Assembly: GCA_902799705.1 (NCBI GenBank)
Contig: CADCBP010000002.1
Location: 28,181-92,180, forward strand
Length of the DNA stretch: 64,000 nt
Source of the DNA: an uncultured Bacteroidales bacterium
GTDB taxonomy: Bacteria > Bacteroidota > Bacteroidia > Bacteroidales > Paludibacteraceae
Reading direction: 5' to 3'
The position numbers were made by a program, and so were the translations under genes. Positions 1 to 64,000 of the stretch are shown in pieces. Within the stretch, counting starts at the first letter, position 1. Every line of letters starts with the position of its first letter. A model generated the notes under the pieces. It saw nothing but the letters and a program-made list of their open reading frames with translations, did not search any database and was not told where the DNA came from.

Positions 1-1123
1 TTGTGCCGTTCTCCAAGTCACGACCACCCATTGCTAAACGAACAGGTACGCCCTTCAACTCATAATCAGCGAACTTGTAGCCAGGTGTATATTTCTCATC
101 GGTGTCCACCTTCACGCGGATACCAAGCGCTTTCATCCGCTCTGCAATCGGATTCAGTTTCTCCATCAGTTTGGCCAGATCTTCCTCTTTCTTGAAAATC
201 GGCACAATAACTACTTGTATAGGCGCCAAATGCGGCGGCAGAACGAGTCCGTTATCATCACTATGCGTCATGATCAATGCACCCATTAAACGGGTCGAAA
301 CGCCCCAACTGGTAGCCCATACATACTCATATTTGTTTTCCTTGGTCAGGAACTGCACGTCAAAACTTTTCGCGAAGTTTTGACCCAAGAAGTGGCTTGT
401 GCCGGCCTGCAAAGCTTTGCCGTCCTGCATCATTGCCTCGATACAATACGTATTCAATGCGCCTGCAAAACGCTCATTCGGAGACTTGACACCCTTCACT
501 ACGGGAATAGCCATGATGTTTTCTGCAAAATCGGCATATACATCCAGCATCTGACGGGCATAATCTTCCGCTTCCTCTTTGGTGGCGTGTGCGGTATGGC
601 CCTCCTGCCAAAGGAATTCAGCGGTACGGAGGAAAAGGCGCGTACGCATTTCCCAACGCATTACGTTGCACCATTGGTTACAAAGGATAGGAAGGTCGCG
701 GTAGGAACTGATCCAGTTTTTATACGTGCTCCAGATAATTGTCTCGGATGTCGGACGGATGATCAGCTCTTCCTCTAACTTAGCCTGCGGATCCACTACT
801 ATGCCACGACCGTTCGGGTCATTCATCAGGCGATGATGCGTAACCACGGCACACTCTTTGGCGAAACCCTCTACGTGCTCTGCCTCGCGGCTCAGGAACG
901 ACTTCGGAATAAGCAGGGGGAAATAGGCGTTTTTCACACCTTTCTCTTTGAATCGGCGGTCCAGTTCCGCTTGAATGGTTTCCCAAATGGCATAGCCATA
1001 AGGCTTGATTACCATACATCCGCGTACGGCACTCTGCTCGGCCAGGTCAGCCTTCACTACCAATTCGTTGTACCACTTGGAGTAGTCCTCGCTACGAGGA
1101 GTCAGTTTTTGAAAATTAGCCAT
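1..1123 (-). CDS. proS: prolyl-tRNA synthetase, archaeal/eukaryote-like class II type (N-terminal ~374 codons; 3' end lies beyond window start)
   Basis: Manual minus-strand translation from ATG (1123-1121) gives [48 protein letters not shown]...RPTSETIIW...[10 protein letters not shown], open to the window edge. It is absent from the ORF track because no stop falls in the window. The + strand ORFs here are short and junk-like. Confidence 0.9.
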
Positions 1124-1154
1124 TGTATTGCTGATAAATAATTATTCGTTTTCC

Positions 1155-1183
1155 AAAAAGGATGGCCATCGACCATCCTTTTT
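1155..1183 (-). terminator. hairpin (GGATGG/CCATCC, 7-nt loop) flanked by A5 and T5 runs, between tRNA-Pro and proS
   Basis: aaaaaGGATGGccatcgaCCATCCttttt read directly. It is symmetric, so it could terminate in either direction. Confidence 0.5.
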
Positions 1184-1184
1184 G

Positions 1185-1258
1185 TCGAGAAGAGGCGACT
1201 CGAACGCCCGACCCCTACGTCCCGAACGTAGTGCGCTACCAACTGCGCTACTTCTCGA
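1185..1258 (-). tRNA. tRNA-Pro (anticodon CGG)
   Basis: The reverse complement TCGAGAAGTAGCGCAGTTGGTAGCGCACTACGTTCGGGACGTAGGGGTCGGGCGTTCGAGTCGCCTCTTCTCGA folds as a 74-nt cloverleaf. It has a 7-bp acceptor stem, anticodon stem CTACG/CGTAG with loop TTCGGGA, and a GTTCGAGTC T-arm. Confidence 0.85.
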
Positions 1259-1318
1259 TTTGCTCCCGCAAACCTCGATTATTTCTTCGAAATTTTCTCG
1301 TTCTTACGAAAGCGGGTG

Positions 1319-1326
1319 CAAAAGTA
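1319..1326 (-). promoter_or_regulatory. Bacteroidota -7 promoter box TAnnTTTG (TACTTTTG) upstream of tRNA-Pro/proS
   Basis: The minus strand reads TACTTTTG about 60 nt upstream of the tRNA 5' end. Confidence 0.5.
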
Positions 1327-1366
1327 CTGCTTTTTTTTGAAATGAGCAAATTTTTTGCGAATTATT

Positions 1367-3676
1367 TTAACTTTTTCTTCTAAAAGTGCGTTTTAGGGGC
1401 TTTAATGGCTCTGTTTTTGCGATAATTTCACGTACTTCCGCTTCCGTGATGGTCTGCGCTACAGCTGTTGCAGGTAGTTGGTAATTGCCCTTGCCGGTGT
1501 GGATGTATGCGCCATAACGCCCACGCCGGATTTGGATATCGCCCCATGATTGGATAGGTGTTTCTTTCTCTTTCTGCTGCTCAATCAATGCAATTGCCTC
1601 TGTTTGTGTGAGTGAAGACAGTTCTTTACCGCGCGGCAGACTGACGTACGTTTTGCCGTAATGGATGTACGGACCGTACTTGCCTGTGCCCGTTGTGATG
1701 GTCTGTCCTTCGTATTCTCCTAAAGTAGCCGGTTGGGCGGCACGGAACAGATCCAATGCCTCTGATAAGGTGATGGAGAAGATAGATTGACCTTTCTTCA
1801 AACTCGCGAACTTCGGCTTGTCATTCACTGCATCCCCCAACTGCACGCACGGACCTATCTTGCTGATTTTGGCAATTACAGGTAAACCTGTTTCCGGATC
1901 ATTGCCCAATAAACGACCGCTTACTTTTCCCGATGAAATCGAAGAGAGTAGTGGTTTGAAAGTTTTATAGAAACTATCTACTGTATCGGTCCATTTGGCC
2001 TTACCCTCAGCAATCCGGTCGAACTGTTCTTCTTCTTTGGCAGTGAAGTCATAACTCAGAATCTTTGGAAAATGCTCCACAAGGAAATCGTTCGTAATGC
2101 GCCCCAAGTCTGTAGGCAATAAACGTTGTGTTTCCGCGCCGTATATCTCCGTTTTCTGATGTTCGGTAACTTCTCCGTTCTTGAGGGTTAGGATGGTAGT
2201 GTCGCGTTTCTGTCCGGTTACAGATCCTTTCTCTACATATTTGACATGTTGGATTGTCTCAATAATCGTAGCATAAGTAGAAGGACGGCCAATCCCCAGT
2301 TCCTCCATTCGTTTTACGAGAGTCGCCTCATTATAGCGGAAAGGCGGTTTTGCGTATGTCTGGATACCTTCTGCTCCCTGCAGTTTGAGTCGCTCGCGCG
2401 GGGACATAGTCGGCAATAAACGACGTTCTTCTTCCGCTTCGTCTGACGATTGTACATATACGCGGGTGAAACCGTCGAATGTGATCACTTCGCCTACGGC
2501 TACGAACGCGTATTTACTTCCGTGGACGGATACTTCAATAGTCGTCTTCTCACTTTCTGCGTCTGCCATCTGGCATGCGATAGTACGTTTCCAAATCAAG
2601 TCATATAACCGCTGTTCATCCCTTGTTGCGCCCGCTGTCTGTACATTCATATAGGTCGGGCGAATAGCCTCGTGTGCTTCCTGTGCACCTTTGGTTTTGG
2701 TATGGAATTGGCGTGTATGTACATACTCGTTCCCGTACAACTGCGCGATGACTTCTTTACTTGTCGCCAGAGCCAATGAAGATAGGTTCACTGAGTCGGT
2801 ACGCATATAGGTGATTTTTCCGCTCTCATACAACGATTGTGCCAGGCGCATCGTTTTGGAAACAGGGAATTTCAATTTGCGGGCCGCCTCTTGTTGCAGG
2901 GACGAAGTGGTAAACGGAGGAGCGGGGAGATGCTTGACGGGTTTGCGTTGTACATCGCGCACAATGAACTGCGATTTAGGCAGACTTTCGAGGAACTCTA
3001 TCGCATCTTTCTTGTGTGAGAAGCGATGGTTTAATTCACATCTCAACACCGAAGCATCGCCTGGATTTGCCCCGATGAAATCGGCGAGAATACGGTAGGA
3101 CGAAGAGGCGCGGAAAGCTTCTATCTCGCGCTCTTTCTCTACAATCAAGCGGACAGCTACCGATTGTACGCGTCCGGCGGAGAGTCCCGTCGTAACTTTC
3201 TTCCATAGAATAGGAGACAACTCGAATCCTACGATACGGTCCAGCACGCGTCGTGCCTGCTGCGCATTGACGAGATTGTAATCTATATCCCGGGGGTGCT
3301 GGATAGCTTCCTGAATGGCGGACTTGGTGATTTCATGAAAAACGATACGCTTGGTGTCTTTCTTGTCCAGATGGAGCACCTCTTTCAGATGCCAGGCAAT
3401 CGCCTCTCCTTCGCGGTCCTCATCGGATGCCAGCCAAACAGTATCGGCTTTCTTTACCTCTTTTTCCAATTGATCCAGCAAGTGTTGTTTGTGTGTATCA
3501 ATCACATAATTAGGCTGATAGCCGTTCTCAAAATCAATACCCATCGAGTTTTTTCCCAGCGGTTCAATGTCGCGGATATGACCTTGACTGCTCAGGACAT
3601 GATAGTCGTTCCCGAGAAATTTCTCGATCGTCTTCGCCTTGGCCGGAGACTCTACTATAACCAGATTTTTGCTCAT
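1367..3676 (-). CDS. topA: DNA topoisomerase I
   Basis: 769 aa. Toprim N-terminus VIVESPAKAKTIEKFLG, DEDREGE motif, active-site ITYMRTDS, and C-terminal repeated Zn-ribbon-like GKYGPYI / GRYGAYI motifs. Confidence 0.95.
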   Translation of the reverse strand: MSKNLVIVESPAKAKTIEKFLGNDYHVLSSQGHIRDIEPLGKNSMGIDFENGYQPNYVIDTHKQHLLDQLEKEVKKADTVWLASDEDREGEAIAWHLKEVLHLDKKDTKRIVFHEITKSAIQEAIQHPRDIDYNLVNAQQARRVLDRIVGFELSPILWKKVTTGLSAGRVQSVAVRLIVEKEREIEAFRASSSYRILADFIGANPGDASVLRCELNHRFSHKKDAIEFLESLPKSQFIVRDVQRKPVKHLPAPPFTTSSLQQEAARKLKFPVSKTMRLAQSLYESGKITYMRTDSVNLSSLALATSKEVIAQLYGNEYVHTRQFHTKTKGAQEAHEAIRPTYMNVQTAGATRDEQRLYDLIWKRTIACQMADAESEKTTIEVSVHGSKYAFVAVGEVITFDGFTRVYVQSSDEAEEERRLLPTMSPRERLKLQGAEGIQTYAKPPFRYNEATLVKRMEELGIGRPSTYATIIETIQHVKYVEKGSVTGQKRDTTILTLKNGEVTEHQKTEIYGAETQRLLPTDLGRITNDFLVEHFPKILSYDFTAKEEEQFDRIAEGKAKWTDTVDSFYKTFKPLLSSISSGKVSGRLLGNDPETGLPVIAKISKIGPCVQLGDAVNDKPKFASLKKGQSIFSITLSEALDLFRAAQPATLGEYEGQTITTGTGKYGPYIHYGKTYVSLPRGKELSSLTQTEAIALIEQQKEKETPIQSWGDIQIRRGRYGAYIHTGKGNYQLPATAVAQTITEAEVREIIAKTEPLKPLKRTFRRKS

Positions 3677-3714
3677 ATTCGATATATAATAAGGTATCCC
3701 TCAAAAAATCGCCG

Positions 3715-3722
3715 CAAAAGTA
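3715..3722 (-). promoter_or_regulatory. -7 box TACTTTTG upstream of topA
   Basis: The reverse complement of caaaagta lies 39 nt upstream of the topA ATG. Confidence 0.45.
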
Positions 3723-3783
3723 GTATAAATAATTTATTTGTGCAAATTATTTTTTTTCGCTTGCATATATCAAAGATATTTAG

Positions 3784-3791
3784 TATCTTTG
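3784..3791 (+). promoter_or_regulatory. -7 box TATCTTTG upstream of the nfeD-like/floA operon
   Basis: tatctttg read directly, about 50 nt upstream of the ATG at 3840. Confidence 0.5.
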
Positions 3792-3839
3792 CAGCCGAAT
3801 TGAAAAAAATATTTGAAATTTTTTATAGAAAGGACTTGC

Positions 3840-4157
3840 ATGAATATCTTTTTAGTCGTATTATTAGTGCTCGCGGGCGTCGCGTTATTATTAATGGAGA
3901 TGTTCCTTTTGCCGGGTTTCGGTATTGCGGGTGTAAGCGGTTTTCTCGCACTGATAGGTGCGGTAGTAGTTGCATGGATCTGGATCGGTCATGTGGCGGG
4001 ATTGATTACCTTGGGTGCCTGCGTGCTTTTGACCGCCCTCGCTGTATGGGGATTCGTGCGTAGTAATGCGCTGGACAAGATGGCGCTGGATGCAAAAATA
4101 GACAGTCATGTCGAATTAGCGGACAATAAATTAAAAAAAGATAAAAAGGAGGATTAG
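3840..4157 (+). CDS. NfeD-like small membrane protein
   Basis: [40 protein letters not shown]..., three hydrophobic helices, and a stop 2 nt before floA. The pairing is typical of NfeD-flotillin operons. The start was trimmed from the 3813 ORF. Confidence 0.6.
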
Positions 4158-4159
4158 TT

Positions 4160-5143
4160 ATGGACATTAGTGCTCTCTCTATTGTGCTGTATGCCTTGAT
4201 AGGCATCGCCGTGATTATTTTCTTGTATTATGTGCCGTTCATGCTATGGATTAACGCCGTAGTGAGCGGAGTGCATATCAGTTTGGTTCAACTCTTCCTG
4301 ATGCGTATCCGTAAGGTGCCGCCTACCAAAATCGTCAACTGTATGATCGAGGCGCACAAGGCGGGTTTGACGGATGTCAAGCGCGATGGTCTGGAAGCCC
4401 ACTATCTTGCGGGCGGACATATAGAACGCGTGGTGCATGCCTTGGTGTCGGCTTCCAAAGCGGGCATTAACCTGCCCTTCCAGATGGCTACGGCCATTGA
4501 CCTTGCCGGCCGTGACGTGTTTGAGGCTGTGCAGATGAGCGTCAACCCCAAAGTGATAGATACTCCGCCGGTGACGGCAGTGGCGAAAGACGGTATTCAG
4601 CTGATTGCCAAAGCCCGTGTGACTGTGCGCGCCAATATCAAACAGCTCGTCGGAGGTGCGGGTGAAGATACCATTCTTGCCCGTGTAGGCGAAGGTATCG
4701 TCAGCTCCATCGGTAGTGCCGAGAGCCACAAGATGGTGCTCGAAAACCCCGATTCCATCAGTAAATTAGTGCTCTCCAAGGGCCTTGATGACGGAACGGC
4801 ATTTGAGATTCTCTCCATTGATATTGCGGATATAGACGTAGGTAAGAATATCGGCGCGCAACTGCAGATGGATCAAGCGGAAGCCGACAAGAATATCGCG
4901 CAAGCAAAAGCCGAAGAGCGCCGCTCCATGGCGATTGCCTCGGAGCAGGAGATGAAGGCCAAGGCTCAGGAAGCGCGTGCGAAAGTGATTGAAGCTGAAG
5001 CACTTGTGCCGCAGGCTATGGCAGAGGCGTTCCGTAACGGAAACCTTGGTATTATGGATTACTATCGTATGCAGAACATACAGGCGGACACCGCTATGCG
5101 CGAACAGATTGCCGGAGGGGGAGAAAAGAAGAGTAAGAAATAA
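4160..5143 (+). CDS. floA: flotillin-like protein FloA (UPF0365/YqfA family, SPFH domain)
   Basis: 327 aa. N-terminal TM followed by [24 protein letters not shown]...[12 protein letters not shown] and an Ala/Glu-rich coiled-coil tail, as in the YqfA/FloA family. Confidence 0.8.
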
Positions 5144-5146
5144 AAG

Positions 5147-5932
5147 GTGAAGATAGCGCTTTTACAATATCCTATTGAGTGGGCTAATCCGCAGGCGAAC
5201 ATAGGCCTGTTGGACGAGCGTCTGCGGGCAGTAGCAGGCAGGGCTGACCTCGCCGTAGTGCCGGAGATGTTCAGTACCGGTTTTTGTCCGGACCGTCCGG
5301 GATTGGCGGAGCCATGGCCTGAGGGACCGACATGTCAGGCTCTTCAGCGCATGGCTGATACGTATGATCTGGCTATCGTTGGTTCGCTGATGGCGACGGA
5401 TAACGGCAGGCTGTGCAATCGCGGTTTCCTCTTCCGTCCCCATGACACTCCGCAGTACTACGACAAGCATCATCTGTATGCCAGCGGCGGGGAAGCGGAG
5501 TTCTTCACACCCGGCAATGAGCGGCCGGTCTTTGAGTACCGCGGCGTCAAGATACGTCTGGCTGTATGTTATGACCTGCGTTTCCCTGTGTGGCTGAGAC
5601 AAGACAAGAACAACCTGTACGACATACTCATTGTGGTGGCTTGTTGGCCTACCGTGCGTATCCAGTACTGGGATGCACTCTTGCCTGCCCGCGCCGCAGA
5701 GAACCATTGCTACGGTATCGGTGTGAACATGGTCGGGACGGACGGATTGCAGATGGATTATAACGGTCATTCGGCAGCCTATGACACCTGGCTCAAGGAC
5801 GTAGCGGGCTTTGAGGACTATGAAGCGGGAACGAAGATAGTGGATTTGTCTATAGAGAAACTAAGGCATTTCCGCGAAGTCTTACCGCAGTGGAAAGAAG
5901 CCGATGGATATGAGGTGAAAGTTGAAAGGTGA
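5147..5932 (+). CDS. carbon-nitrogen hydrolase family amidohydrolase (omega-amidase YafV-like)
   Basis: 261 aa with a GTG start. Nitrilase-superfamily Glu-Lys-Cys context: VPEMFSTGF, YDKHHLY, LAVCYDLRFP. The last 6 codons and the stop are encoded by heptamer repeat R1. Confidence 0.8.
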   Translation: MKIALLQYPIEWANPQANIGLLDERLRAVAGRADLAVVPEMFSTGFCPDRPGLAEPWPEGPTCQALQRMADTYDLAIVGSLMATDNGRLCNRGFLFRPHDTPQYYDKHHLYASGGEAEFFTPGNERPVFEYRGVKIRLAVCYDLRFPVWLRQDKNNLYDILIVVACWPTVRIQYWDALLPARAAENHCYGIGVNMVGTDGLQMDYNGHSAAYDTWLKDVAGFEDYEAGTKIVDLSIEKLRHFREVLPQWKEADGYEVKVER

Positions 5933-5943
5933 AAGTTGAAAGG
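5914..5943. repeat. tandem heptamer repeat (GGTGAAA GTTGAAA)x2 + partial
   Basis: ggtgaaagttgaaaggtgaaagttgaaagg read directly. It contains the stop codon (5930-5932) of the C-N hydrolase gene. Confidence 0.9.
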
Positions 5944-5962
5944 AACGAAGGGCTCATAATAC

Positions 5963-7678
5963 ATGGAGATTAATTGGCACATAAAAGAACGGACGCCGGA
6001 GGAAGAGGCAGCAGCCCAGCGACTGGCGACAGAACTGGATATCAGTCCTGTCGCAGCGCGTATTCTGGCAGACAGAGGATTGCGCACGGGCGCTGAAGCA
6101 CGGGCATATATCCGTCCATCGCTGGACAGTCTGCATGATCCTTTTCTGATGCGGGACATGGGAGCGGCGGTGGACAGGCTATGCCGCGCTATTGACAATA
6201 AGGAACGCATCATGGTGTACGGGGACTATGACGTGGATGGCACTACGGCTGTCGCGCTGATGTATTCGTTTTTGCGCACGCAGACAGACAACCTCGTCTA
6301 TTATATTCCCGACCGCTACACCGAAGGTTATGGTATCTCCACCAAAGGTATAGACACCGCCCAAGAAAAAGGATGTACGCTGGTTATTGCTTTGGATTGC
6401 GGCATTAAGGCGGTGGATAAGATCGCCTATGCCAATGAGAAGGGTATCGACTTCATTATTTGTGACCACCATACGCCGGGCGATGTTATACCGAAAGCAG
6501 TTGCAGTACTGAACATGAAGCGCGCAGACTGTCAGTATCCGTTCAAGGAACTGAGCGGGTGCGGTGTCGGTTTCAAGTTAGTGCAAGCCTACGCGCAACG
6601 CCGCGGAATAGATATGCAGGAGGTCTATCGTCTCTTGCCGCTACTGGCTATGAGTATTGCCAGTGACATTGTGCCCGTCACGGGCGAGAACCGCATCCTT
6701 GCTTTCTACGGTCTGCGTGCCCTCAATGCGCAGCCTTCCGTAGGCATACAGGCTATCATGCAGGTGGCAGGTATAGAAGGCAAGACCATCACGATCAGCG
6801 ACCTCGTGTATAAAATAGGTCCGCGTATCAACGCCGCGGGGCGTATCAAGAGCGGTGCGGAGGCCGTACGGTTGCTCATCACCAATGATGCGGAGGCGGC
6901 ATTGCGATTCGCACATGAGATCGATTCTTATAATCAGGACCGGCGTGATTATGACAGCAAGACGACGGATGAAGCGCTCGCACAGTTGGAAAAAGACCCG
7001 ATGAATCCGAGTAAATTCACTACGGTGGTCTATTCTCCGGAGTGGCATAAAGGGGTGGTTGGTATCGCAGCCAGCCGCCTGACGGAGACCTATTACCGTC
7101 CGACGATCGTACTGACGGCAGGCGAAGATGATATCATCAGCGGCAGTGCCCGTTCGGTCAGCGATTTCGATATCTATACGGCTATCGATTCATGCCGCGA
7201 CCTGCTTACTAATTTCGGAGGGCATAAGTTCGCTGCAGGACTGAGTATGCACAAGGCGGACTTGCCGGAATTCAAACGCCGCTTTGAGGAATATGTGGCA
7301 GCGCATATCACGCCCGAGCAGCAAGTGCCCACGCTGGAGGTGGAGGCGGAAGTGGAGTTGAGCGATATGAACTGGAAGATGTATAAGATCCTTCAGTGCC
7401 TGGAGCCGTTCGGTCCCGGGAATGAACGTCCGCTTTTCCTTTGCAGAAACCTGATTAATAACCGCAACACCCGTGCGGTGAGTGACGGCAAGCATCTGCA
7501 TCTTGATTTGACGGATTGTGTCGTGGCCATGGACGGTATTGCTTTCGGGCAAGGCGACAAAGCAGTGCACCTGCAAAACGGTAAAAGCATCGATGTATGC
7601 TTCTATTTAGAGGAGAACAGTTACCGCGGACGAACAACGCTACAGATGAATGCACAGGACGTGAAGTTAAATGATTAA
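5963..7678 (+). CDS. recJ: single-stranded-DNA-specific exonuclease RecJ
   Basis: 571 aa. DHH motifs VYGDYDVDGTTA, ALDCG, ICDHH, followed by a DHHA1 region (GGHKFAAG). Confidence 0.92.
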   Translation: MEINWHIKERTPEEEAAAQRLATELDISPVAARILADRGLRTGAEARAYIRPSLDSLHDPFLMRDMGAAVDRLCRAIDNKERIMVYGDYDVDGTTAVALMYSFLRTQTDNLVYYIPDRYTEGYGISTKGIDTAQEKGCTLVIALDCGIKAVDKIAYANEKGIDFIICDHHTPGDVIPKAVAVLNMKRADCQYPFKELSGCGVGFKLVQAYAQRRGIDMQEVYRLLPLLAMSIASDIVPVTGENRILAFYGLRALNAQPSVGIQAIMQVAGIEGKTITISDLVYKIGPRINAAGRIKSGAEAVRLLITNDAEAALRFAHEIDSYNQDRRDYDSKTTDEALAQLEKDPMNPSKFTTVVYSPEWHKGVVGIAASRLTETYYRPTIVLTAGEDDIISGSARSVSDFDIYTAIDSCRDLLTNFGGHKFAAGLSMHKADLPEFKRRFEEYVAAHITPEQQVPTLEVEAEVELSDMNWKMYKILQCLEPFGPGNERPLFLCRNLINNRNTRAVSDGKHLHLDLTDCVVAMDGIAFGQGDKAVHLQNGKSIDVCFYLEENSYRGRTTLQMNAQDVKLND

Positions 7679-7704
7679 ATAGTAAATGATCAAATCGTAA
7701 ATAG
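7667..7704. repeat. tandem 7-8 nt repeat with TAAAT core (5 units)
   Basis: ttaaatga ttaaatag taaatga tcaaatcg taaatag. It spans the recJ stop (7676-7678) and ends 6 nt before the tdk ATG. Confidence 0.75.
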
Positions 7705-7709
7705 TTTTT

Positions 7710-8303
7710 ATGTTTTCAGAACGAGACACCAAAGGACCGGTTTTACGCCGCGGCTCCATTGAAGTAGTATGCGGTTCCATGTTCAGCGGCAAGACCGAAG
7801 AACTGATCCGCCGTATGAAACGCGCGAAGTTCGCCAAGTTACGCGTAGAGATTTTCAAGCCCGCCATTGATGTGCGTTACAGCGAAGAGGATGTGGTCAG
7901 TCATGACCGTAATGTCATTCAATCGACCCCCGTGGACTCCAGTCAGAGTATTCTGCTCCTCGCCAATGATATCGATGTAGTGGGTATTGACGAGGCGCAG
8001 TTCTTCGATATGGGTATTGTGGACGTGTGCAAGCAGTTGGCGGAACGCGGGATTCGTGTCATCTGTGCGGGTCTGGATATGGATTTCAAGGGGATTCCTT
8101 TTGGTCCGATGCCTGCTTTGATGGCGATAGCTGAAGATGTATATAAGACGCATGCTATCTGTGTTCATTGCGGCGACCTGGCATACGTGAGTCACCGTCT
8201 GGTAGCGTCAGAGAAACGCGTTTTACTCGGTGAAACCGACAGTTATGAACCTCTCTGCCGTGCTTGCTACAACAAAGCCATCGCTGCCGAAGAAGCCCAG
8301 TGA
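7710..8303 (+). CDS. tdk: thymidine kinase
   Basis: 197 aa. P-loop [21 protein letters not shown], and C-terminal Zn cysteines CVHCG...CRAC. Confidence 0.93.
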
Positions 8304-8307
8304 CCAA

Positions 8308-10335
8308 ATGGTAAATGACAGCATGGTACATTACATTGATGTCATATTACCTTTAGCCATCCGAGATTGTTATACGTATAGCATCCCGGATGGTTTGTCT
8401 ATGCCTGCTCCGGGCACGCGTGTGCTGGTGCCGCTGATGCGTAAACAGGTGCGGGGGATCGTGTTACGCGAGCATACGGAGGAGGTCTCATCGGACTTTG
8501 CGGCGAAGATCAAGCCTATTTTCTCTGTGAGCGAGACAGCGCCGGCGGTGTCTGCCGAGCAGTTGGCTTTATGGCAATGGATGAGCAGTTATTATATGTG
8601 TACGTTGGGCGAAGTGATGGCTGCGGCTTTGCCTTCCGGTTTGGATAATCGTCTGCTCAATCCGCCCAAGCGCCGCCGCACGCATATAGCGCCGTACGGC
8701 GGGCCTGTCGAGCCGATGCATCCTCTTACGCCTGCGCAAGCGAAAAGTGTCGATGAAATCGGGCAATTATGGTCCTCCGGCAAGCAGATTGTATTGTTGC
8801 ACGGCGTGACATCCAGCGGCAAGACGGATATGTATATCCATCTTATCCGGGCGCAGTTGGAGGCGGGTAAGAATGTATTGTATTTAGTGCCGGAGATTGC
8901 CCTGACGACCCAACTGACCTCCCGTCTGCAACATATCTTCGGGGACCGGCTGACGGTTTATCACAGCCGTTTCACGGACGCGGAAAGGGAGGAGTTGTAT
9001 CTGGCATCTGCGCGTCAAGAGCCGCATGTGGTGATCGGTGCGCGCAGCGCAGTGTTTCTGCCGATACCGAATATAGGCCTGGTGATTGTGGATGAAGAGC
9101 ATGAGCCCAGTTACAAGCAGGCAGAGCCGGCTCCGCGTTATCATGCGCGTGCTGCGGCTATTCTCCTGGGGCAGATCCACAAGGCGAAGGTGCTGTTGGG
9201 GACCGCCACTCCTTCGGTGGAGTCGTATTATCTGGCGCAGAAAGGCGTGTACGGACTGGTGACGCTTACCGAGCGCTACGGGGGTGTTGAACTGCCGGAA
9301 ATCCGTCTTGTTGATCTGAAGCGACAATACGAGCGCAAGGAGATGTACGGTCATTTCAGCGACCCGCTGGTGGCGCGTATCCGCGAGACTTTGGCGGAGC
9401 ACAAGCAAGTCATTCTGTTTCAGAACCGCCGTGGTTATGCGCCTCAGTTGCAGTGTGTGTCCTGCGGTCAGCCGCCGCGTTGTGTGCAATGCGACGTGCC
9501 GATGACGTTGCATCTGCGTGCGAAGGAGTTACGTTGCCATTACTGCGGGTATCATGCGCCTATTCCGCCTGTCTGTCCGCAGTGCGGCGGAGAACTGAAG
9601 TCTGTCGGTTTTGGCACGGAGCGTATAGAGGACGAGATACAGGCGCTCTTTCCGGAGGCGCGGGTACTGCGCATGGACTTGGATTCGACCCGCAGCAAGA
9701 CGGCGTATCAGGATATCATCAATGCTTTTTCACGTCACGAATGTGATATCCTGGTGGGTACGCAGATGGTCACCAAGGGTTTGCATTTCGATGATGTGCG
9801 GTTAGTGGCGGTGCTGAATGCGGACCCGTTGTTCAACCAGCCTGATTTCCGTGCCTACGAGCGTGCCTTCCAGATGCTTGAACAGGTAGCAGGGCGGGCA
9901 GGCAGAAAGGGCACCAAAGGCGAAGTATGGATTCAGACTTTCGATACGAAGAACGCCGTGTTAGAGATGGTATGTAACCATGACTATGAGGCCTTATACC
10001 GGCAGCAGACAGCGGAGCGTGAGATGTTCCATTATCCTCCATTTCATCGGATAATTCGTATTCAGATGCGTGATCATAATGCGGCGCGAGTACAGGCAGT
10101 GGCAATGCAGCTTCAGGCGCATCTGAAGCAAGTCTTCGGAGCGCGTATATCGTCTGTTATCATACCGCCTGTCGAGCGTGTCCAGGCCTATACGATACGC
10201 GAGTTGAATCTGCGTATAGAGCAGGGTGCCAATATAGGTGAGGCGAAAAGACGGTTGAAGGAGTCGATAGACTATATTCTGTCGAATTCATCGAATAAAA
10301 ATGTGAAACTAATTATAGATTGTGATCCGATATGA
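8308..10335 (+). CDS. priA: primosomal protein N' (replication restart helicase PriA)
   Basis: Walker A GVTSSGKTDMY, DEXH box VIVDEEHE, and a Cys-rich Zn-binding insert CVSCG..CVQCD..CHYCG..CPQCG. The start was moved to the ATG at 8308 because the 8230 GTG ORF overlaps tdk. Confidence 0.9.
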   Translation: MVNDSMVHYIDVILPLAIRDCYTYSIPDGLSMPAPGTRVLVPLMRKQVRGIVLREHTEEVSSDFAAKIKPIFSVSETAPAVSAEQLALWQWMSSYYMCTLGEVMAAALPSGLDNRLLNPPKRRRTHIAPYGGPVEPMHPLTPAQAKSVDEIGQLWSSGKQIVLLHGVTSSGKTDMYIHLIRAQLEAGKNVLYLVPEIALTTQLTSRLQHIFGDRLTVYHSRFTDAEREELYLASARQEPHVVIGARSAVFLPIPNIGLVIVDEEHEPSYKQAEPAPRYHARAAAILLGQIHKAKVLLGTATPSVESYYLAQKGVYGLVTLTERYGGVELPEIRLVDLKRQYERKEMYGHFSDPLVARIRETLAEHKQVILFQNRRGYAPQLQCVSCGQPPRCVQCDVPMTLHLRAKELRCHYCGYHAPIPPVCPQCGGELKSVGFGTERIEDEIQALFPEARVLRMDLDSTRSKTAYQDIINAFSRHECDILVGTQMVTKGLHFDDVRLVAVLNADPLFNQPDFRAYERAFQMLEQVAGRAGRKGTKGEVWIQTFDTKNAVLEMVCNHDYEALYRQQTAEREMFHYPPFHRIIRIQMRDHNAARVQAVAMQLQAHLKQVFGARISSVIIPPVERVQAYTIRELNLRIEQGANIGEAKRRLKESIDYILSNSSNKNVKLIIDCDPI

Positions 10336-11279
10336 TAGAAGAAAAGAAACGCCGCGTGGCTTATATCAACGAGATGATAGAGAGCAATCATGCAGCAGAG
10401 TTGGTAAAAGAAGGTGAGGATTATCATTCCGAGCAACTCACGAGTATTGCCAAAGAGATATGCGCCCGTCCCGAAGTGCGCGTAGTACTGATAGCCGGTC
10501 CTTCGTCAAGTGGCAAAACGAGCACCAGTCACCGTCTGTGTCTGGAGTTGTTGGCTCAAGGCAAACAGCCGGTAGCGTTATCGTTGGACAACTGGTACGT
10601 AGATGGTACACTGACACCGCTTAAGGCGGACGGGACGAAGGACTATGAATCGGTGTATGCGATTGATCTCAAGCAGTTGGAGTCTGATCTGAAGGCATTG
10701 ATAGCCGGTAAGGAGATTGCATTGCCGACTTTCAATTTCGCGGAGGAGAGACGCGAGTATATGGGAGATACGTTGCAGTTGGAGCGTGACGGTATATTGG
10801 TGATGGAAGGTATCCATGCGCTTAATCCTATTCTCACGGAGCATATTGATGCGTCGAGTAAGTTCAAGGTCTATGCGGCGCCGATGAGTTCGATCTCGCT
10901 GGACGGCGAGCGTTGGGTGCCGACGTACGTGAACAGGTTGTTGCGGAGAATGAGCCGCGACCTACGTACGCGCGGCAAGTCGCCGCTTATGACGCTATCC
11001 GTATGGCCGTCGGTGGTGGAGGGGGAGGCGCAATGGATAGAGCCGTTCAAGAAAGAGGCGGATGCCCTCTTCGATACCTCGATGACATACGAAATGTCGG
11101 CCTTGCGTATGACGGTAGAGACGGCTTTGCAGACAGTCCCTGCGAGTGTCGAAGAATATGAGACAGCGAAGTTATTGCTTTTCTATCTGAATTTCTTCGA
11201 ACCTCTGCCTTCTTCCTTTATTCCGCGCACGTCTATTTTGCGCGAATTCATCGGTGGAAGTCAGTTCAACGTGGGATAG
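10332..11279 (+). CDS. uridine kinase/phosphoribulokinase-family nucleoside kinase
   Basis: 315 aa. P-loop IAGPSSSGKTSTS and a DNWY...EGIHALNP layout typical of the Udk-like family. There is an ATGA overlap with the priA stop. Confidence 0.7.
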   Translation: MIEEKKRRVAYINEMIESNHAAELVKEGEDYHSEQLTSIAKEICARPEVRVVLIAGPSSSGKTSTSHRLCLELLAQGKQPVALSLDNWYVDGTLTPLKADGTKDYESVYAIDLKQLESDLKALIAGKEIALPTFNFAEERREYMGDTLQLERDGILVMEGIHALNPILTEHIDASSKFKVYAAPMSSISLDGERWVPTYVNRLLRRMSRDLRTRGKSPLMTLSVWPSVVEGEAQWIEPFKKEADALFDTSMTYEMSALRMTVETALQTVPASVEEYETAKLLLFYLNFFEPLPSSFIPRTSILREFIGGSQFNVG

Positions 11280-11748
11280 AGTGTTATTGCCCTTCGGGCG
11301 TGTATATTTGATAGAAAAAAACATATAAAACACGCTGACGCGCAAAAACATATAAAAAATATTGTATTAAATCAAAAACGCGGCGGTACGACCTTTCGGT
11401 CTAATGTTTATCGTCTATTAGTCGCTCGTGAGCAAGCTCCCAGCGCCTAATACCCGCTAATCATCACGTACAACTAAAAGTTGTCCGTCCGCCTTACAAA
11501 AATACGGGCTTTGCCCTTACAAAAAATCGTTTCGCTACGCTTCACTTTCAAAAATCCATTCGGCGCGTAGGGACATTGACGAGAGAGAGAATGAGGAAAT
11601 CAAAAATGTCCAAAAATCCATGCGGGACAAAGCCTTCAAAAGCTATAAAACTAAATAAAGCATTGCTGCCGAAGGTAAAAACATACAAAAACAATTTTTC
11701 AGTTGTCACAGCTACTGACAGTATATACAGTAGTATGGTCCGGGAATA

Positions 11749-13203
11749 ATGCATCGTGGTAAAATATACATAGTGCTAATAGCCTGTTTGGCAATGATAT
11801 CTTGTTCACCAAAGGCATTGCGGGAAGCGGAAGAAGTGGTGGCGCAGGCGGACAGTCTGCGTGCGGCGGGACAGATGTACGGCATTGATGCCGGCGACAG
11901 CGCAACCCTCGCGCAAGCCTATGAGACATTAGGCTACCTTTCACTTTTCAATTTTCATTTTTCACCTTCCTACGCCCACGCTTGCTATCATTACGGCCGT
12001 TTGTTGCGCGAGAAGGACAATCCCGTAGAGGCGGTGCAATGTTTTATTGATGCTTCGCACACTCGTACGCACGATTATCATATTCTCGGGCGCGTATATA
12101 GTAATATGGGCTCTATCTGCCATTTGGCAGGAGAATTTCCATTGTCTTACGACATGTACAAGAAATCTGCCGATATGTTCCTGCATAATGGGGATAGTAC
12201 GGCGTATTTTTATGCACTCAATGATATGGCATTTGAGCTGGCGGAAAATAGGGAATTCAAATTGGCATTATGTTTATTGGATAGTATAAAATTGAATTGC
12301 ACATCCTCCGCTGTTATTGCTAAAACAAATGAGACAAGAATCATATTATTTAAGCATACTCATCAGTACGATTCTATATTATATTATTTTGATTCTGTGC
12401 CTTCCTATATAAATAATGAGCCTCTGGTCTTAATTTCCAAGGCTCAAGCGTTTTGCTATCTCCAACAATATGATTCAGCAACCTGTTATGCTACTAGAAC
12501 GCTTCAGGCATCAAATGATTTATATGACCGTAATAATGCATTTTATATTTTAATTCATTGTGATAGTATACATAATGGGAATAGAGTATATAGTTTAAAT
12601 GCCGATCGATCGGACGTACAGAAGTTATTAGAAATTCGTCAAGGCAAATTGTCTCAAGCCGTTCAACTATTAGAACAAGATTTGCATCGCAAGCCGAATT
12701 TAGGGTGGTTGTATGCCGTATGTGCAACGCTTATTGTTGTCGGACTCGTTGTGTTCCTATACGTGTACAGAAAACGTCGCCAACGTTCGCTGCTCTCGCA
12801 ACAAGTCGAAGACTTAACCATTCAAAATAAAGAGGCGGAAGAGCGACAAGCAAAGCAATACCATGAACGCCTTCGTCAGATCCAAGAGAATTGCGAGGTA
12901 CTCGCATGTTCGGACAATGTGATGGATTCTATCCAATGGAAAAAATATGAAAACTTTTGCGAATTCATAAATGCTCACTTCTTCTTACTGGCAGATAAAC
13001 TTAAAGCTACCGGTTGTCTCAATGAAAAAGAAATACGCCTTTGCGTGCTCGTTTTGATCGGATCTTTATCTGATAAGCAGATGGCAAACATTCTATATTA
13101 TTCTTATAAATCCATTCGAAGCACGAAGCGAACTCTCGCGATAAAATTAGGAACCACCAGTGCAAATTTACGCTCGTTTTTGATGAAAAAAGCGGCAAAA
13201 TAA
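11749..13203 (+). CDS. membrane-anchored one-component regulator: lipoprotein signal, TPR-like sensor region, one TM, coiled coil, C-terminal LuxR-type HTH
   Basis: 484 aa. Lipobox LIACLAMISCS, TPR-like helices, TM LGWLYAVCATLIVVGLVVFLYVY, charged coiled coil, and a C-terminus LNEKEIRLCVLVLIGSLSDKQMANILYYSYKSIRSTKRTLAIKLG that matches the LuxR/GerE HTH pattern. Confidence 0.6.
   Translation: MHRGKIYIVLIACLAMISCSPKALREAEEVVAQADSLRAAGQMYGIDAGDSATLAQAYETLGYLSLFNFHFSPSYAHACYHYGRLLREKDNPVEAVQCFIDASHTRTHDYHILGRVYSNMGSICHLAGEFPLSYDMYKKSADMFLHNGDSTAYFYALNDMAFELAENREFKLALCLLDSIKLNCTSSAVIAKTNETRIILFKHTHQYDSILYYFDSVPSYINNEPLVLISKAQAFCYLQQYDSATCYATRTLQASNDLYDRNNAFYILIHCDSIHNGNRVYSLNADRSDVQKLLEIRQGKLSQAVQLLEQDLHRKPNLGWLYAVCATLIVVGLVVFLYVYRKRRQRSLLSQQVEDLTIQNKEAEERQAKQYHERLRQIQENCEVLACSDNVMDSIQWKKYENFCEFINAHFFLLADKLKATGCLNEKEIRLCVLVLIGSLSDKQMANILYYSYKSIRSTKRTLAIKLGTTSANLRSFLMKKAAK
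11940..11967. repeat. tandem heptamer repeat (TTCAnnT x4) inside the regulator CDS
   Basis: ttcactt ttcaatt ttcattt ttcacct read directly. It encodes LFNFHFSP in frame. Confidence 0.8.
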
Positions 13204-13327
13204 TATAACAGGAAGAGGAGATAAATCAAAAAAACTACATCGACATTCCACTAAAATCCTGTAAATCAGCAGTTTACACAAACACACAAAACTACACTCT
13301 TTTCTTGTAGAGGTGTAAAAAAAGCAG

Positions 13328-13335
13328 TAATTTTG
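13328..13335 (+). promoter_or_regulatory. -7 box TAATTTTG upstream of the secreted-protein operon
   Basis: cagTAATTTTGcgg lies about 80 nt upstream of the ATG at 13417. Confidence 0.5.
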
Positions 13336-13416
13336 CGGCGTCAAACAACAAAACGTTTGGCGTTGCTTCGTTTTTTATTGTAACACCATAATATAACCTA
13401 ATTAAAATTCAATCTT

Positions 13417-13812
13417 ATGAAAACAAAATTTTTTACTCTTGTATTGTCAGCACTCTTTTTGATGCCATGCGCACTTCGCGCAGAAGAAGTAGTTATCCAG
13501 TTGATGGAAGTAGTAACGATGAGTCCTATTCCGGGCGATGATCCATTGGATGGACCAGAACAATCAGGTAATAATCCTACGCGCCCAAATGATTTCCGCG
13601 CAACTGTTGACGGGCATTTCTTGCGTGTCACTAAACAAAATGCGAATATCACGTCTGCGCAGGTAGCCGTAGTGAACGCATCCAACGGAGGTTTGGTATT
13701 GAATCAAGTCATGACAGAATCCATGGAAGAGATCATTTCCAACAACGGCGTGTATGTACTGCATATCGAAACCGAAGGCGGTGCCATCGTCGGACAATTT
13801 ATTGTACAATAA
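13417..13812 (+). CDS. small secreted protein, DUF3244-like, with a T9SS-CTD-like beta-sandwich tail
   Basis: 131 aa. Signal peptide MKTKFFTLVLSALFLMPCALRA. The pattern ATVDGHFLRVT...AQVAVVNASNGGLV...NGVYVLHIETEGGAIVGQFIVQ matches my memory of the DUF3244/CTD pattern. No alignment was run. Confidence 0.5.
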   Translation: MKTKFFTLVLSALFLMPCALRAEEVVIQLMEVVTMSPIPGDDPLDGPEQSGNNPTRPNDFRATVDGHFLRVTKQNANITSAQVAVVNASNGGLVLNQVMTESMEEIISNNGVYVLHIETEGGAIVGQFIVQ

Positions 13813-13831
13813 TTTTAGTTAGTACATAACT

Positions 13832-15715
13832 ATGAAGAAGTCATTTTTGCTATATGCGTTTATACTTATAAATAGCTTGTCTTTGTGGGCTTATGACATC
13901 ACTACATCAGCATTCATTTATGGGCGCACAACATCCACGGCTACAAGTAATTACCCTTCTGGCTCTATTCCTATGGGTGTTCGACGTATTAACTTTAAAA
14001 ATCTCACTAATAATGTTGCACCAGAATTGGAAACAGCTCTAAGCGCTGCCTCTGGGATTTTTACGGATGCGATGTTGCGTGAAAGGATCGATATTGTTCC
14101 GTTGGATGTTACAATTTTGATGGACGATATCGGTCCAGATGAGAATGTTATATGCAAAGTGGAGATCAATTATGCAGATACTGTAGGTTTCCATCCTAAT
14201 TACCCAAGTTTTAGTTGGTATGAGACTTCATATGATGAGCGCGTCCTTTTACCAATGGCTATGATTAATCAAAGTCAACGCAAAAGTGGTGGTACGGCTA
14301 TGCGCATTACGCTCAGACCCAACGTTACATATCATTACGGGATAGATCCAGCTCAGGAAGGGGAATATGACGCGATTACTATTTTATTACGTGCATTAGC
14401 AATGGGTTGCGGAATACAGAGCACATTTAACCCTGAGACAAAGACAGTAGGATATGTTTCGGGCGAAAAGGTCTATGTTAATGCTTTTGATACGCAAATT
14501 TTTAATGAGGATCATGTATCTCTTGTCAGCGTTGCGGATGGAGATGTTGCTGCAGATGCTTTTTTTTCGGAGAAAGGCATCTATGCATATGGATATTTTG
14601 GCCCAGCAGACGAGAGGCAAGTGTACTTGCAAAACGAAAAAGCAATTGCTCCACTTTTCCCTTATTCTGAACTGACAGCTAATACAATTGTTCCAGATAA
14701 TTATACAGAAAATGAAATACAAGAAGACTTCTATGATTTATTAGAATCCTACCTGCCGCCTGAAACATCTATTCGCGTTGTTACTCCATATACGATGGCG
14801 TTACTCAGGCAATTAGGCTGGATGTATAATATTCCCGTAGGGCCCGGAGATGGATTCGCAGATTTATATAATTGCCAATTAATTTGCAATGATTCAACAT
14901 TATCACCAAACACATCGTATTCTATCGGTTTAAATCGCAGTTCAGTGGTTCTGGAAAATGCAGGTTTGCACTGCGAGTTACAAAGCATAGATAGTGTATA
15001 CGATATCGGTTCTTTTAGCAGTGGTTATATTGATGGATATACGTTTACATATAGTACCATTCCTGCCAATGTGCAATGGCGTCGTAACCCTATATCTAAA
15101 AATATCATAGGCCAAATTAGAGGGACTGCGAGTATGTTTGTCGATACATATAAATCACAAACAAAACTTTGTGACATTGAGATTCCTTATAGGCCGAACC
15201 ACCCGTTAGTCCAAAGGAATGAGAGCGCTTCGCAAGGTAACGTATTAATGAATCTATCGGTATTCGCCAATGGTAGCAACACTTATACGATGACGTATGT
15301 AGGCTGGGCTGATTCTATATCTCACACCGAAACTATTACGAAAGATGCTATTGACACAATTTTGATTTTACCTGCCACACAACTCTATGACTTTACCATA
15401 TATGGCACAAATTCGCAAGGTAATAGCGACTCATGCCATTTTACAATGGGTGCATCCGTTATACCTCCCTTATATTTGAATGTAAGCGTTCACGGAAGTA
15501 TCATGCAATATTACTTGGATTCCAATCATTCACAAAATATACCGTGTGTAAACATTAGTTCCGTGGTAGTAACTAACCCTCAAGGGTTGATATATATTAC
15601 ATCTAATGCTTCCCCAGGGGATGAAATAAATATTTCTTCTTTATCGCGTGGTTACTATATTATATCTGTAGTAGCTAATGGATCAACATATAGCAAAATA
15701 TTTTATAAGAGATAA
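13832..15715 (+). CDS. large secreted protein of unknown function with a T9SS C-terminal sorting-domain-like tail
   Basis: 627 aa. Signal peptide MKKSFLLYAFILINSLSLWA. C-terminus INISSLSRGYYIISVVANGSTYSKIFYKR. No HExxH or other catalytic motif was recognised. Confidence 0.55.
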   Translation: MKKSFLLYAFILINSLSLWAYDITTSAFIYGRTTSTATSNYPSGSIPMGVRRINFKNLTNNVAPELETALSAASGIFTDAMLRERIDIVPLDVTILMDDIGPDENVICKVEINYADTVGFHPNYPSFSWYETSYDERVLLPMAMINQSQRKSGGTAMRITLRPNVTYHYGIDPAQEGEYDAITILLRALAMGCGIQSTFNPETKTVGYVSGEKVYVNAFDTQIFNEDHVSLVSVADGDVAADAFFSEKGIYAYGYFGPADERQVYLQNEKAIAPLFPYSELTANTIVPDNYTENEIQEDFYDLLESYLPPETSIRVVTPYTMALLRQLGWMYNIPVGPGDGFADLYNCQLICNDSTLSPNTSYSIGLNRSSVVLENAGLHCELQSIDSVYDIGSFSSGYIDGYTFTYSTIPANVQWRRNPISKNIIGQIRGTASMFVDTYKSQTKLCDIEIPYRPNHPLVQRNESASQGNVLMNLSVFANGSNTYTMTYVGWADSISHTETITKDAIDTILILPATQLYDFTIYGTNSQGNSDSCHFTMGASVIPPLYLNVSVHGSIMQYYLDSNHSQNIPCVNISSVVVTNPQGLIYITSNASPGDEINISSLSRGYYIISVVANGSTYSKIFYKR

Positions 15716-15717
15716 CT

Positions 15718-16182
15718 ATGAAAAAAATATTCATCGCGATATTGTCGTGGGTGTGTTCGAGCACTCTTTGTTTCTCAATAGATGTGTCTCCTTGCGAAAC
15801 CTACCCTGACTTTTACCCAAGATGCATAGTTCGTGGGAATTGTATGAAGTACTATTTATTTGAAGGGAAAGACAAATTAGAAATAGTTGCCGATAGTGTA
15901 TGGATAAACAATCAGGAAGGGGAGACAATCATGATTGTTCGCGAGCGACAAGGAGAACAAGTTGATATTTCTTCTTTATATAGGGGTTATTATATATGCA
16001 ATTTTCAAATAGGAGATTGTATTGGTGCAGATATGTTTTATAATCGCAAAAATCCCGAGGAAGATATACTCACTCCGGATAAAGAACTCATTCCCGCATC
16101 GAAACTCCTCCATGACGGACAAGTGTTAATTCTCAAAGAAAACAAAAAATATACTATAGACGGCAAAGTAATAGAATTATGA
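15718..16182 (+). CDS. small Cys-rich secreted protein with a CTD-like segment
   Basis: 154 aa. Signal peptide MKKIFIAILSWVCSSTLC. It has VDISSLYRGYYICNFQIG (compare the preceding protein) and the tail KLLHDGQVLILKENKKYTIDGKVIEL. The start lies 2 nt after the previous stop. Confidence 0.5.
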   Translation: MKKIFIAILSWVCSSTLCFSIDVSPCETYPDFYPRCIVRGNCMKYYLFEGKDKLEIVADSVWINNQEGETIMIVRERQGEQVDISSLYRGYYICNFQIGDCIGADMFYNRKNPEEDILTPDKELIPASKLLHDGQVLILKENKKYTIDGKVIEL

Positions 16183-16207
16183 AGTCTTTTCACAAGTTCT
16201 CTTGTAG

Positions 16208-16846
16208 ATGTGGGAGGATTATTGCCTATGTTATTATAAATTTAACAGATGTACAATGAAACTTATAAATAAAACCAATCTCTGTATCATGTCGATGGAA
16301 TTAATATTCATATTGGCATTTATCAAAAGTATTGATATTCCAGTTTATTTTGGATCGGACTGGGAGTTTATCGGATGGAGCAACTTATTTCTGCACCATC
16401 CCGGAAATTTTGTGGCGCTCCTGTGTATAATGGGCTTGATATGGAGCCAGTGCGTGAGTTGGGCGTTGCGGCATAAGTTAAAAGGATCACCAGATACACT
16501 GCCTATAAAAATCAACAATATTAAAAACAAGGACACAGAATACATGTCTTTGCTATTTACTATTTTAACAATTGTCAGTTTTGACTTCAGCAACATAAGG
16601 GATATTATTGTTTTTGTGGTTGTATTCTGTATTTATTGCGTCTTACTAAAAAGGACAGATTGGTATGCTGCCAGCCCGATATTAGCTTTAAAAGGGATTC
16701 ACCTCTACGCAGGAGAAACAAATAAGTTGCCTCAAGATACCATATTTCTATCATATGGAGAGATTCCCATAGAAGAAGGGGAAATAATACGTCCTTTTCA
16801 AAAAATCTCCAAAACTGTCTATTGGCTTTATCCTAATGCGCAATAG
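16208..16846 (+). CDS. multi-pass membrane protein, KwaA-like (candidate Kiwa component A)
   Basis: 212 aa, or 196 aa from the alternative ATG at 16256. There are 3-4 hydrophobic helices (ELIFILAFI, NFVALLCIMGLIWSQCVSW, MSLLFTILTIVSF, IIVFVVVFCIYCVLL). It ends 22 nt before the DUF4868-like gene. The call rests on architecture and context only. Confidence 0.45.
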   Translation: MWEDYCLCYYKFNRCTMKLINKTNLCIMSMELIFILAFIKSIDIPVYFGSDWEFIGWSNLFLHHPGNFVALLCIMGLIWSQCVSWALRHKLKGSPDTLPIKINNIKNKDTEYMSLLFTILTIVSFDFSNIRDIIVFVVVFCIYCVLLKRTDWYAASPILALKGIHLYAGETNKLPQDTIFLSYGEIPIEEGEIIRPFQKISKTVYWLYPNAQ

Positions 16847-16868
16847 TAATGCATAAAATGACATAGTT

Positions 16869-17882
16869 ATGACAAAAGAAGAATTACAAGAAAAGCTGGA
16901 TGGGCTAATCGCCCAAGAAGGAAGCAGTATGAATTTGTATTTCATCCTGCACCAACGAGATGAATATATCTTGAAAAAAGCAAATGTTAAGAACGAAGCA
17001 CTTACTCCGATTAGGAATGTACTACGTGACAATCTAGTGCAACTTCGACAGATGATGGATGAGGACACCTTTGCAGTGTTGAATCTATCCGGAGCTGAAG
17101 ACAGAAAAAATGTAATCTATCAGTATGACATGGAAGATGAGCTTCGTCCGATTTCACTAATGAAAGAAGTAGACGAGCATTTGTTTGATGGCAACTACTT
17201 CACATCAGATAATAACCGCATCTTCGACTCCGCCACTGATACATTCGACGAGGTAGATGCTTGGATCGCAAGTTATGGAGTAGAGGGGAATCATCTTATC
17301 ATATATCGCAAAACTTTTTCAGTTAATCTTTTGAAAAAGGAACGAAATGTCTTCGTTTTTAAAGGCACAGAGCAAATCGATATCCTAAAGGATGATATTT
17401 TTAGGATTGATGGTAAAATAGATTTCTTCCTGTTGGATAACACAGCTTTGATTTACAATATATCCATCTTGGAGAAATTCAATGACTTTAAAGATATTGT
17501 GCAACGCTCTGCCCGTAATTCATTGCAACAGATTGCTGCAGCGGATTTAGTTAGTGATATCGCAAAATTACAAGAGAGGGCGCAAGACGACATCTCATTT
17601 GCAAGAAAGTTGATCAAAGTGACAACGAATGCCCTAATTCTTAATGTGGTCAGCAAGGAAACAATCGTTCAATTTGCGAGGACGCACGCTTATCTGTCAA
17701 AAAGATTGAAGGTATCTGCGGATAATAAATTTGAATTAGATAAAAAGACTTCACAAAATCTATTTGTCCAATTATTGGATGATGCCTTTCTTCATTCCGA
17801 ATTGTCAAGCAATGATTATCTTTCACCGGGGAAAGACAGATTATCTTCTGAAGAAGCGCCCGCCAATGCAGACAATTTATAG
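16869..17882 (+). CDS. DUF4868-like cytoplasmic protein, KwaB-like (candidate Kiwa component B)
   Basis: 337 aa, soluble. The size, the position after a ~200-aa multi-TM protein, and segments such as DDISFARKLIKVT and KKTSQNLFVQLLDDAFLHSEL fit my recollection of KwaB/DUF4868. This was not verified by alignment. Confidence 0.5.
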   Translation: MTKEELQEKLDGLIAQEGSSMNLYFILHQRDEYILKKANVKNEALTPIRNVLRDNLVQLRQMMDEDTFAVLNLSGAEDRKNVIYQYDMEDELRPISLMKEVDEHLFDGNYFTSDNNRIFDSATDTFDEVDAWIASYGVEGNHLIIYRKTFSVNLLKKERNVFVFKGTEQIDILKDDIFRIDGKIDFFLLDNTALIYNISILEKFNDFKDIVQRSARNSLQQIAAADLVSDIAKLQERAQDDISFARKLIKVTTNALILNVVSKETIVQFARTHAYLSKRLKVSADNKFELDKKTSQNLFVQLLDDAFLHSELSSNDYLSPGKDRLSSEEAPANADNL

Positions 17883-17910
17883 TACAATAACCTTTTAAAT
17901 TTTTACTGTT

Positions 17911-20340
17911 ATGAAAAAGTTATCACTTGCCCTACTATGTATCTTTGCTTTGTCGTTAAGTGCATATGCACAAGACTACTATTGGTACAAAGGAAAACAA
18001 ATACCATTACAACGAGGGAATCAACGTTATATTATATATGAAGGTAATGACGCGAGAGGCTTAGATTCCCTACGCATTATCGAGACTGGAGATGTTTCTA
18101 CATCAAAGAATCAAAACTTAAAATGGGCCGTCGTTGATCAGGAATCAGAAATTATAGCCCCAAATGTTATTTATCAAACACCATCTTTTTATGGTGCAGG
18201 AACAAAACATGACATATTCGTGACCCACAGGTTTAGCGTAAAACTTAAAAGCGATAAGGATTTTGCAATGTTGCAACAATATGCAAACAAATACAATGCA
18301 GAGATAGAGAAAGACAAGTATCTTCCTTTATGGTACATCCTGACCTGTGATTTCAATGCTCCATACAATGCTTTAGATCTTGCGAATATATTTTACGAAA
18401 CAGGTTTATTTGCTATTTCAGAACCAGAGTTTACACATGTTGCTCTATTAGATTGTGTAAACGATTATTATTTCGCTAATCAATGGAATCTGAAAAACAC
18501 CGGACAATATGGGGCTTCATATAGTGGAATTGATATTAATTATTGCGATGCACATGCCATTACCACAGGAGATTCCTCAGTAATCATCGGTGTGTATGAT
18601 TTAGGTGTAGATTTGACTCATCCGGATATTAATCTCTATTCTTTTAGTTATGATGCAAATACCCATTCTTCTCCGAGTACAATTTATACGAGTGCTAACG
18701 GAAACAATTACCATGGTACAGCGTGTGCCGGTATTATTGGGGCAAAGACAAATAATACGATTGGAGATGCCGGCATAGCTCCAGATTGTCCTATCATGTC
18801 AATTAGTTTCTATAACACTACAACTACGAATATTAGGGATGCTTTTATTGTAGCCGCAAATAATGGTTGTTCTGTTATCAGCAACTCTTGGAGTCTTTCT
18901 TCTCCTTTTGCCGAGGTGGATGCTGGAATATCTTATGCTCTGTCGCAAGGAAGAAACGGGAAAGGCTGCGTAGTGGTTTTTTCCGCGGGGAATAACGATA
19001 GAGATAGTGTTAATTATCCTGCTAATTCAAATGATTCGATTCTTGTTGTAGGCGCCATGTCTCCTTGTGGAGAAAGATGCAATCCTAATTCTTGTGATAG
19101 CGAAAACTGGGGCAGCAACTATGGCAACAAGTTAGATGTTGTGGCTCCCGGTGTCAAGATTCGAACTACCGACCTTGTCGGTGAAGCGGGATACACACCA
19201 AGCGACTACATGGCAGCATTTAATGGAACCTCATCGGCGTGCCCACATGCTGCTGGTATAGCCGGACTAATTCTTTCTGTTAATCCATTTTTAACGCAAA
19301 AAGAAGTGGTTGATATTATAGAATCAACAGCACAAAAGGTAGGATCTTATTCATATACTTCACAATCCGGGCGTCTTAATGGAACATGGAACTATCAAAT
19401 GGGATATGGTCTTGTAGATGCCTATGCAGCAGTTCTCGCCGCCAAAAACCGACTGCCTTCCATTGGAGGATTAGATGTTCTTTGTAGTACAGCCATGTAT
19501 GGTATAGATAATATGCCGACTACCGCCACTGTGAATTGGTCATACGAAACGGATATTATCCCGCACCTCTTCTTCCCCGTAATAAACCTATCGAATACAA
19601 CATCAACATATATAACCGTGCAACGAGGAAGTACGTGTTTACCTGCACATTTCAATCCATCATGTTACTATAATGGAACCGTTACCCTCAAGGCAACAAT
19701 TACAGATTCAGGAATAACAAGACTTTGTACAAAAGACATCATTCTGCATGAGGATATTACACCAACTATACCGGCTTCTCAACGAAGAAAAATAAGTTTA
19801 GATGAGACTCGCACATTTTGTATTGATAATTGTACAGATGTTCCCACTAACAAGTTAAAATGGGTAATAACATTGCCTTCCGCAACAAGTTCGACTACCT
19901 ACTATGGACGTTGTTGGAGTATTACGACAGGATTTTTTATTGTTCAACAGGGGACAATGAATATAAAGCTGTATAACTTGGAAAACTGCGACCCTACATT
20001 ATATACTGACTACAACATCACGATAAGCTATCTTATTCCCGATCCGTTGCTGTCATTCGCAAATCCTGTTACAACCGGCACAGTTGAAATAAACGTGACA
20101 GACAGGAATTATGCACAACGAGACGGAGATGCAGAAGTAGAGAAACGCGAAGATATTGATTACACCTTGGAACTCTGGTCTGAGAATTCCAGGACTGTCC
20201 GTACTGTCAACGGTACGCTTAAAGGAGAGAAGGATGTCGTTACAATGGATGTAAGCAATCTCCCGAACGGTATCTATTTCCTCACCATGAAAGTTAATAA
20301 TGAGATATTAACTACAGAAAAAATGATAATTATTCACTAA
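17911..20340 (+). CDS. subtilisin-like serine protease (peptidase S8) with a T9SS C-terminal sorting domain
   Basis: 809 aa with a signal peptide. Catalytic triad contexts VIIGVYDLGVDLTHPDI (Asp), HGTACAGIIGA (His) and GTSSACPHAAGIAGLILS (Ser). CTD tail VSNLPNGIYFLTMKVNNEILTTEKMIIIH. Confidence 0.88.
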   Translation: MKKLSLALLCIFALSLSAYAQDYYWYKGKQIPLQRGNQRYIIYEGNDARGLDSLRIIETGDVSTSKNQNLKWAVVDQESEIIAPNVIYQTPSFYGAGTKHDIFVTHRFSVKLKSDKDFAMLQQYANKYNAEIEKDKYLPLWYILTCDFNAPYNALDLANIFYETGLFAISEPEFTHVALLDCVNDYYFANQWNLKNTGQYGASYSGIDINYCDAHAITTGDSSVIIGVYDLGVDLTHPDINLYSFSYDANTHSSPSTIYTSANGNNYHGTACAGIIGAKTNNTIGDAGIAPDCPIMSISFYNTTTTNIRDAFIVAANNGCSVISNSWSLSSPFAEVDAGISYALSQGRNGKGCVVVFSAGNNDRDSVNYPANSNDSILVVGAMSPCGERCNPNSCDSENWGSNYGNKLDVVAPGVKIRTTDLVGEAGYTPSDYMAAFNGTSSACPHAAGIAGLILSVNPFLTQKEVVDIIESTAQKVGSYSYTSQSGRLNGTWNYQMGYGLVDAYAAVLAAKNRLPSIGGLDVLCSTAMYGIDNMPTTATVNWSYETDIIPHLFFPVINLSNTTSTYITVQRGSTCLPAHFNPSCYYNGTVTLKATITDSGITRLCTKDIILHEDITPTIPASQRRKISLDETRTFCIDNCTDVPTNKLKWVITLPSATSSTTYYGRCWSITTGFFIVQQGTMNIKLYNLENCDPTLYTDYNITISYLIPDPLLSFANPVTTGTVEINVTDRNYAQRDGDAEVEKREDIDYTLELWSENSRTVRTVNGTLKGEKDVVTMDVSNLPNGIYFLTMKVNNEILTTEKMIIIH

Positions 20341-20377
20341 TTTCCTTCATAAATTTGCATATTTTAAAAATTCATAT

Positions 20378-20385
20378 TAATTTTG
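20378..20385 (+). promoter_or_regulatory. -7 box TAATTTTG just upstream of the OMP gene
   Basis: atTAATTTTGcagg lies 9 nt before the ATG at 20394, which implies a very short leader. Confidence 0.4.
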
Positions 20386-20393
20386 CAGGCGAA

Positions 20394-21287
20394 ATGGTAA
20401 GTATAAAGAAGTACATATTAATCTCTCTTGTGGCTATATTGCCGGCGCTGCCGCTTATGGCGCAGACTTCTACGTTCGCGGTCGGCGTTCGAGGGGGCGG
20501 GATGATGTGGCTTCCTGAAGTTGTTTCTCAAGGTAGGAATGCTGCAAGTAGAATCGGAGGCGAAGGTATCGTAGAGTTCCGATACACGTTTTATGGTCAT
20601 GTGGGACTCAAAACCGGACTTGGAATAACTGCCGGTATAGATGCCGGATACAGTACTTCCGGATTCTACGGAACACATGATGTGTTATACTTGTGGGATG
20701 GGGTAATACATGGTTTATATCGCGACGCGGTAGATTACACACAAACGGAACAGTATATGCGTACGGATATTTCGTTGATGATGGCACTTCATGCCGGGGG
20801 CTTTGTGCTGAATGTAGGTCCCAGGTTCATGATGCCTTTCTTCGGAACGGAAAACACCAGTGCAAAATCGAATAATGATGCAGTATATGTTGAGCCATAT
20901 TTAAATGAGACAAGTCCGGCAGTACTGCCGTTATGTAATCTGTTGATGGGCATAGAAGCCGGTTGGGAGTTTCCTCTTAGTGCAGGTGCCTTGGGCCTTC
21001 AGGCATACGCAGACATAGGAGTTTGGAATAATCAAAAATATATTCCGCATGTTGAACCTCATGACGGGTATCAGCTGCCTGATGCTTTGGTAATTACGGA
21101 AGATGGGACTGTCGGCATCCCCAGAAGTACCATACGTAGTGCTAATGGTGTATTCCGGGAGCGGCGGATCGTGGATTTTGGTATCCGATTATATTATTCT
21201 TTCGGCTCATATTCTTTTGTGGGCAGAAAACGTCCCAGCCCGCCATGGGACACACGACTGCACCATAACAGAATGGGAAGTCGATAA
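20394..21287 (+). CDS. outer-membrane beta-barrel protein (porin-family-like)
   Basis: Signal peptide MVSIKKYILISLVAILPALPLMAQ, followed by alternating Gly/aromatic beta-strand pattern (FAVGVRGGG, GLGITAGIDAGYS, FGIRLYYSF). The start was trimmed from the 20355 TTG ORF. Confidence 0.55.
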   Translation: MVSIKKYILISLVAILPALPLMAQTSTFAVGVRGGGMMWLPEVVSQGRNAASRIGGEGIVEFRYTFYGHVGLKTGLGITAGIDAGYSTSGFYGTHDVLYLWDGVIHGLYRDAVDYTQTEQYMRTDISLMMALHAGGFVLNVGPRFMMPFFGTENTSAKSNNDAVYVEPYLNETSPAVLPLCNLLMGIEAGWEFPLSAGALGLQAYADIGVWNNQKYIPHVEPHDGYQLPDALVITEDGTVGIPRSTIRSANGVFRERRIVDFGIRLYYSFGSYSFVGRKRPSPPWDTRLHHNRMGSR

Positions 21288-21324
21288 ACAGAGGTAGAAG
21301 AAACTCATAAAAATTCCGAAAAAA

Positions 21325-21357
21325 TCCCACATAAATTTGCATATGTGGGATTTTTTG
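21325..21357 (+). terminator. rho-independent terminator
   Basis: TCCCACATAaatttgcaTATGTGGGAtttttt read directly: a 9-bp stem plus a T-run. Confidence 0.8.
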
Positions 21358-21424
21358 TGTACGACACGCATAACAAAATCATAAAAAAGTTTTAAAAATA
21401 CTTGCGTATATCAACAAAAATGTA

Positions 21425-21432
21425 TATCTTTG
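21425..21432 (+). promoter_or_regulatory. -7 box TATCTTTG upstream of abiEi
   Basis: gtaTATCTTTGcagc lies 22 nt before the ATG at 21454. Confidence 0.5.
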
Positions 21433-21453
21433 CAGCGAATTTGAAACAATGTT

Positions 21454-22212
21454 ATGAATTTGTTACCAATTTTACACCAGAAACTCCTATTCACGACAGA
21501 GGATATTGCTCGGGAAATTGGAAATTCGCAAAGTGCGGCTACTATGCTTTGGCGCTACCAGCGTCAAGGCTATATTTCACAAGTGCGGCGTGGATTATAT
21601 TGTGTAAACAATATGGCAACGCAACAGCCGGAAGCCAATAAATTTCAGATAGCCTCTGCGATCACACCAACTTCTTATGTTGCCTACCATGCTGCAATGG
21701 AGTACCATGGGTTGGCCCATCAGGTGTATTATGATGTAGTGGTCGGGACCAAGCAAACATTCAAGGCATTCGAATTCGATAATTATCGCTATGCGCCACA
21801 CCGCTCAGCATGCTCGCTTGAGATAGAAACACCCATAGCAGATACGCACATTCGCGTAACAAGTGTTGAACGAACTATTCTTGATTGTATTGACCGCATC
21901 GACTTGTGTGGCGGATGGGAAGAATTGGTCAACTGCTTGCGAAGCGTAACATACCTGCGGGAAGAGCGGTTGAAATCTACCTTAGAAGCCTATAGCAAAA
22001 CGGCGCTTTACAAAAAGGTTGGCTTCCTGTTTGAGCAACTACAAGTGCCGGCTTCGCAGAATTTTATAGCCGATTGCCGCAAATACGCCAAAGATAGTGT
22101 TATGTACCTAACCTCCGATGGTACAAGCGATACCTTCTATGCTTCGTGGCGGTTATACGCACCTCACAATTTATTAACTATCAATAATCAAAATGCCGAT
22201 GAACTCGTATAA
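21454..22212 (+). CDS. abiEi: AbiEi-family type IV toxin-antitoxin antitoxin / transcriptional regulator
   Basis: 252 aa. N-terminal wHTH FTTEDIAREIGNSQSAATMLWRYQRQGYISQVRRGLY and C-terminal ERTILDCIDR..GGWEEL, typical of AbiEi_4-type antitoxins. Confidence 0.75.
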   Translation: MNLLPILHQKLLFTTEDIAREIGNSQSAATMLWRYQRQGYISQVRRGLYCVNNMATQQPEANKFQIASAITPTSYVAYHAAMEYHGLAHQVYYDVVVGTKQTFKAFEFDNYRYAPHRSACSLEIETPIADTHIRVTSVERTILDCIDRIDLCGGWEELVNCLRSVTYLREERLKSTLEAYSKTALYKKVGFLFEQLQVPASQNFIADCRKYAKDSVMYLTSDGTSDTFYASWRLYAPHNLLTINNQNADELV

Positions 22213-22315
22213 CAAAAACGACTTGTCTCAATTAGCTACACAAACTCTTTTCCTTCGCGATAATTTGGAAAAAGTGTTGCGATTAACTGACATCCGATGG
22301 CATATTGGAAAATGA
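22193..22315 (+). pseudogene. abiEii: truncated AbiEii (nucleotidyltransferase toxin) N-terminal stub, 40 codons
   Basis: The ATG overlaps the abiEi 3' end by 20 nt, as in intact abiE operons. It translates to MPMNSYNKNDLSQLATQTLFLRDNLEKVLRLTDIRWHIGK then stops. AbiEii toxins are several-fold longer, and no continuation is seen in any frame. Confidence 0.45.
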
Positions 22316-22352
22316 GATACTAATACAAAATCTACTGGTTCTACTTAGTTCA

Positions 22353-22387
22353 CCGACAGTGAGCCGACGGTCAGCCGACGGTCAAGG
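22353..22387. repeat. 11-nt-period tandem repeat (CCGACnGTnAn x3)
   Basis: ccgacagtgag ccgacggtcag ccgacggtcaagg read directly. It is 30/35 identical to 51415-51449 inside ileS by my manual alignment. Confidence 0.85.
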
Positions 22388-22443
22388 CTAAGGTAAGGCT
22401 CCTGTAAAACCAAAAAAAAGACCAAAAATCGCATAAAATATAC

Positions 22444-22469
22444 TATATTATATATTTATATATAATATA
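22444..22469. promoter_or_regulatory. perfect 12-bp inverted repeat with 2-nt spacer (candidate operator) upstream of an orphan ORF
   Basis: TATATTATATAT tt ATATATAATATA read directly, ending 20 nt upstream of the ATG at 22489. Confidence 0.4.
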
Positions 22470-22488
22470 CAATTTAACACACTTTTTT

Positions 22489-22839
22489 ATGGCAAAAATA
22501 GAAACTACATCCGCTATCAATCAGATTCATGGCAAAACAAATGGCAGAGACAGAGGCTATTTCTACATGCGTAACGGCAAACAATTTTACCGTGATCGTG
22601 ATGAAACCTATCAACAAAATCAGTCTCCGCGACAAAAATGGAACTCTGCTGCCTTCGCATACGCAAATAAAATTACGAATAAACTCTTTTCCTCTCCGGA
22701 ATCTGTAACTCAATTGAACGAAGAATACGAGGCCTCCAAACACATTGCTTCCAACGGGAAGGTGTATTCCACTCCTCGAGCATGGAAATTTAATTCTCTT
22801 CTCCACGAATATAAACTTGCTCATCCGTTCAAAGGGTAA
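22489..22839 (+). CDS. small basic hypothetical protein
   Basis: 116 aa, MAKIETTSAINQIHGKTNGRDRGYFYMRNGKQFYRDRDETYQQNQSPRQKW... It is more protein-like than the overlapping minus-strand ORF 22474-22893. No family was recognised with confidence. Confidence 0.4.
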   Translation: MAKIETTSAINQIHGKTNGRDRGYFYMRNGKQFYRDRDETYQQNQSPRQKWNSAAFAYANKITNKLFSSPESVTQLNEEYEASKHIASNGKVYSTPRAWKFNSLLHEYKLAHPFKG

Positions 22840-22909
22840 TGGACGAATTAAATCGGCATAATTTTTGTAGGGGAAGAAGGTAAGTATAAACACTCAAAAA
22901 CAGGAAGGT

Positions 22910-23458
22910 ATGAAAAAAGTATTATGGTTGATGGTATGCGCGGGGATGATGATGGTATGCGTTGTAATGATGGTGTCATGCGGTGCATCGCGGTTGAGTC
23001 CCGAAGAGCGGGCGGCACGGAAAGCTGCTATTGAAGAAAATGCGAAGAAAGCCATTGCGGATCAGAACTTCCGCATCAACCTGACGATGGTCCGTCCTCT
23101 GTTTGGTCAGAACCTGACGGTTTCCGGTTACTGGATCAAAGTGGACACGACGCATGTACAATGCTACCTGCCTAAGATCTATCCGGACTATAACCCGCAT
23201 TTTGATGCGCCTGCTCCAGGAGAGAAATACAATGACATGCGTCTGGAGTTCACATCACCGATAGACGAATATCTATACACCTTCAATCCGGAGACCAATG
23301 TCGGGCTCATTACGTTTAAGACACTGTATGGCGGCGACGAGTACCGTTTCTACATCCAGATCGAGAACGTCGATGAGGCACGTGTGCGTATCCTTCCGGG
23401 TGACCGGAACGAGGTGTCCTGCGAGGGGACGATTACGCCTATCGGCGAGAGGTGGTAA
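22910..23458 (+). CDS. lipoprotein, DUF4251-like
   Basis: 182 aa. Lipobox MMVSCGAS, followed by NFRINLTMVRPLFGQNLTVSGYWIKVDTTHVQCYLP. The two-lobed layout is recalled for DUF4251 and was not aligned. Confidence 0.5.
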   Translation: MKKVLWLMVCAGMMMVCVVMMVSCGASRLSPEERAARKAAIEENAKKAIADQNFRINLTMVRPLFGQNLTVSGYWIKVDTTHVQCYLPKIYPDYNPHFDAPAPGEKYNDMRLEFTSPIDEYLYTFNPETNVGLITFKTLYGGDEYRFYIQIENVDEARVRILPGDRNEVSCEGTITPIGERW

Positions 23459-23461
23459 GAG

Positions 23462-23709
23462 GTGCAATTTTTGTAGTACCTTCGGTCCTCCCGCAAGCGG
23501 GACCCACCGAAAGTACGTTCGCGTTCTGCGGAAAATATGCAAGGGTAAAGCGTTAAATTTTAGCAGGGCTGCGCCCTCTGTTCCGTGCCCGTTTATACCC
23601 TTCGTGTGCAAGCACCCGAGCGCATAATCGTACACGAAACAATAGAATAAAATTCTATTTTGCTACAATTTTTCGCTCTAAAACTTGCGTATGTGCAATT
23701 TTTGTAGTA
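23462..23709. repeat. 17-nt perfect direct repeat (GTGCAATTTTTGTAGTA) at 23462-23478 and 23693-23709 flanking a GC-rich structured segment
   Basis: Both copies were read directly. The second copy runs into the TAATTTTG -7 box of the CNNM gene. The interior contains hairpins (GTACCTTCGGT..ACCGAAAGTAC; AATAGAATaaaATTCTATTtt). Confidence 0.8.
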
Positions 23710-23715
23710 ATTTTG
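23708..23715 (+). promoter_or_regulatory. -7 box TAATTTTG upstream of the CNNM-family gene
   Basis: gtagTAATTTTGcagcc lies 37 nt upstream of the ATG at 23752. Confidence 0.5.
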
Positions 23716-23751
23716 CAGCCGATTTGAAAAATAGGGCTTTGGGCTCGCTAT

Positions 23752-24885
23752 ATGGGATTACTTTTATTGTTTTTAATTGGCGCGTTGGCCATCAGTTTTT
23801 TGTGCTCTGTTCTGGAGTCGGTACTGATGTCCACCTCCATCAGTTATATTAATCTGCGTGAAGAGGAGGGCTATGCGCCTGCGAAGTTGATGAGCAGTTA
23901 CAAGGAGGACACGAGTCGTCCTCTGGCTGCTATATTGTCTCTGAACACAATCGCCAACACGATCGGAGCCGCAGGTGTGGGTGCGCAAGCGACCCTTCTA
24001 TTCGGCTCTAAATGGTTCGGCTTGGTATCCGCGTTGACCACCATCCTCATTCTTTTCTTCGGAGAGATCATCCCGAAAGTGATCGGCACGACCTACTGGC
24101 GCGAGTTGATGGGCATCACCGCGCGTATCATCCGTATTCTGATCTTCGTCCTTTATCCGCTTGTACTCCTTGTGGAATTCATCTCCCGCATGGTTCCGAA
24201 CAACGAAGACGATCCGTCCGTGAGCCGCGAGGAAGTGCTGGCGATGGTGAATGTAGGCGAAGAAGAAGGCGTGGTGGATGAGGACGAGAACAAGATCTTC
24301 ACCAACCTCATGCGTCTCGATTCGATCCATGCGTACGATGTGATGACCCCCCGCGTGGTGGCGAAGATAGCTCCGGAAAACATGACGCTGCGGGCGTATT
24401 ACGACAACGACGAGTATGACCATTTCTCGCGTATCCCGCTGTACAAGCCCGAGGCGCCGGAGTATATCACCGGCTATGTGCTGCGCAACGATGCCTTGGA
24501 GGAACTGACGGAGGACCATTTCCGCAAGACCCTCGGAGGCATCAAACGTCCGCTGCCTGCCTTTGACCAGGACCTGACGCTCGGTGTGATCTTCGACTCG
24601 ATGCTTAAGCAGAAGAGCCAGATTGCCCAGATCATCGACGAATACGGCATGTTCGTGGGTATCCTGACGCTCGAAGATATCATCGAGACGATCTTCGGGC
24701 TGGAGATCATCGACGAGAACGACACAGTCATCGACATGCAGCAGTACGCGCGTGAGCGCTGGGAACAACGGCAGAAGAAATACAGGAAAGTTGAAAAGCC
24801 TACCCCGACCCTCCCCGAAGGGAAGGAGAATGAGCATGAGGAAGAAGAGCGACATACAGATACTGAACAAAAAAGCGAAGTTTGA
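23752..24885 (+). CDS. CNNM/HlyC-CorC family transporter (DUF21 membrane domain + CBS pair)
   Basis: 377 aa. The DUF21-type N-terminus has 4 TM helices (LESVLMSTS..., [19 protein letters not shown]), followed by CBS-pair-like repeats and an acidic tail. Confidence 0.8.
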
Positions 24886-25303
24886 GTATATCATCCTCGA
24901 CCGCTATACCGCCGGCATCCAGCTCTTCGGCACGGAGATCAAGTCGATCCGCGAAGGGAAGGCATCGCTGGTGGACAGTTATTGTGCGGTGGAGCACGGT
25001 GAGCTATACGTCAAGCAGATGCATATCGCGGAGTACCGTTTCGGCAGTTATGCCAACCATGAGGTGCGTCGCGACCGCAAACTGCTGTTGCAGCGCCGCG
25101 AGATCAACAAACTCGAGAAAGCCACAAAGGACAACGGCAAGACCATCATTCCGCTGCGCCTGTTTATCAACGAGCGGGGATTGGCGAAGATGGAGATCGC
25201 GCTGTGCCAGGGCCAGCGTACCTACGACAAGCGGCAGAGCCTGCGCGAGGCGGATGACAAACGGGAGATGGCGCAGGTTAAGAAACTGGCACAGTTTCGT
25301 TGA
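24836..25303 (+). CDS. smpB: SsrA-binding protein SmpB
   Basis: [50 protein letters not shown]...[10 protein letters not shown] matches the SmpB pattern. The start was chosen at an internal Met of the 24752 ORF and overlaps the upstream gene by about 50 nt. Confidence 0.88.
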
Positions 25304-25333
25304 TGTTGATAAGAAAATAAACATAGATAAACA

Positions 25334-25455
25334 CTTTTAAATGCTTTAAAGCTTTGCTTTTTGTGTACTTTGGTGCTAAAAACTCCTCGTGAGTAAACTC
25401 CCGGATAGTTTTTATCCCCAAAGCCCACGCCCCGGAGGGGTAAAGCATTTAAAAG
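25334..25455. repeat. 15-bp perfect inverted repeat (CTTTTAAATGCTTTA / TAAAGCATTTAAAAG) separated by 92 nt
   Basis: The arms at 25334-25348 and 25441-25455 were read directly, in the smpB-gpmI intergenic region. Confidence 0.8.
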
Positions 25456-25501
25456 CAATAAACAGAAATAAATTTTTATCAGACACTAATAATATTATAA
25501 T

Positions 25502-27037
25502 ATGAGTAAAGCATTATTGATGATTTTGGATGGCTGGGGAATCGGCAACAAGAGTAAAGCCGATGTCATCAGCGTCACTCCGACGCCACACTGGGATGCG
25601 CTGTTAGCGACATATCCGCACTCTCAGTTACAGGCGAGCGGCGAGAATGTAGGTCTGCCCGACGGACAGATGGGTAACTCGGAAGTGGGACACCTCAATA
25701 TCGGTGCCGGACGCGTGGTCTATCAGGATCTGGTGAAGATCAACCGTGCGATCCGCGACAACTCGATCATGCAGAACGCCGAGATCGTAGCGGCTTACAA
25801 GGCAGCGCAGTCATCCGGCAAGAAACTGCATATCATGGGCCTGTGCTCCAACGGCGGTGTACACTCGAGCCTGGATCACCTGTTCAAGCTGGTGGAGATC
25901 GCGAAGGAATACGGGGTAGCCGATAAGACTTTCGTGCATTGCTTCATGGACGGCCGTGACACGGATCCGCGCAGCGGCAAGGGCTTTATCGAGCAGTTGC
26001 AAGGTCTCTGCGACCAGACGGGTGCACATATCGCGTCTATCATCGGCCGTTTCTACGCGATGGACCGTGACAAACGCTGGGAGCGTATCAAAGTGGCATA
26101 CGACCAACTCGTGAACGGCGAGGGCCGCAAAGAGACCGACATGGTGGCAGCAGTACAAGGTTGCTACGACCGCCATACGGAGGAGCACAAAGACACCGAT
26201 GAGTTCATGGAGCCGCTGGTGAACGCCAACTGCGACGGACGTATTGCGGAGGGCGATGTAGTCATCTTCTTCAACTACCGCAACGACCGCGCGAAAGAGA
26301 TCACTATCGTGCTGACGCAGCAAGACATGCCGGAGCAGGGCATGAAGACCATCAAGAACCTGCACTACTGCTGCATGACGCCGTACGACTCGTCCTTCAC
26401 GGGTCTGCATATCCTCTTCCCGAAAGAGAACGTGGAGAACACGCTGGGTGAGGTAGTGAGCAACTTAGGTCTGAAACAACTACGTATCGCCGAGACGGAG
26501 AAGTTCGCACATGTGACGTTCTTCTTCAACGGCGGCCGCGAGGCGGAGTATCCGGGTGAGGAGCGTATCTTGATCCCGAGTCCGAAAGTGCCGACCTACG
26601 ACATGAAACCCGAGATGAGTGCACCGGAAGTGACGGAAGCCCTCATCGCAGCGATCAAGACGCAGAAGTTCGATTATATCACGCTGAACTTCGCGAACGG
26701 CGACATGGTCGGTCATACGGGTGTCTATGAGGCCATCGTGAAAGCCGTGCGTACGATAGACGACTGCTCGCACCGCGTGATAGAGGCCGCGCTTGAAAAC
26801 GGCTATGAGATCATCGTGATTGCCGACCACGGCAACTGCGACAACGCCATCAATCCGGACGGCACGCCGAACACGGCGCACTCGCTCAACCCGGTTCCTT
26901 TCGTATATATCTCCAAGGATCACAAGGACGCGCACGTGGAGAACGGTATTCTCGCCGACGTGGCTCCGTCGCTCTGTCATATCATGGGCATCGAGCAGCC
27001 GAAGGAGATGACGGGAAGGTGTTTAATCAAAGATTAA
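25502..27037 (+). CDS. gpmI: 2,3-bisphosphoglycerate-independent phosphoglycerate mutase
   Basis: 511 aa. [25 protein letters not shown] motifs. Confidence 0.95.
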
Positions 27038-27040
27038 ACA

Positions 27041-27061
27041 GTTTAGGGTTTAGTGTTTAGG
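27041..27061. repeat. tandem heptamer repeat GTTTAGG GTTTAGT GTTTAGG
   Basis: Read directly, starting 4 nt after the gpmI stop. Its reverse complement (CCTAAACACTAAAC) recurs at 58382. Confidence 0.85.
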
Positions 27062-27081
27062 AGAAAGAAAATGCAAAAAGA

Positions 27082-27109
27082 AAGCGACCTGCAATGATGC
27101 GGGTCGCTT
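27082..27109. terminator. bidirectional rho-independent terminator (12-bp stem, 4-nt loop)
   Basis: AAGCGACCTGCAatgaTGCGGGTCGCTT with T-rich flanks on both strands. It lies between convergent gpmI and the small lipoprotein gene. Confidence 0.75.
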
Positions 27110-27126
27110 CTTCTTTGAAGAGTTGA

Positions 27127-27354
27127 TTATTTGTTTTTCTCAACCTCCGTAGCAACGTCTTGTCCGAGCTCAACAGCGCGCTCGATAAGGGTTTGCTCTT
27201 CTTGAGCCGGAGCCTGTTCCTCAGCGGGAGCAGGAGCAGCAACTTCAACAGCAGCAGGTGCAGGAGCAGCCTCTGCCTCTTCAGCCTTCTCGGCTTTGTT
27301 TGCGCAGCTGAGTGCAGCCAGTGCAACAGCTACGATAAGCATCATCTTTTTCAT
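27127..27354 (-). CDS. small acidic lipoprotein (75 aa)
   Basis: MKKMMLIVAVALAALSCANKAEKAEEAEAAPAPAAVEVAAPAPAEEQ... It has a lipobox LSC. The start was trimmed to the signal-peptide Met at 27354. Confidence 0.6.
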   Translation of the reverse strand: MKKMMLIVAVALAALSCANKAEKAEEAEAAPAPAAVEVAAPAPAEEQAPAQEEQTLIERAVELGQDVATEVEKNK

Positions 27355-27396
27355 AACGTTCTTTGATTTTAGAGTTAATAAAAACAAAAATCGTGG

Positions 27397-27404
27397 CAAA
27401 GGTA
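27397..27404 (-). promoter_or_regulatory. -7 box TACCTTTG upstream of the 75-aa lipoprotein gene
   Basis: The reverse complement of caaaggta lies about 43 nt upstream of the start at 27354. Confidence 0.45.
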
Positions 27405-27454
27405 CTGCTTTTTCTTCAAATCTCCAAATAAATCTGTATTTTTTTATAAAAAAA

Positions 27455-27480
27455 AGAGCGGCCCTGACGGGGTCGCTTCT
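27455..27480 (-). terminator. probable terminator hairpin after the 49-aa lipoprotein gene
   Basis: GAGCGGCCCtgacGGGGTCGCTT is an imperfect stem with one bulge, followed on the minus strand by a T-run. Confidence 0.45.
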
Positions 27481-27517
27481 TTTCCAAGGTTTTTGTACCT
27501 TTTCTTTGAGCAACAAA

Positions 27518-27667
27518 TTACTCAGCGATGGTGTCGCTCTCGACAACCTCAACTACCTCAACCTCAGCATTAGCGCAGGAGTCCTGGCAGCACTTTTTGT
27601 CGCAGCACTTGTTGCCGCAGCTCATAGCAGCGAATGCTACAGCTACGATAAGAAGCATCTTCTTCAT
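27518..27667 (-). CDS. small Cys-rich lipoprotein (49 aa), paralogous signal peptide to the 27127-27354 product
   Basis: MKKMLLIVAVAFAAMSCGNKCCDKKCCQDSCANAEVEVVEVVESDTIAE. The start was trimmed from the GTG ORF at 27742 to the signal-peptide Met. Confidence 0.5.
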   Translation of the reverse strand: MKKMLLIVAVAFAAMSCGNKCCDKKCCQDSCANAEVEVVEVVESDTIAE

Positions 27668-27854
27668 AAGTTTAACAATTTTTTTAATTTCTGGAGTTTT
27701 GTCTTCGTCGGGTTGCGTAATTGAACTTATCCCGAGTTGCACAAACCTTCATACTTTTGGGGTTAATAAAGCTTTATTTTACTAAAATCTCTCGCCTTTT
27801 TGCGAAAAACGCTGCAAAAGTACAACAATTTTTGGATATGTGCAAAAAAAACTG

Positions 27855-27862
27855 TAATTTTG
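27855..27862 (+). promoter_or_regulatory. -7 box TAATTTTG upstream of the PASTA-domain gene
   Basis: ctgTAATTTTGcgc lies about 20 nt before the ATG at 27883. Confidence 0.5.
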
Positions 27863-27882
27863 CGCAATAAATTTTGCATTTT

Positions 27883-28704
27883 ATGGATAAAAAGGGTTTT
27901 TTTGATACATCTGACGTCAAATTTGTGATTCTAAACATCATTTTTGCGGTGTTAGTGACTCTCGCTATTTTAGTATGCCTGATCGTCTGGTTGCGTGACT
28001 ACACGCAGCATGGTATAGAAGAGGAGGTGGAGGACGTGCGCGGACTGGTAGAAGCGGAGGCGGAACCGTTGTTGGCCGCCCAGGGGCTCCGGCTGATTGT
28101 GGTGGACTCCACGTATTCGGACAAAGTTCCTTTTGGCACGATTGTTGAACAGGATCCAAAGCCGATGAGTCACGTCAAGCATGGTCGTGCTGTTTATGTG
28201 ACCATCAATGCGACGACGCGCCGCAAAGTGACGATGCCTGATTTGCAGGATATGAGTTACCGTCAGGCGGAGACGACGCTTCTCGGCATGGGGTTGCAGG
28301 TGGACACGGTCTATGAGTACGAACCATCGGAATACAAGGACCTGGTGCTGGATGTTAAGCGCGGCGAAGAGAGTCTTAGACCGGGGATGAAAGTGGATGT
28401 GGGAACGGAAGTCCGTCTCGTTGTGGGGCAAGGCCGTGGAACAGAGATGGTACGTGTGCCCAATGTCATTGGAATGACTCTGCAGGAGGCTCGCAGTACG
28501 CTGCTGAACCGCCATCTGACGGTTGGCGCAGTCTATTATGACGAACCCAAAGAAGGCAACAGAGAGCAATATGTATATAGCCAGACACCGAATATAGGGG
28601 AAGAACTGATAGAAGGAGAAACGGTGGCGTTGCGGCTGTCCGTCGATAGGAAGAAAGCATCGAAAAGCAATGTCGATACAGATCAAGCCGATGAATGGTT
28701 TTAA
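27883..28704 (+). CDS. PASTA domain-containing membrane protein
   Basis: N-terminal TM VILNIIFAVLVTLAILVCLIVWL followed by three ~65-aa repeats with PASTA-like pattern (VPDL/VPNVIG...A...L...GL...). Confidence 0.75.
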   Translation: MDKKGFFDTSDVKFVILNIIFAVLVTLAILVCLIVWLRDYTQHGIEEEVEDVRGLVEAEAEPLLAAQGLRLIVVDSTYSDKVPFGTIVEQDPKPMSHVKHGRAVYVTINATTRRKVTMPDLQDMSYRQAETTLLGMGLQVDTVYEYEPSEYKDLVLDVKRGEESLRPGMKVDVGTEVRLVVGQGRGTEMVRVPNVIGMTLQEARSTLLNRHLTVGAVYYDEPKEGNREQYVYSQTPNIGEELIEGETVALRLSVDRKKASKSNVDTDQADEWF

Positions 28705-29759
28705 AGGTGAAAAGTGAAGAAGACATAGAGCAAGAGGACTTGTTTGAGCGCTGGCGTTGCGAGGTGGACAAGGGTCAAGGCAAGGAACGCATTGACAAAT
28801 ACCTCGCGGAACACATGACCAACACCAGCCGCAACCGCATCCAGACGGCTGCGGATGCCGGAAATGTATGGGTGAACGGCTGTGCCGTCGCTTCGAACTA
28901 CCGCGTCAAACCCGGCGATGTAATCCAGGTGCTGCTGGACCATGAGCCTCATGATTTCACCATCACGCCGGAGAATATCCCGTTGGATATCGTGTATGAG
29001 GACGACGACTTGCTGGTTGTCAACAAACCCGCGGGACTGGTTGTGCATCCCGGGCATGGCAACTACGAGCACACGCTGTTGCATGCCCTGGCATGGCACT
29101 TTGAGCATTCAGAAGTCAGCAATCAGAAGTCAGCTATCGATATCAACGATCCGTCCATTGGGTTGGTTCACCGGATAGACAAAGACACTTCGGGCTTGCT
29201 GCTCATCGCCAAGACGCCGGAAGCGAAGGCGCACCTTGCCAAGCAGTTCTTCGACCATACGACCGAGCGTACCTATAACGCCCTTGTGTGGGGCACTTTC
29301 AAAGAGCAGAGCGGGACGATTGAAGGGGCCCTCGCGCGCGACAACCGCGACCGCACGATATATAGGGTGTGGGATTTGGAAGAATGTCCGCAAGCGAAAG
29401 AGGCTGTCACCCACTGGCGTGTGTTGGAGCAGTTCCCGTATGTGACACTGGTGGAGTGTCGTCTGGAGACGGGGCGTACGCACCAGATACGCGTGCATAT
29501 GAAGCATATAGGCCATCCGCTTTTCTGCGATGAGAAATACGGCGGGTGCGAGATCCTAAAAGGTCTGCGCACGCAGAAATACAAACAGTATATAGAGAAT
29601 TGTTTCGCCCTCTGTCCGCGCCAGGTGCTGCACGCGCGTACGCTGGGTTTCACCCATCCGCGTACCGGAGAACGGATGTTCTTCGATAGCCAATGGCCGG
29701 AAGACATGACGAACGTAATCAATAAATGGAGACATTATGAGCCAAATACTCTGGGTTGA
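28695..29759 (+). CDS. rluD: RluA-family 23S rRNA pseudouridine synthase (RluD-like)
   Basis: 354 aa. S4 domain (RIDKYL...), catalytic HRIDKDTSGLLL, and HQIRVH motif. It carries the in-frame heptamer-repeat segment HSEVSNQKSAID. Confidence 0.88.
   Translation: MVLKVKSEEDIEQEDLFERWRCEVDKGQGKERIDKYLAEHMTNTSRNRIQTAADAGNVWVNGCAVASNYRVKPGDVIQVLLDHEPHDFTITPENIPLDIVYEDDDLLVVNKPAGLVVHPGHGNYEHTLLHALAWHFEHSEVSNQKSAIDINDPSIGLVHRIDKDTSGLLLIAKTPEAKAHLAKQFFDHTTERTYNALVWGTFKEQSGTIEGALARDNRDRTIYRVWDLEECPQAKEAVTHWRVLEQFPYVTLVECRLETGRTHQIRVHMKHIGHPLFCDEKYGGCEILKGLRTQKYKQYIENCFALCPRQVLHARTLGFTHPRTGERMFFDSQWPEDMTNVINKWRHYEPNTLG
29110..29137. repeat. tandem heptamer repeat CAGAAGT CAGCAAT CAGAAGT CAGCTAT inside rluD
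   Basis: Read directly and in frame (SEVSNQKSAI). Confidence 0.85.
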
Positions 29760-31317
29760 CGATGAGATAGATCTCTTGCAACCATACATCATTTACCTCA
29801 AAGGCAAAGGATACGACGTAATCACCGCCACGAACGGCGAGGATGCGATTGAAGTCATCAGCAGTCAGCAGTCAGCAGTCAGCATCGTCTTCTTGGATGA
29901 GAACATGCCGGGAATGACAGGGTTGGAGACGCTGCAGGAGATGAAGCGGTTGCGTCCGGAGGTGCCGGTAGTGATGATTACCAAGTCCGAAGAAGAACAT
30001 ATCATGGAGCAGGCTATCGGAGAGAAGATCGCCGACTATCTCATCAAACCCGTCAATCCCAGCCAGATACTCCTGTGTCTGAAGAAACATGTACACCAGC
30101 AGGCCATCGTCAGCGAGCAGGTGCAGCAGAACTACCGCCAGGAGTGGGGGGATATATCCTATATGATCGACACCGCCAGTACGATTGAGGAGTGGCAGGC
30201 TATCGAGCGTGCGCTCAGCAAATGGGATCTCGAGCTGGCGGGGCTGGAACAGGAACAAGCGGGCCGGGCCGGCATGCATAGTCTGGTGGAAGACCAGCGC
30301 ACGCAAGCCAATGCCGCTTTCGCCAAATGGATAGCGAAGAACTATGAGAGTTGGTTCTCAGCCGTCAGCAGTCAGCCGTCAGCAGTCAGACCGGTCATGT
30401 CTCATGACCTGATGAAGCACGCCGTCTTTCCGCTGCTTGACAAAGGGGAGAAAGTGCTGCTCTGCGTGATAGATAACTTCCGTTATGACCAATGGAAGAC
30501 CATCCAGCCGCTGTTGAGCGAATTCTATACCGTGCGCACGGAGAGTCAATATACATCTATCCTGCCGACGGCTACCCAGTATGCGCGCAATGCGATTTTC
30601 TCCGGTCTCCTGCCGTTGCAGATCCAACAGATGTTCCCGCAATACTGGGTTGAAGAGGGCGATGAAGAGAGTAAGAACCAGCATGAGAAGGAACTTGTCC
30701 AGACGCTGTTGGACCGCTATCGCCGCCGCGAGAGTTTTAACTACTGGAAGGTCAACGAGAGCGATTTCTGCGAACGCGTCATCCATCAACTCAAAGGTTC
30801 GCAAGCACCCCTGAATATCGTCGTGCTCAATTTCATCGACATGCTCTCGCACTCGCGTACAGAGAGTAAGATGATGCGCGAGTTGGCGAACGACGAGTCG
30901 GCGTACCGCAGTCTGACGCTCAGTTGGTTCCGTCACTCGCCGATCTATGAACTGCTGCGGCTGGCGGCCGAGTGGGGTTATACGCTGGTGCTCACCACCG
31001 ATCACGGCACCACGCGCGTGAAGAACGCCGTACAGATAGTGGCGGACAAGAACACGAACACCAATATCCGTTATAAGGTCGGCAAAGCGCTCAATTGCAG
31101 TTCGAAGAATGTCTTCTCTATAGAGCAACCCAAGCGCGTGGGCTTGCCCTGCCCGAATGTGAGCAGCAGTTATGCGTTCTGTACCGGCAGCGATTTCTTC
31201 GCTTACCCGAATCAGTTCAACTATTACGCACAATACTACCGCAACACCTTCCAGCACGGCGGTATATCGCTGGAAGAGATGATTATTCCTTTGGTTACGC
31301 TTGTCCAGAAACGATGA
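29737..31317 (+). CDS. porX: PorX-type T9SS response regulator (CheY receiver + PglZ/alkaline-phosphatase-like domain)
   Basis: 526 aa. Receiver ILWVDDEIDLL...VFLDENMPGMTG...ADYLIKP followed by a PglZ domain (VIDNFRYDQW...TTDHGT). The architecture matches Porphyromonas gingivalis PorX. Confidence 0.85.
   Translation: MSQILWVDDEIDLLQPYIIYLKGKGYDVITATNGEDAIEVISSQQSAVSIVFLDENMPGMTGLETLQEMKRLRPEVPVVMITKSEEEHIMEQAIGEKIADYLIKPVNPSQILLCLKKHVHQQAIVSEQVQQNYRQEWGDISYMIDTASTIEEWQAIERALSKWDLELAGLEQEQAGRAGMHSLVEDQRTQANAAFAKWIAKNYESWFSAVSSQPSAVRPVMSHDLMKHAVFPLLDKGEKVLLCVIDNFRYDQWKTIQPLLSEFYTVRTESQYTSILPTATQYARNAIFSGLLPLQIQQMFPQYWVEEGDEESKNQHEKELVQTLLDRYRRRESFNYWKVNESDFCERVIHQLKGSQAPLNIVVLNFIDMLSHSRTESKMMRELANDESAYRSLTLSWFRHSPIYELLRLAAEWGYTLVLTTDHGTTRVKNAVQIVADKNTNTNIRYKVGKALNCSSKNVFSIEQPKRVGLPCPNVSSSYAFCTGSDFFAYPNQFNYYAQYYRNTFQHGGISLEEMIIPLVTLVQKR
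29859..29886. repeat. tandem heptamer repeat CAGCAGT x3 + CAGCATC inside the porX receiver domain
   Basis: Read directly. It encodes SSQQSAVS in frame. Confidence 0.9.
30359..30393. repeat. tandem heptamer repeat CAGCCGT CAGCAGT CAGCCGT CAGCAGT CAGACCG inside porX
   Basis: Read directly. It encodes SAVSSQPSAVRP in frame, in the receiver-PglZ linker region. Confidence 0.9.
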
Positions 31318-32204
31318 AGTCCCGTACGAAAAATAGAATCTTGTGGAGTCTTTCCATTATCTTGACGATGGTGGCATGCGCGGCGCTTTGGTCGTGTCAT
31401 AAACCCCATCCGGAAACTTCGCATCGTCTCACGGTGCTGACATGGAATACGGAGCGGATGGGTAATTTCGCCAAGCCCGACAAGAACGAAGTGCTGCGCT
31501 ATCTGATGGCGCAGGATGCGGATGTGATATGCCTGCAGGAGGTCGATGTATATAAGCGTCCGCAGTTCCTGACGCTGCAGGAAGTGAAGGATGTGTTAGG
31601 GCGTAAGTACCGCTATTCGTACCTGGATTTCTCTATTTACGACAGCCGCCATCAGTTCGGGACGATGGTGTGGTCGCATTATCCGCTGATCAACAAGCAG
31701 AGTATCCGTTATGAGACGCGCGGAAACATCAGTAACCGTTGTGACATCGTGGTAGAAGGCGATACGCTGCGGCTGATCAACAACCACCTTGAGTCGTACA
31801 GCTTCACGTCAGAAGACCTGGCCGAGATGGATTCGCTGCATAACTACGAAGGACTGTTAGCATCCGCCAAGCGTCTCGAGGCCAAATGGCGGCGCGCTAC
31901 ACCGCTACGCAATGAGCAGGCGCGCGTCGTGCGAAAAGAGATAGAGGAAAGCCCTTATCCCGTGATTGTCGTAGGCGACTTCAATGCCATGCCGTGGAGC
32001 TATGCGTACCGGCATATCCGTCAGGGGCTGCATGATGCCTGGCGCTCCAACCATTTGGGCTATGGCGCTACATGCGAGCATCGCGGTATTGGAATCCGGA
32101 TTGATTATATCCTGTCGTCCGAATCAATCATCCCGACTTCTTGCACCATACAAGAAACTACCGGTTCAGATCATAAACCGGTAGTTGCTACACTCGAGTG
32201 GTAA
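31314..32204 (+). CDS. endonuclease/exonuclease/phosphatase (EEP) family lipoprotein
   Basis: MKSRTKNRILWSLSIILTMVACAALWSC, then LTWNTE, CLQEVD, VVGDFN and GSDHKPV motifs. There is an ATGA overlap with the porX stop. The 31095 ORF N-terminal extension was rejected. Confidence 0.85.
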   Translation: MKSRTKNRILWSLSIILTMVACAALWSCHKPHPETSHRLTVLTWNTERMGNFAKPDKNEVLRYLMAQDADVICLQEVDVYKRPQFLTLQEVKDVLGRKYRYSYLDFSIYDSRHQFGTMVWSHYPLINKQSIRYETRGNISNRCDIVVEGDTLRLINNHLESYSFTSEDLAEMDSLHNYEGLLASAKRLEAKWRRATPLRNEQARVVRKEIEESPYPVIVVGDFNAMPWSYAYRHIRQGLHDAWRSNHLGYGATCEHRGIGIRIDYILSSESIIPTSCTIQETTGSDHKPVVATLEW

Positions 32205-32210
32205 AGTCAT

Positions 32211-32969
32211 TTACAGCCGCTGGTGGTAGTGGTAGTCCTTGAAGCGATCGTCTTCATCGTCGCTATTGCGGTCGAATCGTTGCTTAAGGGATTGCCACCA
32301 GCCGATGATTTTTGGTTCCCGCCAGTTGATATGTCGCCAGTAGAGGATGAGAAGCCATCCGAAAAGCAGTCCTCCCAAGTGGGCGAAGTGGGCTACATGG
32401 TCTGCCGTCAGTCCGGCAACCGAACCGAGACCGGCGAAAAGCTCGATAAGCGCATATATAATAACGAACGTACGCGCGCGTATAGGGATGGGAAGGAAGA
32501 TGATGTACATCGGCACATCCGGGTAGAGCCATCCGAAGGCGAAAAGGATTCCGAAGACGGCGCCCGAAGCACCGATGGTGTTGAGTAATGCACCGTAATA
32601 GGCGATACTGGTAGCATCATAACTCGCGCTCATATTCGAGAGCATCAAGGCCCACACGGCTTCTTGTACGATTGCCGCACCCAGACCGCAGACGATATAA
32701 TAAATCAAGAAGCGACCGGCACCCCATTCGTTCTCAATGACCGGAGCGAACATCCATACCGCGAACATATTGAAAAAGATATGACTCAGGTTCGCGTGCA
32801 GGAACATATAGGTGAGCGGTTGCCACCAATGGAAGGTTGGTGCGGAGACATAATGCAACCCGCCCCAAGCATTCAAATCCACTCCATACCGTTGCAGGAA
32901 GGAGGTGAGCAGAAAGATAACTAAATTGGCTACAAGCAGGTAGCGCGTAATAGGAGGTAAATTTCTCAT
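32211..32969 (-). CDS. rhomboid-family intramembrane serine protease
   Basis: 252 aa. FLHANLSHIFFNM, catalytic GASGAVFG, and HLGGLLFG His motif. Confidence 0.9.
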   Translation of the reverse strand: MRNLPPITRYLLVANLVIFLLTSFLQRYGVDLNAWGGLHYVSAPTFHWWQPLTYMFLHANLSHIFFNMFAVWMFAPVIENEWGAGRFLIYYIVCGLGAAIVQEAVWALMLSNMSASYDATSIAYYGALLNTIGASGAVFGILFAFGWLYPDVPMYIIFLPIPIRARTFVIIYALIELFAGLGSVAGLTADHVAHFAHLGGLLFGWLLILYWRHINWREPKIIGWWQSLKQRFDRNSDDEDDRFKDYHYHQRL

Positions 32970-33101
32970 AACGGCGACAAAATTAGTAAAAAATCATGAA
33001 TAAACAGAATAAAAAGTGTGCTTTTTTGAGGAAAATGCAGTTTTTTTTATAAAAAAGTGATTTTTTTTTTCAAAAATATTTGCAGAATAAAGTTTTTTTA
33101 G

Positions 33102-33109
33102 TAATTTTG
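33102..33109 (+). promoter_or_regulatory. -7 box TAATTTTG upstream of hup
   Basis: ttagTAATTTTGcaagc lies about 65 nt upstream of the ATG at 33174. Confidence 0.5.
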
Positions 33110-33173
33110 CAAGCGTATTCCGAAAAAAGGAAGTAATAAATCACTTTATTAATAACTTTAAAAAACTAAAGGT

Positions 33174-33437
33174 ATGAACAAATCCGAACTTATTAAGGCA
33201 GCAGCAGCTAAGGCTGAGGTATCTGCAGCATTGGCAGGAAAAGTTCTCGACGCAGCTATTGAGGCAGCAGTAGAGGCAGTTAAGAAAGGCGAAGGCGTAC
33301 AGCTTATTGGTGTAGCTTCTATCGCTGTTAAGCAGCAGGCAGCTCGCAAGGCTAAGAACCCGCGTACCGGTGCCGTTATCGATGTTCCGGCTCGCAAGGT
33401 TGTTCGCATTAAACCGGGTGCTAAATTTGCTCTCTAA
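33174..33437 (+). CDS. hup: HU-family DNA-binding protein
   Basis: 87 aa. MNKSELI...GEGVQLIGVASIAVKQQAARKAKNPRTGAVIDVPARKVVRIKPG is the classic HU arm. Confidence 0.92.
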   Translation: MNKSELIKAAAAKAEVSAALAGKVLDAAIEAAVEAVKKGEGVQLIGVASIAVKQQAARKAKNPRTGAVIDVPARKVVRIKPGAKFAL

Positions 33438-33457
33438 TTAGGCAATGTAGCTTTTAA

Positions 33458-33493
33458 ACGAGTTGCCCGCATATTGGGCGGCTCGTTTTTTTC
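33458..33493 (+). terminator. rho-independent terminator after hup
   Basis: ACGAGTTGCCCgcatattGGGCGGCTCGTttttttt has two G-U/mismatch positions. Confidence 0.7.
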
Positions 33494-33516
33494 GTCTGTT
33501 TATTCTATTTGTAACA

Positions 33517-34092
33517 ATGCTGAATATCATTTTAAGCGGCGCGCCGGGTAGCGGAAAAGGAACGCAGTCGGCCTTCATCGCCAATAAATACGGCGTGCAA
33601 CACCTCTCTACGGGAGATGTGCTGCGTGCGGAAATTGCCAGCGGCAGTGAGCTGGGTAAACAAATTGATGCCATCATTTCGAAAGGAAACTTAGTGCCTG
33701 ACGAATTGATGTACGGTGTGATCGATAACTATATAGCCAATCTTCCGGAAGGCTGCAAGGGTACGATCTTCGACGGTTATCCCCGTACAGTCGCGCAAGC
33801 AGAGGCCTTGACGGGCTTGCTCAAGAAATACAACATGGACGCGATCATGATTGACCTGATGGTTGACGAGCAGTTGCTTATCCAGCGCCTCATCGAGCGC
33901 GGAAAAGTAAGCGGTCGCGCGGACGACAACCTCAATACTATCCGTCACCGTATCGCCGTATATCACCAGCAAACAGAACCCATTGCGCATTACTACCTGC
34001 ATAACGGAAATTATTTCACCGTGAACGGAAACCACTCAATGGCGGACGTGTTCCTTCAGATCATGCGCGTCATTGAACTGGCTACCCGCTAA
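33517..34092 (+). CDS. adk: adenylate kinase
   Basis: MLNIILSGAPGSGKGTQS...LSTGDVLR...FDGYPRT. The start was trimmed from 33463 because the upstream part covers the hup terminator. Confidence 0.92.
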   Translation: MLNIILSGAPGSGKGTQSAFIANKYGVQHLSTGDVLRAEIASGSELGKQIDAIISKGNLVPDELMYGVIDNYIANLPEGCKGTIFDGYPRTVAQAEALTGLLKKYNMDAIMIDLMVDEQLLIQRLIERGKVSGRADDNLNTIRHRIAVYHQQTEPIAHYYLHNGNYFTVNGNHSMADVFLQIMRVIELATR

Positions 34093-34130
34093 CCCGCTAA
34101 CCCCCTAATCCTCTAATCCTCTAATCCTCC
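34085..34130. repeat. tandem octamer repeat (CCCGCTAA x2, CCCCCTAA, TCCTCTAA x2, TCCTCC)
   Basis: Read directly. It begins in the last codons of adk (stop TAA 34090-34092) and ends at the base before the obg ATG (34131). TAA recurs every 8 nt, so all three frames are hit. Confidence 0.9.
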
Positions 34131-35315
34131 ATGGCCGCTAATTTCATCGACTACGTCAAGATCTACTGCCGCTCCGGAAAGGGCGGCGCGGGTTGCATGC
34201 ACCTTCATCGTGCGAAATATCTGCCGAAAGGCGGACCTGACGGAGGTGACGGCGGTAAAGGCGGATCGATTATCCTGGAGGGTAACCGGAACCTCTGGAC
34301 GTTGCTGCACCTGAAGTACCAGAAGCATATCATGGCTACGGATGGCGGCAAGGGCGGTCAGAGCCGCTCGTTCGGCAAAGACGGCGAGGATAAGATCATC
34401 GAAGTGCCGTGCGGCACGGTGGTTTATGACGGCGAGACGGGTGAATACATCTGTGAGGTGAAAGAGCATAAAGAGCGCGTAGTGCTGCTCAAAGGCGGTC
34501 GCGGAGGCTTGGGCAACTGGCATTTCCGTACGGCCACGAATCAGGCACCGCGTTATGCCCAGCCCGGCGAACCCGCGCAGGAACGCACGGTAATCATGCA
34601 ACTCAAAGTGTTGGCTGATGTCGGTCTTGTCGGTTTCCCCAATGCCGGTAAGTCCACGCTGCTCAGCGTCGTCTCAGCTGCCAAACCCGAGATAGCCGAC
34701 TATCCGTTCACCACCCTTACGCCGCAACTGGGCATCGTCTCCTACCGAGACGGCCGGTCGTTCTGTATGGCTGATATCCCCGGTATCATCGAAGGCGCGA
34801 GTGAAGGAAAGGGTCTCGGATTAAGGTTCCTGCGGCATATAGAACGCAACGCGGTGCTGCTGTTCATGGTGCCGGCCACTTCCCCCGATATCGAGGCGGA
34901 ATATGCTATCCTGCTGCGTGAGTTGGAGCAGTACAACCCAGAATTGCTCACCAAAGCGCGCATCCTGGCTGTCACGAAAACCGACCTGCCGCGCGTGGAC
35001 GATGAAGGCAAAGCCTTGCCGGCCATCAACTATGCGAAGTTAAGCAAGAAACTCGGCATAGAGGTACTGCCTATCTCGTCGGTGGCAGGTGAAGGTATAG
35101 AGGCACTCAAGGATGCTCTATGGGAGGAACTGAACAAAGAGCAGAACCAGGTCATCGAGATATCCCATGCCCCGATAGACGTGACGGTCATCGAGTCCGA
35201 TGCATCCGGCAAGTCCGACCTTTCTGACGAAGACGAAGAGGGCACTATCTATCTCAACGAGGTGGAAGAAGAGTGGGATCTCGACAAGTACAAAGGTATT
35301 GGATGGGATGAATAA
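34131..35315 (+). CDS. obg: GTPase Obg/CgtA
   Basis: 394 aa. Obg fold GGDGGKGG repeats and G-domain motifs [15 protein letters not shown] and TKTD. Confidence 0.93.
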
Positions 35316-35345
35316 AGTTGAAAGTTGAAAGGTGAAAGGTGAAGG
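35314..35345. repeat. tandem heptamer repeat AAAGTTG x2, AAAGGTG x2, AAGGCGC
   Basis: Read directly. It overlaps the obg stop (35313-35315) and contains the GTG start (35339) of the ClC ORF. Confidence 0.9.
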
Positions 35346-37150
35346 CGCAGTGGTACGATAGAATGATAGAATGGCGGGAACGTCATTTGAGCGAGAAGCA
35401 CTTGGTGCTCCTCCTGTCTTTCTTCGTAGGCGCTCTTTCCGCCGCTGCCGCCGCACTACTCAAATCGTTCATCCATCTCATCCAGTGGTTGGTAGAAGGG
35501 CAACTGATTGCGGACGGCCGCACGTGGTGGTATCTCATCACTCCGATTATCGGCATTACGCTTGCGGCATTGTTCGTCAAGTATGTTGTGCGGGATGATA
35601 TCTCCCATGGTATCACGAAGATTCTCTATGCCATCTCGCAACGCAAGTCAATCATCAAGGCGCATAACATGTGGTCTTCCATCGTCGGTTCGGGCCTTAC
35701 TATCGGTTTCGGCGGATCTGTCGGAGCGGAGGCTCCTATCGTACTGACCGGTGCCGCTATAGGTTCCAATCTCGCGAAAGCTTTCCGTCTTGACCAGAAG
35801 ACGATGATGCTCATGATCGGTTGCGGAGCCGCCGGTGCCATCGGAGGAATCTTCAAAGCGCCGATAGCCGGACTCGTCTTCACGCTTGAAGTGCTGATGA
35901 TGGATCTGACCATGACATCCGTAGCGCCGTTGCTCATCTCTTCTGTCACAGCGACCGCCCTCTCGTATATCCTTACTGGCACGGAACCGATGTTCCCCTT
36001 GGATAACATCGAAGAATTCGCGGTAGCCCGTATCCCGTGGTATCTGATCTTAGGAGCTGTATGCGGTCTCGCCAGCCTCTATTTTACACGGGGCATGAAT
36101 ACACTTGAGCAATGGATGAAGCACAATGTGCGTTCTACGGGGCTGAAGATTCTTGTCGGAGGGTTGACGCTGAGTTTGCTTATCTTCCTCTTTCCGCCGC
36201 TGTATGGCGAGGGTTATGATGTCATTCGCCAACTCATCAACGGAGATAACCTGAGTGCGTTGCATAACAGTCCGTTCGAGAAATACCTGATTCCTACGGA
36301 GTTCTATGCGGGGCTTTCTTCGCTGAATACACAACTGTTGCTGCTGGTTTATTTCATCGCTATTATCCTGCTGAAGATTGTTGCGTCGGTAGCTACCAAC
36401 GGCGGCGGAGGTGTCGGAGGTATTTTCGCGCCTTCGCTCTTCATGGGTGCGATTGTCGGATTTGTCACCGCGCGTATCATGAATATAGCCGGTCTGATGG
36501 TGCCCGAAACGAGTTTTGCATTGGTGGGTATGGCAGGACTGATGTCCGGCGTCATGCATGCCCCGCTGACGGGTATCTTCCTTATCGCCGAACTGACCGG
36601 CGGCTATCATCTGTTCATGCCGCTGATGATTGTGAGCGTCATCTCGTATCTGACCATCATGCTCTTCGAACCTCACTCATTGTACGCGATGCGTCTGGCG
36701 CAGAAAGGCGAACTGCTCACGCATAACAAAGACCGCAATGTGCTTACGCTGCTGAAGATGGACAGCGTGCTCGAGACGGATTTCGTGACGGTATTTCCGG
36801 AGATGACCCTTGGACAACTCGTGCAAGTCATTTCGGCCAGCAAGCGTAATATCTTCCCTGTCATCGACAAGGACGGTCACCTGCGCGGAATATTATTGCT
36901 GGATGAGGTTCGGAATATCATGTTCCAGCCGCGGTTGTACAAGCGCTTCACAGTGGAGCAACTCATGACTTCTCCGCCCGCGGTGCTGCGGTATGATCTG
37001 CCGATGGAGAAAGTGATGGAGACATTTGAAGATACCGGAGCATGGAACTTACCGGTAGTGGATGAAGAACGCCGCTATTTGGGCTTTGTGTCCAAATCGA
37101 AGATTTTCAATTCATACCGCCACGTCCTCGTGCATTTCAGTGAGGAGTGA
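35339..37150 (+). CDS. ClC-family voltage-gated chloride channel/antiporter with C-terminal CBS pair
   Basis: 603 aa. GFGGSVGAEAP and GGIFAPSLFMGA selectivity-filter-like motifs plus a CBS pair at the C-terminus. The start is uncertain (GTG 35339 or ATG 35363). Confidence 0.85.
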   Translation: MKAQWYDRMIEWRERHLSEKHLVLLLSFFVGALSAAAAALLKSFIHLIQWLVEGQLIADGRTWWYLITPIIGITLAALFVKYVVRDDISHGITKILYAISQRKSIIKAHNMWSSIVGSGLTIGFGGSVGAEAPIVLTGAAIGSNLAKAFRLDQKTMMLMIGCGAAGAIGGIFKAPIAGLVFTLEVLMMDLTMTSVAPLLISSVTATALSYILTGTEPMFPLDNIEEFAVARIPWYLILGAVCGLASLYFTRGMNTLEQWMKHNVRSTGLKILVGGLTLSLLIFLFPPLYGEGYDVIRQLINGDNLSALHNSPFEKYLIPTEFYAGLSSLNTQLLLLVYFIAIILLKIVASVATNGGGGVGGIFAPSLFMGAIVGFVTARIMNIAGLMVPETSFALVGMAGLMSGVMHAPLTGIFLIAELTGGYHLFMPLMIVSVISYLTIMLFEPHSLYAMRLAQKGELLTHNKDRNVLTLLKMDSVLETDFVTVFPEMTLGQLVQVISASKRNIFPVIDKDGHLRGILLLDEVRNIMFQPRLYKRFTVEQLMTSPPAVLRYDLPMEKVMETFEDTGAWNLPVVDEERRYLGFVSKSKIFNSYRHVLVHFSEE

Positions 37151-37297
37151 TTTGCAGTACTGCAACAGTTCCGCCGCTTCTTTGGCGGAACGCTTATACT
37201 CGTCCATACCCAAGGCTTCTGCCTGCTCCAAGTGCGCGATGATAGACTCCGCACGCTGTATGGCTTCGTCGTATGTGAGTTTATTTTCCTTTTCCAT
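37112..37297 (-). CDS. xseB: exodeoxyribonuclease VII small subunit
   Basis: 61 aa. LTYDEAIQRAESIIAHLEQAEALGMDEYKRSAKEAAELLQYCKSLL fits the XseB helical-hairpin pattern. Confidence 0.7.
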   Translation of the reverse strand: MEKENKLTYDEAIQRAESIIAHLEQAEALGMDEYKRSAKEAAELLQYCKSLLTEMHEDVAV

Positions 37298-38549
37298 GAA
37301 TAATGACCCCTGCGGTATAGAATAATATCTTCATATCGAGCAGCAGCGACATGTTCTCTACATAGACTACGTCTGCATTCAGCCGCTCAATCATCTTCTC
37401 CATCGTATCGGTGTATCCGACTCGGATAGGACCCCAACTGGTCAATCCCGGACGCACCTTGTATATGAGGCAGTAATATGGTGCCTCTTCCATGATTTTC
37501 TCAATAAAATACGGTCTCTCCGGCCGCGGACCCACTATCGACATGTCGCCGCGCAGGATATTCCATAACTGCGGCAGTTCGTCCAAGCGGTATTTGCGCA
37601 GCCATTTGCCTACTTTCGTGATACGAGGGTCGTTATCGAGCGTCAGATGCGGAATGCCGTTCTCTGCATGGTCCACCATCGTGCGGAACTTATAGATATG
37701 AAACGGAATACCGTATAAACCGATGCGTTGCTGCGAGTAGAACACCGGTCCTTTGGATGATAACTTCACCTGTAGCGCAATAATCGCGTAGAGGGGGGAG
37801 AGTAGTGCCATTCCCGTTGCGGAGACAGCGACATCGAAGGCACGCTTGATACATAGTTCCGAATCAGTCATTGTTTGCTCGGTGATGCGAATGAGCGACG
37901 GGCGGTCCAGATGACCGATACGCGCCGCACCGGTGAGCATGTCATATACACGCGGCACCATGCTGATCTCGCAGGAAAGCGGGTATAGTTGCGCGATGAG
38001 TTGGTATAACTGGCTGTCGGTGTATCCATCCGGCAGGTCGATAATCACTTCGTCCTGTTCTCCCGGTATCAATTTTCTTGCCTCTTCCATGGAATGCACA
38101 GTCTTGGTGCGCAGAATTCCGCGGCGACGGGAAAGAAGCGTGATCGTCAGACGCGGGATGTAACTAAGCACGAACTGCATGCCGAAAAGCACAGCCAACG
38201 ACACGAAATAACGCGAGTAATACTCCGTGGGGTCATCGATGATGATGATGAAAAAGAAGATGATGGAGATGATAAGCGCCGATCCGAAAGTACGCATGAA
38301 CTCGCGCCAGAGCGGTTTTTGGAACGGACGCAGATAGTACCCCGAGAGGTAATAAATCACCAGGCAGATTATCGGATATACCATCAGCGGCACCCAGAAA
38401 CTGAAAGCCGGAATCAGCACGTCATCCAATAAGGCGGCGCGTCCGTCATACACCATCCATCGGAAGGCCAGGAAACATATCCAAACCAGTTCGCTACTGA
38501 TGAGGTCCGCTATGAGATACCATAATTGTTGCTTGCGTCGTAAGTTCAT
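37281..38549 (-). CDS. polyprenyl-phosphate glycosyl-1-phosphate transferase (bacterial sugar transferase, WbaP/EpsL-like)
   Basis: IKRAFDVAVSATGMALLSPL...KGPVFYSQQRIGLYGIPFHIYKFRTM...DELPQLWNILRGDMSIVGPRPERP. Start taken at MNLRRKQQ (38549); the alternative upstream start is 38588. Confidence 0.88.
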   Translation of the reverse strand: MNLRRKQQLWYLIADLISSELVWICFLAFRWMVYDGRAALLDDVLIPAFSFWVPLMVYPIICLVIYYLSGYYLRPFQKPLWREFMRTFGSALIISIIFFFIIIIDDPTEYYSRYFVSLAVLFGMQFVLSYIPRLTITLLSRRRGILRTKTVHSMEEARKLIPGEQDEVIIDLPDGYTDSQLYQLIAQLYPLSCEISMVPRVYDMLTGAARIGHLDRPSLIRITEQTMTDSELCIKRAFDVAVSATGMALLSPLYAIIALQVKLSSKGPVFYSQQRIGLYGIPFHIYKFRTMVDHAENGIPHLTLDNDPRITKVGKWLRKYRLDELPQLWNILRGDMSIVGPRPERPYFIEKIMEEAPYYCLIYKVRPGLTSWGPIRVGYTDTMEKMIERLNADVVYVENMSLLLDMKILFYTAGVIIHGKGK

Positions 38550-38559
38550 TCTTTCTTCT

Positions 38560-39171
38560 TCATTCCCGAATAATGCGGAAAGTGCCATCCGCGTTCACCT
38601 TGATAATGCTGCTCGGCTCGCAAGGCACGTCATCTTCTCTCCGGAACCGGCAGACATAGTCTGCGCGGTCTAATACCTCTTGTTCTATCTCGTGATAGAA
38701 TCGGGCTGTCGGATGGCCGCTGATGTTAGCCGATGTGGAGACTATCGGATGTCTCAACTGTTCGCAGAGCGCTCTGCTGAACGGCTCGTGCGTGATGCGA
38801 ATGCCGATTGACCCGTCCTCCGCTATCAGGTTCGCAGCTATATTCCTCGCCCCCGGATAGATGATTGTGAGCGGCTTTTGATCGGAGTGTTCGGAATAAT
38901 CTGAGTTTTCCGAATAATCAGAGGCCTCCAACAATGCCCATGCCGCCTCCGGCACATCCGTCACATAGTAGTTTAATTTCGCCGGGCTATCCAACAACAC
39001 GAGCATCGACTTGCTGTCCTCGCGTTCTTTGAGCGCATAAAGCCGTTTTACAGCCTCAGCATTTGTGGCATCACATCCTATACCCCACACAGTATCCGTA
39101 GGATAAACGATGATTCCACCATCGCGTAGCACCTTCAATGCCGCTTGTATGTCCTCTCTGTCGTAACGCAT
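38560..39171 (-). CDS. tsaC: L-threonylcarbamoyladenylate synthase (TsaC/YrdC/Sua5 family)
   Basis: MRYDREDIQAALKVLRDGGIIVYPTDTVWGIGCDATN...VSTSANISG. The start was trimmed from 39261. It contains the in-frame duplicated segment SDYSENSDYSEH. Confidence 0.85.
   Translation of the reverse strand: MRYDREDIQAALKVLRDGGIIVYPTDTVWGIGCDATNAEAVKRLYALKEREDSKSMLVLLDSPAKLNYYVTDVPEAAWALLEASDYSENSDYSEHSDQKPLTIIYPGARNIAANLIAEDGSIGIRITHEPFSRALCEQLRHPIVSTSANISGHPTARFYHEIEQEVLDRADYVCRFRREDDVPCEPSSIIKVNADGTFRIIRE
38888..38923. repeat. 18-nt tandem duplication inside tsaC
   Basis: gtgttcggaataatctga gttttccgaataatcaga read directly. The minus strand encodes SDYSEN SDYSEH. Confidence 0.85.
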
Positions 39172-39291
39172 TATCTGTAAATTGGAGTGCAAAGGTACTA
39201 TAAAATATTGATTTTGGCAAATAAAGAAGGCAATTTTAAGAATTTTTCTTAAAAAAAACATTACTCACTTGCACAATTGCAAAAAATGTAG

Positions 39292-39299
39292 TACTTTTG
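39292..39299 (+). promoter_or_regulatory. -7 box TACTTTTG upstream of pckA
   Basis: gtagTACTTTTGtacc lies about 77 nt upstream of the ATG at 39376. Confidence 0.5.
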
Positions 39300-39375
39300 T
39301 ACCCGATTTAGTATGTGCGGAAGGCACGCTAAGCCGTTTAACAGTCAGAAAATAACAATTAAATATTTAGCAAAA

Positions 39376-40980
39376 ATGAAAGAATTAGATCTTACCAAGT
39401 ATGGTATCAAGGGCGCAACCGTAATCGCCCACAACCCTTCTTACGAGTATCTGTTCGCTGAGGAGACCAAGCCGGAGCTCACAGGCTACGCTAAAGGTCA
39501 GAACACCGAACTGAACGCAGTAAACGTAATGACCGGTATCTACACCGGACGTTCGCCGAAGGACAAATACATCGTCATGGACGAGAACTCGAAGGACACT
39601 GTTTGGTGGACCAGCGAGGGCTACAAGAACGATAACCACCCGATGTCCGAGGACGTTTGGGCAAAAGTAAAAGAGCTGGCTATCAAAGAGTTGAGCGGCA
39701 AGAACCTCTATGTAGTGGACGCTTTCTGTGGTGCTAACAAAGACACCCGTATGGCCGTTCGTTTCATCGTGGAGGTAGCTTGGCAGGCACACTTCGTTAA
39801 GAACATGTTTATTCAGCCGTCCGAGGAAGAGCTCGCTAACTTTGAGCCGGACTTCGTTATTTACAACGCTTCCCTCGCTAAGGTAGAGAACTACAAAGAG
39901 CTCGGCCTCAACTCCGAGACCTGTGTGGCTTTCAACACCACCAGCCGTGAGCAGGTTATTCTGAACACCTGGTATGGCGGTGAGATGAAGAAAGGTATGT
40001 TCTCCATGATGAACTACTACCTGCCGCTGAAGGGTATCGCTTCGATGCACTGCTCCGCTAACACCGACATGGAGGGTAAGAACACCGCTATCTTCTTCGG
40101 TCTCTCCGGAACCGGTAAGACCACCCTCTCCACCGACCCGAAACGTCTCCTTATCGGTGACGACGAGCACGGATGGGACGATCAGGGTGTCTTCAACTTC
40201 GAGGGCGGTTGCTATGCAAAGGTTATCAACCTCGACAAAGAGTCCGAGCCGGATATCTACGCTGCTATCCGCCGCAATGCGCTGCTCGAGAACGTAACAG
40301 TGGACGCTAACGGCAAGATCGATTTTGCTGACAAGAGCGTAACCGAGAACACCCGTGTTTCCTATCCTATCAACCACATTGAGAAGATCGTTAAACCGAT
40401 CTCTGCAGGTCCTGCAGCGAAGAACGTCATCTTCCTCTCCGCTGATGCTTTCGGCGTTCTGCCTCCTGTATCGATTTTGACTCCGGAGCAAACCAAGTAC
40501 TATTTCCTGAGCGGTTTCACCGCTAAGTTGGCAGGTACCGAGCGTGGTATCACCGAGCCGACTCCGACCTTCTCCGCTTGCTTCGGACAGGCGTTCTTGG
40601 AGCTCCATCCTACCAAATACGCAGAGGAGCTCGTAAAGAAGATGGAGAAATCCGGTGCGAAGGCATACCTCGTTAACACCGGTTGGAACGGTACCGGCAA
40701 GCGTATCTCCATCCGCGACACCCGTGGTATCATTGACGCTATCCTCGGTGGTGACATCCTCACCGCTCCGACGAAGAAGATCCCGTACTTCAACTTCGAG
40801 GTCCCGACAGCACTGCCGGGCGTTGATCCTGCAATCCTTGATCCGCGCGACACCTACAAAGACGCTGCCGAGTGGGAAGTGAAGGCAAAAGACCTCGCAG
40901 CCCGCTTCATCAAGAACTTCGATAAGTACACCTCTAACGAGGCAGGCAAGGCACTCGTGGCTGCCGGTCCTCAGCTCTGA
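39376..40980 (+). CDS. pckA: phosphoenolpyruvate carboxykinase (ATP)
   Basis: [11 protein letters not shown]...[13 protein letters not shown]...IGDDEHGW. The start was trimmed from 39313. Confidence 0.95.
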
Positions 40981-40981
40981 T

Positions 40982-42028
40982 TTGTATCCCCAACAAGTCA
41001 TAGAAGCCCTGCGCCATGTGCGCTATCCGGGGACAGGTAAAGATTTGATAGAGAGCGGGATGCTCGAAGACGATATTCGCATATCGGGTTTCGAGATCTC
41101 GTTCTCGCTTATCTTCCAAAAAGACAACGATCCTTTCCTCAAATCCGTGGTCAAAGCTACGGAAATGGCTTTGCGTACCTATATTAATCCCAATATCGTT
41201 GCGCACATCCACACGAAATTCGTTAAGCAGAACATCCAATCCCCTGTCTCCAATCACCAATCTCCCATACATGCCGAGCATGTCATCGCTATTCATAGCG
41301 GCAAAGGCGGTGTGGGAAAATCCACCGTGACGGCCAATCTGGCGGTGACATTGGCGCAGCAGGGTTATCGCGTCGGACTGCTCGATGCCGATATACACGG
41401 ACCTTCGATGCCGAAGATGTTCCATACCGAAGAGTGCCGGCCTTTCTCTGTAGAAGAGGAAGGACGTACGCTCATCGAACCCATTGAACAATATGGCGTG
41501 AAGATGCTCTCTATCGGTTTCTTTGTGGACCCTTCGCAGGCCGTCATTTGGCGCGGAGGCATGGCATCCAATGCCATCAAACAACTCATAGAGGATGCCC
41601 ATTGGGGCGAACTCGATTATTTCCTGATAGACCTTCCGCCCGGCACAAGTGATATCCATCTTACACTGATATCCGAACTGCAACTCACCGGTGTCATCGT
41701 TGTGACGACACCTCAACCCGTGGCGCTTGTGGATGCCCGCAAAGGTGTGGAAATGTTCAGAAACGAGAAAGTGAATGTGCCTATCCTTGGCTTGATTGAG
41801 AATATGGCATGGTTCACTCCTGCCGAATTGCCGGAGAACAGATATTATATCTTCGGCAAAGATGGCGGTAAGGAATTGGCGGACGAACTGCAAATACCGC
41901 TCTTGGGACAAATACCGCTCGTTCAATCCATCCGTGAGGGCGGAGACGAAGGCACGCCTATCGCCTTGCAGGCAGGTCATCCTGCCGCTGCGGCTTTTGA
42001 GAAGATATGTCGCGCACTACAGAATTAG
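40982..42028 (+). CDS. apbC: Mrp/NBP35/ApbC-family iron-sulfur cluster carrier ATPase
   Basis: 348 aa. The N-terminal DUF59-like VIEALRHVRYPGTGKDLIESGM requires the TTG start at 40982. Deviant Walker A SGKGGVGKSTV and a CxxC-equivalent region are present. Confidence 0.88.
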   Translation: MYPQQVIEALRHVRYPGTGKDLIESGMLEDDIRISGFEISFSLIFQKDNDPFLKSVVKATEMALRTYINPNIVAHIHTKFVKQNIQSPVSNHQSPIHAEHVIAIHSGKGGVGKSTVTANLAVTLAQQGYRVGLLDADIHGPSMPKMFHTEECRPFSVEEEGRTLIEPIEQYGVKMLSIGFFVDPSQAVIWRGGMASNAIKQLIEDAHWGELDYFLIDLPPGTSDIHLTLISELQLTGVIVVTTPQPVALVDARKGVEMFRNEKVNVPILGLIENMAWFTPAELPENRYYIFGKDGGKELADELQIPLLGQIPLVQSIREGGDEGTPIALQAGHPAAAAFEKICRALQN

Positions 42029-43359
42029 GTATAGCACCGGTAAATAAACTGCTTTTTCAGTATGCTATGCCCGCCATCATCGCGATGACGGCCACTTCGC
42101 TGTATAATATCGTGGATTCGATATATATTGGTCATGGTTGCGGAGCGTTGGCCTTTGGGGCTCTCACGGTGGCTAAACCCTTCATGGATATCTGTGCGGC
42201 TTTCGGTAGTCTCGTAGGAGTGGGCGCTTCATCGCTTCTTGCGATATACTTAGGCGAGAAAGACTACGATAAAGCGAATCGTGTTCTGGGTAATGTCATT
42301 GTGATGAATGTCATTCTCTCGGCGATTGTAATGGCAGTTGGACTTGTATGGTTAGACCCTATCCTGTATGCTTTCGGTGCGAGTGCTGACACGATAGTAT
42401 ATGCGCATGAATACATGGAGATAATCCTGTACGGGAATATCCTTACCCATGTCTATTTCGGCCTTAATGCCATGCTCCGCTCTGCCGGTCATCCGCGCTT
42501 CTCGATGACGGCAACAATCGTAGCGGTGGTAGTGAATATCATCCTCGATCCGCTCTTCATTTTCGGAATGGGAATGGGGGTTCGAGGAGCTGCTTTGGCC
42601 ACTGTCATCAGCCAAGGAATAGCAGTCGTTTGGCAGTTCACAAAATTCATGAATAAGAACGAATTAGTTCGATTTCATCGGGGAATTTGGCGACTTAACA
42701 AAGAGATAACTTTTCGTGCTTTGGCCATCGGAATGTCACCTTTTCTCTATAACATTGCGCATTGTTTTGTAGTCATCATAATCAATAATCAATTGAAGAA
42801 TTTCGGAGGCGATATGGCAATTGCTTCGTACGGTGTCATCAATCGTCTAACCTTCGTTTTCGCGATGATGGTGATGGGACTCAATCAAGGTATGCAACCT
42901 ATTGCAGGATACAACTACGGCGCAAAGAAATACGACCGGATGTTAGAGTCGTTCTTCCTCACCTGTCTCTATGCCACCGGCGTGATGGGTATCGTCTTCT
43001 TACTGGGAGAATGTTGCCCGGAGGTGTTAACGCGTATGTTTACGCATGACCCTGTGCTTGTGGCACAAACAATCAAGCCTATGCGTATCATCTGCTCTTC
43101 GATGCTCATCGTCGGTTTCCAGATGGTAACAGGAAACCTTTTTACCTCAATAGGTAAAGCTGGTAAGGCTATTTTCCTGAGTCTTACGCGCCAAGTTCTT
43201 TATTTGATTCCATTGGTAATCTGGATGCCGACGCTTTTTACTGATCCCATCGACGGTGTTTGGTGGGCTATTCCGGCGAGTGACACCCTTTCTGCCATCA
43301 CTGCGATTGTCGTACTTCTTCTTTCACGCCGTAGTCTGCATTTGAAAATGCAGGCATAA
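42007..43359 (+). CDS. MATE-family efflux transporter
   Basis: 450 aa with 12 predicted TM helices. The N-terminus LLFQYAMPAIIAMTATSLYNIVDSIYIG is typical of MATE. Confidence 0.88.
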   Translation: MSRTTELGIAPVNKLLFQYAMPAIIAMTATSLYNIVDSIYIGHGCGALAFGALTVAKPFMDICAAFGSLVGVGASSLLAIYLGEKDYDKANRVLGNVIVMNVILSAIVMAVGLVWLDPILYAFGASADTIVYAHEYMEIILYGNILTHVYFGLNAMLRSAGHPRFSMTATIVAVVVNIILDPLFIFGMGMGVRGAALATVISQGIAVVWQFTKFMNKNELVRFHRGIWRLNKEITFRALAIGMSPFLYNIAHCFVVIIINNQLKNFGGDMAIASYGVINRLTFVFAMMVMGLNQGMQPIAGYNYGAKKYDRMLESFFLTCLYATGVMGIVFLLGECCPEVLTRMFTHDPVLVAQTIKPMRIICSSMLIVGFQMVTGNLFTSIGKAGKAIFLSLTRQVLYLIPLVIWMPTLFTDPIDGVWWAIPASDTLSAITAIVVLLLSRRSLHLKMQA

Positions 43360-43457
43360 AAGTCTTTTTTGTAATTTTATGTGAAGAGAATATATATACT
43401 TTGTATATATATGTAAATTGTTGTATTTTTATATTTGCATATATCATTTTTTTTTCT

Positions 43458-43465
43458 TACCTTTG
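43458..43465 (+). promoter_or_regulatory. -7 box TACCTTTG upstream of the 43495 gene
   Basis: tcTTACCTTTGcgcc lies 30 nt upstream of the ATG. Confidence 0.5.
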
Positions 43466-43494
43466 CGCCCGATTTTGAATAAATTCAAAAAATT

Positions 43495-44046
43495 ATGATA
43501 TACCGATTTACATTTTCGTGTGAGGAAGGCGATCCGGCTTTCCGCCGCGTATTTGAGGCAGACGCTGATGCTACGTTTCTGCAGTTGCACGAAGCCATTC
43601 TGAAAAGTGTAGGTTATCCGGATGACCAGATGACGTCTTTCTTCCTGTGCAACGACGAATGGGAGAAGGGGCAGGAGGTAACGCTTGTAGAGATGGATTC
43701 GAACTTCGAGTATGACAACATGGTGATGAACGAGACGCGTCTGAGTGATTTGATAGAGGAAGTTGGGCAACGCCTGATTTATATCTTCGATCCGATGTTC
43801 GAGCGTTATTTCTTCGGTAGCCTGAAGGAGATCAAGCCGGGTAACATGAACGGCGTAGAATGTGTGGAAAGCAAAGGGAAAGCTCCGAAACAGTTGAAGA
43901 GCGATGATCCTTTAACCGGTGCCGGCGGAAAAGGAGGTGACGACGACTTCATGTTCGATGACGAGTTCAAGGATGAGTTGGACCTCGGCGATATCGATTA
44001 CGAAGGCTTCCAAGACCTCAGTTTTGACGATGGAACGATGTTCTAA
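43495..44046 (+). CDS. acidic hypothetical protein (pRiA4b ORF-3-like / IS1096 TnpR-like domain suspected)
   Basis: 183 aa. MIYRFTFSCEEGDPAFRRVFEADADATFLQLHEAILKSVGYPDDQMTSFF and an acidic tail. The family assignment is from memory only. Confidence 0.4.
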   Translation: MIYRFTFSCEEGDPAFRRVFEADADATFLQLHEAILKSVGYPDDQMTSFFLCNDEWEKGQEVTLVEMDSNFEYDNMVMNETRLSDLIEEVGQRLIYIFDPMFERYFFGSLKEIKPGNMNGVECVESKGKAPKQLKSDDPLTGAGGKGGDDDFMFDDEFKDELDLGDIDYEGFQDLSFDDGTMF

Positions 44047-44048
44047 AG

Positions 44049-44076
44049 CCGAATGCTGACAACGGAATGCTCAAAA
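44049..44076. repeat. 14-nt tandem duplication (CCGAATGCTGACAA / CGGAATGCTCAAAA) carrying two ATGs
   Basis: Read directly, 11/14 identical. The second ATG (44067) is the miaA start. The first (44053) is out of frame. Confidence 0.75.
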
Positions 44077-44993
44077 CTCTTGTTTTGCTCCTTGGTCCGA
44101 CAGGTGTCGGGAAGACCGAACTGGCATTGCGCCTAGCAGAACGGTATGGTTGCCCGATCGTCAGTTGCGACAGTCGGCAGATATTTCGTGAGATACCTAT
44201 CGGTACAGCCGCCCCTACAACGGAAGAACAACAGCGCGTGAAGCATTATTTCATCGGAGAGCGGTCCATAGAAGAAGAGTATAATGCCGGACAATACGAA
44301 CGGGATGCGCTGGAATTGTTAAACAATCTCTTCGCAAAACACGACGTGGTGCTTATGACCGGCGGGTCAATGTTATATGCCGATGCGGTGTGCAAAGGCT
44401 TGGATGACCTGCCGTCTGTTTCTTCTTCTATACGCGCGGACGTGCAGCGCGAGTATGCGACCAAAGGTCTGTCATGGCTGCAAAGTGAAGTGCAACGGTT
44501 GGATCCGGCGTATTGGGGCGAAGTGGATAGACAAAATCCGGCGCGGTTGGCGCATTGCGTGGAGTTATGCCGAGTGACGGGAAAACCCTATAGCGCCTTG
44601 CGCTCTCATACTGCCAAAGAGCGTACGTTCCGTATCGTGAAGGTCGGGTTGGATCGCCCTCGCGAAGAATTGTACGCGCGCATAAACGAACGTGTGAAAC
44701 AGATGATGGCAGCTGGCTTGCTGGAAGAAGTAAAAGCCGTCTATCCCCAACGCGCACTCAATAGTCTGCAGACGGTGGGATACAAAGAGTTATTCGCCTA
44801 TATGGATGGGCAGTATGATCTGGAGCGGGCGGTAGAGCTGATACAACAGAACTCGCGTCATTATGCCAAACGTCAGTTGACGTGGTTTAGACGCGATAAA
44901 GAGATACATTGGTTGAATGCCAACGATGATTATGAGAAAAACTGCAATAGTATTGATGATTGGTTGCGCGCTGATAGCGTGCAAGAAGAATAG
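44067..44993 (+). CDS. miaA: tRNA dimethylallyltransferase
   Basis: 308 aa. P-loop LLGPTGVGKT, followed by SCDSRQIFREIPIGTAAP. Confidence 0.93.
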   Translation: MLKTLVLLLGPTGVGKTELALRLAERYGCPIVSCDSRQIFREIPIGTAAPTTEEQQRVKHYFIGERSIEEEYNAGQYERDALELLNNLFAKHDVVLMTGGSMLYADAVCKGLDDLPSVSSSIRADVQREYATKGLSWLQSEVQRLDPAYWGEVDRQNPARLAHCVELCRVTGKPYSALRSHTAKERTFRIVKVGLDRPREELYARINERVKQMMAAGLLEEVKAVYPQRALNSLQTVGYKELFAYMDGQYDLERAVELIQQNSRHYAKRQLTWFRRDKEIHWLNANDDYEKNCNSIDDWLRADSVQEE

Positions 44994-45936
44994 CGTGTCA
45001 TTCACCTATTCTCCCTCGTCTCCCAAGGCAGGCGAGACGGTGACGTTCTATAACCACTCCTCGTCCGGAGAGGATTGGAGTTGGTCTTTCGGTGACGGAG
45101 CCACGTCGGCGAGCAAAGCGCCGCAGCATGTGTATAAACAACCGGGAACGTACCACGTGACGCTGATGGTGGATAACAACAAATCCTGGCGCGCAGCGGA
45201 AGATATCACGGTGTATGATACCGTTCCTTCGTTCTCGTGCGCAGATACTGCATTCGCGATTTACAAAGATTACACCTTCAAGGCCAGTGTATATAACCCG
45301 TACAACTACAAGATTACGTACGAATGGATCTTGCAGGACTCCATCGTAAGTATGGACGGAGGCGTGCTCAAGTGCTATTTCACGCACCCGGATGATTCGG
45401 CGCGTATAACGCTGCGTCTTACTGTCAACGGTGAGTCTCTGGATATCAAACGCGCCTTCTATATCAAAGACCGGAAGACCAATTCGATGCTCTTCCGTAC
45501 GAACAGTGAAGATTATCGCCAGCGTATCTTCGGCGAGCGTGCCGAGGGGTATAAACCGACAACGGACAGTGAACTCTTGGATATAGAGCAAGATGTGGAG
45601 CAGTGGTATAACGACAGCACCTTCCGTTTGGCGGATTTGGCGGCGACTTTCCCGGGTATTCAGGGCTTTAAGATTGCCAATCGCAAGATATACTACCGCG
45701 CAAACGGTCTATGGGTGGCGAATATCGACGGTGCGTACAAGGTACAGATAGACGACAAGCCTTGCGTGGCCATGACGCTGGATAATACGGACAGCCGCAT
45801 CTATTGGGCGACTGCCGAAGGAATATGGTATATGCCGTTTGTGGGGTCGGATAATAATAAGTTTGTCACCACGCCGACGCTGCTGAATAAATTGAAAAAT
45901 GTAACTAAAATAGCCGCAGATGCGGAACCAAGATGA
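44932..45936 (+). CDS. PKD-domain lipoprotein
   Basis: MRKTAIVLMIGCALIACKK lipobox, followed by a PKD signature WSFGDGATSASKAPQHVYKQPGTYHVTLMV. It overlaps the miaA 3' end. Confidence 0.7.
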   Translation: MRKTAIVLMIGCALIACKKNSVSFTYSPSSPKAGETVTFYNHSSSGEDWSWSFGDGATSASKAPQHVYKQPGTYHVTLMVDNNKSWRAAEDITVYDTVPSFSCADTAFAIYKDYTFKASVYNPYNYKITYEWILQDSIVSMDGGVLKCYFTHPDDSARITLRLTVNGESLDIKRAFYIKDRKTNSMLFRTNSEDYRQRIFGERAEGYKPTTDSELLDIEQDVEQWYNDSTFRLADLAATFPGIQGFKIANRKIYYRANGLWVANIDGAYKVQIDDKPCVAMTLDNTDSRIYWATAEGIWYMPFVGSDNNKFVTTPTLLNKLKNVTKIAADAEPR

Positions 45937-47480
45937 CACAACCGGATTATATATTTGAGACCTCATGGGAAGTGTGTAACCGTGTAGGAGGTATCTATGC
46001 CGTATTAAGTACCCGCGCAGCCAGTATGCAGGCTGAGCACCCGGATAAGGTATTCTTTTTCGGCCCGGATTTCGGAGCACACAGCGATATCTATTTTCGT
46101 GAAGAGAAAGGTTTGATGAAGGGCTGGAAAGCGCCGGCAGAGATACCCGTACGTATCGGCAGATGGGACGTGCCGGGCAATCCGATAGCTGTCCTGTTGA
46201 AGTTTGATGCTTTATGGGAACGCAAGGATGCGATATACGGTTGGGCGTGGAGCATGTTCCGCGTGCAGAGCCACGCGGCCTACGGCGACTATGACGAGAG
46301 TTGCCTCTTCGGATATGCTGCCGGCATGGTGATGGAGAGTCTATATAATTGGTTAAACGCCGCTCCGCGGCAATTAAACGCGCCAAAGGCACAGTGTAAA
46401 CGCACCGAAAGTGCCTGTTTAAACTTCTGCGCCCATGCCAACGAATGGCAGACAGCCTTTTCGATCTTCTATCTGCTGGATCATTGTCCGAAGATTGCCA
46501 CTCTCTTCACAACCCACGCAACGGGTATCGGTCGTTCCATCGCCGGTAACGGCAAACCGTTATACGACTATTTCCATGCCTATAACGGCGACCAGATGGC
46601 GGCGGAACTGAATATGGTGAGCAAGCATTCGGTCGAGAAGCAAGCGGCGCATTGGGCTGACTGCTTTACGACGGTCAGTTATATCACTGCGCGCGAATGC
46701 GAGCAGCTTCTGGACAAGAAAGTGGATATAGAGACCCCGAACGGATTTGAGTCGAAGTTTGTGCCGAAGACGAAGGACTTTGAAGCGAAGCGCAAAGAGT
46801 CCCGTGAGGCGCTGCGTACCGTGGCAGGAGAATTATTAGGCGGAGTAGTACCGCAAAATGCATTGCTGGTCGGTATTTCAGGGCGACTGGAGATGAAAAA
46901 CAAAGGAATAGATGTCTTCGCAGCAGCGCTGGACCGATTAGCCCAGAAAATTTACCATAGCGACCAGCCTGAACGCGAAGTGGTAGCATTTGTGATGATT
47001 CCGTATCTCGATCGTGCGCCGTCGCGCAAGGGAAAAGTGAGTGCGGTATTTGTGCCCTATTATCTGGATGGCCATGATCCGCTGTTCGGAAAGACCTACT
47101 ACGACCTGCTGATGGGTCTGGATATTACGGTCTTCCCGAGTTATTACGAGCCATGGGGTTATACACCTCTGGAGAGTTGCGCCTTCCATGTGCCGACGAT
47201 CACGACCAGTCTGGCAGGTTTTGGCGAATGGGCGTCGCGGCAGAAACAACCGAACGGTGTGGTCGTCATAGAGCGGAATGACAGCAACTTCAATCAGGTG
47301 GTGGAGGAAATCGCAGATACACTTTTGCGCTTTGACCGCTTGTCGAAAGAAGAGAAAGCCGAAGTGCGGAAATGCGCTGCGGCGACAGCCAAAAAAGCGG
47401 ACTGGAAGCATTTCTTCAAGTACTACCGCAAAGCGTACGAAATAGCCCTGAAAAAGAGGGATAAAAGATTAAGTTTATGA
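45933..47480 (+). CDS. GT3-family (eukaryote-like) glycogen synthase
   Basis: 515 aa. The N-terminus YIFETSWEVCNRVGGIYAVLSTRA and C-terminal PSYYEPWGYTPLES are typical of Glycogen_syn/GT3. There is an ATGA overlap with the upstream gene. Confidence 0.8.
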   Translation: MTQPDYIFETSWEVCNRVGGIYAVLSTRAASMQAEHPDKVFFFGPDFGAHSDIYFREEKGLMKGWKAPAEIPVRIGRWDVPGNPIAVLLKFDALWERKDAIYGWAWSMFRVQSHAAYGDYDESCLFGYAAGMVMESLYNWLNAAPRQLNAPKAQCKRTESACLNFCAHANEWQTAFSIFYLLDHCPKIATLFTTHATGIGRSIAGNGKPLYDYFHAYNGDQMAAELNMVSKHSVEKQAAHWADCFTTVSYITARECEQLLDKKVDIETPNGFESKFVPKTKDFEAKRKESREALRTVAGELLGGVVPQNALLVGISGRLEMKNKGIDVFAAALDRLAQKIYHSDQPEREVVAFVMIPYLDRAPSRKGKVSAVFVPYYLDGHDPLFGKTYYDLLMGLDITVFPSYYEPWGYTPLESCAFHVPTITTSLAGFGEWASRQKQPNGVVVIERNDSNFNQVVEEIADTLLRFDRLSKEEKAEVRKCAAATAKKADWKHFFKYYRKAYEIALKKRDKRLSL

Positions 47481-49153
47481 AAAAGAGTTTATTGATAATG
47501 GCGATGATGCTGCCGATAGCAGCCTTCGCATGTACCAATTTCTTGGTAGGCAAAGCCGCGTCGGTGGATGGAAGTACGATTGTCTCGTACGCTGCCGACT
47601 CGTATGGTATGTTCGGATTTCTGCATTTTGCTCCGGCTCAGGATTGGCCGGAAGGAGCGATGCGCGAAGTGAAAGACTGGGACACCGGACGTCCGCAGGG
47701 ACAGATACCGCAAATAGCGCATACCTACACCGTAGTGGGAAATATGAACGAGAACCAGGTGACTATCGGAGAGACCACCTGGGGAGGACGTGAAGCCTTA
47801 TGGGACACCGTCGGCGTGGACTACGGAAGTCTGATCTATATCGCGTTGGAGCGCAGTAAGACGGCGCGCGAAGCCATCGAATGGTTCATCACCCTCGTGA
47901 ACGAATACGGCTACGCTTCGGAAGGCGAGTCGTTCTCCTTCGGTGACCCCGACGAAGTGTGGATCATGGACTTGATTGGAAAAGGTCCGGGTAAGAAAGG
48001 TGCCAACTGGGTAGCCGTACGTATTCCCGATAATGCAATCAGCGGACACGCCAACCAGGCGCGTATCACCACGTTGCCGGTGAACGAGAAACATAAACTG
48101 ACCAAAGAAGAGAAACGTCTGCAGAAAAAACTCAACTGCATCTGCAAAGGCGATTGGATGTGGGATAAAGACCTCATTGCTTTTGCGCGGGAGAAGGGTT
48201 ACTTTACCGGAGCTGACAAGGATTTCAGTTTCCAGGCAGCCTATAATCCCTTCGACTTCAGCGGCTTGTATGCTTGCGAAGCGCGTGTATGGACGTTCTT
48301 CCGTCATTTCTCGGACGAGATGGATCCGTATCTGGACTATGTGACAGGTAAGACCTTCCGCGAGACGGGCGGACAATACGAAGGAAAACATATGCCGCTT
48401 TGGATTATCCCGAATAAGAAAGTGAGTGCGCAGGACGTCAAAGAATGTATGCGCGATGAATATAAAGATACACCGCTGGATATCACCCAAGGTTCTGACG
48501 CCGGACCGTGGAACAGCAAACTGCGTTATGGCGGTTTGGGCTTCAAACTGGACTCCGTTCAGTACTGGTACGAACGTCCGGTAGCTACCCAGCAGACCGC
48601 GTGGTCGTTTGTGGGACAGATGCGCTCATGGAGCAAATACGGTATCTTCTGGTTCGGCGTGGACGATGCGGCATGCTCCTGTTATGCGCCGATGTTCAGT
48701 TGCCTGAACCATGTGCCGGAGTGTTTCGCGGAAGGGAATGGTGATAGTTATACCTTCTCGCCGACCAGCGCTTGGTGGACCTTTAACCTCGTGGCGAACT
48801 GGGCATATACCAAATATAGCCGCATGTATCCGCATATCCGCGAAATGCAGCAGATATGGGACGATAAGTTCAATACCCAGATAGCCGGAGTGGATGCGGA
48901 GGCTGCGGCGATGAGCGAAGAGGATGCAAAATCATTCCTTACATCCTATTCGTGCTCGCAGGCAGAGAACATGGTGGCCGATTGGCAGCGCTTGTATCTC
49001 TATCTGGTGACGAAATTTATCGACGGACAGGAACGCAAAGAAGAGAACGGCCAGTTCAAACGGAACGCCTACGGCAACAGTTGCGGGCCGAACCGCTTGG
49101 CTCTGCCGGAAGAGGCGCTGTGGAAGGTAGCACCGGAAATCAATCACGAATAA
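47477..49153 (+). CDS. peptidase C69 family dipeptidase
   Basis: 558 aa. A signal peptide is followed by the nucleophile Cys in ACTNFLVGKAASVDGST. There is an ATGA overlap with the upstream gene. Confidence 0.82.
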   Translation: MKKSLLIMAMMLPIAAFACTNFLVGKAASVDGSTIVSYAADSYGMFGFLHFAPAQDWPEGAMREVKDWDTGRPQGQIPQIAHTYTVVGNMNENQVTIGETTWGGREALWDTVGVDYGSLIYIALERSKTAREAIEWFITLVNEYGYASEGESFSFGDPDEVWIMDLIGKGPGKKGANWVAVRIPDNAISGHANQARITTLPVNEKHKLTKEEKRLQKKLNCICKGDWMWDKDLIAFAREKGYFTGADKDFSFQAAYNPFDFSGLYACEARVWTFFRHFSDEMDPYLDYVTGKTFRETGGQYEGKHMPLWIIPNKKVSAQDVKECMRDEYKDTPLDITQGSDAGPWNSKLRYGGLGFKLDSVQYWYERPVATQQTAWSFVGQMRSWSKYGIFWFGVDDAACSCYAPMFSCLNHVPECFAEGNGDSYTFSPTSAWWTFNLVANWAYTKYSRMYPHIREMQQIWDDKFNTQIAGVDAEAAAMSEEDAKSFLTSYSCSQAENMVADWQRLYLYLVTKFIDGQERKEENGQFKRNAYGNSCGPNRLALPEEALWKVAPEINHE

Positions 49154-49171
49154 ATAATCAAACATCCCATA

Positions 49172-52100
49172 ATGAAGAAATTTAAGGAATATAAGCAGTT
49201 GAATCTCCCCGAGTTGAGTCGCGAAGTGTTGGCACAGTGGGAGTCAGAGGATTTATTTGGTAAGAGTATATCCACCCGTGCGGGCCATCCGCAGTTCTTG
49301 TTCTTCGAAGGACCGCCTTCGGCGAACGGTATGCCGGGTATTCACCATGTCATGGCGCGAACCATCAAAGATACCTTCTGCCGTTTCAAGACGATGCAGG
49401 GTTTCCAGGTGCGCCGCAAAGCCGGCTGGGATACTCATGGTCTGCCCGTTGAACTCGGTGTGGAGAAGATGTTGGGTATCACCAAAGAGGATATCGGCAA
49501 GAAGATCTCCGTGGATGAATACAACGCGGCTTGCCGTCGCGAGGTGATGAAATACACTAAGGAGTGGACCAACCTCACCAAACAGATGGGCTACTGGGTC
49601 GACCTTGATAACCCCTATATCACGTACGACAACAAGTACATCGAGACCCTGTGGTACCTGCTCAAAGAGCTTTATAAAAAAGGTTTCCTCTACAAGGGCT
49701 ACACCATTCAGCCCTATTCGCCGGCAGCCGGCACAGGATTGTCTTCTCACGAACTGAACCAGCCCGGTTGCTACCGTGACGTCAAAGACCTCACTTGTAC
49801 CGCCCGCTTCAAAGTGAAAGACGGTCGTTTCATCATCGCCTGGACTACCACGCCGTGGACTTTGCCTTCGAATACCGCCCTTTGTGTCGGACCGAAGATT
49901 GACTACGTGGAAGTAAAGACGCCCGCCGGAGAGCATGTCATTCTGGCGGAGGCCCGCTTGGATGCGTATAAGAAAGAACTATGCGGTATGGACGCAGACG
50001 GTAACTTGTTGGAGCCGGAAATCATTGCCCGTTATAAAGGAACGGACTTGGTAGGGCTCAAATACGAACCGCTCTTCCCTTGGGTCAATCCGGGCGAAGG
50101 AGCTTATCGTGTCATTCCCGGTGACTATGTCACCACGGAAGATGGTACCGGTATCGTGCATATCGCGCCTACTTTCGGTGCAGATGATAAGAAAGTGGCA
50201 GATGCTGCAGGCGTACCGGGGCTCTACATGCAAACCAAGAACAACGGTCCGCGGCCTATGGTCGATTTCACCGGCAAGTACTGGCGTGTGGAAGATCTGG
50301 ACCAAGATTGGTACAAAGCCAACGTCAACGACGAACTCTACCGCAAGTACGCAGGCCGTTGGGTTAAGAACGCCTACGACCCGCAGTTCACTATCGACGG
50401 CAAGTACGACGAAGCCGCTGCGGCAAAAGCAGAGAGTCTGGATTTGCATCTCTGCCTGGAGATGAAAGCGGACGGACGCCTGCTCAAGAGCGAGAAACAT
50501 GTGCATACGTACCCCCACTGCTGGCGTACCGACAAACCGGTTCTCTATTATCCGCTCGACTCGTGGTTCATCCAATCGACCAAAGCGCGCGAGCAGATGA
50601 TCGCTCTCAACAAGACCATCAACTGGCAACCCGAATCTACCGGAACAGGGCGTTTCGGTCAGTGGCTGAACAACCTCAACGACTGGAATCTCTCCCGTTC
50701 GCGTTATTGGGGAACGCCATTGCCAATCTGGCGCACGGAAGATGGTAGCGAAGAGATATGTATCGGTTCTATCGCCGAACTCTTCGCGGAAATAGAGAAG
50801 TCTGTGAAGGCCGGTTTCATGAAAGCGAACCCATGGCCGAAACATAAAGTGGGTGATTACAGCAAGGAGAACTACAATCCGTCCGTCATCGATCTCCACC
50901 GTCCCTATGTGGACTCGATTATTCTCGTCTCGCCGTCCGGCAAGCCCATGAAGCGTGAACTCGATCTCATCGACGTATGGTTCGATTCGGGCGCGATGCC
51001 GTATGCGCAGAACCACTATCCCTTCGAGAACGCAGATCTACCGCGTACTGCGGACTTCATCTCCGAAGGCGTGGACCAGACGCGCGGATGGTTCTTTACC
51101 TTGCATGCGATTCACACCATGATAGAAGGAACAGTGGCATACAAAAATGTCATCTCCAACGGTCTGGTTCTCGATAAGAACGGCAACAAGATGTCCAAAC
51201 GTCTCGGCAATGCCGTAGATCCTTTCGGCGCACTCAATACCTACGGTGCCGATGCCGTACGCTGGTATATGCTGACGAACTCCAGCCCGTGGGAGAACCT
51301 CAAGTTCGACCCGGAAGGCGTGGATGAAGTGCGCCGTAAATTCTTCGGAACGCTCTATAATACCTATTCGTTCTTTGCGCTTTACGCTAATGTAGATCAT
51401 TGGACGGTCGAATCCCGACAGTCAAACGACGGTCAACCGACGGTCAAAGACAACGTTGTACCCACGCAAGACCTCTCTGAAATCGACCGATGGATCCTCT
51501 CGAAGCTCAACTCCCTCATCCAAGAGGTCACAGAAGCGTACGAAGCATACGAACCCACCAAAGCCGGACGTGCTATCTCGGATTTCGTGCAGGACGACCT
51601 CTCTAACTGGTATGTGCGTCTGAACCGCAAGCGTTTCTGGGGAGGTGAGATGAACGCAGACAAACAGGCTGCATACACCACCCTCTACACCTGTCTTAAG
51701 ACCGTAGCGCAACTCATGGCGCCGAACGCACCGTTCTATGCAGACCGTCTCTACCGGGACCTCACGGGCGAAACGGTACACCTCAGCACGTGGCCCAAAG
51801 CCGATGAGGATCTCATCAACAAGACGCTCGAGCGTCAGATGTACCTCGCGCAGCAAGCGACATCTACCATCCTCTCGCTCCGCAAACGCGCCGAGAAGAA
51901 CGTCCGTCAGCCACTCCAGAAAGCCGTTATACCTACGCCGGATCAAGAGACAACCGATGCGCTCCTTCACGTTGCTGACCTTATCAAATCGGAGGTGAAC
52001 GTCAAAGAGCTCGTTATCGTTCCTGCCGAGCAATCGGAGATCCGTCTCGTCAAGAAGATCAAACCGAACTTCAAAGTCCTTGGTAAGAAAGTCGGCGCGA

Positions 52101-52567
52101 ACATGAAAGCCCTCGCTGCCGCTATCAACGCCATGTCCCAAGACGACATCGCGAAGATGGAAACCGAAGGTTCTTTCAACTTTCAACTTTCAACTTTCAA
52201 TTGCACGATAGTGCCGGAGGATGTGGAAATTTTGACGGAAGACATGCCGGGCTGGCTCGTTGCCAACAACGGTATTCTGACCATTGCGCTGGATATCGAA
52301 CTGACCGATGAACTCATCGAAGAGGGTATTGCGCGTGAACTCATCAACCGCATCCAGAACCTTCGTAAATCTTCCGGCCTGGAGATCACCGACCGCATCG
52401 AGATCGAACTCGAGGACCGTCCGGAGATTCATAACGCAGTGCTCCACTGCGGCGATTATATCGCATCTCAGGTGTTGGCTACTTCGCTCACACTCGGCAC
52501 AGCCGTATCCGGAGAGTCCGTTGAAATGGACGGATATAATATCAATATAGCAATCAAAAAAGCATAA
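49172..52567 (+). CDS. ileS: isoleucyl-tRNA synthetase (type 2)
   Basis: 1131 aa. PSANGMPGIHHVMAR (HIGH region), KMSKRLGN (KMSKS) and a CP1 editing domain. It contains two in-frame tandem-repeat segments. Confidence 0.95.
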   Translation: MKKFKEYKQLNLPELSREVLAQWESEDLFGKSISTRAGHPQFLFFEGPPSANGMPGIHHVMARTIKDTFCRFKTMQGFQVRRKAGWDTHGLPVELGVEKMLGITKEDIGKKISVDEYNAACRREVMKYTKEWTNLTKQMGYWVDLDNPYITYDNKYIETLWYLLKELYKKGFLYKGYTIQPYSPAAGTGLSSHELNQPGCYRDVKDLTCTARFKVKDGRFIIAWTTTPWTLPSNTALCVGPKIDYVEVKTPAGEHVILAEARLDAYKKELCGMDADGNLLEPEIIARYKGTDLVGLKYEPLFPWVNPGEGAYRVIPGDYVTTEDGTGIVHIAPTFGADDKKVADAAGVPGLYMQTKNNGPRPMVDFTGKYWRVEDLDQDWYKANVNDELYRKYAGRWVKNAYDPQFTIDGKYDEAAAAKAESLDLHLCLEMKADGRLLKSEKHVHTYPHCWRTDKPVLYYPLDSWFIQSTKAREQMIALNKTINWQPESTGTGRFGQWLNNLNDWNLSRSRYWGTPLPIWRTEDGSEEICIGSIAELFAEIEKSVKAGFMKANPWPKHKVGDYSKENYNPSVIDLHRPYVDSIILVSPSGKPMKRELDLIDVWFDSGAMPYAQNHYPFENADLPRTADFISEGVDQTRGWFFTLHAIHTMIEGTVAYKNVISNGLVLDKNGNKMSKRLGNAVDPFGALNTYGADAVRWYMLTNSSPWENLKFDPEGVDEVRRKFFGTLYNTYSFFALYANVDHWTVESRQSNDGQPTVKDNVVPTQDLSEIDRWILSKLNSLIQEVTEAYEAYEPTKAGRAISDFVQDDLSNWYVRLNRKRFWGGEMNADKQAAYTTLYTCLKTVAQLMAPNAPFYADRLYRDLTGETVHLSTWPKADEDLINKTLERQMYLAQQATSTILSLRKRAEKNVRQPLQKAVIPTPDQETTDALLHVADLIKSEVNVKELVIVPAEQSEIRLVKKIKPNFKVLGKKVGANMKALAAAINAMSQDDIAKMETEGSFNFQLSTFNCTIVPEDVEILTEDMPGWLVANNGILTIALDIELTDELIEEGIARELINRIQNLRKSSGLEITDRIEIELEDRPEIHNAVLHCGDYIASQVLATSLTLGTAVSGESVEMDGYNINIAIKKA
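51403..51449. repeat. 11-14 nt period tandem repeat (GACnGTC core, 4 units) inside ileS
   Basis: ggacggtcgaatcc cgacagtcaaa cgacggtcaac cgacggtcaaag read directly. It encodes TVESRQSNDGQPTVK in frame. Confidence 0.85.
52174..52201. repeat. tandem heptamer repeat TTTCAAC x3 + TTTCAAT inside ileS
   Basis: Read directly. It encodes SFNFQLSTFN in frame. It is the reverse complement of the GTTGAAA motif at 5914 and 35314. Confidence 0.9.
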
Positions 52568-52570
52568 ATC

Positions 52571-53011
52571 ATGATTAATAGAAAATTTATTTACTTGGCG
52601 CTTGTTGCCATCGTGGGAATAGCATTCAGCAGTTGTTCTATGTTGGACAAGGACACGTCTTATTCTTTGAGTGACCTGCAGGGTAAATGGTTAGAGGATG
52701 GCACGGAGCATTATGTATGTTTTACCACAGAGTCTGCTGCTGACCTCAAATCCGGTTATCTATGGGGATACGAGTGGGGCGGCTTTGGAGATGATGTCAC
52801 AGAGTCGGATGTGTTGGCTGACAAATACGGCAACGGATGGTTCATGTACCAACTCTCGAAGAACGAACTGCTGGAGATCAACAAGATGAACCAAGGCTGG
52901 GGTGATATACCCCAAGTATATACAGTAACATTACTGACGAGTACGAAGATGACGTACAACAAGAAAGGGTATCCCAAAGAGAAACAGAACTTTACTAAAC
53001 AACTGAAGTAA
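52571..53011 (+). CDS. small lipoprotein of unknown function
   Basis: 146 aa. Lipobox IAFSSCS. It is tightly packed between ileS and the AsmA-like gene. Confidence 0.6.
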   Translation: MINRKFIYLALVAIVGIAFSSCSMLDKDTSYSLSDLQGKWLEDGTEHYVCFTTESAADLKSGYLWGYEWGGFGDDVTESDVLADKYGNGWFMYQLSKNELLEINKMNQGWGDIPQVYTVTLLTSTKMTYNKKGYPKEKQNFTKQLK

Positions 53012-56000
53012 TGAAACGTGCATTGATCATCACCGGTATCACCTTGGGTTCCTTGCTGCTGGTACTTGTTGCGGCTGTGCTCATCGTGATATACGTAGTT
53101 TTCACTCCGGCCCGATTGACACCTATCGCGCGTCAGGCTGCGGCGGAGTATATCACCTGTGAGCATGAGATAGGGGAGGTGGACCTCACGTTCTTCTCTA
53201 CCTTCCCGCGTTTTGGCTTGCGTGCCGACGGGTTGCTGTTGATCAATCCTAAAGCCGGCAGTCAGAACGATACGGTCGTGTCTGCCCCGCGATTCACGGT
53301 AACGGTGAACCTCATGGAGTTTCTGAACAACAAAAACCTGGTCATTCATGAGGCGATATTGGATGACGCATCGGTGAATTTCTTCATTGCGCCGGACGGA
53401 ACGACAAACCTCACGGATGTCTTCGTTACCTCGCCGGACACCACCGATACTACCGCTTTCTCCTTGCCTTTCGATGAGCTGCGCGTAGATGGTCTGCATA
53501 TCAAAGCCCGCGCTATCACTTTCGTCGATGCTAAGGATACCATCGAGGCCGCGTTGGGCATTACCGAACTGAGTGCGAAAGCGGAGAGTTGGGACGACAT
53601 GTTGATTGCACTGGAGGCCAGCGATGTATGTGCAAACCTCAAAGGTGATACCTATGCAGACTCCCTCCATGTGGAAATTTTGGCGCCTCTGGCGATGAAT
53701 CTTGACGACATGCGTTTTGCGGTGGATGGAGCCAGACTTGCGGTAAACGATTTTAACTTGAGACTCGAAGGAGAAGCGACTATTGGTGACAGCATTGCCT
53801 TGGATGCCAAAATCGAGACGGATAAATGGCAGATAAAGCCCCTTCTGGCACTTGTGCCGGAGAAATTCACCAAGTCGCTCTCGGACCTCGATGTGGACGG
53901 TACGGTTCAACTGGAAGCAACAGCACAAGGCTATTATGCCGATTCCGTCATGCCGCATATTCAGGCGCACCTCATCCTGAAAGACGGTGAAGGTAAATAC
54001 AAACCGCTGCCGTACGACTTGCGTGATATGAGACTGGATGCCGAGGCGGACTTGCGAATGAATAAAGGCGAGCAATCCAGCGTGACGATACGCACGCTCG
54101 AGGCGAAGACCAAGAAAAGCGCATTGACAGCCAAGGGTACAGTGGAAAACCTCTTGGGCGACATGCTGATGGATTTACATCTGACGCTGGATGCCAACCT
54201 GCCGGACTTCGCGTATTTCTATCCTGAGAAAATGACGCTTGGCGGTCGCGCGAAAGGAAAAGCTGATGCGCGGATACGCCTGGATGATCTCACGGCTATG
54301 CGTCTGGACAAAGGACGTATTGACGCGGACCTCAACCTGTCCGATATCCGCTATGCGACGGATAGCATGGAGGCGGAACTGCCGATGACGCACGCCCGTA
54401 TTCAACTGCCGAATCCCAAACCTTCCAAACCCACACTCAAATGGGCACGTATCGATATGGAGACCGATAAAGTGGATTTTACAATGGCAATGCCATTGAC
54501 CGCAGCACTCAAAGCGTCTGCTATCCAACTGGAGACCGGCAATGTGCTTTCCGAGAATCCGGTGCTCTATGCTGCCGTAGGACTGCAGTCTGACCGGCCG
54601 GTTGAAGTAGAGATGGATTCGATGGGCGGGACGGTGGATGCACCGAATCTGAAAGCATACGTGGAGTACAACACCAAGTCCGAGACAGGCTTGGAGAAGG
54701 CGCAGGCGGATATCAGTTTCGACGGACTCGACGGATTCTTCCAGGATATCAAAGCCGACCTGAAAGCATCGCAACTGAGCGCAACCATGAATGCCGGCAA
54801 GTCGCTGAAAGCCAAACTCAAAACGCAGGCACTCAATGCACAAATGGGGGAAGAATTGTTTGCGAAGACAGGTGATTTGGCGCTGGACGCCTCCGCTCGC
54901 TATAATAGCAAGGGTGAAAACGCACTCCTCAAATGGAATCCGCGTCTGAAGATCAACCTCAAGAACGGAGAAATGAATATGCCGGAACGTCTACCCGAAC
55001 CCGTCTATATACCTTCGATCGAATTCAGTTATTCGAATAGGGAGATGAATATAGCCGACGCACGGGTGGAATTGGGCAATTCGGACCTGAACCTCAAAGG
55101 GAACGTGCGCAATATAGGCAAATGGTTCCGACACAAAGCTGTTCTCGAAGGACAACTCGATATCGTCTCCGACCATTGCGATGCCAACCAACTCCTCGCG
55201 TGGTTCAGTGCCGATCAAGGCTCGGAAGAAAAATCAGAATCCTCCGAAAAATCAGAAATCACCAATCAACAATCACAAATCAACAATGACGCCGACAAGG
55301 CGTCTGACCCTTTCTTGGTTCCTACGGATGTGGACCTGGCGCTCAACACACACATGCGCGAGGTAGAGATATTCAATCAGGTGGCGAAAGACTTGAAAGG
55401 CGGGCTGTATGTCAAGGACGGCAAACTGATTCTCGATGAGATGGGCTTTGTATGCCGTGCTGCCAAACTGCAACTCACGGCGATTTATCGTACGCCGCGT
55501 AAGAACCACCTCTATCTGGGTTTCGACTACCACATGATTGATGTTGATATAGACGAACTGCTGACAATGATTCCGAACCTCGAGCAGATGGTTCCGATGC
55601 TCAGCTCTTTCAAGGGTGCAGCGCAGTTCCACTTGGCGGCAGAGACCTACCTCACCAGCCAGTACCAACCGAAGATCAGCACCCTTCGCGGCGCCGCTTC
55701 GCTTACCGGTAAAGACCTCGTAGTCATGGATAGCAAGACCTTCTCGAAAATAAGCAAACTGCTGCTCTTCAAGAAGAAGACGGAGAATAAGATCGATTCA
55801 ATCAATGCCGAACTGACTGTTTATAAGGACCAGATTGACGTCTATCCGCTCTGCGTGCAGATGGATAACTACATGGTGGCTCTCGGAGGACGGCATAAGA
55901 CGGACATGACCTTCGACTACGATATCAATGTACTCAGCCCGATTTACCTCGGCGTGCATGTAGGAGGAAACATGGACGACTTGAAGATCAAACTGGCGAA

Positions 56001-56115
56001 ATGCAAGTACGCCAAGGACTTCAAACCGCATTGGTATCAGAAAGCCGACACGCAGTCAAGGGAACTGCGTCAGTTGATCAAGCAATCGATGGAGAAGAAC
56101 GTACGTATCCAATAA
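53011..56115 (+). CDS. AsmA/TamB-like large envelope protein
   Basis: 1034 aa. An N-terminal TM anchor is followed by AsmA-type VDLTFFSTFPRFGLRADGLLLINP and a long beta-rich repetitive body. Confidence 0.7.
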   Translation: MKRALIITGITLGSLLLVLVAAVLIVIYVVFTPARLTPIARQAAAEYITCEHEIGEVDLTFFSTFPRFGLRADGLLLINPKAGSQNDTVVSAPRFTVTVNLMEFLNNKNLVIHEAILDDASVNFFIAPDGTTNLTDVFVTSPDTTDTTAFSLPFDELRVDGLHIKARAITFVDAKDTIEAALGITELSAKAESWDDMLIALEASDVCANLKGDTYADSLHVEILAPLAMNLDDMRFAVDGARLAVNDFNLRLEGEATIGDSIALDAKIETDKWQIKPLLALVPEKFTKSLSDLDVDGTVQLEATAQGYYADSVMPHIQAHLILKDGEGKYKPLPYDLRDMRLDAEADLRMNKGEQSSVTIRTLEAKTKKSALTAKGTVENLLGDMLMDLHLTLDANLPDFAYFYPEKMTLGGRAKGKADARIRLDDLTAMRLDKGRIDADLNLSDIRYATDSMEAELPMTHARIQLPNPKPSKPTLKWARIDMETDKVDFTMAMPLTAALKASAIQLETGNVLSENPVLYAAVGLQSDRPVEVEMDSMGGTVDAPNLKAYVEYNTKSETGLEKAQADISFDGLDGFFQDIKADLKASQLSATMNAGKSLKAKLKTQALNAQMGEELFAKTGDLALDASARYNSKGENALLKWNPRLKINLKNGEMNMPERLPEPVYIPSIEFSYSNREMNIADARVELGNSDLNLKGNVRNIGKWFRHKAVLEGQLDIVSDHCDANQLLAWFSADQGSEEKSESSEKSEITNQQSQINNDADKASDPFLVPTDVDLALNTHMREVEIFNQVAKDLKGGLYVKDGKLILDEMGFVCRAAKLQLTAIYRTPRKNHLYLGFDYHMIDVDIDELLTMIPNLEQMVPMLSSFKGAAQFHLAAETYLTSQYQPKISTLRGAASLTGKDLVVMDSKTFSKISKLLLFKKKTENKIDSINAELTVYKDQIDVYPLCVQMDNYMVALGGRHKTDMTFDYDINVLSPIYLGVHVGGNMDDLKIKLAKCKYAKDFKPHWYQKADTQSRELRQLIKQSMEKNVRIQ
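55228..55291. repeat. compound tandem repeat (AAAAATCAGAA x2 then AATCAnC heptamers x4-5) inside the AsmA-like gene
   Basis: gaaaaatcagaatcctcc gaaaaatcagaaatcacc aatcaac aatcaca aatcaac aatgacg read directly. It encodes EKSESSEKSEITNQQSQINND. Confidence 0.8.
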
Positions 56116-56120
56116 CCCCC

Positions 56121-56148
56121 AAATAACAAATCACAAATGACACACAAC
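56121..56148. repeat. tandem heptamer repeat AAATAAC AAATCAC AAATGAC ACACAAC
   Basis: Read directly, in the intergenic region after the AsmA-like stop. The third unit supplies the dcp ATG (56137). Confidence 0.8.
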
Positions 56149-58266
56149 AAATTATTCCTTTTAGGAATTGCTGCTATGACATTATTGGCTTGCAACCACC
56201 CCCAATCCAACCCGTTGTTGGATCAGCCGAACACCCAGTTTGGTGTACCGGCGTTTGACCAAGTGAAAATTGAGCATTACCTGCCTGCTTTTGAAGAAGC
56301 TATCAAACAGAATAAAGCGGAGGTCGATGCCATAGTGAATAACGAAGCCGAACCGACGTTCGAGAACACCATCGTGGCGCTCGACCGTTCCGGTCTGCTC
56401 TTGGACCGCGTGGTTGGCGTATTCTTTAATGTCCTCGAGGCGGACGGAAACGATGAGATGAATGAGATCGCAGAGAAAGTGAGTCCGATGCTGAGCGAAC
56501 TGAGCGACGGTATCATCCTGAATGACAAACTGTTCCAGCGTGTGAAGTTCGTCTATGAGCAGCGTGACCAGTTGGGTCTCAATCCCGAGCAGATGCGTCT
56601 GTTGACGGAGACCTACAAGAACTTTGCGGACAACGGAGCGAACCTGCCGGAGGACAAGAAAGAGCGTCTCAAAGAGATCAACCAGGAACTCGGACTGCTC
56701 TCTCTCAAGTTTGGCAACAACGTGGTGGCGGAGACCAATTCCTGCCAGCGTTTCATCACCGATGAAGCGGAACTGGCGGGGCTGCCCGAGAGCGCCAAAG
56801 CCGCTGCTGCAGAAGAAGCAGAGGCTGCCGGCCATCCGGGAGAATGGCTCTTCACGCCCAAACGTACCTCTTTCACGCCGGTGCTCCAGTACTGCGAGAA
56901 CCGCGAACTGCGCAAACAGCTTCTTATGGACTATACCACCCGCGCAAACCATGACAACGAGTTTGATAACAAAGCCGTCATCATCCGCGAGATGGAATTG
57001 CGTATCGAGCGTGCCAACTTGTTCGGTTATGACAACCCTGCCGACTATATCCTCGCAGACTGCATGGCGAAGAATCATCAGACGGTTGATACTTTCCTCC
57101 AGTCCGTTTGGGTGCCGTCTCTCGAAGCTGCCAAACGCGAAGCTGCCGAGTTACAGAAGATGATGGATGCAGAGAAAATGGCGCAAGACCCGCACACCGA
57201 TGATCAGGTTCTGCTCCAACCTTGGGACTGGTGGTTCTATGCCGAGAAACTGCGTAAGGCGAAATATGACCTCGACGAAGAGGAGATCAAACCCTATTTC
57301 GAACAATCCAATGTCCGCAAAGGTGCGTTCGGCGTAGCTACCAAACTGTATGGCCTCCAATTCGAGAAATTAGAGGACATGCCGGTGTATAACCCCGAAG
57401 TAGAGGTCTTTAAGGTCACCGAAGCGGACGGCTCGTTGGTTGGTATTCTTTACACCGATTATTTCCCGCGTGCGGGTAAGCGTCCGGGTGCATGGATGAA
57501 CCAGATCCTGCCGCAGTATATCGATGCGGAAGGCGTAGATCATCGTCCGGTAGTTATCAATGTGGGTAACTTCAACAAGCCGACTGCAGGCAATCCGTCC
57601 CTTCTCTCGATGGATGACGTAGAGACCCTCTTCCATGAGTTCGGCCATGCGCTGCACGGACTGCTGTCCAAAGCGCATTACAAATCGCTCAGCGGTACGA
57701 ATACCCCTCGCGACTTCGTGGAACTGCCTTCGCAGTTCATGGAGAACTATGCGTATGAACCGGAAGTGCTCAAGACCTATGCTTTCCATTACCAAACAGG
57801 CGAGGTGATTCCGGATGAACTGATCGAGAAAATCAATGCGGCCGGTAAGTTCAACCAGGGATTCGTGACGACGGAACTGCTCTCTGCTTCTATCCTCGAT
57901 ATGGATTTCCATGAGTTGACGACTGCGGAAGGCCTCGATGTCAATGCCTTCGAGAAACAGAGCATGGAGAAGATGGGTATGATTGATGAAATCATCGTGC
58001 GTTATCGTCCGACGTTCTACAATCATATCTTTACCACGGGTTATGAGGCTGGCTACTACAGCTATACATGGGCTGCGGTGCTCGATGCAGACGCATTCGC
58101 GGCGTTCAAGGAGACCGGAAATCTCTTCGATGCGCAGACAGCCGCTCGTTTCCGTCACTTGCTGGAGCAAGGCGGTACACGCGATGCACAGGAACTCTAC
58201 CTGGAGTTCCGCGGCAAAGAGGCAGATCCCCAAAATCTTCTGCGCCGCAAAGGATTTATAGACTGA
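56137..58266 (+). CDS. dcp: M3-family peptidyl-dipeptidase (Dcp-like), lipoprotein
   Basis: 709 aa. Lipobox TLLAC and Zn motif LFHEFGHALHGLLS. Confidence 0.9.
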   Translation: MTHNKLFLLGIAAMTLLACNHPQSNPLLDQPNTQFGVPAFDQVKIEHYLPAFEEAIKQNKAEVDAIVNNEAEPTFENTIVALDRSGLLLDRVVGVFFNVLEADGNDEMNEIAEKVSPMLSELSDGIILNDKLFQRVKFVYEQRDQLGLNPEQMRLLTETYKNFADNGANLPEDKKERLKEINQELGLLSLKFGNNVVAETNSCQRFITDEAELAGLPESAKAAAAEEAEAAGHPGEWLFTPKRTSFTPVLQYCENRELRKQLLMDYTTRANHDNEFDNKAVIIREMELRIERANLFGYDNPADYILADCMAKNHQTVDTFLQSVWVPSLEAAKREAAELQKMMDAEKMAQDPHTDDQVLLQPWDWWFYAEKLRKAKYDLDEEEIKPYFEQSNVRKGAFGVATKLYGLQFEKLEDMPVYNPEVEVFKVTEADGSLVGILYTDYFPRAGKRPGAWMNQILPQYIDAEGVDHRPVVINVGNFNKPTAGNPSLLSMDDVETLFHEFGHALHGLLSKAHYKSLSGTNTPRDFVELPSQFMENYAYEPEVLKTYAFHYQTGEVIPDELIEKINAAGKFNQGFVTTELLSASILDMDFHELTTAEGLDVNAFEKQSMEKMGMIDEIIVRYRPTFYNHIFTTGYEAGYYSYTWAAVLDADAFAAFKETGNLFDAQTAARFRHLLEQGGTRDAQELYLEFRGKEADPQNLLRRKGFID

Positions 58267-58290
58267 TTTCTGATCTCTGATTTCTGTGAA
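58263..58290. repeat. tandem heptamer repeat CTGATTT CTGATCT CTGATTT CTGTGAA
   Basis: Read directly. The first unit holds the dcp stop TGA (58264-58266) and the last unit holds the GTG start (58286) of the next ORF. TGA recurs every 7 nt, so all three frames are hit. Confidence 0.9.
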
Positions 58291-58807
58291 ACGTAGCACT
58301 CAAACACTTCTATACCATCTGTTGCCGGCAGTCTTTTGGCTGCTGGCAATAGGCGGTAGTTTGGTTCCTGCGTTGCCTTCTCTAAACACTAAACTCTCAA
58401 CACTCAACTATTATAGCGGCTATTGGGTTGCCGCCATAGTATTAATTGTTATCCTTTTTATCGGGCGTATCAAGCGTCATGCGTCATCTGTAGAGGAATG
58501 TTTCCTAATGGCCATATTCTTAGGCATCGCTTCCTATTGGCTGCCTACGGTGGTTTTTCTGACGATACCCGTTTGGGCATATCTCATCTACCAAAATCTC
58601 TTTAGCGGCCGCTCGTTTCTGGCTACTTTCCTCGGCTATGCTGTGGTAGCTATATGGGCTGCTGTATTCATATTCTTCGGATGGATAGCAAACCCTTGGG
58701 CGCATTTCTTTGCATTAGAAAACGCCCTCGGGTGGATACCCTTGGGCGCTATCTTACTGGCGTGGCTCGCTTCTACCATTGTACGACAAATCCTGCGTGC
58801 ACGTTGA
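58286..58807 (+). CDS. hypothetical multi-pass membrane protein
   Basis: 173 aa with a GTG start and about 5 hydrophobic helices. No family was recognised. Confidence 0.5.
   Translation: MKRSTQTLLYHLLPAVFWLLAIGGSLVPALPSLNTKLSTLNYYSGYWVAAIVLIVILFIGRIKRHASSVEECFLMAIFLGIASYWLPTVVFLTIPVWAYLIYQNLFSGRSFLATFLGYAVVAIWAAVFIFFGWIANPWAHFFALENALGWIPLGAILLAWLASTIVRQILRAR
58382..58409. repeat. tandem heptamer repeat CTAAACA CTAAACT CTCAACA CTCAACT inside the membrane-protein ORF
   Basis: Read directly. It encodes LNTKLSTLN in frame. Its first 13 nt equal the reverse complement of part of the 27041-27061 repeat. Confidence 0.85.
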
Positions 58808-60941
58808 TACCCGCTTGCGGGAAATACCATACGTACGTACCGTCTGTACCTCCGTTGTTCACGTATTTCGTGTTGAATAGATTATTGCACTGGCATTTGA
58901 GCGTAATGTCAGGTATATTGCTGTTCTTTATCGGAAGTGCGTATGCAAGCAGCAGGTTGGTCACCGTGTAGGCTTTTAACTGTGCGTTGGCATCTTCGTA
59001 ATTGCCGAGGTACTGGCTGCTGACCACCAGTGTTTGGATATCGGCATTGAAGCCGGCGTAGTGAAAACTAAAGGTGTTGCCTGCGGTCCAGTCCGGCGAG
59101 AAAGAGATGGTACGCCAGGTATTGCCGTCTCTCCACCGGTTACGACTCCACGTCAGGTTGCCTCTCCATGCAAACCAGGGTGTCCAATCGACACCGAACT
59201 GGAACTCAGCGCCGCACCGGTATGAGTCCTTTACGTTCGTCGTGTTCAGATAACCGACGCTGCTCACATCGCCTGTGGCTATCAACTGATTGTCGTAGTC
59301 CATGCAATAGAGGTTCAATCCGATGGTCCAAGGCATCGTGTAGCCGCTCTTGAGTACGCCCGGCGAAGAAAAACTGTATCCCAACTCATAGTCAAACAGC
59401 ACCTCCGGCTTTGGATCCTCCGGCGCCGTGTTGGTCACGAAGTTATTACGCGTCGGTTCACGATGCGCCATAGCAAAAGTGGCAGACAGACGGTGGCCCT
59501 TGTTGTCGTACGTCAGACCGGCTTTCGGGTTGAAGAAATGCCAGGTGTGATGTTTGTTAATCGGATCGCTGGCATCCAGAAAACTGGTCTCTTCGTTATC
59601 GCCCCAGATACGATAGTCCACAAGACGGTATTGTACATCGCCATAGAGGCTCAGTTTCTCACGGCCGCGGTGCAGTACGCGCCAGTTGGCTTTGGCATAG
59701 ATATTCGCGTCTGTCTTCAGACCGTGACCCTCGTAGTAAGGAATAAAACAACGTTGAACCGAGAGAGTGGTGTCTATGTTGCCGTATTGCAGACCGCGGT
59801 ATTGGTTGAAGGCGACACCCATCTGTACATCCACTTTCTCATGCACATATTTCGTGCTCAAGATACCTCCGTAGAAATGGTTACGCAAGCCTTTCTGGGT
59901 GATGTTGTCTGCCTCGTAGGTGGTCCAATCCGTAATTAACATCTCGTAAAAACCGGTTCCGTAGGTGTAGTGCGCCGTGGCGGAAAGCGTCCAGTGCATA
60001 TTGAAGCGGTGACCTACATGCAGGTGGACATGGTGTTGCTGGTAGTTGTCTGTTTGGTTGTCGTAATAGGCTATGTTGCCGTTTTTATCGATGTACTCGC
60101 CGGCGGGATTATAGCGTCGCTCGGCTTCGTTCTGACTGTAGGCATGCGCATCGTCCACGCCGTACCATGCCATATAGGTCTTCTCTTTTCCGCCAAAGGC
60201 GGTGAGGGTAACTGCTGTCTTGCTGTTCTGCCAGCCTAACTCACCCTGATAGCTGAACAGGTCTGACCAGGCGCGGTCTATGTAACCGTCAGAGTTTACT
60301 TTGGAGAATCGTCCGCCGAGATGCCATGCGCCTTTCTTGGAAGCCCTGTCACCCCAGTAACCGTCTATCTTCACCATCTCGCGGAAGGTATTGTACATAC
60401 CGCCGTTGAAGTCTATCTCGCCGCGTATGGGACCGGGATGTGCGCTCTCGGGAATAGACGCGTCCAAGGTCCGGAGGTTCACACTCGCGCCGAAACTGCT
60501 GCCGCCATTGGCGCTTGTACCGATGCCTCGCTGAACCTGCAGGCTGCTCACACCGCTCGCCATGTCCGTAAGATTGACCCAGAAGACACCTTGACTCTCC
60601 GCGTCATTCAGAGGCACCTCGTTCATCGTCATGTTGATACGTGTCTGGTCCGTTCCGCGAATATGGAAATACGTGTAACCCACGCCTATACCGTCATCGC
60701 TCGTCACCACAATCGACGGACTGGTACTCAGCAGGTACGGCAAGTTCTGACCCGTGTTATCACGGTTCAGCTCCGCATGGCTCATCTCCTGTTTGCTGTT
60801 GGTCACTTGCATAACAGGCGCACTCACTACGATCTCCTGAAGGTTAAAATCACTCGTGGACAGCGTGTCCACGTTCTCCTGCGCACTCATTTGCGCAGAT
60901 ACAACGAGCGCGAAAGCGCTCACAAAGAGAATTTTTTTCAT
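58773..60941 (-). CDS. TonB-dependent outer-membrane receptor, probable thiamine/TPP-related uptake
   Basis: Signal peptide MKKILFVSAFALVVSAQMSAQ, plug domain (NLPYLLSTSPSIVVTSD..GYTYFHIRG), a long barrel and a terminal aromatic (VVQW). Substrate is inferred only from the TPP riboswitch in the leader. Confidence 0.85.
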   Translation of the reverse strand: MKKILFVSAFALVVSAQMSAQENVDTLSTSDFNLQEIVVSAPVMQVTNSKQEMSHAELNRDNTGQNLPYLLSTSPSIVVTSDDGIGVGYTYFHIRGTDQTRINMTMNEVPLNDAESQGVFWVNLTDMASGVSSLQVQRGIGTSANGGSSFGASVNLRTLDASIPESAHPGPIRGEIDFNGGMYNTFREMVKIDGYWGDRASKKGAWHLGGRFSKVNSDGYIDRAWSDLFSYQGELGWQNSKTAVTLTAFGGKEKTYMAWYGVDDAHAYSQNEAERRYNPAGEYIDKNGNIAYYDNQTDNYQQHHVHLHVGHRFNMHWTLSATAHYTYGTGFYEMLITDWTTYEADNITQKGLRNHFYGGILSTKYVHEKVDVQMGVAFNQYRGLQYGNIDTTLSVQRCFIPYYEGHGLKTDANIYAKANWRVLHRGREKLSLYGDVQYRLVDYRIWGDNEETSFLDASDPINKHHTWHFFNPKAGLTYDNKGHRLSATFAMAHREPTRNNFVTNTAPEDPKPEVLFDYELGYSFSSPGVLKSGYTMPWTIGLNLYCMDYDNQLIATGDVSSVGYLNTTNVKDSYRCGAEFQFGVDWTPWFAWRGNLTWSRNRWRDGNTWRTISFSPDWTAGNTFSFHYAGFNADIQTLVVSSQYLGNYEDANAQLKAYTVTNLLLAYALPIKNSNIPDITLKCQCNNLFNTKYVNNGGTDGTYVWYFPQAGINVHAGFVVQW

Positions 60942-61022
60942 TTTCTTTAGCAGCATTACCTGCCCAAGTTCTACGGGTGTAATCTCAGTAATCGCTAGAG
61001 CGAAAACACCCCGAATGACAAA
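60941..61022 (-). ncRNA. TPP (THI-box) riboswitch
   Basis: The minus strand reads GUCAUUCGGGGUGUUUUCGCUCUAGCGAUUACUGAGAUUACACCCGUAGAACUUGGGCAGGUAAUGCUGCUAAAGAAAAUG. The conserved GGGGUG, CUGAGA, ACCCGUA and GGxAGGUAAUGCxxC elements are in THI-element order, and the 3' end reaches the receptor AUG. Confidence 0.85.
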
Positions 61023-61026
61023 TATA

Positions 61027-61050
61027 AAATCTTAAATCTTAAATCACCAA
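61027..61050. repeat. tandem heptamer repeat AAATCTT x2, AAATCAC, CAATG
   Basis: Read directly, in the intergenic region between the OMP stop and the riboswitch 5' end. Confidence 0.7.
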
Positions 61051-61062
61051 TGTTTCTTTCTG

Positions 61063-61824
61063 CTAGAACCTATAGCAGAAAGAAACGAACCATCCCCATT
61101 CCGCCATGTGGCGGTTGTCTAACCCTCGCGGGCGGGCAAGGTTGTTCAATCCGAAGTCATATCCGGCTTGCAGACGGTAGCGGTCCCATTCCAAACCACC
61201 GCCGAGCCCCCATTGGATATTCGCGCGGAGGAGTTCATCGGCAAAGCGGTCGTACGGACTCGTCGGAACGCCGTTGGTCTCCAGCCATGTCTGCGCTGCG
61301 GTACTCAGGTGCGTCTGCAGGTAGTCGTATTCTGCCAGACCGATATGCAACTGCGGACCGGTGTAGAAGAACAGACGTAACTGCTTCCACAGCGTAATCG
61401 TGTAGTATGCGCGCACGGGGATAGTCAGATTATGCTCCAGCACCCGATGGGTGATATACTCCGTTTGTGTCGTCTGCGGATTCATGCTGCGCCAGTGTTG
61501 CTCGTTCTTGCCGTAAGTCAGCGTGTACAGCAGACCTGTCTGCAAACTGAAATGATACGGCAGCAGGAAATCGAAGGTAGCACCTACGCGTACGCCGTGC
61601 AGGAACATATCCGGATAACTCAGGTTCCGCGTACGCTGCTGATGCTGGGCGTAGCCCACCTCCAGACGATACTCCACGCCAAACTTGTAACTCTCTTCCC
61701 GTTGTTTGGCTGTGGGGTCGAAGAAGGTGTTATCCTCTATCTGCATCGCCGGCTTGCGTACGTCATCCGCGTACGCGCTCACCCCCAACGCACCGATTAG
61801 TAGTATAAGAAAAACTCTTTTCAT
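61063..61824 (-). CDS. outer-membrane beta-barrel protein
   Basis: 253 aa. Signal peptide MKRVFLILLIGALGVSAYA, alternating beta-strand pattern, and a terminal aromatic ...FVSFCYRF. Confidence 0.65.
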   Translation of the reverse strand: MKRVFLILLIGALGVSAYADDVRKPAMQIEDNTFFDPTAKQREESYKFGVEYRLEVGYAQHQQRTRNLSYPDMFLHGVRVGATFDFLLPYHFSLQTGLLYTLTYGKNEQHWRSMNPQTTQTEYITHRVLEHNLTIPVRAYYTITLWKQLRLFFYTGPQLHIGLAEYDYLQTHLSTAAQTWLETNGVPTSPYDRFADELLRANIQWGLGGGLEWDRYRLQAGYDFGLNNLARPRGLDNRHMAEWGWFVSFCYRF

Positions 61825-61868
61825 TCTTTCATTCTTTCATTCTTTCACTCTTTCATTCTTTCACCTTA
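61821..61868. repeat. tandem octamer repeat (TCATTCTT x3, TCACTCTT, TCATTCTT, TCACCTTA)
   Basis: Read directly. It fills the pepO-stop to OMP-start junction on the minus strand. The minus strand reads as a chain of overlapping ATG/GTG-AAA-GA(A/G)-TGA mini-ORFs ending in the real ATG at 61824. Confidence 0.9.
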
Positions 61869-61871
61869 CCC

Positions 61872-63911
61872 TTACCAAATAGAAACTCGGTTTTCAGGTG
61901 CGATATACAGCGGGCTCTCCGGAGTCACGTTCCATGCCTCATACCATGCGCCGATCTGCGGCAGCGCGCCGTTGACGCGCCAGCGGCCCAGGGAGTGAGG
62001 ATCGCTCTTCGTGCGGTTCAGGATCTCTTCCGGACGGATATTGCCTGCCCATACATTAGCGTAAGCCAGGAAGAAACGCTGCTGCGGCGTGAAGCCGTCA
62101 CGGGTCTGCAGACGCTCTGACTCCGGCTTCGACTCCTCGTTGAGTGTGAATGCTAAGAACGATACTTGCAGACCGCCGTGGTCAGCGATGTTCTCGCCGA
62201 GCGTGAATGCACCGTTGGCATGTACGCCCGGAGCTACCTCGATCTTGTTGAACGCCTCTTCCATCACTTTCGTGCGCGCATCGAAAGCCGCTTTGTCTTC
62301 GGCTGTCCACCAGTTGACCATGTTGCCGTCTTTGTCGAACTGGCAACCCTGATCGTCGAATCCGTGAGTCATCTCATGACCGATCACAACGCCGATGGCG
62401 CCGTAGTTGAACGCATCGTCCGCATTCATGTCAAAGAACGGATACTGGAGAATTCCGGCGGGGAAGCAGATCTCGTTGCTCGAGGGGTTATAGTAAGCGT
62501 TCACCGTCTGCGGCGTCATGTACCATTTTTTCTTGTCCACCGGCTTGCCGAGGAAACTCAGGCTATAGTCCAACTCAAAACGCGCTGCGCGCTGGAGGTT
62601 GGCATAGTAGGTGTCTTCCGGGTTAATCTCTAATTTGCTGTAGTCGCGCCATTCGTCCGGATAACCGATCTTGATGGTCATCGCGTTCAGTTTCTCGAGC
62701 GCTTTGTCTTTCGTCTCGCGGGACATCCAGGCTAAGTTCTCGATACGGATACCGAGGGCTTTCTGCAGGTTCTTCACGAGCGCCAACATACGCTCTTTGT
62801 TCTCCTCGGGGAAGTATTTCTTTACGTACATCTGACCTACTGCCTCGCCGAGCGTACCGTTCACGGTACCTACCGCGCGTTTCCACAGCGGACTCGGTTC
62901 TTCGCGACCGGACAGCACGCGACCGTAGAAATCGAACGAAGCCATGTATATCTCTGTCGTCAGATACGAAGCCGCACCATCGATTACCTGCCATGTGAAC
63001 AGGGTCTTCAGGTCCTCAAGCGGTTCCTCGTCTAACATACGACCGGCTTCCTGCAAATGCGGGATCTGTCCGATAGAGAGGCTGTCGAGATCATGGATAC
63101 CGGCTGCCTCGAAATAGACTTTCCAATCCACTTGCGGAACGAGTTGCTGCAACTCATCCACGCTCATCTTGTTATAGTTCGCCTGCGGGTCGCGTAACTC
63201 TACGTTGCTGTACGCTGCCTTCGCCAGACGCGTCTCAAGACGCAAAACCGTCTGCGCTTTGTCCGCTGCATTCTCAAATCCGAAGAGACCGAACAGTTTC
63301 TCTACATACGCTACGTATGCATCGCGGATCTTCTTGGTTTGCTCGTCTTCATCGAGGTAATATTCTTTCTCGCCCAAAGCGAATCCGGCTTGGTATTCGT
63401 TGAGAATATTCATCGAACTGTTCATCGCGTCGGCATCGACATACATCGCCCAGAGCTGGAAATCCATTGCTCCGCCGAGCACCTTGCTCAACTCCGAACG
63501 GGTGCCGATTCCTTCGATTTCATCGAGGATTTTCTGTACAGGAGCAATACCTTCTGCATCGCGGCGTGCGGTATCCATAGCGAGATTGTACATGTCGCCG
63601 ATCTTCTGCTCCACGGAGCCTTCTTTCACCTTTAACCTTTCACCTTTCACCTCTTCTGCAATCTCCTGAATCAAACCGTTCACTTGCTCGAGGTTCTGCA
63701 ATCCGAGTTTGTCGAACGATCCGAAACGACTGTATTCCGGTGTCAGAGGGTTATTGGCCATCCATCCGCCACAGGCGAACTGATAGAAGTCGTTTTGTGC
63801 CACGGCGGTGGTATCTAAGTTGTTGAGATCGATACCTGTCGTCTGTTGTTTGGTTGTACATGCTGTTGTCATCATTGCAATCGCTGCAAGCGTAAAAATA
63901 ATTTTTTTCAT
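61872..63911 (-). CDS. pepO: M13-family metalloendopeptidase (PepO / endothelin-converting-enzyme-like), lipoprotein
   Basis: 679 aa. Lipobox MMTTAC, Zn motif VIGHEMTHGFD, ENIADHGG, and a C-terminal W. Confidence 0.92.
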   Translation of the reverse strand: MKKIIFTLAAIAMMTTACTTKQQTTGIDLNNLDTTAVAQNDFYQFACGGWMANNPLTPEYSRFGSFDKLGLQNLEQVNGLIQEIAEEVKGERLKVKEGSVEQKIGDMYNLAMDTARRDAEGIAPVQKILDEIEGIGTRSELSKVLGGAMDFQLWAMYVDADAMNSSMNILNEYQAGFALGEKEYYLDEDEQTKKIRDAYVAYVEKLFGLFGFENAADKAQTVLRLETRLAKAAYSNVELRDPQANYNKMSVDELQQLVPQVDWKVYFEAAGIHDLDSLSIGQIPHLQEAGRMLDEEPLEDLKTLFTWQVIDGAASYLTTEIYMASFDFYGRVLSGREEPSPLWKRAVGTVNGTLGEAVGQMYVKKYFPEENKERMLALVKNLQKALGIRIENLAWMSRETKDKALEKLNAMTIKIGYPDEWRDYSKLEINPEDTYYANLQRAARFELDYSLSFLGKPVDKKKWYMTPQTVNAYYNPSSNEICFPAGILQYPFFDMNADDAFNYGAIGVVIGHEMTHGFDDQGCQFDKDGNMVNWWTAEDKAAFDARTKVMEEAFNKIEVAPGVHANGAFTLGENIADHGGLQVSFLAFTLNEESKPESERLQTRDGFTPQQRFFLAYANVWAGNIRPEEILNRTKSDPHSLGRWRVNGALPQIGAWYEAWNVTPESPLYIAPENRVSIW
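63624..63651. repeat. tandem heptamer repeat TTTCACC TTTAACC TTTCACC TTTCACC inside pepO
   Basis: Read directly. The minus strand (GGTGAAA family) encodes VKGERLKVK in frame. Confidence 0.9.
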
Positions 63912-63969
63912 ATAGTTGAATATTTGCTTTCTTTATGCCGAAGTGTTACTCCGCACACTTTTGCCGCTG

Positions 63970-63977
63970 CAAAAGTA
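63970..63977 (-). promoter_or_regulatory. -7 box TACTTTTG upstream of pepO
   Basis: The reverse complement of caaaagta lies about 60 nt upstream of the pepO ATG at 63911. Confidence 0.5.
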
Positions 63978-64000
63978 CTACAAATTTTTCAAATACACAA

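Follow-up and report, generated by a model that had tools for sequence, protein, structure and literature searches.

The window examined here, the whole 64,000-nt (64 kb) stretch of a metagenome-assembled genome (MAG) of an uncultured rumen Paludibacteraceae bacterium, carries 20 short-period tandem arrays, of which 14 are heptameric, lying at the junctions of genes such as recJ and obg or within genes that include those for isoleucyl-tRNA synthetase (IleRS) and the response regulator PorX. Detection by Tandem Repeats Finder (TRF; single criterion of period 5-20 and ≥2.8 copies), together with direct reading of the letters, confirms the dispersed short-period repeats reported in a preliminary description of this DNA. 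All the coordinates given there hold except 44049, where there are two imperfect 14-nt copies with a TRF score below 30, and the three to six units claimed per locus hold everywhere but at 29104 (14-nt unit, 2.5 copies) and 38881 (18-nt unit, 2.4 copies). TRF copy numbers in the window are 2.8-5.6 for arrays of period 7, 8, 9 and 11. Dinucleotide shuffles (n = 100) gave 0.53 ± 0.70 arrays and 0.06 heptamers, against 20 and 14 in the window; shuffles keeping each gene's codons (n = 100), a null model proposed with the preliminary description, gave 1.0 ± 0.96 arrays and 0.12 heptamers. By the same criterion E. coli has 1 array per 50 kb, and four other Bacteroidales loci (Porphyromonas/Parabacteroides) have 5 per 86 kb, none of them heptameric. 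The repeats in the window are real, and lie far above chance and above the other Bacteroidales sampled.

All eight tight gene-junction arrays lie between co-directional genes, five containing the upstream stop and four the downstream start, which upholds the claim that such repeats supply the ends of genes. On the forward strand, to which all but the last of these eight belong, the array at 5913..5943 (GTGAAAG/TTGAAAG, about 4 copies) contains the TGA stop of a CN-hydrolase gene (5147-5932), with the recJ start 20 nt further on, and that at 7667..7705 (7-8-nt units TAAATGA/TAAATAG, about 4-5 copies) contains the recJ TAA stop and ends 4 nt short of the thymidine kinase ATG. Three copies of GTTTAGG (27041..27061) begin 3 nt past the iPGM stop. 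An 8-mer array at 34084..34129 (CTAACCCG/CTAATCCT, about 5.5 copies) contains the adenylate kinase TAA stop and ends 1 nt short of the Obg ATG, and at 35314..35343 an array of AAAGTTG/AAAGGTG (4.3 copies) overlaps the Obg TAA stop and has the GTG start of a ClC channel gene inside it. Between the AsmA-like and M3 peptidase genes, CAAATNA (4.7 copies, 56120..56152) contains the peptidase ATG start, and at the other end of the peptidase gene CTGATYT (3.4 copies, 58263..58286) contains its TGA stop and extends to the initial G of the following ORF's GTG start (58286-58288). The gap between pepO and ORF 61063-61824 is occupied by an 8-mer array (GAATGAAA, 5.6 copies on the sense, minus, strand; 61814..61864) that gives this ORF its ATG. 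Two forward-strand arrays missing from the preliminary description are intergenic: an 11-mer at 22353..22384 (CCGACGGTCAG, 2.9 copies), whose unit belongs to one family with that of the IleRS array at 51403, and AAATCTT (2.7 copies, 61027..61045), downstream of the minus-strand gene 61063-61824.

Ten further arrays lie in frame within uninterrupted ORFs, as had been described: those of a RluD-like protein, PorX (two arrays), Sua5/TsaC, IleRS (two), an AsmA-like protein, an M13 peptidase and two ORFs without a Pfam match. One of the latter (11749-13203) carries TTTCAAT (3.7 copies, forward strand, 11939..11964; peptide LSLFNFHFS) and the other (58286-58807) CTMAACA/CTCAACW (about 4 copies, forward strand, 58380..58409; SLNTKLSTLNY). 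The forward-strand array of the RluD-like gene (29104..29138; peptide EHSEVSNQKSAI) has a 14-nt unit, AGCAWTC AGAAGTC, made of two diverged heptamers. In PorX, also on the forward strand, a perfect array of TCAGCAG (3.9 copies, 29858..29884) encodes residues 41-50 (ISSQQSAVSI) in the alpha2-beta3 loop of the receiver domain, and TCAGCMG (4.6 copies, 30358..30389) encodes residues 208-218 (SAVSSQPSAVR) in a coil linker of low pLDDT in the predicted structure. The Sua5/TsaC array (minus strand, 38881..38923) encodes ASDYSENSDYSEHSD. In IleRS (forward strand), the 11-mer CCGACRGTCAA (about 3-4 copies, 51403..51448) encodes residues 744-759, and a perfect array of CTTTCAA (4.0 copies, 52173..52200) encodes residues 1001-1010 (SFNFQLSTFN). 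The AsmA-like protein is encoded on the forward strand with 9-nt and then 7-nt (AAATCAM) units (55227..55287; EEKSESSEKSEITNQQSQINN), and the M13 peptidase PepO with GTGAAAG (4.3 copies on the sense, minus, strand; 63623..63652; EVKGERLKVKE), one unit of which is GTTAAAG precisely where an in-frame TGA would otherwise fall.

Alignment to orthologues, by which the preliminary description proposed to recognize insertions, identifies both PorX arrays and the IleRS array at 51403 as such, the latter adding 12-14 residues relative to the solved IleRS 8c8v. The IleRS array at 52173 makes no net insertion relative to this distant structure, which goes part of the way, at this one site, towards the refuting outcome named in that description. 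The intragenic arrays occupy variable surface loops and linkers of essential proteins.

Arrays of this kind are spread across the clade. The window and 160 related loci (2.5 Mb; 2.59 Mb in total) hold 936 arrays. Per 10 kb, the median number of arrays is about 3-4 (3.2-3.7) and the extremes are 0 and 9.25; per-species counts are over-dispersed (index of dispersion 2.6). The repeats are typical of the whole clade of rumen and gut Paludibacteraceae. Period 7 accounts for 518 of the 936 arrays and, with genes delimited by crude ORF calls, for 257 of the 504 arrays at junctions and 261 of the 432 inside genes. Among the 432 internal arrays no preference for multiples of three was seen; period 7 dominates, with 47 arrays of period 6, 36 of period 9 and 18 of period 12. 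Counts of perfect runs, which involve no score threshold, peak at 7 and 11: there are 41 runs of three or more copies at period 7 and 6 at period 8, and 39 perfect two-copy 11-mers where our own arithmetic (0.25^11 x 1.5 Mb) gives an expectation of ~0.4. By the same crude gene calls, junctions carry 14.3 arrays per 10 kb and gene interiors 1.93, a 7.4-fold difference. Stop-containing units are over-represented at junctions, an observation that makes some function conceivable.

Turnover of the arrays is rapid between species and was evident there only. Five independent assemblies of the strain match the window with 100.000% identity. This includes the eight arrays that they cover, at which no strain-level change in copy number was found among these records, all of them consensus sequences (ENA, Logan) that are blind to minor read-level variants. 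Between close relatives, the array at 35314 has one unit more in locus L068 (5 units) and three more in L001 (7 units) than in the window, and that at 27041 has two more in L001 (5 units); the array at 34084 has about 3 units in L068, against 5.5 in the window, and 0 in L001. The 58263 array is longer by 21 nt in L081, and the 61814 site holds about 15 heptamer units (GTGAAAG/ATGAAAG) in L082. In many species the junctions at 35314 and 58263 are ATGA overlaps. Inside genes, 21 nt exactly separates L021 from L029. Steps at junctions are of a single unit or several, and those in coding sequence are multiples of 21 nt.

At equivalent sites, sister species either lack the array or carry one of the same period with another unit. 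The 29104 site is without an array or filled by at least 8 other heptamer families, the second PorX site (30358) holds an array of the unrelated unit CTAAYCCY in L001 and L068, and in both of these the Sua5/TsaC site has an unrelated shorter segment. At the first IleRS site, array-bearing relatives keep period 11 with a diverged unit and others have no array; at the second, relatives carry CTTTCGA, ACTRTCA, ATTACMA or CTTACAC arrays or the shorter GQFTLLDYTLV. The 55227 segment of the AsmA-like protein is hypervariable among relatives, and the 58380 site holds three copies of CTTTCAA in L083. At the second IleRS site the four units are CTTTCAA throughout in certain species, and CTTTCGA throughout in certain others. 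Arrays such as these, homogeneous within themselves and diverging in unit between species, are evolving in concert, through expansion and contraction. In rluD, the filled and empty alleles differ by a 30-nt array in place of a 12-nt resident segment, between flanks that are 95% identical; for replacement of this type, rather than addition, interspecies recombination could be another source.

Units recur between sites more often than chance predicts, and more so inside a genome than across genomes. In the window, 12 pairs of units differ by no more than one mismatch, where random 7-mers would give 1.9 (P<0.001). Across the clade, the 11-mer CCGACGGTCAA occurs at at least 7 non-orthologous sites and GAAAG-core units at at least 40, and 397 unit-site pairs comprise 157 canonical heptamers, against ~330 expected, with the genome of the window itself sampled over 64 kb. 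Of 613 array pairs lying more than 1 kb apart in the same genome, 31 share an identical unit (12.2 ± 3.4 in permutations). At least one intragenic array repeats the sequence of a junction array nearby, a 15-mer being common to the second PorX site of L001 and the adenylate kinase/Obg junction array. The same unit families are found at junctions and in gene interiors, in both orientations; GAAAG-family arrays in coding sense are mostly TCGAAAG, GCGAAAG or GGAAAG variants, which avoid TGA. Array sequence seems, on the evidence of these shared units, to have been copied between sites. Across 69 oriented GAAAG-family arrays there are direct repeats only and no conserved flank, and the hallmarks of insertion sequences or MITEs (terminal inverted repeats, target-site duplication, conserved ends) were not found at array flanks.

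The statement in the preliminary description that no known class of element predicts such repeats was too strong, as over-represented heptamers at ORF ends are known in Xanthomonas, Nostoc and Beggiatoaceae (PMC4692102, PMC4679880). Rehm et al. (2015) described heptameric repeats of GGGAATC in Xanthomonas and GGGGAYT in Nostoc that, like ours, are tandem and chromosome-wide, are found chiefly between co-directional ORFs no more than 50 bp from an ORF end, in some cases overlap stop codons, and vary in length and sequence among close species; an intragenic minority amounts to 7-11% in Xanthomonas and about 32% in Nostoc (PMC4692102). In contrast, the units here are unrelated, form many families instead of one dominant family and occur in a Bacteroidota lineage, with 432 of 936 arrays inside genes, including those for universally conserved enzymes. 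As these units are not G-rich, G-quadruplex formation is inapplicable here. In the 2.6 Mb, GGGAATC, GGGGATT, GGGGACT, CCCCAGT and CAACAGT form no array and have no exact two-copy occurrence, and TTGGTCA forms 2 arrays; this comparison included three sequences that we take to be Calothrix STRR units.

A second precedent is the TAACTGA repeat of marine Beggiatoaceae, some cyanobacteria and five Bacteroidetes, including Paludibacter propionicigenes, whose mechanism of spread is not known (MacGregor 2015, PMC4679880). It too consists of two to six direct heptamer copies just upstream of starts, where the forward orientation gives stops in three frames and overlaps upstream stops, and in reverse lies within ORFs and encodes 7-residue peptide repeats (PMC4679880). 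Exact tandem TAACTGA was not found in 2.6 Mb, which hold 11 arrays of NNACTGA type; the units here are diverse, and the arrays lie in cores and loops of housekeeping enzymes and not at protein ends alone. The LSSRs of Mrazek et al. (2007), as later papers present them, have 5-11-nt units, most commonly heptanucleotides, for which polymerase slippage was proposed (PMC4679880, PMC4692102). The arrays described here resemble them, to the extent of those accounts, in being head-to-tail 5-11-nt units in excess over composition with the heptanucleotide commonest, and differ in that period 7 dominates here whereas multiples of three are favoured inside genes there. As represented in those accounts, the LSSR survey is older than these MAGs and has no Bacteroidales among its top genomes.

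Taken together, we consider it probable that the arrays are mostly neutral products of slippage and template switching that are enriched in this lineage and filtered by selection, with no dedicated function. Their source would be a mutational process much more active in this lineage than elsewhere, in which replication or repair slips in a 7-nt register, less often in one of 8 or 11 nt, and now and then the template switches to an array already present, so that a further permissive site is seeded or overwritten. Selection would merely filter the outcome. The surviving arrays do lie where harm is small: in short spacers between co-directional genes, where they may carry stop and start codons, and in loops and linkers of proteins when in frame and free of stops. 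The preliminary description had offered three explanations, and a lineage-specific slippage or insertion process is the one that fits, since the arrays occur throughout the clade, are not the same from one species to the next at a given site, and are scarce in other Bacteroidales. Simple slippage makes no four-unit array from a single copy, and out-of-frame intermediates are barred in essential genes; for both reasons multi-unit events or template switching have to be assumed. Microhomology-mediated template switching produces a deletion together with insertion of a short, sometimes repeated, copy of a near or distant template. By analogy, it would account for multi-unit births, for the replacement of resident sequence and for units common to several sites; we know of no such pathway shown in Bacteroidota, and no enzyme is pointed to here. 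The preference for 7, 8 and 11 nt counts against this reading, which offers no enzyme or repair defect to account for it.

It is unlikely, although conceivable, that the arrays arrive as finished blocks, put in by a dedicated template-directed activity or a tiny mobile element, instead of growing by local slippage. Agents of this sort might be a reverse transcriptase or polymerase that adds repeats from genome-specific templates, or templated repair triggered by a nuclease. Heptamer and 11-mer units at many unrelated sites in both orientations, unit repertoires enriched within genomes, arrays that replace resident sequence and, in one gene, match a junction array 3.7 kb off, and the several units that would have to arrive simultaneously for a heptamer array to be in frame in an essential gene are all in keeping with such insertion. 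However, the flanks show no conserved sequence, target-site duplication or terminal inverted repeats, there are 157 canonical heptamers and not one or a few templates, and at a given site the unit drifts with no change of period, which fits evolution in place. Additionally, no candidate gene was seen within the window, and a test of array length modulo 3, in which insertion of whole blocks could have shown itself, was not significant once orthologous duplicates were removed. In a specific form of this idea, which we likewise rate as unlikely, an activity at DNA breaks or stalled forks would write in arrays of some four units, in either orientation and in essential genes too, and would overwrite existing arrays as well, from a small genome-specific master set of templates such as GAAAGKN, CAGCMGT and CCGACGGTCAA.

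Slightly less likely still is that the junction arrays are functional, as A-rich unstructured leaders with stops in all frames that uncouple or tune the translation of neighbouring genes in a phylum that makes no use of Shine-Dalgarno pairing, which is comparable to a proposal made for TAACTGA repeats (PMC4679880). A stop codon in a 7- or 8-nt unit falls in every frame, and the unit has one in 77% of arrays ≤40 nt upstream of a start, against roughly 45-50% that we estimate from composition. The sense strand of the arrays is 40% A and 13% C, and several arrays supply actual stop or start codons; however, upstream regions free of arrays are nearly alike in composition (A 0.37, C 0.17). The 7.4-fold higher density at gene ends and spacers agrees with a function, yet relaxed constraint alone predicts it, and the identical unit families occur inside genes in both orientations. 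Many sister species have a 4-nt ATGA overlap, no array or unrelated units at the same junctions, and as a dedicated signal the junction elements suggested in the preliminary description are not supported.

Its remaining suggestion, hypermutable contingency tracts whose copy number switches genes on and off, is highly improbable. Contingency loci of Haemophilus and Neisseria are likewise short tandem repeats in which slippage alters the copy number, phase-variable heptanucleotide repeats have been described in other bacteria (PMC2651432), and junction copy number here varies between close species. However, it varies between species only, the five assemblies being identical at the eight covered arrays, and the arrays have just 3-6 units, lie at operon junctions or in housekeeping genes with no apparent on/off logic, and in IleRS, RluD, TsaC, PorX and the peptidases would shift the frame with a change of one unit; surface or restriction-modification functions are not enriched among the affected genes. 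There is next to no chance that the tracts are artefacts of assembly or sequencing, a possibility raised in the preliminary description for which the origin of the window in a MAG is the sole ground, as five ENA/Logan records agree with it exactly, the same kind of arrays is present in >150 MAGs and metagenome contigs obtained independently in many studies, and reading frames are intact through every internal array.

We conclude that these arrays are a known kind of repeat, heptameric and LSSR- or STRR-like, previously associated with cyanobacteria and Xanthomonas, unreported for this group and here found in a new lineage. Mostly neutral slippage and template switching, filtered by selection, is the explanation that we favour for them. 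If an array-writing activity does exist, it would be a candidate cause of the heptamer families in cyanobacteria, Xanthomonas and Beggiatoaceae.

Short-period tandem arrays in this genome are real and occur far beyond chance expectation. Under the criterion that we used everywhere (period 5-20, at least 2.8 copies, Tandem Repeats Finder), 20 arrays were found in the window, 14 of them heptamers, against 0.53 ± 0.70 arrays and 0.06 heptamers in 100 dinucleotide-preserving shuffles. A null that kept the genes' codons and the spacers' bases gave 1.0 ± 0.96 arrays and 0.12 heptamers over 100 shuffles, with maxima of four arrays and one heptamer. The excess is lineage-enriched: a 50-kb stretch of E. 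coli K-12 yielded a single array, of period 12, and the PorX neighbourhoods of Porphyromonas gingivalis, P. pogonae, P. macacae and one Parabacteroides (86 kb summed) yielded five arrays and no heptamers. Nearly all of the at least 21 dispersed arrays proposed in the preliminary description were called, and direct reading agrees, but 44049 (arrays are named by their start in the window) went uncalled and is just two imperfect 14-nt copies. The arrays at 29104, in the RluD-like gene, and 38881, in Sua5/TsaC, have 2.5 copies of a 14-nt unit built from two diverged heptamers and 2.4 copies of an 18-nt unit, respectively; those at 22353 and 61027 are additional to the original list.

Arrays are widespread in the clade. 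Around PorX we sampled 80 species loci, and around the M3 peptidase gene 80 loci from rumen metagenomes; with the window these total 2.59 Mb and contain 936 arrays, at median densities of 3.7 per 10 kb in species loci and 3.2 in metagenome loci. All PorX relatives, drawn from GTDB contigs with one genome per species, come from rumen or gut MAGs that carry a Paludibacteraceae or Bacteroidales label; the nearest has 95% protein identity. Density spans 0-9.25 per 10 kb in largely the same syntenic region, per-species counts are over-dispersed (index of dispersion 2.6), and density showed no correlation with GC content (Spearman rho -0.02). Period 7 accounts for 518 of the 936 arrays, followed by periods 11 (103), 8 (92) and 9 (74), and in counts of perfect runs, which need no score threshold, periods 7 and 11 exceed their neighbours. 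The four-unit preference reported for Xanthomonas was not borne out: perfect-run counts drop steadily (289, 27, 12 and 2 for two to five copies), and the mode near four units in Tandem Repeats Finder output is therefore probably a score-threshold effect.

The window also includes a low-GC island (11300-22300; GC 0.38-0.39 versus about 0.51), which encodes an S8 peptidase with Por_Secre_tail (17911-20340) and an AbiEi_4 protein (21454-22212). No short-period arrays occur from 12.0 to 22.3 kb, where about three are expected (Poisson P ~0.04), which hints weakly that the array load of a sequence grows with its residence time in this genome.

Turnover between species is fast. The same site may lack an array, have an identical one, or have one of equal period with another unit. 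At the rluD site we found at least eight heptamer families, and an array-free 11-nt segment in some species; the units at IleRS 52173 are CTTTCAA, CTTTCGA, ACTRTCA, ATTACMA or CTTACAC, and at IleRS 51403 all array-bearing species keep period 11 and an ACGA/CGAC core. The adenylate kinase/Obg junction (34084) holds either TAA-bearing 8-mers, of which several unrelated versions exist, or only a few bases of spacer. Arrays evolve in concert, each being homogeneous within although species differ (depending on the species, all four IleRS units have A or all have G); this homogeneity is the signature of repeated expansion and contraction.

Copy number changes among close relatives (about 93-96% DNA identity). 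The Obg/ClC junction array at 35314 has about four units in the window, five in the related locus L068 and seven in L001; 34084 has about 5.5, three and none; and 27041, just after iPGM, has three units versus five in a close relative. At 61819, an 8-mer repeated 5.6 times in the window corresponds to a heptamer repeated 15 times in L082. Within genes, the step size seen is 21 nt, for example between L021 and L029 in PorX.

Repeat units do not sample sequence at random, and they recur. Allowing rotation and reverse complement, 12 pairs of heptamer arrays in the window lie within one mismatch, versus 1.9 for random window 7-mers (P<0.001). Across the clade, 157 canonical heptamers cover 397 unit-site pairs, with about 330 expected, and 54 units were found at three or more sites (7.9 expected). 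The largest family, with a GAAAG core (AGTTGAAAG, AGTCGAAAG, GGTGAAAG), occupies at least 40 sites in both orientations. The 11-mer CCGACGGTCAA is common to the intergenic array 22353 and IleRS array 51403, and its arrays occur across species at no fewer than seven non-orthologous sites.

Arrays also resemble each other more within one genome than between genomes. Among within-genome pairs more than 1 kb apart, 31 of 613 have an identical unit, versus 12.2 ± 3.4 in permutations among genomes of similar GC, and pairs less than 1 kb apart show an additional excess. The second PorX array (30358-30389) consists in the window of TCAGCMG units, as does the first (29858-29884), about 500 nt upstream. 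The second site in L001 (10622-10659) and L068 (220-257) has CTAAYCCY units within flanks 91-95% identical to the window, and this array has a 12-15-mer in common with the adenylate kinase/Obg junction array 3.7 kb downstream (L068 3957-3979), the 12-mer core being unique to that match in the sequence examined. By its sequence, the array in L001 and L068 looks like a direct copy between non-homologous sites.

We suggest that the arrays probably originate in mutational slippage and template switching, filtered by selection. A bias in replication or repair would cause tandem duplication and slippage, mostly with a 7-nt register and more rarely with an 8- or 11-nt one, and an occasional template switch onto an existing array would seed or overwrite another permissive site; the arrays would serve no dedicated purpose. 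Slippage by itself is insufficient, because one slip cannot turn one copy into a four-unit array, because out-of-frame intermediates in IleRS or TsaC would be lethal, and because replacement, not addition, separates some alleles. Recombination between co-resident species could be an alternative source of these replacement-type alleles.

A dedicated insertion activity or micro-element is an unlikely source, and we are similarly doubtful of a template-directed activity that writes repeats. Empty counterparts at 12 sites allowed comparison for 27 distinct filled arrays (97 raw pairs). At internal sites, filled and empty alleles differ by 18, 21, 24, 27 or 42 nt, all in frame and some not multiples of 7, and several allele pairs differ by replacement; this comparison does not separate local growth from insertion. 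No conservation was detected in the flanks or target sites of GAAAG-family arrays, and Rfam and ARAGORN searches over the window matched only a tRNA-Pro(CGG) (1184-1257, minus strand), with no RNA family at the arrays.

Arrays are concentrated at gene junctions. By our crude gene calls, on which the clade-wide placement statistics rest, density per 10 kb is 14.3 in spacers plus the outer 45 nt of genes and 1.93 in gene interiors, a 7.4-fold difference, with heptamers predominating in both. As the preliminary description had it, junction arrays in the window supply codons: five upstream stops and four downstream starts (two GTG, two ATG) lie within them. A stop codon is present in the unit of 77% of arrays within 40 nt upstream of a start, compared with about 45-50% by our own estimate from composition, and with a period of 7 or 8 such a unit brings stops into all frames. 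That junction arrays have a genuine function is nevertheless improbable, and we saw no sign of the dedicated junction signal suggested earlier. The sense-strand composition of these arrays (A 0.41, T 0.30, G 0.16, C 0.13) nearly equals that of ordinary, array-free upstream regions (A 0.37, T 0.30, G 0.17, C 0.17). In many species, the genes at the Obg/ClC (35313-35341) and M3-peptidase/next-ORF (58264-58288) junctions overlap through a 4-nt ATGA stop/start. A heptamer array parts them in the window, where the downstream start is GTG, and translational coupling may have been lost there.

Inside genes, ten arrays lie in uninterrupted ORFs, in agreement with their initial reading as in-frame repeats. 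By Pfam and the calls for neighbouring genes, the ORFs are RluD-like, PorX, Sua5/TsaC, IleRS, AsmA-like, M13 peptidase and two unnamed. The arrays form segments of variable length: 38 orthologues vary in length and sequence at both PorX arrays, which add two and four residues relative to the solved P. gingivalis PorX. In the PorX AlphaFold model (mean pLDDT 73), they fall at the alpha2-beta3 loop and a coil linker, the linker with pLDDT <50. That repeat peptides are insertions holds for both PorX sites and the IleRS 11-mer (12-14 residues relative to the solved IleRS 8c8v), but not for IleRS 52173, where the heptamer segment equals 8c8v in length and some sister species have a shorter one, GQFTLLDYTLV. 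Selection on unit families can be seen: in coding sense orientation, most variants of the GAAAG-core families avoid TGA, and the PepO array has GTTAAAG precisely where an in-frame TGA would fall. It is clear that reading frame, stop codons and protein structure filter the arrays.

The lengths of intragenic arrays modulo 3 were also examined for whole-block insertion; raw peaks at 27 and 30 nt gave way, with each site and length counted once, to a 71/53/61 split that is not significant. A third length-variable PorX segment (30229-30276, aa 165-180; LAGLEQEQAGRAG) is six residues longer than in P. gingivalis, in DNA free of tandem repeats. On the minus strand, 27127-27354 is a 75-residue lipoprotein-like ORF (signal peptide, then LSC), in which a period-6/15 repeat (27222-27270) encodes an Ala/Pro/Glu-rich linker that is much longer in L021. 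A period-3 (GAT)n tract at 38238-38273, encoding the hydrophobic run IISIIFFFIIII of a minus-strand Bac_transf sugar transferase, is ordinary and bears no relation to the heptamer arrays.

Fast as turnover is between species, the arrays are stable within the strain at the level of consensus assemblies. The exact PorX protein is recorded on 17 contigs, and the five records compared with the window (ENA assemblies and a Logan assembly of a read run) are 100.000% identical to it over 3.6-21.6 kb. The proposal that the arrays are contingency loci is very unlikely to hold, as these five consensus assemblies showed no copy-number variation at the eight arrays covered. Assembly or sequencing artefact is excluded because five independent records match the window across all eight. 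A rumen-metagenome scan gave no contig closer than 95% protein identity, and thus no population sample of the window species. One assembly, L163 (1-1320, against window ~24200-25500), is 100% identical to the window from the iPGM gene onward and has an HNH_3 gene in its left flank where the window has CNNM and SmpB genes, a strain-level structural variant.

Heptamer-dominated tandem repeats have been noted since 1990 in scattered bacterial lineages, and we know of no generally accepted mechanism for them. The survey of Mrazek et al. (2007), as summarised in PMC4679880 and PMC4692102, described lineages rich in simple-sequence repeats with 5-11-nt units, heptanucleotides being commonest, and tentatively tied them to the DNA segment held by polymerase. 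Rehm et al. (PMC4692102) reported about 100 dispersed GGGAATC arrays in Xanthomonas and GGGGAYT arrays in Nostoc, mostly between co-directional ORFs and within 50 bp of ORF ends, with some overlapping stop codons, 7-11% (Xanthomonas) or about a third (Nostoc) intragenic, and length and sequence differing between close species. MacGregor (PMC4679880) described TAACTGA repeats in Beggiatoaceae, cyanobacteria and five Bacteroidetes including Paludibacter propionicigenes, directly upstream of start codons with stops in all frames, which in reverse read as 7-residue peptide repeats; of their spread, 'No mechanism is evident' (PMC4679880).

The Paludibacteraceae arrays behave like these repeats, although the unit sequences that Rehm and MacGregor reported from other phyla are absent from them. 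They differ in having many unit families side by side, frequent periods 8 and 11, and nearly half of the arrays in intragenic positions with period 7 still dominant there, a departure from what has been reported as the general rule for repeats of this kind. A full-text literature search returned no report of such arrays for Paludibacteraceae or rumen Bacteroidales. They are best classed as a new lineage, with some novel features, of a bacterial repeat type that is already known but lacks a mechanistic explanation.

Their main value is as a comparative system for what generates heptamer repeats. The clade offers hundreds of species-level genomes with common gene order and loads of 0-9 arrays per 10 kb in the same region. 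Births and replacements of arrays and changes in copy number are directly visible at orthologous sites, and replication and repair gene content can be tested against array load. Additionally, repeat units that are out of frame are able to settle in loops of universally conserved enzymes (IleRS, RluD, TsaC) and to provide stop and start codons that work. Gene callers and protein alignments applied to rumen MAGs will meet array segments routinely, and short low-complexity peptide insertions in these genomes are probably mutational debris, not adaptive motifs.

Follow-up and report, generated by a model that had tools for sequence, protein, structure and literature searches.

Does a membrane-protein gene followed closely by a gene for a soluble protein, lying within a run of secreted-protein genes on the chromosome of an uncultured Bacteroidales bacterium from the bovine rumen, make up a phage defense system, and does its setting have anything to do with that function? 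The Kiwa system (KwaA/KwaB) was reportedly described by Doron et al. in 2018, and the original prediction, made on the window studied here (the whole 64,000-nt stretch of DNA), proposed a Kiwa-like KwaA and KwaB cassette in surroundings with the flavor of a defense island. The first part of this proposal is borne out by profiles, topology, and pair conservation. Judged from sequence, positions 16256–17882 very probably hold a complete Kiwa system of two genes, directed against phages and conjugation and carried on the chromosome as a passenger in an array of cargo genes. A DUF4868 match, a KwaA-like topology, and co-occurrence of the two genes, the absence of which had been named in advance as refuting the assignment, were all examined and each was found.

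Both proteins are assigned to Kiwa

The two open reading frames originally reported are real, spanning 16208–16846 (+ strand; 212 aa from the first ATG) and 16869–17882 (+ strand; 337 aa). The second is kwaB, encoding the soluble effector, in which a hydropathy scan found no TM segment. It matched Pfam PF16162 (DUF4868; 7.4e-29, 101.5 bits against a cutoff of 26.3), the NCBIfam equivalog NF041623 (250.9 bits; cutoff 200), and the PADLOC model PDLC00233 (3.6e-70, residues 1–328 against profile positions 1–317 of 320), confirming the DUF4868 assignment of the original prediction. By sequence it also matched E. coli KwaB in the PDB (9o0i/9mrx; 2e-22, residues 1–327 against 1–315), and the two segments originally likened to KwaB, DDISFARKLIKVT and KKTSQNLFVQLLDDAFLHSEL, have aligned counterparts in the solved E. 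coli protein and sit on invariant columns of the KwaB family alignment. The AF2 model (pLDDT 76.5) has alternating beta/alpha elements as far as residue 195 or so, followed by helices at 198–308, and the predicted architecture is a Rossmann-like alpha/beta N-domain joined to a helical C-domain, DUF4868. In Foldseek, KwaB chains were the only significant matches to this model (E 7e-17), with a global TM-score of about 0.5 and an rmsd of about 10 Å, values that may reflect domain orientation and a low-confidence loop at 151–182.

The upstream gene, kwaA (16256–16846, + strand), encodes the 196-aa membrane component. It exceeded the cutoff of the NCBIfam equivalog NF041622 (108.3 bits; cutoff 100), matched 12 PADLOC KwaA models (best 7e-28), and aligned by sequence with E. 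coli KwaA in the PDB (9mrg_A; 1.7e-11). A local Pfam search with KwaA gave no match, the KwaA family PF28043 being newer than the Pfam copy used, and the assignment was therefore settled by PADLOC, NCBIfam, and precomputed tags, among them a PF28043 KwaA tag on an identical 196-aa protein. The longer reading frame first taken as the gene exists, but its start does not hold: the alignments place it almost certainly at the ATG at 16256 rather than at 16208. Profile and PDB alignments to the open reading frame begin at M17, public contigs of identical sequence carry gene calls of 196 or 185 aa, and homology with related MAGs at the DNA level starts on the left at 16252–16256. The in-frame upstream extension of 16 codons (16208–16255, + strand), which lies in the 73-nt gap between kwaA and the preceding gene g154, is probably not translated.

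The KwaA-like four-TM topology expected for this protein was found. Hydropathy analysis gave four TM segments with a positive-inside charge distribution, TM2 being followed by a loop with six K/R residues and the protein ending in a soluble tail of 65 aa, and the AF2 model, of moderate confidence (pLDDT 66.8), has helices at 2–25, 49–74, 93–106, and 114–133, a strand at 84–91, and five C-terminal strands. KwaA is thereby modeled as four TM helices with a six-stranded beta-barrel on the cytoplasmic side, made up of the post-TM2 loop and the C-terminus. Foldseek returned KwaA chains only (E 1e-7; TM-score 0.68 to 9mrx_A), and for both models the next PDB matches after the Kiwa chains had E > 0.5. 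Both open reading frames are intact and full length relative to the PADLOC and NCBIfam profiles, and KwaA and KwaB are full-length homologs of the structurally solved proteins. The fallback originally offered, an uncharacterized membrane-plus-soluble module, does not apply, both proteins being assigned to Kiwa.

Kiwa in a probable variable-cargo slot

Kiwa lies in a same-strand array in which genes are separated by gaps of 2–73 nt, within a region of low GC content (34–46% across 11.5–23.4 kb, versus roughly 47–59% on either side). Upstream of the array is g484 (11749–13203, + strand), whose product has a signal/lipobox cysteine, TPR-like repeats (weak TPR matches in Pfam), one TM helix, and a conserved HTH-looking C-terminal region in a five-homolog alignment (A1). 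Homologs of g484 were found at 80 loci, and it is a conserved TPR/TM-regulator-like gene. The transcribed array opens with the conserved partner of g484, g131 (13417–13812, + strand), whose small secreted product bears a T9SS type A sorting domain (TIGR04183, 23.6 bits; cutoff 23); in nearly every locus with room for one, a homolog of g131 lies 100–220 nt downstream of g484. Two cargo genes with CTD-like tails follow, namely g627 (13832–15715, + strand; 22.6 bits against the same TIGR04183 cutoff of 23) and g154 (15718–16182, + strand; only 15.4 bits), their Por_Secre_tail matches falling slightly short of the cutoff. Downstream of Kiwa are an S8 subtilase with a T9SS CTD (17911–20340, + strand; Peptidase_S8 5.9e-43, Por_Secre_tail 26.5 bits against a cutoff of 27, TIGR04183 22.0) and an OMP beta-barrel-like protein (20394–21287, + strand). 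The translations of the neighboring genes show hydrophobic leaders at their N-termini, and the products are probably signal-peptide/CTD proteins as originally described, with the qualification that the CTD scores are borderline, reaching the curated cutoffs or falling slightly below them. No T9SS CTD was found in KwaA or KwaB. The S8 protein was rejected as a defense component, its PADLOC 'subtilase' match (1.7e-17) covering the generic catalytic domain only; having a leader and a T9SS CTD, it was treated as secreted cargo.

The contents of this slot vary. The g627–g154 pair occurs without Kiwa at two loci (L081 and L091), and the S8 and OMP-like pair directly follows g131 at another (L018). 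Kiwa pairs of other rumen Bacteroidales MAGs (RUG337, RUG11711, RUG14487, SRR873597_bin.130, and others) have 73–84% KwaB and 56–78% KwaA identity to the pair described here, share its spacing, and mostly occupy the same slot downstream of g484–g131 homologs, with different neighboring cargo (Peptidase_C25, PKD, BspA-LRR, Peptidase_S74, RHS). The block of DNA homology with related MAGs is exactly 16252–17853. From this context we infer that the array is a variable-cargo slot downstream of g484 and g131, in which Kiwa is an occasional mobile two-gene passenger and not a functional partner. In one rumen MAG, two different Kiwa pairs lie 5.7 kb from each other. A repeat search around Kiwa returned 25 inverted pairs in 2.7 kb; as flanking repeats that might mark an insertion, only short AT-rich pairs were seen (for example, 16227–16242 with 17874–17889, 16 nt at 81%), and these were treated as chance. 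Neither an integrase nor a transposase was seen in the island.

Probable transcription by read-through and the question of functional coupling

Assembled RNA contigs, which carry no strand information, from two bovine metatranscriptomes were compared with the region 11000–22400. They cover 13386–21326, including the junctions between g154 and kwaA, kwaA and kwaB, and kwaB and the S8 gene; the first of these is bridged by one low-depth contig, in one run. The 22-nt kwaA–kwaB spacer (16847–16868, + strand), read from sequence, is spanned by contigs X7 (over 16333–17627) and X8 (16480–16891). Array contigs start at 13386 and 13402, and X7 ends at 21326. RNA depth was zero over 11000–13285, including g484, a region covered by a DNA run of the same study from a different sample. 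kwaA and kwaB are thus represented in rumen metatranscriptomes and are transcribed.

A sigma-70 promoter scan was uninformative (49 sites versus 40.3 ± 6.9 expected from shuffles). Bacteroidetes promoters differ from the sigma-70 type, and the TAnnTTTG −7 motif was therefore used instead. An exact motif of this kind, TAATTTTG, lies between g484 and g131 (13328–13335, + strand), adjoined by a GC-rich hairpin with a T-run (13335–13366, + strand). Exact motifs precede g131 and the more distant abiEi, and none was found before kwaA, where a one-mismatch motif, TAAATTTA at 16237, may be a weak internal promoter. No strong internal terminator was found in the array, the end of which is marked by a bidirectional terminator-like hairpin of 15 pairs with T-runs on both sides (21319–21356, assigned to neither strand). 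The Kiwa pair has no recognizable promoter of its own and is probably transcribed by read-through in a seven-gene array (13417–21287).

This mid-array position, with short gaps, RNA contigs across all junctions, no strong internal terminator, and no exact −7 motif before kwaA, is also what might be seen if Kiwa were functionally coupled to the T9SS cargo, either co-regulated by g484 with exposed proteins or serving an envelope role instead of defense. Defense would then be switched on and off together with exposed proteins that could be phage receptors. Homologs of g484 and g131 do lie 0.7–6 kb upstream in six of the seven distinct clade Kiwa loci with enough upstream sequence, including a distant one with 53% KwaB identity (L015), and at L029 and L056 Kiwa again sits among CTD cargo genes. 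We nevertheless consider such coupling unlikely. Kiwa is present at only 3 of about 40 g484–g131 loci with at least 5 kb of downstream sequence, most of which hold other cargo; the genes separating Kiwa from g131 are different in each lineage; and at the Kiwa locus L006 there is no g484 or g131 homolog within 8 kb upstream. On the counts of loci and on L006, the g484–g131 pair was rejected as an obligate Kiwa partner. Downstream of Kiwa at L015, the place of T9SS cargo is taken by an Mrr-like nuclease, AAA_14/DUF4143, and Fic proteins. Bacteroidales arrays are compact, and being transcribed together in one is not in itself a sign of shared function; in E. coli Kiwa works as a stand-alone pair (PMC11785009).

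A broken AbiE operon and a weak case for a defense island

An AbiE remnant had been noted 3.5 kb downstream, and one is indeed present, with abiEi lying 3.57 kb from Kiwa. abiEi itself (21454–22212, + strand) is intact, encoding 252 aa with a full-length PADLOC AbiEi match (1.1e-82), and abiEii (22199–22315, + strand) is a 38-codon N-terminal stub matching AbiEii profile positions 2–31 of 306 (E 2.8e-5). As in intact operons of AbiE, a type IV toxin-antitoxin and abortive-infection system, AbiEi is full length and the start of the second gene overlaps the first, whereas the full-length AbiEii nucleotidyltransferase toxin of a complete system is missing. With AbiEii truncated to 38 codons, the AbiE system is therefore not complete. 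It lies past the terminator of the array as a transcription unit of its own, preceded by an exact −7 motif at 21425 and an RNA contig start at 21436, and is absent from strains with identical KwaB (L002 and L003). No PADLOC or NCBIfam assignment was obtained for g116 (22489–22839), the OMP-like protein, or a DUF4251 protein. A low-complexity stretch lies at 22434–22476. Kiwa and the broken AbiE being the sole defense genes among the island genes tested, the case for a defense island is weak, and the T9SS setting is instead that of an array of variable cargo genes.

Conservation of the pair and comparison with E. coli Kiwa

In all homologous loci inspected, at 100%, 73–84%, and 53% KwaB identity, kwaA lies directly upstream of kwaB on the same strand, and the co-occurrence in other genomes anticipated for the two genes thus extends to adjacency at every locus examined. 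Gene lengths are conserved across nine loci, and dN/dS values of 0.03–0.11 are to be read qualitatively only because dS was saturated for several pairs. Both genes are under strong purifying selection. KwaB occurs in identical form in 23 public contigs.

The characterized Kiwa systems come from E. coli O55:H7 RM12579 and ECOR strains (Zhang, Todeschini et al.; PDB 9mrg, 9mrr, 9mrx, 9mtn, 9nyu, and 9o0i; PMC11785009). Gene order is the same there and here, the proteins are of similar length (196/337 aa here versus 195/315 aa in E. coli), and both pairs are located in a variable or horizontally acquired region. E. coli KwaA combines four TM helices with a barrel of six strands built from ICL1 and the C-terminus (PMC11785009), and the models predict a common architecture for the two systems, with this KwaA fold and a KwaB composed of a Rossmann-like N-domain and DUF4868. 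The present pair differs in being only 28–30% identical to E. coli KwaA and KwaB, in apparently having no promoter of its own, in being embedded in a T9SS cargo array, and in its host, a member of the Bacteroidales, whereas a published survey found the main carriers among Bacillales and Enterobacterales and resolved three clusters in the KwaA/KwaB phylogeny (PMC11785009). A literature search returned no specific report on Kiwa in the rumen or in Bacteroidales, and the main text of two rumen defense surveys is silent on Kiwa.

At the level of residues, a pairwise HMMER alignment at 28% identity shows the E. coli KwaB DNA-contact residues R167, D169, and R233 to be identical here (R179, D181, and R246), and others to be changed (R142 to K, N134 to K, and K187 to S). 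Most mutagenesis-defined residues of the E. coli KwaA–KwaB interface differ. KwaA K75 is kept as K76, invariant in alignment A2, and KwaB N101 as N115, while R21 and R35 are each replaced by N, Y157 by Q, and P100 by D, and Q103 also differs; the pairwise alignment does not reach Y181, F183, and K194 at the KwaA C-terminus. Since interfaces are expected to co-vary at 28–30% identity, these changes are no argument against membership of Kiwa.

The altered interface could alternatively be the mark of a homolog that no longer defends, either a decaying passenger or a pair that has lost KwaA–KwaB coupling, and the degenerate AbiE alongside would fit such a history. At one related locus (L024), KwaB is represented by a 40-aa fragment, so Kiwa does decay in this slot. 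Loss of defense at the present locus is nonetheless quite improbable given that both reading frames are intact and full length, that their lengths are conserved and their dN/dS low, that the identical KwaB recurs on public contigs, and that both genes are transcribed, with co-variation providing an expected source of the interface changes. The chance that these are random reading frames, which low GC lengthens and for which nothing else speaks, or an unrelated membrane-plus-soluble module merely resembling Kiwa is negligible, this being refuted by profile, PDB-sequence, and Foldseek comparisons that point to Kiwa specifically and gave no other significant match, and by about 160 homologous cluster representatives.

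As a functional Kiwa system, the pair would be expected to act as proposed from the work on E. coli (PMC11785009). By this analogy, KwaA would form tetramers in the inner membrane, onto which KwaB dimers would dock to build a supercomplex, and KwaA would sense membrane distortion at a site of phage attachment, DNA ejection, or conjugation. KwaB would then bind the incoming DNA non-specifically via the basic channel of its DUF4868 domain, and this binding would stall replication forks and block late transcription without killing the cell.

Significance for Kiwa and for rumen Bacteroidales

The locus is an ordinary Kiwa, a system known since 2018 with its mechanism and structure characterized. 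The gain for defense biology itself is small, and any current pipeline (PADLOC, Pfam, or NCBIfam models) would label it. Its interest is that of an intact, transcribed Kiwa in an uncultured rumen Bacteroidales bacterium, far from the Enterobacterales and Bacillales behind the experimental work, and its divergence from the E. coli pair makes it material for testing the generality of the interface and DNA-contact residues. It is conceivable, if doubtful, that g484 and g131 head an undescribed type of variable-cargo operon in rumen Bacteroidales that exchanges T9SS modules and also recruits Kiwa. If this were true, Kiwa would be transcribed from a promoter common to strain-variable exposed proteins, and defense expression would be coupled to variation of the surface proteome. 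Carried among T9SS cargo genes as a cassette of two genes that apparently lacks a promoter, Kiwa provides a small but concrete example of defense genes riding in non-defense accessory slots.

Identity and architecture of the Kiwa pair

Two forward-strand ORFs, 16208–16846 (212 aa from its first ATG) and 16869–17882 (337 aa), are separated by 22 nt as originally predicted, and the suggestion that they resemble the anti-phage genes kwaA and kwaB was upheld by profile and PDB searches. The second product matched Pfam PF16162 (DUF4868; E 7.4e-29; 101.5 bits, gathering score 26.3), PADLOC KwaB (3.6e-70, residues 1–328), and the NCBIfam equivalog NF041623 (250.9 bits, cutoff 200). The motifs DDISFARKLIKVT and KKTSQNLFVQLLDDAFLHSEL, previously noted as KwaB-like, aligned with the corresponding E. 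coli KwaB segments on columns invariant in the family alignment. The upstream protein matched 12 PADLOC KwaA models (best 7e-28) and NF041622 (108.3 bits, cutoff 100), and an identical 196-aa protein in public collections carries a precomputed PF28043 "KwaA" tag; it had no match in the Pfam copy searched because that copy contained no KwaA model. Sequence searches of the PDB recovered solved Kiwa chains for both KwaB (9o0i/9mrx, 2e-22, residues 1–327 versus 1–315) and KwaA (9mrg/9mrx, 1.7e-11), and no other real matches for either protein.

Although the upstream ORF exists as first read, its start at 16208 is disfavored, and four lines of evidence favor the ATG at 16256 (196 aa): all KwaA profile and PDB alignments start at M17 of the long ORF, gene callers assigned 196 or 185 aa on identical contigs, homologs are 183–197 aa long, and DNA homology to related MAGs has its left edge at 16252–16256.

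KwaA has four transmembrane (TM) segments by the Kyte-Doolittle scale, in agreement with the membrane protein first proposed, with a short acidic loop after TM1, a K/R-rich loop (6 K/R) after TM2, and a soluble 65-aa tail; its topology is N-in, following the positive-inside rule. An AF2 model of moderate confidence (29 homologs, pLDDT 66.8) placed helices at 2–25, 49–74, 93–106, and 114–133, one strand in the post-TM2 loop, and five C-terminal strands. Foldseek matched this model to KwaA chains alone (E 1e-7, TM 0.68 to 9mrx_A; next match E 0.65). The KwaB model (pLDDT 76.5) has an alpha/beta N-terminal half and a helical C-terminal half, and likewise matched KwaB chains alone (E 7e-17), with a global TM of ~0.5 and rmsd of ~10 A that we tentatively attribute to domain orientation and a low-confidence loop (151–182), the counterpart of the flexible DE loop in E. 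coli KwaB.

KwaB shares 28% and KwaA 30% of its residues with its E. coli counterpart. Three of six DNA-contact residues in KwaB are identical (R179, D181, and R246, numbered as here), two are now lysine (R142 to K156 and N134 to K148), and one is lost (K187 to S199). The majority of mutagenesis-defined E. coli Kiwa interface residues are changed, which is expected of a co-evolving KwaA-KwaB interface and is not decisive.

Linkage and selection

The two genes co-occur elsewhere. Each of the 23 public contigs that encode an identical KwaB has kwaA 22 nt before it, and a kwaA gene lies directly 5' of KwaB homologs both at 73–84% identity (in uncultured Bacteroidales MAGs, the rumen "RUG" set among them) and at 53% identity (locus L015). 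DNA alignment between the window and related MAGs is confined to 16252–17853, that is, the two Kiwa genes, and the immediate neighbors are unrelated. Values of dN/dS against eight homologous loci were 0.03–0.11, a qualitative figure given that dS is saturated in several pairs.

Kiwa as a probable module of a variable-cargo array

The pair lies in a stretch of 34%–46% GC (~11.5–23.4 kb), compared with roughly 47%–59% on both flanks, which consist of chromosomal housekeeping genes (topA, floA, recJ, tdk, priA, and a PRK-family kinase upstream; CNNM, smpB, iPGM, an rluD-like gene, and PEPCK downstream). At the left edge of this island, a DNA metagenome contig (run X6) lacks 264 nt, with a 7-nt filler, within 11336–11601, and contig L002 is also broken at 11526–11600. 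The type IX secretion (T9SS) cargo setting initially described was recognizable: g131 (13417–13812), g627 (13832–15715), g154 (15718–16182), and an S8 subtilase (17911–20340), all on the forward strand, have leaders and T9SS C-terminal domain (CTD) matches at or just under curated cutoffs. Residues 30–110 of g154 are ~30% identical to the g627 sorting domain (15805–16047 versus 15464–15712), a 45-nt DNA repeat is shared by the two genes (15616–15660 and 15951–15995), and, unusually for T9SS cargo, g154 runs ~45 residues beyond its CTD-like segment. Approximately 8 kb downstream of the array, a 526-aa protein (29737–31317) combines a response-regulator receiver with a PglZ domain, an architecture we take to be that of PorX, the T9SS response regulator, rather than BREX PglZ.

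Of seven distinct loci in which the sequence before Kiwa is long enough, six, L015 among them, carry homologs of both g131 and g484 (11749–13203) there. In the 484-aa g484 protein, a signal/lipobox Cys and a single TM helix accompany TPR-like repeats, and the C-terminus is conserved and HTH-like; g131 is a 131-aa T9SS-CTD protein, and the pair has no family assignment in Pfam or NCBIfam. Hotspot and partner readings were compared by scanning 80 metagenome loci with g484 homologs using local KwaA, KwaB, and g131 profiles. The g484-g131 pair was conserved in roughly 60 rumen loci among L018–L097, with a gap of ~100–220 nt almost everywhere, yet of the ~40 loci extending 5 kb or more downstream only 3 (L029, L056, and L060) carried Kiwa there, which argues against an obligate partnership with the pair. 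The closest relative, L018, has an S8 and an OMP-like gene directly after g131, g627-g154 occur together without Kiwa in two loci (L081 and L091), and other arrays carry PKD/CTD, BspA-LRR, Peptidase_S74/CTD, and Peptidase_C25 proteins. Thus, Kiwa is best read as one mobile module of a variable-cargo array rather than as a partner of the secreted proteins. A search for repeats flanking it gave nothing meaningful. In L024, an isolated 40-aa KwaB fragment (3996–4115, 82% identical) lies 3' of g484-g131 with no intact Kiwa, apparently a decayed cassette.

The g484-g131 pair heads same-strand arrays whose cargo (PKD, BspA-LRR, Peptidase_S74, C25, S8, or Kiwa) differs from locus to locus. One array in a related uncultured Bacteroidales MAG (L012/L013) holds two different Kiwa pairs 5.7 kb apart (1621–3285 and 7422–9002; 203 + 346 aa and 183/194 + 333 aa). 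Between the pairs lie Peptidase_C25 and two small genes, and after them come DUF8202 and a large gene resembling RHS/SpvB toxins. The two genes after Kiwa in L015 (9190–12133) could constitute a further defense module: one encodes 713 aa, with an Mrr_cat nuclease domain at the N-terminus, and the other an uncharacterized protein of 270 aa. AAA_14/DUF4143 and Fic genes are nearby.

AbiE and the defense-island reading

The AbiE remnant noted in the original prediction comprises a full-length abiEi (21454–22212, forward strand; PADLOC 1.1e-82) and, overlapping its end, a 38-aa stub matching AbiEii profile positions 2–31 of 306; the AbiEii toxin gene has therefore been deleted. The gap after the stub (22316–22488), which contains GCCGACGGTCA twice around 22362–22385 and a very AT-rich low-complexity run (22434–22476), may be a deletion scar. 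The AbiE unit lies beyond the array terminator in a strain-variable segment (21288–23438) that also encodes a 116-aa uncharacterized ORF and DUF4251. On two contigs with identical KwaB (L002 and L003), this segment is replaced by ~3.9 kb in which a KilA-N gene is accompanied by several small ORFs, with homology resuming at 23439. Other island genes tested against PADLOC gave no matches beyond a generic subtilase domain and a marginal REase_II on g154 (E 0.005), and the defense-island flavor first ascribed to the locus is therefore weak.

Transcription and proposed function

The sequence is present in bovine gut/rumen metagenomes and two metatranscriptomes. RNA-run contigs span 13386/13402 to 21326 and bridge the g154-kwaA (X8, 16012–16381), kwaA-kwaB (X7, 16333–17627), and kwaB-S8 (X7, 17604–17932) junctions. 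They begin 20–36 nt past a hairpin/T-run (13335–13366) and end inside a bidirectional hairpin (21319–21356); RNA depth was zero across 11000–13285, where a DNA run of the same study, from a different sample, reached 8–21x. Scanning for the Bacteroidetes -7 motif (TAnnTTTG) gave exact matches at 13328 and at 21425, the latter 5' of abiEi and 4 nt ahead of an RNA contig beginning at 21436, and none 5' of kwaA, where only a one-mismatch TAAATTTA occurs at 16237. From these unstranded contigs, with a single low-depth contig bridging g154 and kwaA, we therefore infer that Kiwa is transcribed by read-through within the seven-gene array (13417–21287).

Homology, architecture, linkage, selection, and transcription of the pair are shown by this analysis, and its action may be proposed by analogy with published work (PMC11785009). 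KwaA tetramers and KwaB dimers would form a membrane supercomplex; upon membrane perturbation by phage attachment, DNA ejection, or conjugation, KwaB would bind incoming DNA via its DUF4868 channel and stall replication, and late transcription would be blocked as a result. The cell would survive without abortive infection, and the system could be open to inhibition by Gam-like DNA mimics of phages (PMC11785009).

We found no paper on Kiwa specifically in rumen Bacteroidales, a silence that is an absence of comment and not a discovery. The pair belongs, as an ordinary member, to a known family of solved structure; its host lineage has been little studied, and its transcriptional setting, though unusual, can be explained.

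Follow-up and report, generated by a model that had tools for sequence, protein, structure and literature searches.

The window analysed here, a stretch of 64,000 nucleotides from an uncultured Bacteroidales bacterium of the Paludibacteraceae, contains two short and closely similar tandem arrays. An orphan gene beside a defence islet carries the first (site A) in its 5' leader, and the second (site B) is translated within the gene for isoleucine-tRNA ligase. The features at site A are the following.

21454..22212, + strand: AbiEi antitoxin gene (Pfam AbiEi_4 and AbiEi_1), the upstream neighbour of copy A
22199..22315, + strand: 38-codon ORF, possibly a truncated abiEii, overlapping the end of abiEi where abiEii would start
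22338..22407, + strand: family-1 copy A, in which three 11-nt units follow a short 5' flank and precede the 3' tail aaggctaaggtaaggctcctgta
22354-22384, + strand: strict units of copy A, for which the span 22353-22387 had been given earlier
22444..22469, no strand assigned: AT palindrome TATATTATATAT-T-TATATATAATATA, conserved, between the array and the start codon
22489..22839, + strand: orphan 116-aa gene, with copy A in its conserved 5' leader

The features at site B are these.

49172..52567, + strand: ileS, isoleucine-tRNA ligase of 1131 aa, the host gene of copy B, identified by Pfam and by similarity to solved IleRS structures
51400..51469, + strand: family-1 copy B, translated within ileS, with the degenerate 5' unit ggacggtcgaatc, three units and the tail aaagacaacgttgtaccc
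51404..51478, + strand: hypervariable IleRS linker of 25 codons, TVESRQSNDGQPTVKDNVVPTQDLS, between the catalytic and anticodon-binding domains
51416-51446, + strand: strict units of copy B
52173..52200, + strand: second tandem array in ileS, (CTTTCAA)x4, which encodes FNFQLSTFN and shows lattice behaviour with a 7-nt unit

The two arrays were paired in a sequence-only reading of the window, which aligned ccgacagtgagccgacggtcagccgacggtcaagg (22353-22387, site A) with ccgacagtcaaacgacggtcaaccgacggtcaaag (51415-51449, site B) and counted 30 identical positions out of 35, a figure borne out by direct comparison of both sequences. The 11-nt periodicity reported at that time was recovered by TRF, which describes the sites as period-11 arrays of 2.9 and 3.0 copies with consensus units CCGACGGTCAG and CGACGGTCAAA, and site B is indeed read in frame within ileS, its peptide RQSNDGQPTVK corresponding to residues 749-759 of the 1131-aa IleRS ORF (49172-52567). 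One objection considered was that the motif might be a common k-mer by composition. The 10-mer CCGACGGTCA, allowing up to one mismatch, has 11 matches in the window compared with 3.5 +/- 1.8 in shuffles, and the objection fails because six of the 11 are the array units themselves, within the two arrays. An assembly artefact is excluded because independent assemblies of other samples, five for site A and three for site B, reproduce both arrays without a single base difference. Copy-number variation was absent among these assemblies, and length was constant in the window-type IleRS orthologues P0001-P0046, so that the arrays give no sign of phase-variable contingency behaviour.

Both sites are probably copies of one lineage-specific short interspersed element of ~70 nt, named family 1 here. 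It consists of three to four near-perfect tandem 11-nt units, C-CGAC-R-GTCA-R, together with conserved flanks, and the core of the unit, GAC-N-GTC, is an interrupted palindrome. Over 263 units, positions 2-5, 7, 8 and 10 are invariant and positions 1 (C/A/G), 6 (G/A), 9 (C/G) and 11 (A/G) are variable. The copies have in common a 5' flank of the form ..AA....C...CAAtCC and a 3' tail of the form A[AG]GC[CT]AA[YG]GTnA, followed by a weaker ...CTGT. This tail is present in both window copies (aaggctaaggta at site A and aaagacaacgtt at site B), and that of copy B fits the family consensus. Inter-copy information content exceeds background from -16 to +23 around the array and not further (38 groups, leader copies excluded), and the limits of copies A and B were set by this span. 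Since the conserved flank positions (GT.A and CAA) keep the 11-nt phase of the array, the element is best described as a lattice of ~7 units, the centre of which is homogenised while the edges form a fixed, degenerate 'leader' and 'tail'. Copy A is identical in L063, L125 and L134-L138.

A search for further matches, as recommended in the sequence-only reading, found far more than two copies, in dozens of related genomes. The scan for CGACGGTCANNCGACGGTCA, which covered one genome per species of bacteria and archaea, returned at least 119 loci, of which at least ~80 come from at least ~45 species-level MAGs labelled Paludibacteraceae or Bacteroidales; chance matches at uniform base composition would number ~17 by our own calculation. 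Among the matches listed, the MAGs of this clade derive from cattle, goat, sheep, deer, yak and one pig gut, and a single MAG contains up to five loci as a lower bound, several MAGs having three to five on as many different contigs. The clade loci comprise 82 arrays in ~42 non-orthologous groups, and the remaining ~39 loci are two-unit matches in GC-rich genomes that lack the family flanks, both counts again among the matches listed. A phage vector was considered and rejected, as only two viral contigs match and their contexts are unrelated.

Run lengths of the motif CGAC[AG]GT[CG]A in 736 kb of clade DNA were distributed as 19 single units, 10 runs of two, 53 of three, 17 of four, two of five and one of six. 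Markov simulations gave 19-28 single units, so that singles stand at chance level and provide no reservoir for the independent local growth of arrays, and runs of three to four number 70. The element is propagated as a pre-formed array with its flanks and is not made locally by slippage, and the two sites in the window very probably belong to a dispersed family propagated in this way. Independent replication slippage at the two sites, or a chance match between them, would be easiest to entertain in an array-making genome, and in this respect the window qualifies. At a TRF score of >=40 it contains 22 tandem arrays compared with ~1.2 expected from third-order Markov simulations, the predominant periods in 668 kb of clade DNA are 7, 8 and 11, heptamer arrays of the form (NNNTCAA)4 (such as TTATCAA, TTGTCAA and CTTTCAA) are repeatedly met at many loci, where they often take up the spacers that separate co-directional genes, and arrays with unique units are common in the clade. 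This background indicates that the lineage makes and tolerates short arrays in general, and the many unique-unit arrays show that local array formation does occur in it. Family 1 nevertheless stands out by its copy number, flanks and conservation. The same unit and tail occur at ~42 unrelated loci, single units are not in excess, and an identity of 30/35 within 64 kb has a chance probability of ~1e-7 by our own calculation; an origin by separate slippage or by chance is extremely improbable. The earlier judgement that two independent slippage events are unlikely thus agrees with the finding of the same array and flanks at dozens of unrelated loci in related genomes, and the core of its alternative, copy-and-paste of a short element or a common template, is supported by the dispersal, the shared flanks and the absence of single-unit seeds.

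Among the matches listed, ~17-18 of the ~42 groups (~40%) lie inside long ORFs and the others are intergenic. The coding copies are located, according to Pfam, in inter-domain linkers, in one intra-domain loop, or at N- or C-termini, and include the following.

IleRS: junction of tRNA-synt_1 (residues 19-712) and Anticodon_1 (772-917)
EPSP-synthase/glycosyltransferase (GT2): linker
Glutamate-synthase-type (GltD-type) fusion: linker
Amidase: low-complexity linker
M16 peptidase: loop
ABC-F ATPase: tail
Giant secreted proteins: N-terminal signal-peptide extensions

The element was found only where extra sequence is harmless, namely in 5' leaders, in spacers after co-oriented genes, and in the linkers, loops and termini of proteins. 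Its unit translates in three frames to the cyclic peptide PTVNRRSTDGQ, which is stop-free and hydrophilic and which, because the period is 11, is the same in every reading frame. The antisense strand, TTGACCGTCGG, meets TGA in every frame within three units, and the coding copies are in sense orientation for this reason; in the sole antisense coding copies (L031 and L048) the third unit is mutated to GTGAG, leaving one frame open. Of 23 intergenic groups, 18 have an upstream gene in the same orientation as the array, often with its end 3-90 nt ahead of it. Overall, array polarity follows the local coding strand at 32 loci versus 10, and the GC skew of the loci is independent of array orientation (19 versus 23). 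Polarity is therefore tied to transcription rather than replication, and a replication-strand polarity of the Chi- or KOPS-like kind was rejected.

The element could also be viewed as a structured noncoding RNA motif, in which the GAC of one unit can pair with the GUC of the adjacent unit, or as a protein module under peptide-level selection, for which the hydrophilic, loop-like character of the encoded cyclic peptide would speak. As to the RNA, an Rfam scan of the whole window gave no match for the arrays, one tRNA alone reaching the gathering score; predicted folds were inconsistent, with z-scores of -1.4, +0.6, -2.1 (driven by the AT palindrome) and -3.0 and no common structure, and a by-eye check of the aligned copies saw no covariation between the 5' CTGTC and the GACAG of the last unit. 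As to the peptide, more than half of the copies are noncoding, and nucleotide identity exceeds what peptide selection requires. Either reading is barely credible.

The ileS site reveals what can occupy a single position in different lineages. In 120 IleRS orthologues with 87-100% overall identity, the residues that separate ANVD.W from EIDRWIL are hypervariable, the solved IleRS structure 8c8w is ~13 aa shorter at this linker, and the linker of the window forms an 11-nt lattice of ~7 units. Protein-level conservation of the segment, which the sequence-only reading had named as evidence that would count against a copied origin, was not found: orthologues of the non-window type, 88-93% identical overall, differ strongly there, and many of the linker variants are three-frame translations of 11-nt arrays. 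The DNA of window-type linkers is (CGACGGTCAA)3, L060 has the same unit shifted by 5 nt, and other linkers contain (GACGAAAACGA)4 (L120) or (CACGGCAACGA)4 (L122). The segment from TAYGC to TGGAT nevertheless measures exactly 113 nt in nine of 11 lineages whatever its content, be it family 1 in two registers, GACGAAAACGA (L120, L148, L156) or CACGGCAACGA (L122). A 33-nt insertion would have lengthened the segment; the constant 113 nt indicates that its content is exchanged in place. The sequence-only reading had proposed a check of whether relatives lack a 33-nt segment in ileS; the window array is absent from some of them, and the fixed length makes the change look like a replacement and not an insertion.

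Exchange of this kind is not confined to one family or one site. The GACGAAAACGA type, which together with CACGGCAACGA makes up a second 11-nt family (family 2), is itself dispersed, being found by a metagenome scan in ileS (L148, L156) and at several non-ileS loci, which have the 5' flank GCTGTCAAACACGG in common and one of which is orthologous to a CACGGCAACGA-type array in L057. In the L120 genome, ileS is occupied by family 2, and a family-1 array lies between panC and a dehydrogenase gene; the occurrence of GACGAAAACGA in its ileS and CCGACGGTCAA elsewhere led to rejection of the idea that all arrays of a genome share a genome-specific unit. The spacer between infC and rpmI keeps its total length while the border between (TAGGACAAAAA)n and family 1 shifts by one unit, and in L018 a different subfamily variant stands there between 98%-identical flanks. 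The second array in ileS behaves similarly: (CTTTCAA)4 aligns to (CAACTRT)4 in L122, L026 and L120 and to degenerate heptamers in L121, the region being of constant length in the window and L121 and, in the other lineages, shorter by six bases in its part upstream of the array.

A mechanism that could account for such patterns is templated replacement, meaning ectopic conversion or template switching between arrays, by which copies would enter 11-nt lattices that already exist and would also be overwritten there. Replacement of this kind would explain why the IleRS linker keeps its length while switching between family 1 in two registers and the second family, GACGAAAACGA/CACGGCAACGA. As the propagation route, templated and length-neutral replacement is put forward tentatively, and it rests on length conservation because no fresh presence/absence polymorphism with clean junctions was captured. 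Strong selection on the length of the IleRS linker could also give the constant-length pattern, arrays that belong to different families would offer little homology for RecA-type conversion, and conservation of the element across species requires that a function or source beyond neutral concerted evolution be assumed.

At site A, the array belongs to a conserved leader in which a TAnnTTTG box of Bacteroidetes type, 21-23 nt, the array, the tail, the AT palindrome and the start codon follow in this order. The same order recurs in L063, L125-L133, L029, L042 and L083, whose proteins are ~62-97% identical to that of the window; the leader of L111 has the promoter box, array and tail without the AT palindrome, and in L115 a distance of 272 nt separates the array from the ATG downstream of it. 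Logan contigs break within the AT palindrome. The promoter itself is missing in the window, where L063 (96% identical) has TAccTTTG at the corresponding position, and BLAST homology between the two begins at 22353, the first base of the array. The array edge was rejected as the exact breakpoint of the islet, since weak TTAG-type similarity to L063 may reach ~12-15 nt further upstream of 22353, which places the breakpoint near the array and not necessarily at it. The block upstream of 22353 contains a KwaB-like gene, an S8 peptidase, AbiEi and the 38-codon ORF, which is called as a 38-aa gene in L134-L138 and forms the right-hand limit of the defence islet that has taken the place of the 116-aa gene's promoter. 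Description of the site as intergenic DNA of an islet was therefore half right, the array being part of the conserved 5' leader of the 116-aa gene and the islet ending beside it. The proposed abiEii deletion scar is plausible and unproven: AbiEi is confirmed by Pfam, but abiEii identity could not be assigned to the 38-codon ORF, which has neither a Pfam match nor a plasmid tblastn match. The 116-aa protein belongs to a narrow family (65 clusters) that matches no Pfam family, and its AF2 model, although confident (pLDDT 88.9), has no fold match in PDB or BFVD. With neither a fold match nor a Pfam family, its candidacy as the factor that binds the arrays found no support either way and was set aside.

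The leader of the 116-aa gene has also to be weighed as a possible master copy, a form of the common template named in the sequence-only reading, from which reverse-transcribed 5' fragments would be pasted into lattices elsewhere. A copy is present in the leader of all orthologues examined, polarity follows transcription, and length-neutral replacement is what occurs in retrohoming by diversity-generating retroelements. The similarity of dispersed copies starts at -16, within a few bases of the expected transcription start, and the L111 leader agrees with the dispersed 5' consensus at 12/16 positions. The position of the start relative to the TAnnTTTG box is derived from the promoter geometry of Bacteroides. 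The coincidence with the transcription start is indirect. No reverse transcriptase is linked to the arrays, none being seen in the Pfam-scanned part of the window, and adenine-specific variation is lacking, the A at unit positions 4 and 10 being invariant and the variable positions being 1, 6 and 11. To our knowledge, processed retro-copies are essentially unknown in bacteria. Copying from an RNA template by this route is quite improbable.

Constraint is seen in orthologous pairs, in which the arrays are 87-100% identical and the 200-nt coding flanks 65-80%. In L002/L055, flank identities of 0.67 and 0.69 compare with 0.97 for the array, and the array is identical (1.00) in L022/L074, with flanks of 0.73 and 0.66, and in L027/L084, with flanks of 0.75 and 0.66. 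Species diverge no more slowly under neutral concerted evolution, whether it acts within loci or between them. Because the arrays outlast their flanks and concerted evolution is insufficient to explain it, either nucleotide-level selection or continual rewriting from a conserved source is called for. Continued constraint at the nucleotide level could thus reflect either a sequence-specific function, for example the binding of a protein to the array in DNA or mRNA, or such continual rewriting.

The first of these possibilities leads to the view that family 1 is foremost a functional cis-element, an array of binding sites for a sequence-specific protein on DNA or on the sense transcript, kept by selection and dispersed only secondarily. 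An 11-nt phase would offer one site per helical turn with a palindromic core, and this view overlaps with the main interpretation given here and does not exclude it. Conservation of the arrays above that of the flanking codons accords with it, as do a copy number that is narrow (3-4) and invariant between assemblies, a polarity that follows the coding strand (32 versus 10 loci) and not GC skew (19 versus 23), and the fixed distance of 21-23 nt from the TAnnTTTG box to the array downstream of it, which holds in all leaders of the 116-aa gene even though protein identity among the orthologues is only ~62-75%. The copies, however, occupy sites that seem to be no more than permissive, such as linkers in proteins, extensions of signal peptides and C-terminal tails, the ileS site contains a different family in sister lineages at no apparent cost, and the adjacent 116-aa protein has no recognisable nucleic-acid-binding fold. 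A primary role as a cis-element is possible, if unlikely. A composite in which templated RNA or DNA 'cassette-writing', possibly from the 116-aa leader transcript, acts length-neutrally on 11-nt lattices at dozens of permissive sites, loops of essential proteins among them, and the arrays so written then provide binding sites for a factor throughout the genome, is improbable.

Among described repeat elements, those of the Bacteroidales offer an obvious point of comparison. BrickBuilt of Porphyromonas gingivalis is made of 23-nt units, ends in small inverted repeats and occurs exclusively in intergenic DNA, at ~19 loci (PMC4596501). Family 1 resembles it in host order, in its spacer-less tandem array with 'leader' and 'tail' subunits and in its restriction to one lineage, but differs in its 11-nt units, in the absence of detectable terminal inverted repeats or target duplications and in its frequent location inside genes. 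The resemblance, together with the multi-copy state, is what recommends classical MITE-type transposition, in which a non-autonomous element is moved by a transposase, as with BrickBuilt (PMC4596501). Flanking repeats were nevertheless not above shuffled controls: the longest inverted word between flanks averaged 5.29 compared with 5.09 in shuffled pairings, and the longest direct word, at occupied sites, averaged 5.48 compared with 5.20. Since many copies also lie within genes, and those in ileS replace sequence and add none, movement by a transposase is very improbable.

Closer parallels are found among dispersed simple arrays. The TAACTGA heptamer occurs as direct repeats in marine Beggiatoaceae, cyanobacteria and some Bacteroidetes, in 169 sets of 2-6 copies, mostly forward with respect to neighbouring genes and with few sets within ORFs (MacGregor, 2015; PMC4679880). 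Related units and single copies do not predict these arrays, their phylogenetic distribution is patchy, and neither their mechanism nor their function is known (PMC4679880). The 'long simple sequence repeats' (LSSR) of 5-11 nt, as summarised in that source (Mrazek et al., 2007; PMC4679880), and the cyanobacterial short tandemly repeated repetitive (STRR) sequences belong to the same type, the latter being described from intergenic regions and operon spacers of one lineage, with a proposed role in transcript stability or translational coupling (PMC2670836). Family 1 shares the defining features of this group and lacks the inverted repeats and duplications of a MITE. One short unit forms many separate small arrays at unrelated loci, single units are not frequent enough to account for the arrays (19 singles against 70 runs of 3-4), and an 11-nt unit falls within the 5-11 nt range in a genome that is generally array-enriched. 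It differs from TAACTGA in having a unit of 11 nt instead of 7, in the translation of ~40% of its copies, in its conserved non-repeat flanks, in not being concentrated directly upstream of start codons, and in that different families replace one another at the same site in the present clade. STRR, as far as the available portion of the account extends, are heptameric and usually described as intergenic, and in-frame copies in essential genes are not reported there (PMC2670836).

The Rickettsia palindromic elements (RPE) are characterised, in a summary account, as 'selfish DNA in protein-coding genes', being ~150 bp long and palindromic, with insertions that add length (PMC10969869). The sole feature shared with family 1 is in-frame, translated residence in unrelated housekeeping genes at fold-tolerant positions, whereas family 1 is a direct-repeat array of ~70 nt and the IleRS segment has 113 nt with or without it. 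Nor do the copies resemble the targets of diversity-generating retroelements, in that the differences between them are not confined to adenines. The exact sequence, or an 11-nt family of this kind, was not found in the searchable literature, an absence that does not prove it to be undescribed.

If these interpretations are correct, an abundant uncultured rumen lineage contains a short repeat family that is translated inside essential enzymes and kept more faithfully than the surrounding codons, and whose members swap places with other families while length is unchanged. Such behaviour would bear on how dispersed short tandem repeats, among them STRR and TAACTGA, spread, a question open since their discovery, and the coding copies would supply naturally occurring cases of protein loops in which arbitrary 11-residue cassettes are tolerated. 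For rumen MAGs, the arrays have the practical effect of breaking short-read assemblies and shifting gene calls.

Short tandem arrays are far more frequent in the window than its composition would predict, with 22 arrays at a TRF score of 40 or more in positions 1-64000 versus approximately 1.2 in Markov simulations. The periods of these arrays are 7, 8, 11 and 14. Several arrays exactly fill the spacers between co-directional genes, and others lie inside open reading frames, in frame. Examples in the window, together with the two coding segments discussed below, are as follows.

Tandem arrays and array-bearing coding segments in the window
5916-5942, 29858-29884, 30358-30389 and 34084-34124: example arrays
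35314-35343, 55249-55282, 61819-61863 and 63623-63652: further example arrays
52173-52200: second ileS array, (CTTTCAA)x4, in the C-terminal part of ileS, encoding FNFQLSTFN
11880-11990: rewritten coding stretch in ORF 11749-13203, window versus the related genome L063

The same place in ileS orthologues is occupied by (CAACTRT)4 or by degenerate heptamers. The change is a concerted one across all four units. The window and the related locus L121 are of equal length here, and the remaining orthologues are shorter by six bases in the part immediately 5' of the array. In ORF 11749-13203, approximately 100 nt are wholly unlike L063, and the rest of the gene is 92-96% identical. This stretch of the window holds a TTTCA-rich heptamer patch (tttcacttttcaattttcatttttca); here, too, coding sequence has been turned into a short array.

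Arrays of 11-nt units are also found at other loci of related ruminant-gut genomes. The infC-rpmI spacer (L021:1657-1760, L071:4955-5060, and in L018, L030 and L103) is a lattice of about ten successive 11-nt units, in which (TAGGACAAAAA)n is followed by a hybrid unit, units of family 1 (the dispersed element of ~70 nt) and a tail. From one genome to another, the point at which the unit types meet moves by one unit, and total length remains constant. A second dispersed 11-nt family consists of units GACGAAAACGA and CACGGCAACGA, variants that alternate at orthologous sites, and its copies have the 5' flank GCTGTCAAACACGG in common. In some lineages it resides in the IleRS linker, in others at non-ileS loci (L120:12247-12291, L122:12247-12291, L148, L156, L147/L150, L151/L154 and L057).

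One family-1 array in the window lies upstream of an orphan gene, next to a block that varies in comparison with genome L063, which is 96% identical.

Variable block and orphan gene
13417-22315: variable block
16869-17882: KwaB-like (Kiwa defence) gene, in the block
17911-20340: S8 peptidase, T9SS-sorted, in the block
21454-22212: AbiEi, in the block
expected abiEii place: 38-codon remnant, in the block
22338-22488: leader of the orphan gene
22489-22839: orphan 116-aa gene

The block looks like a small defence islet. The 116-aa gene is clade-restricted (65 clusters at 50% identity), and its product has a confidently predicted fold, for which no match was found in PDB or BFVD. Its leader is conserved, and both the family-1 array and an AT palindrome of 26 nt lie within it. 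Many contigs in public databases stop inside the leader, presumably as a result of assembly breaks caused by the repeat and the palindrome.

The longest family-1 arrays occur at L094:-1533 (six units) and L101:+6260 (five units), both in Red_deer_4_mag_9. They have their own common flanks, cagcaagcaacaC on the 5' side and ACCG[AT]A.GATTACCGTA..ATAGTGCTTG on the 3' side, which suggests a distinct subfamily or a duplicated locus in this genome. Long intergenic stretches in L098 and L094 comprise different arrays in succession, of approximately three units each. The order in L098 (reverse strand, ~300 nt preceding the array at 1162) is CCGATATTGA-type, CCCCGGCTCAC, CTCCGACTTAC and family 1; that in L094, before 1533, is a 22-nt array, (TTATCAA)n and family 1.
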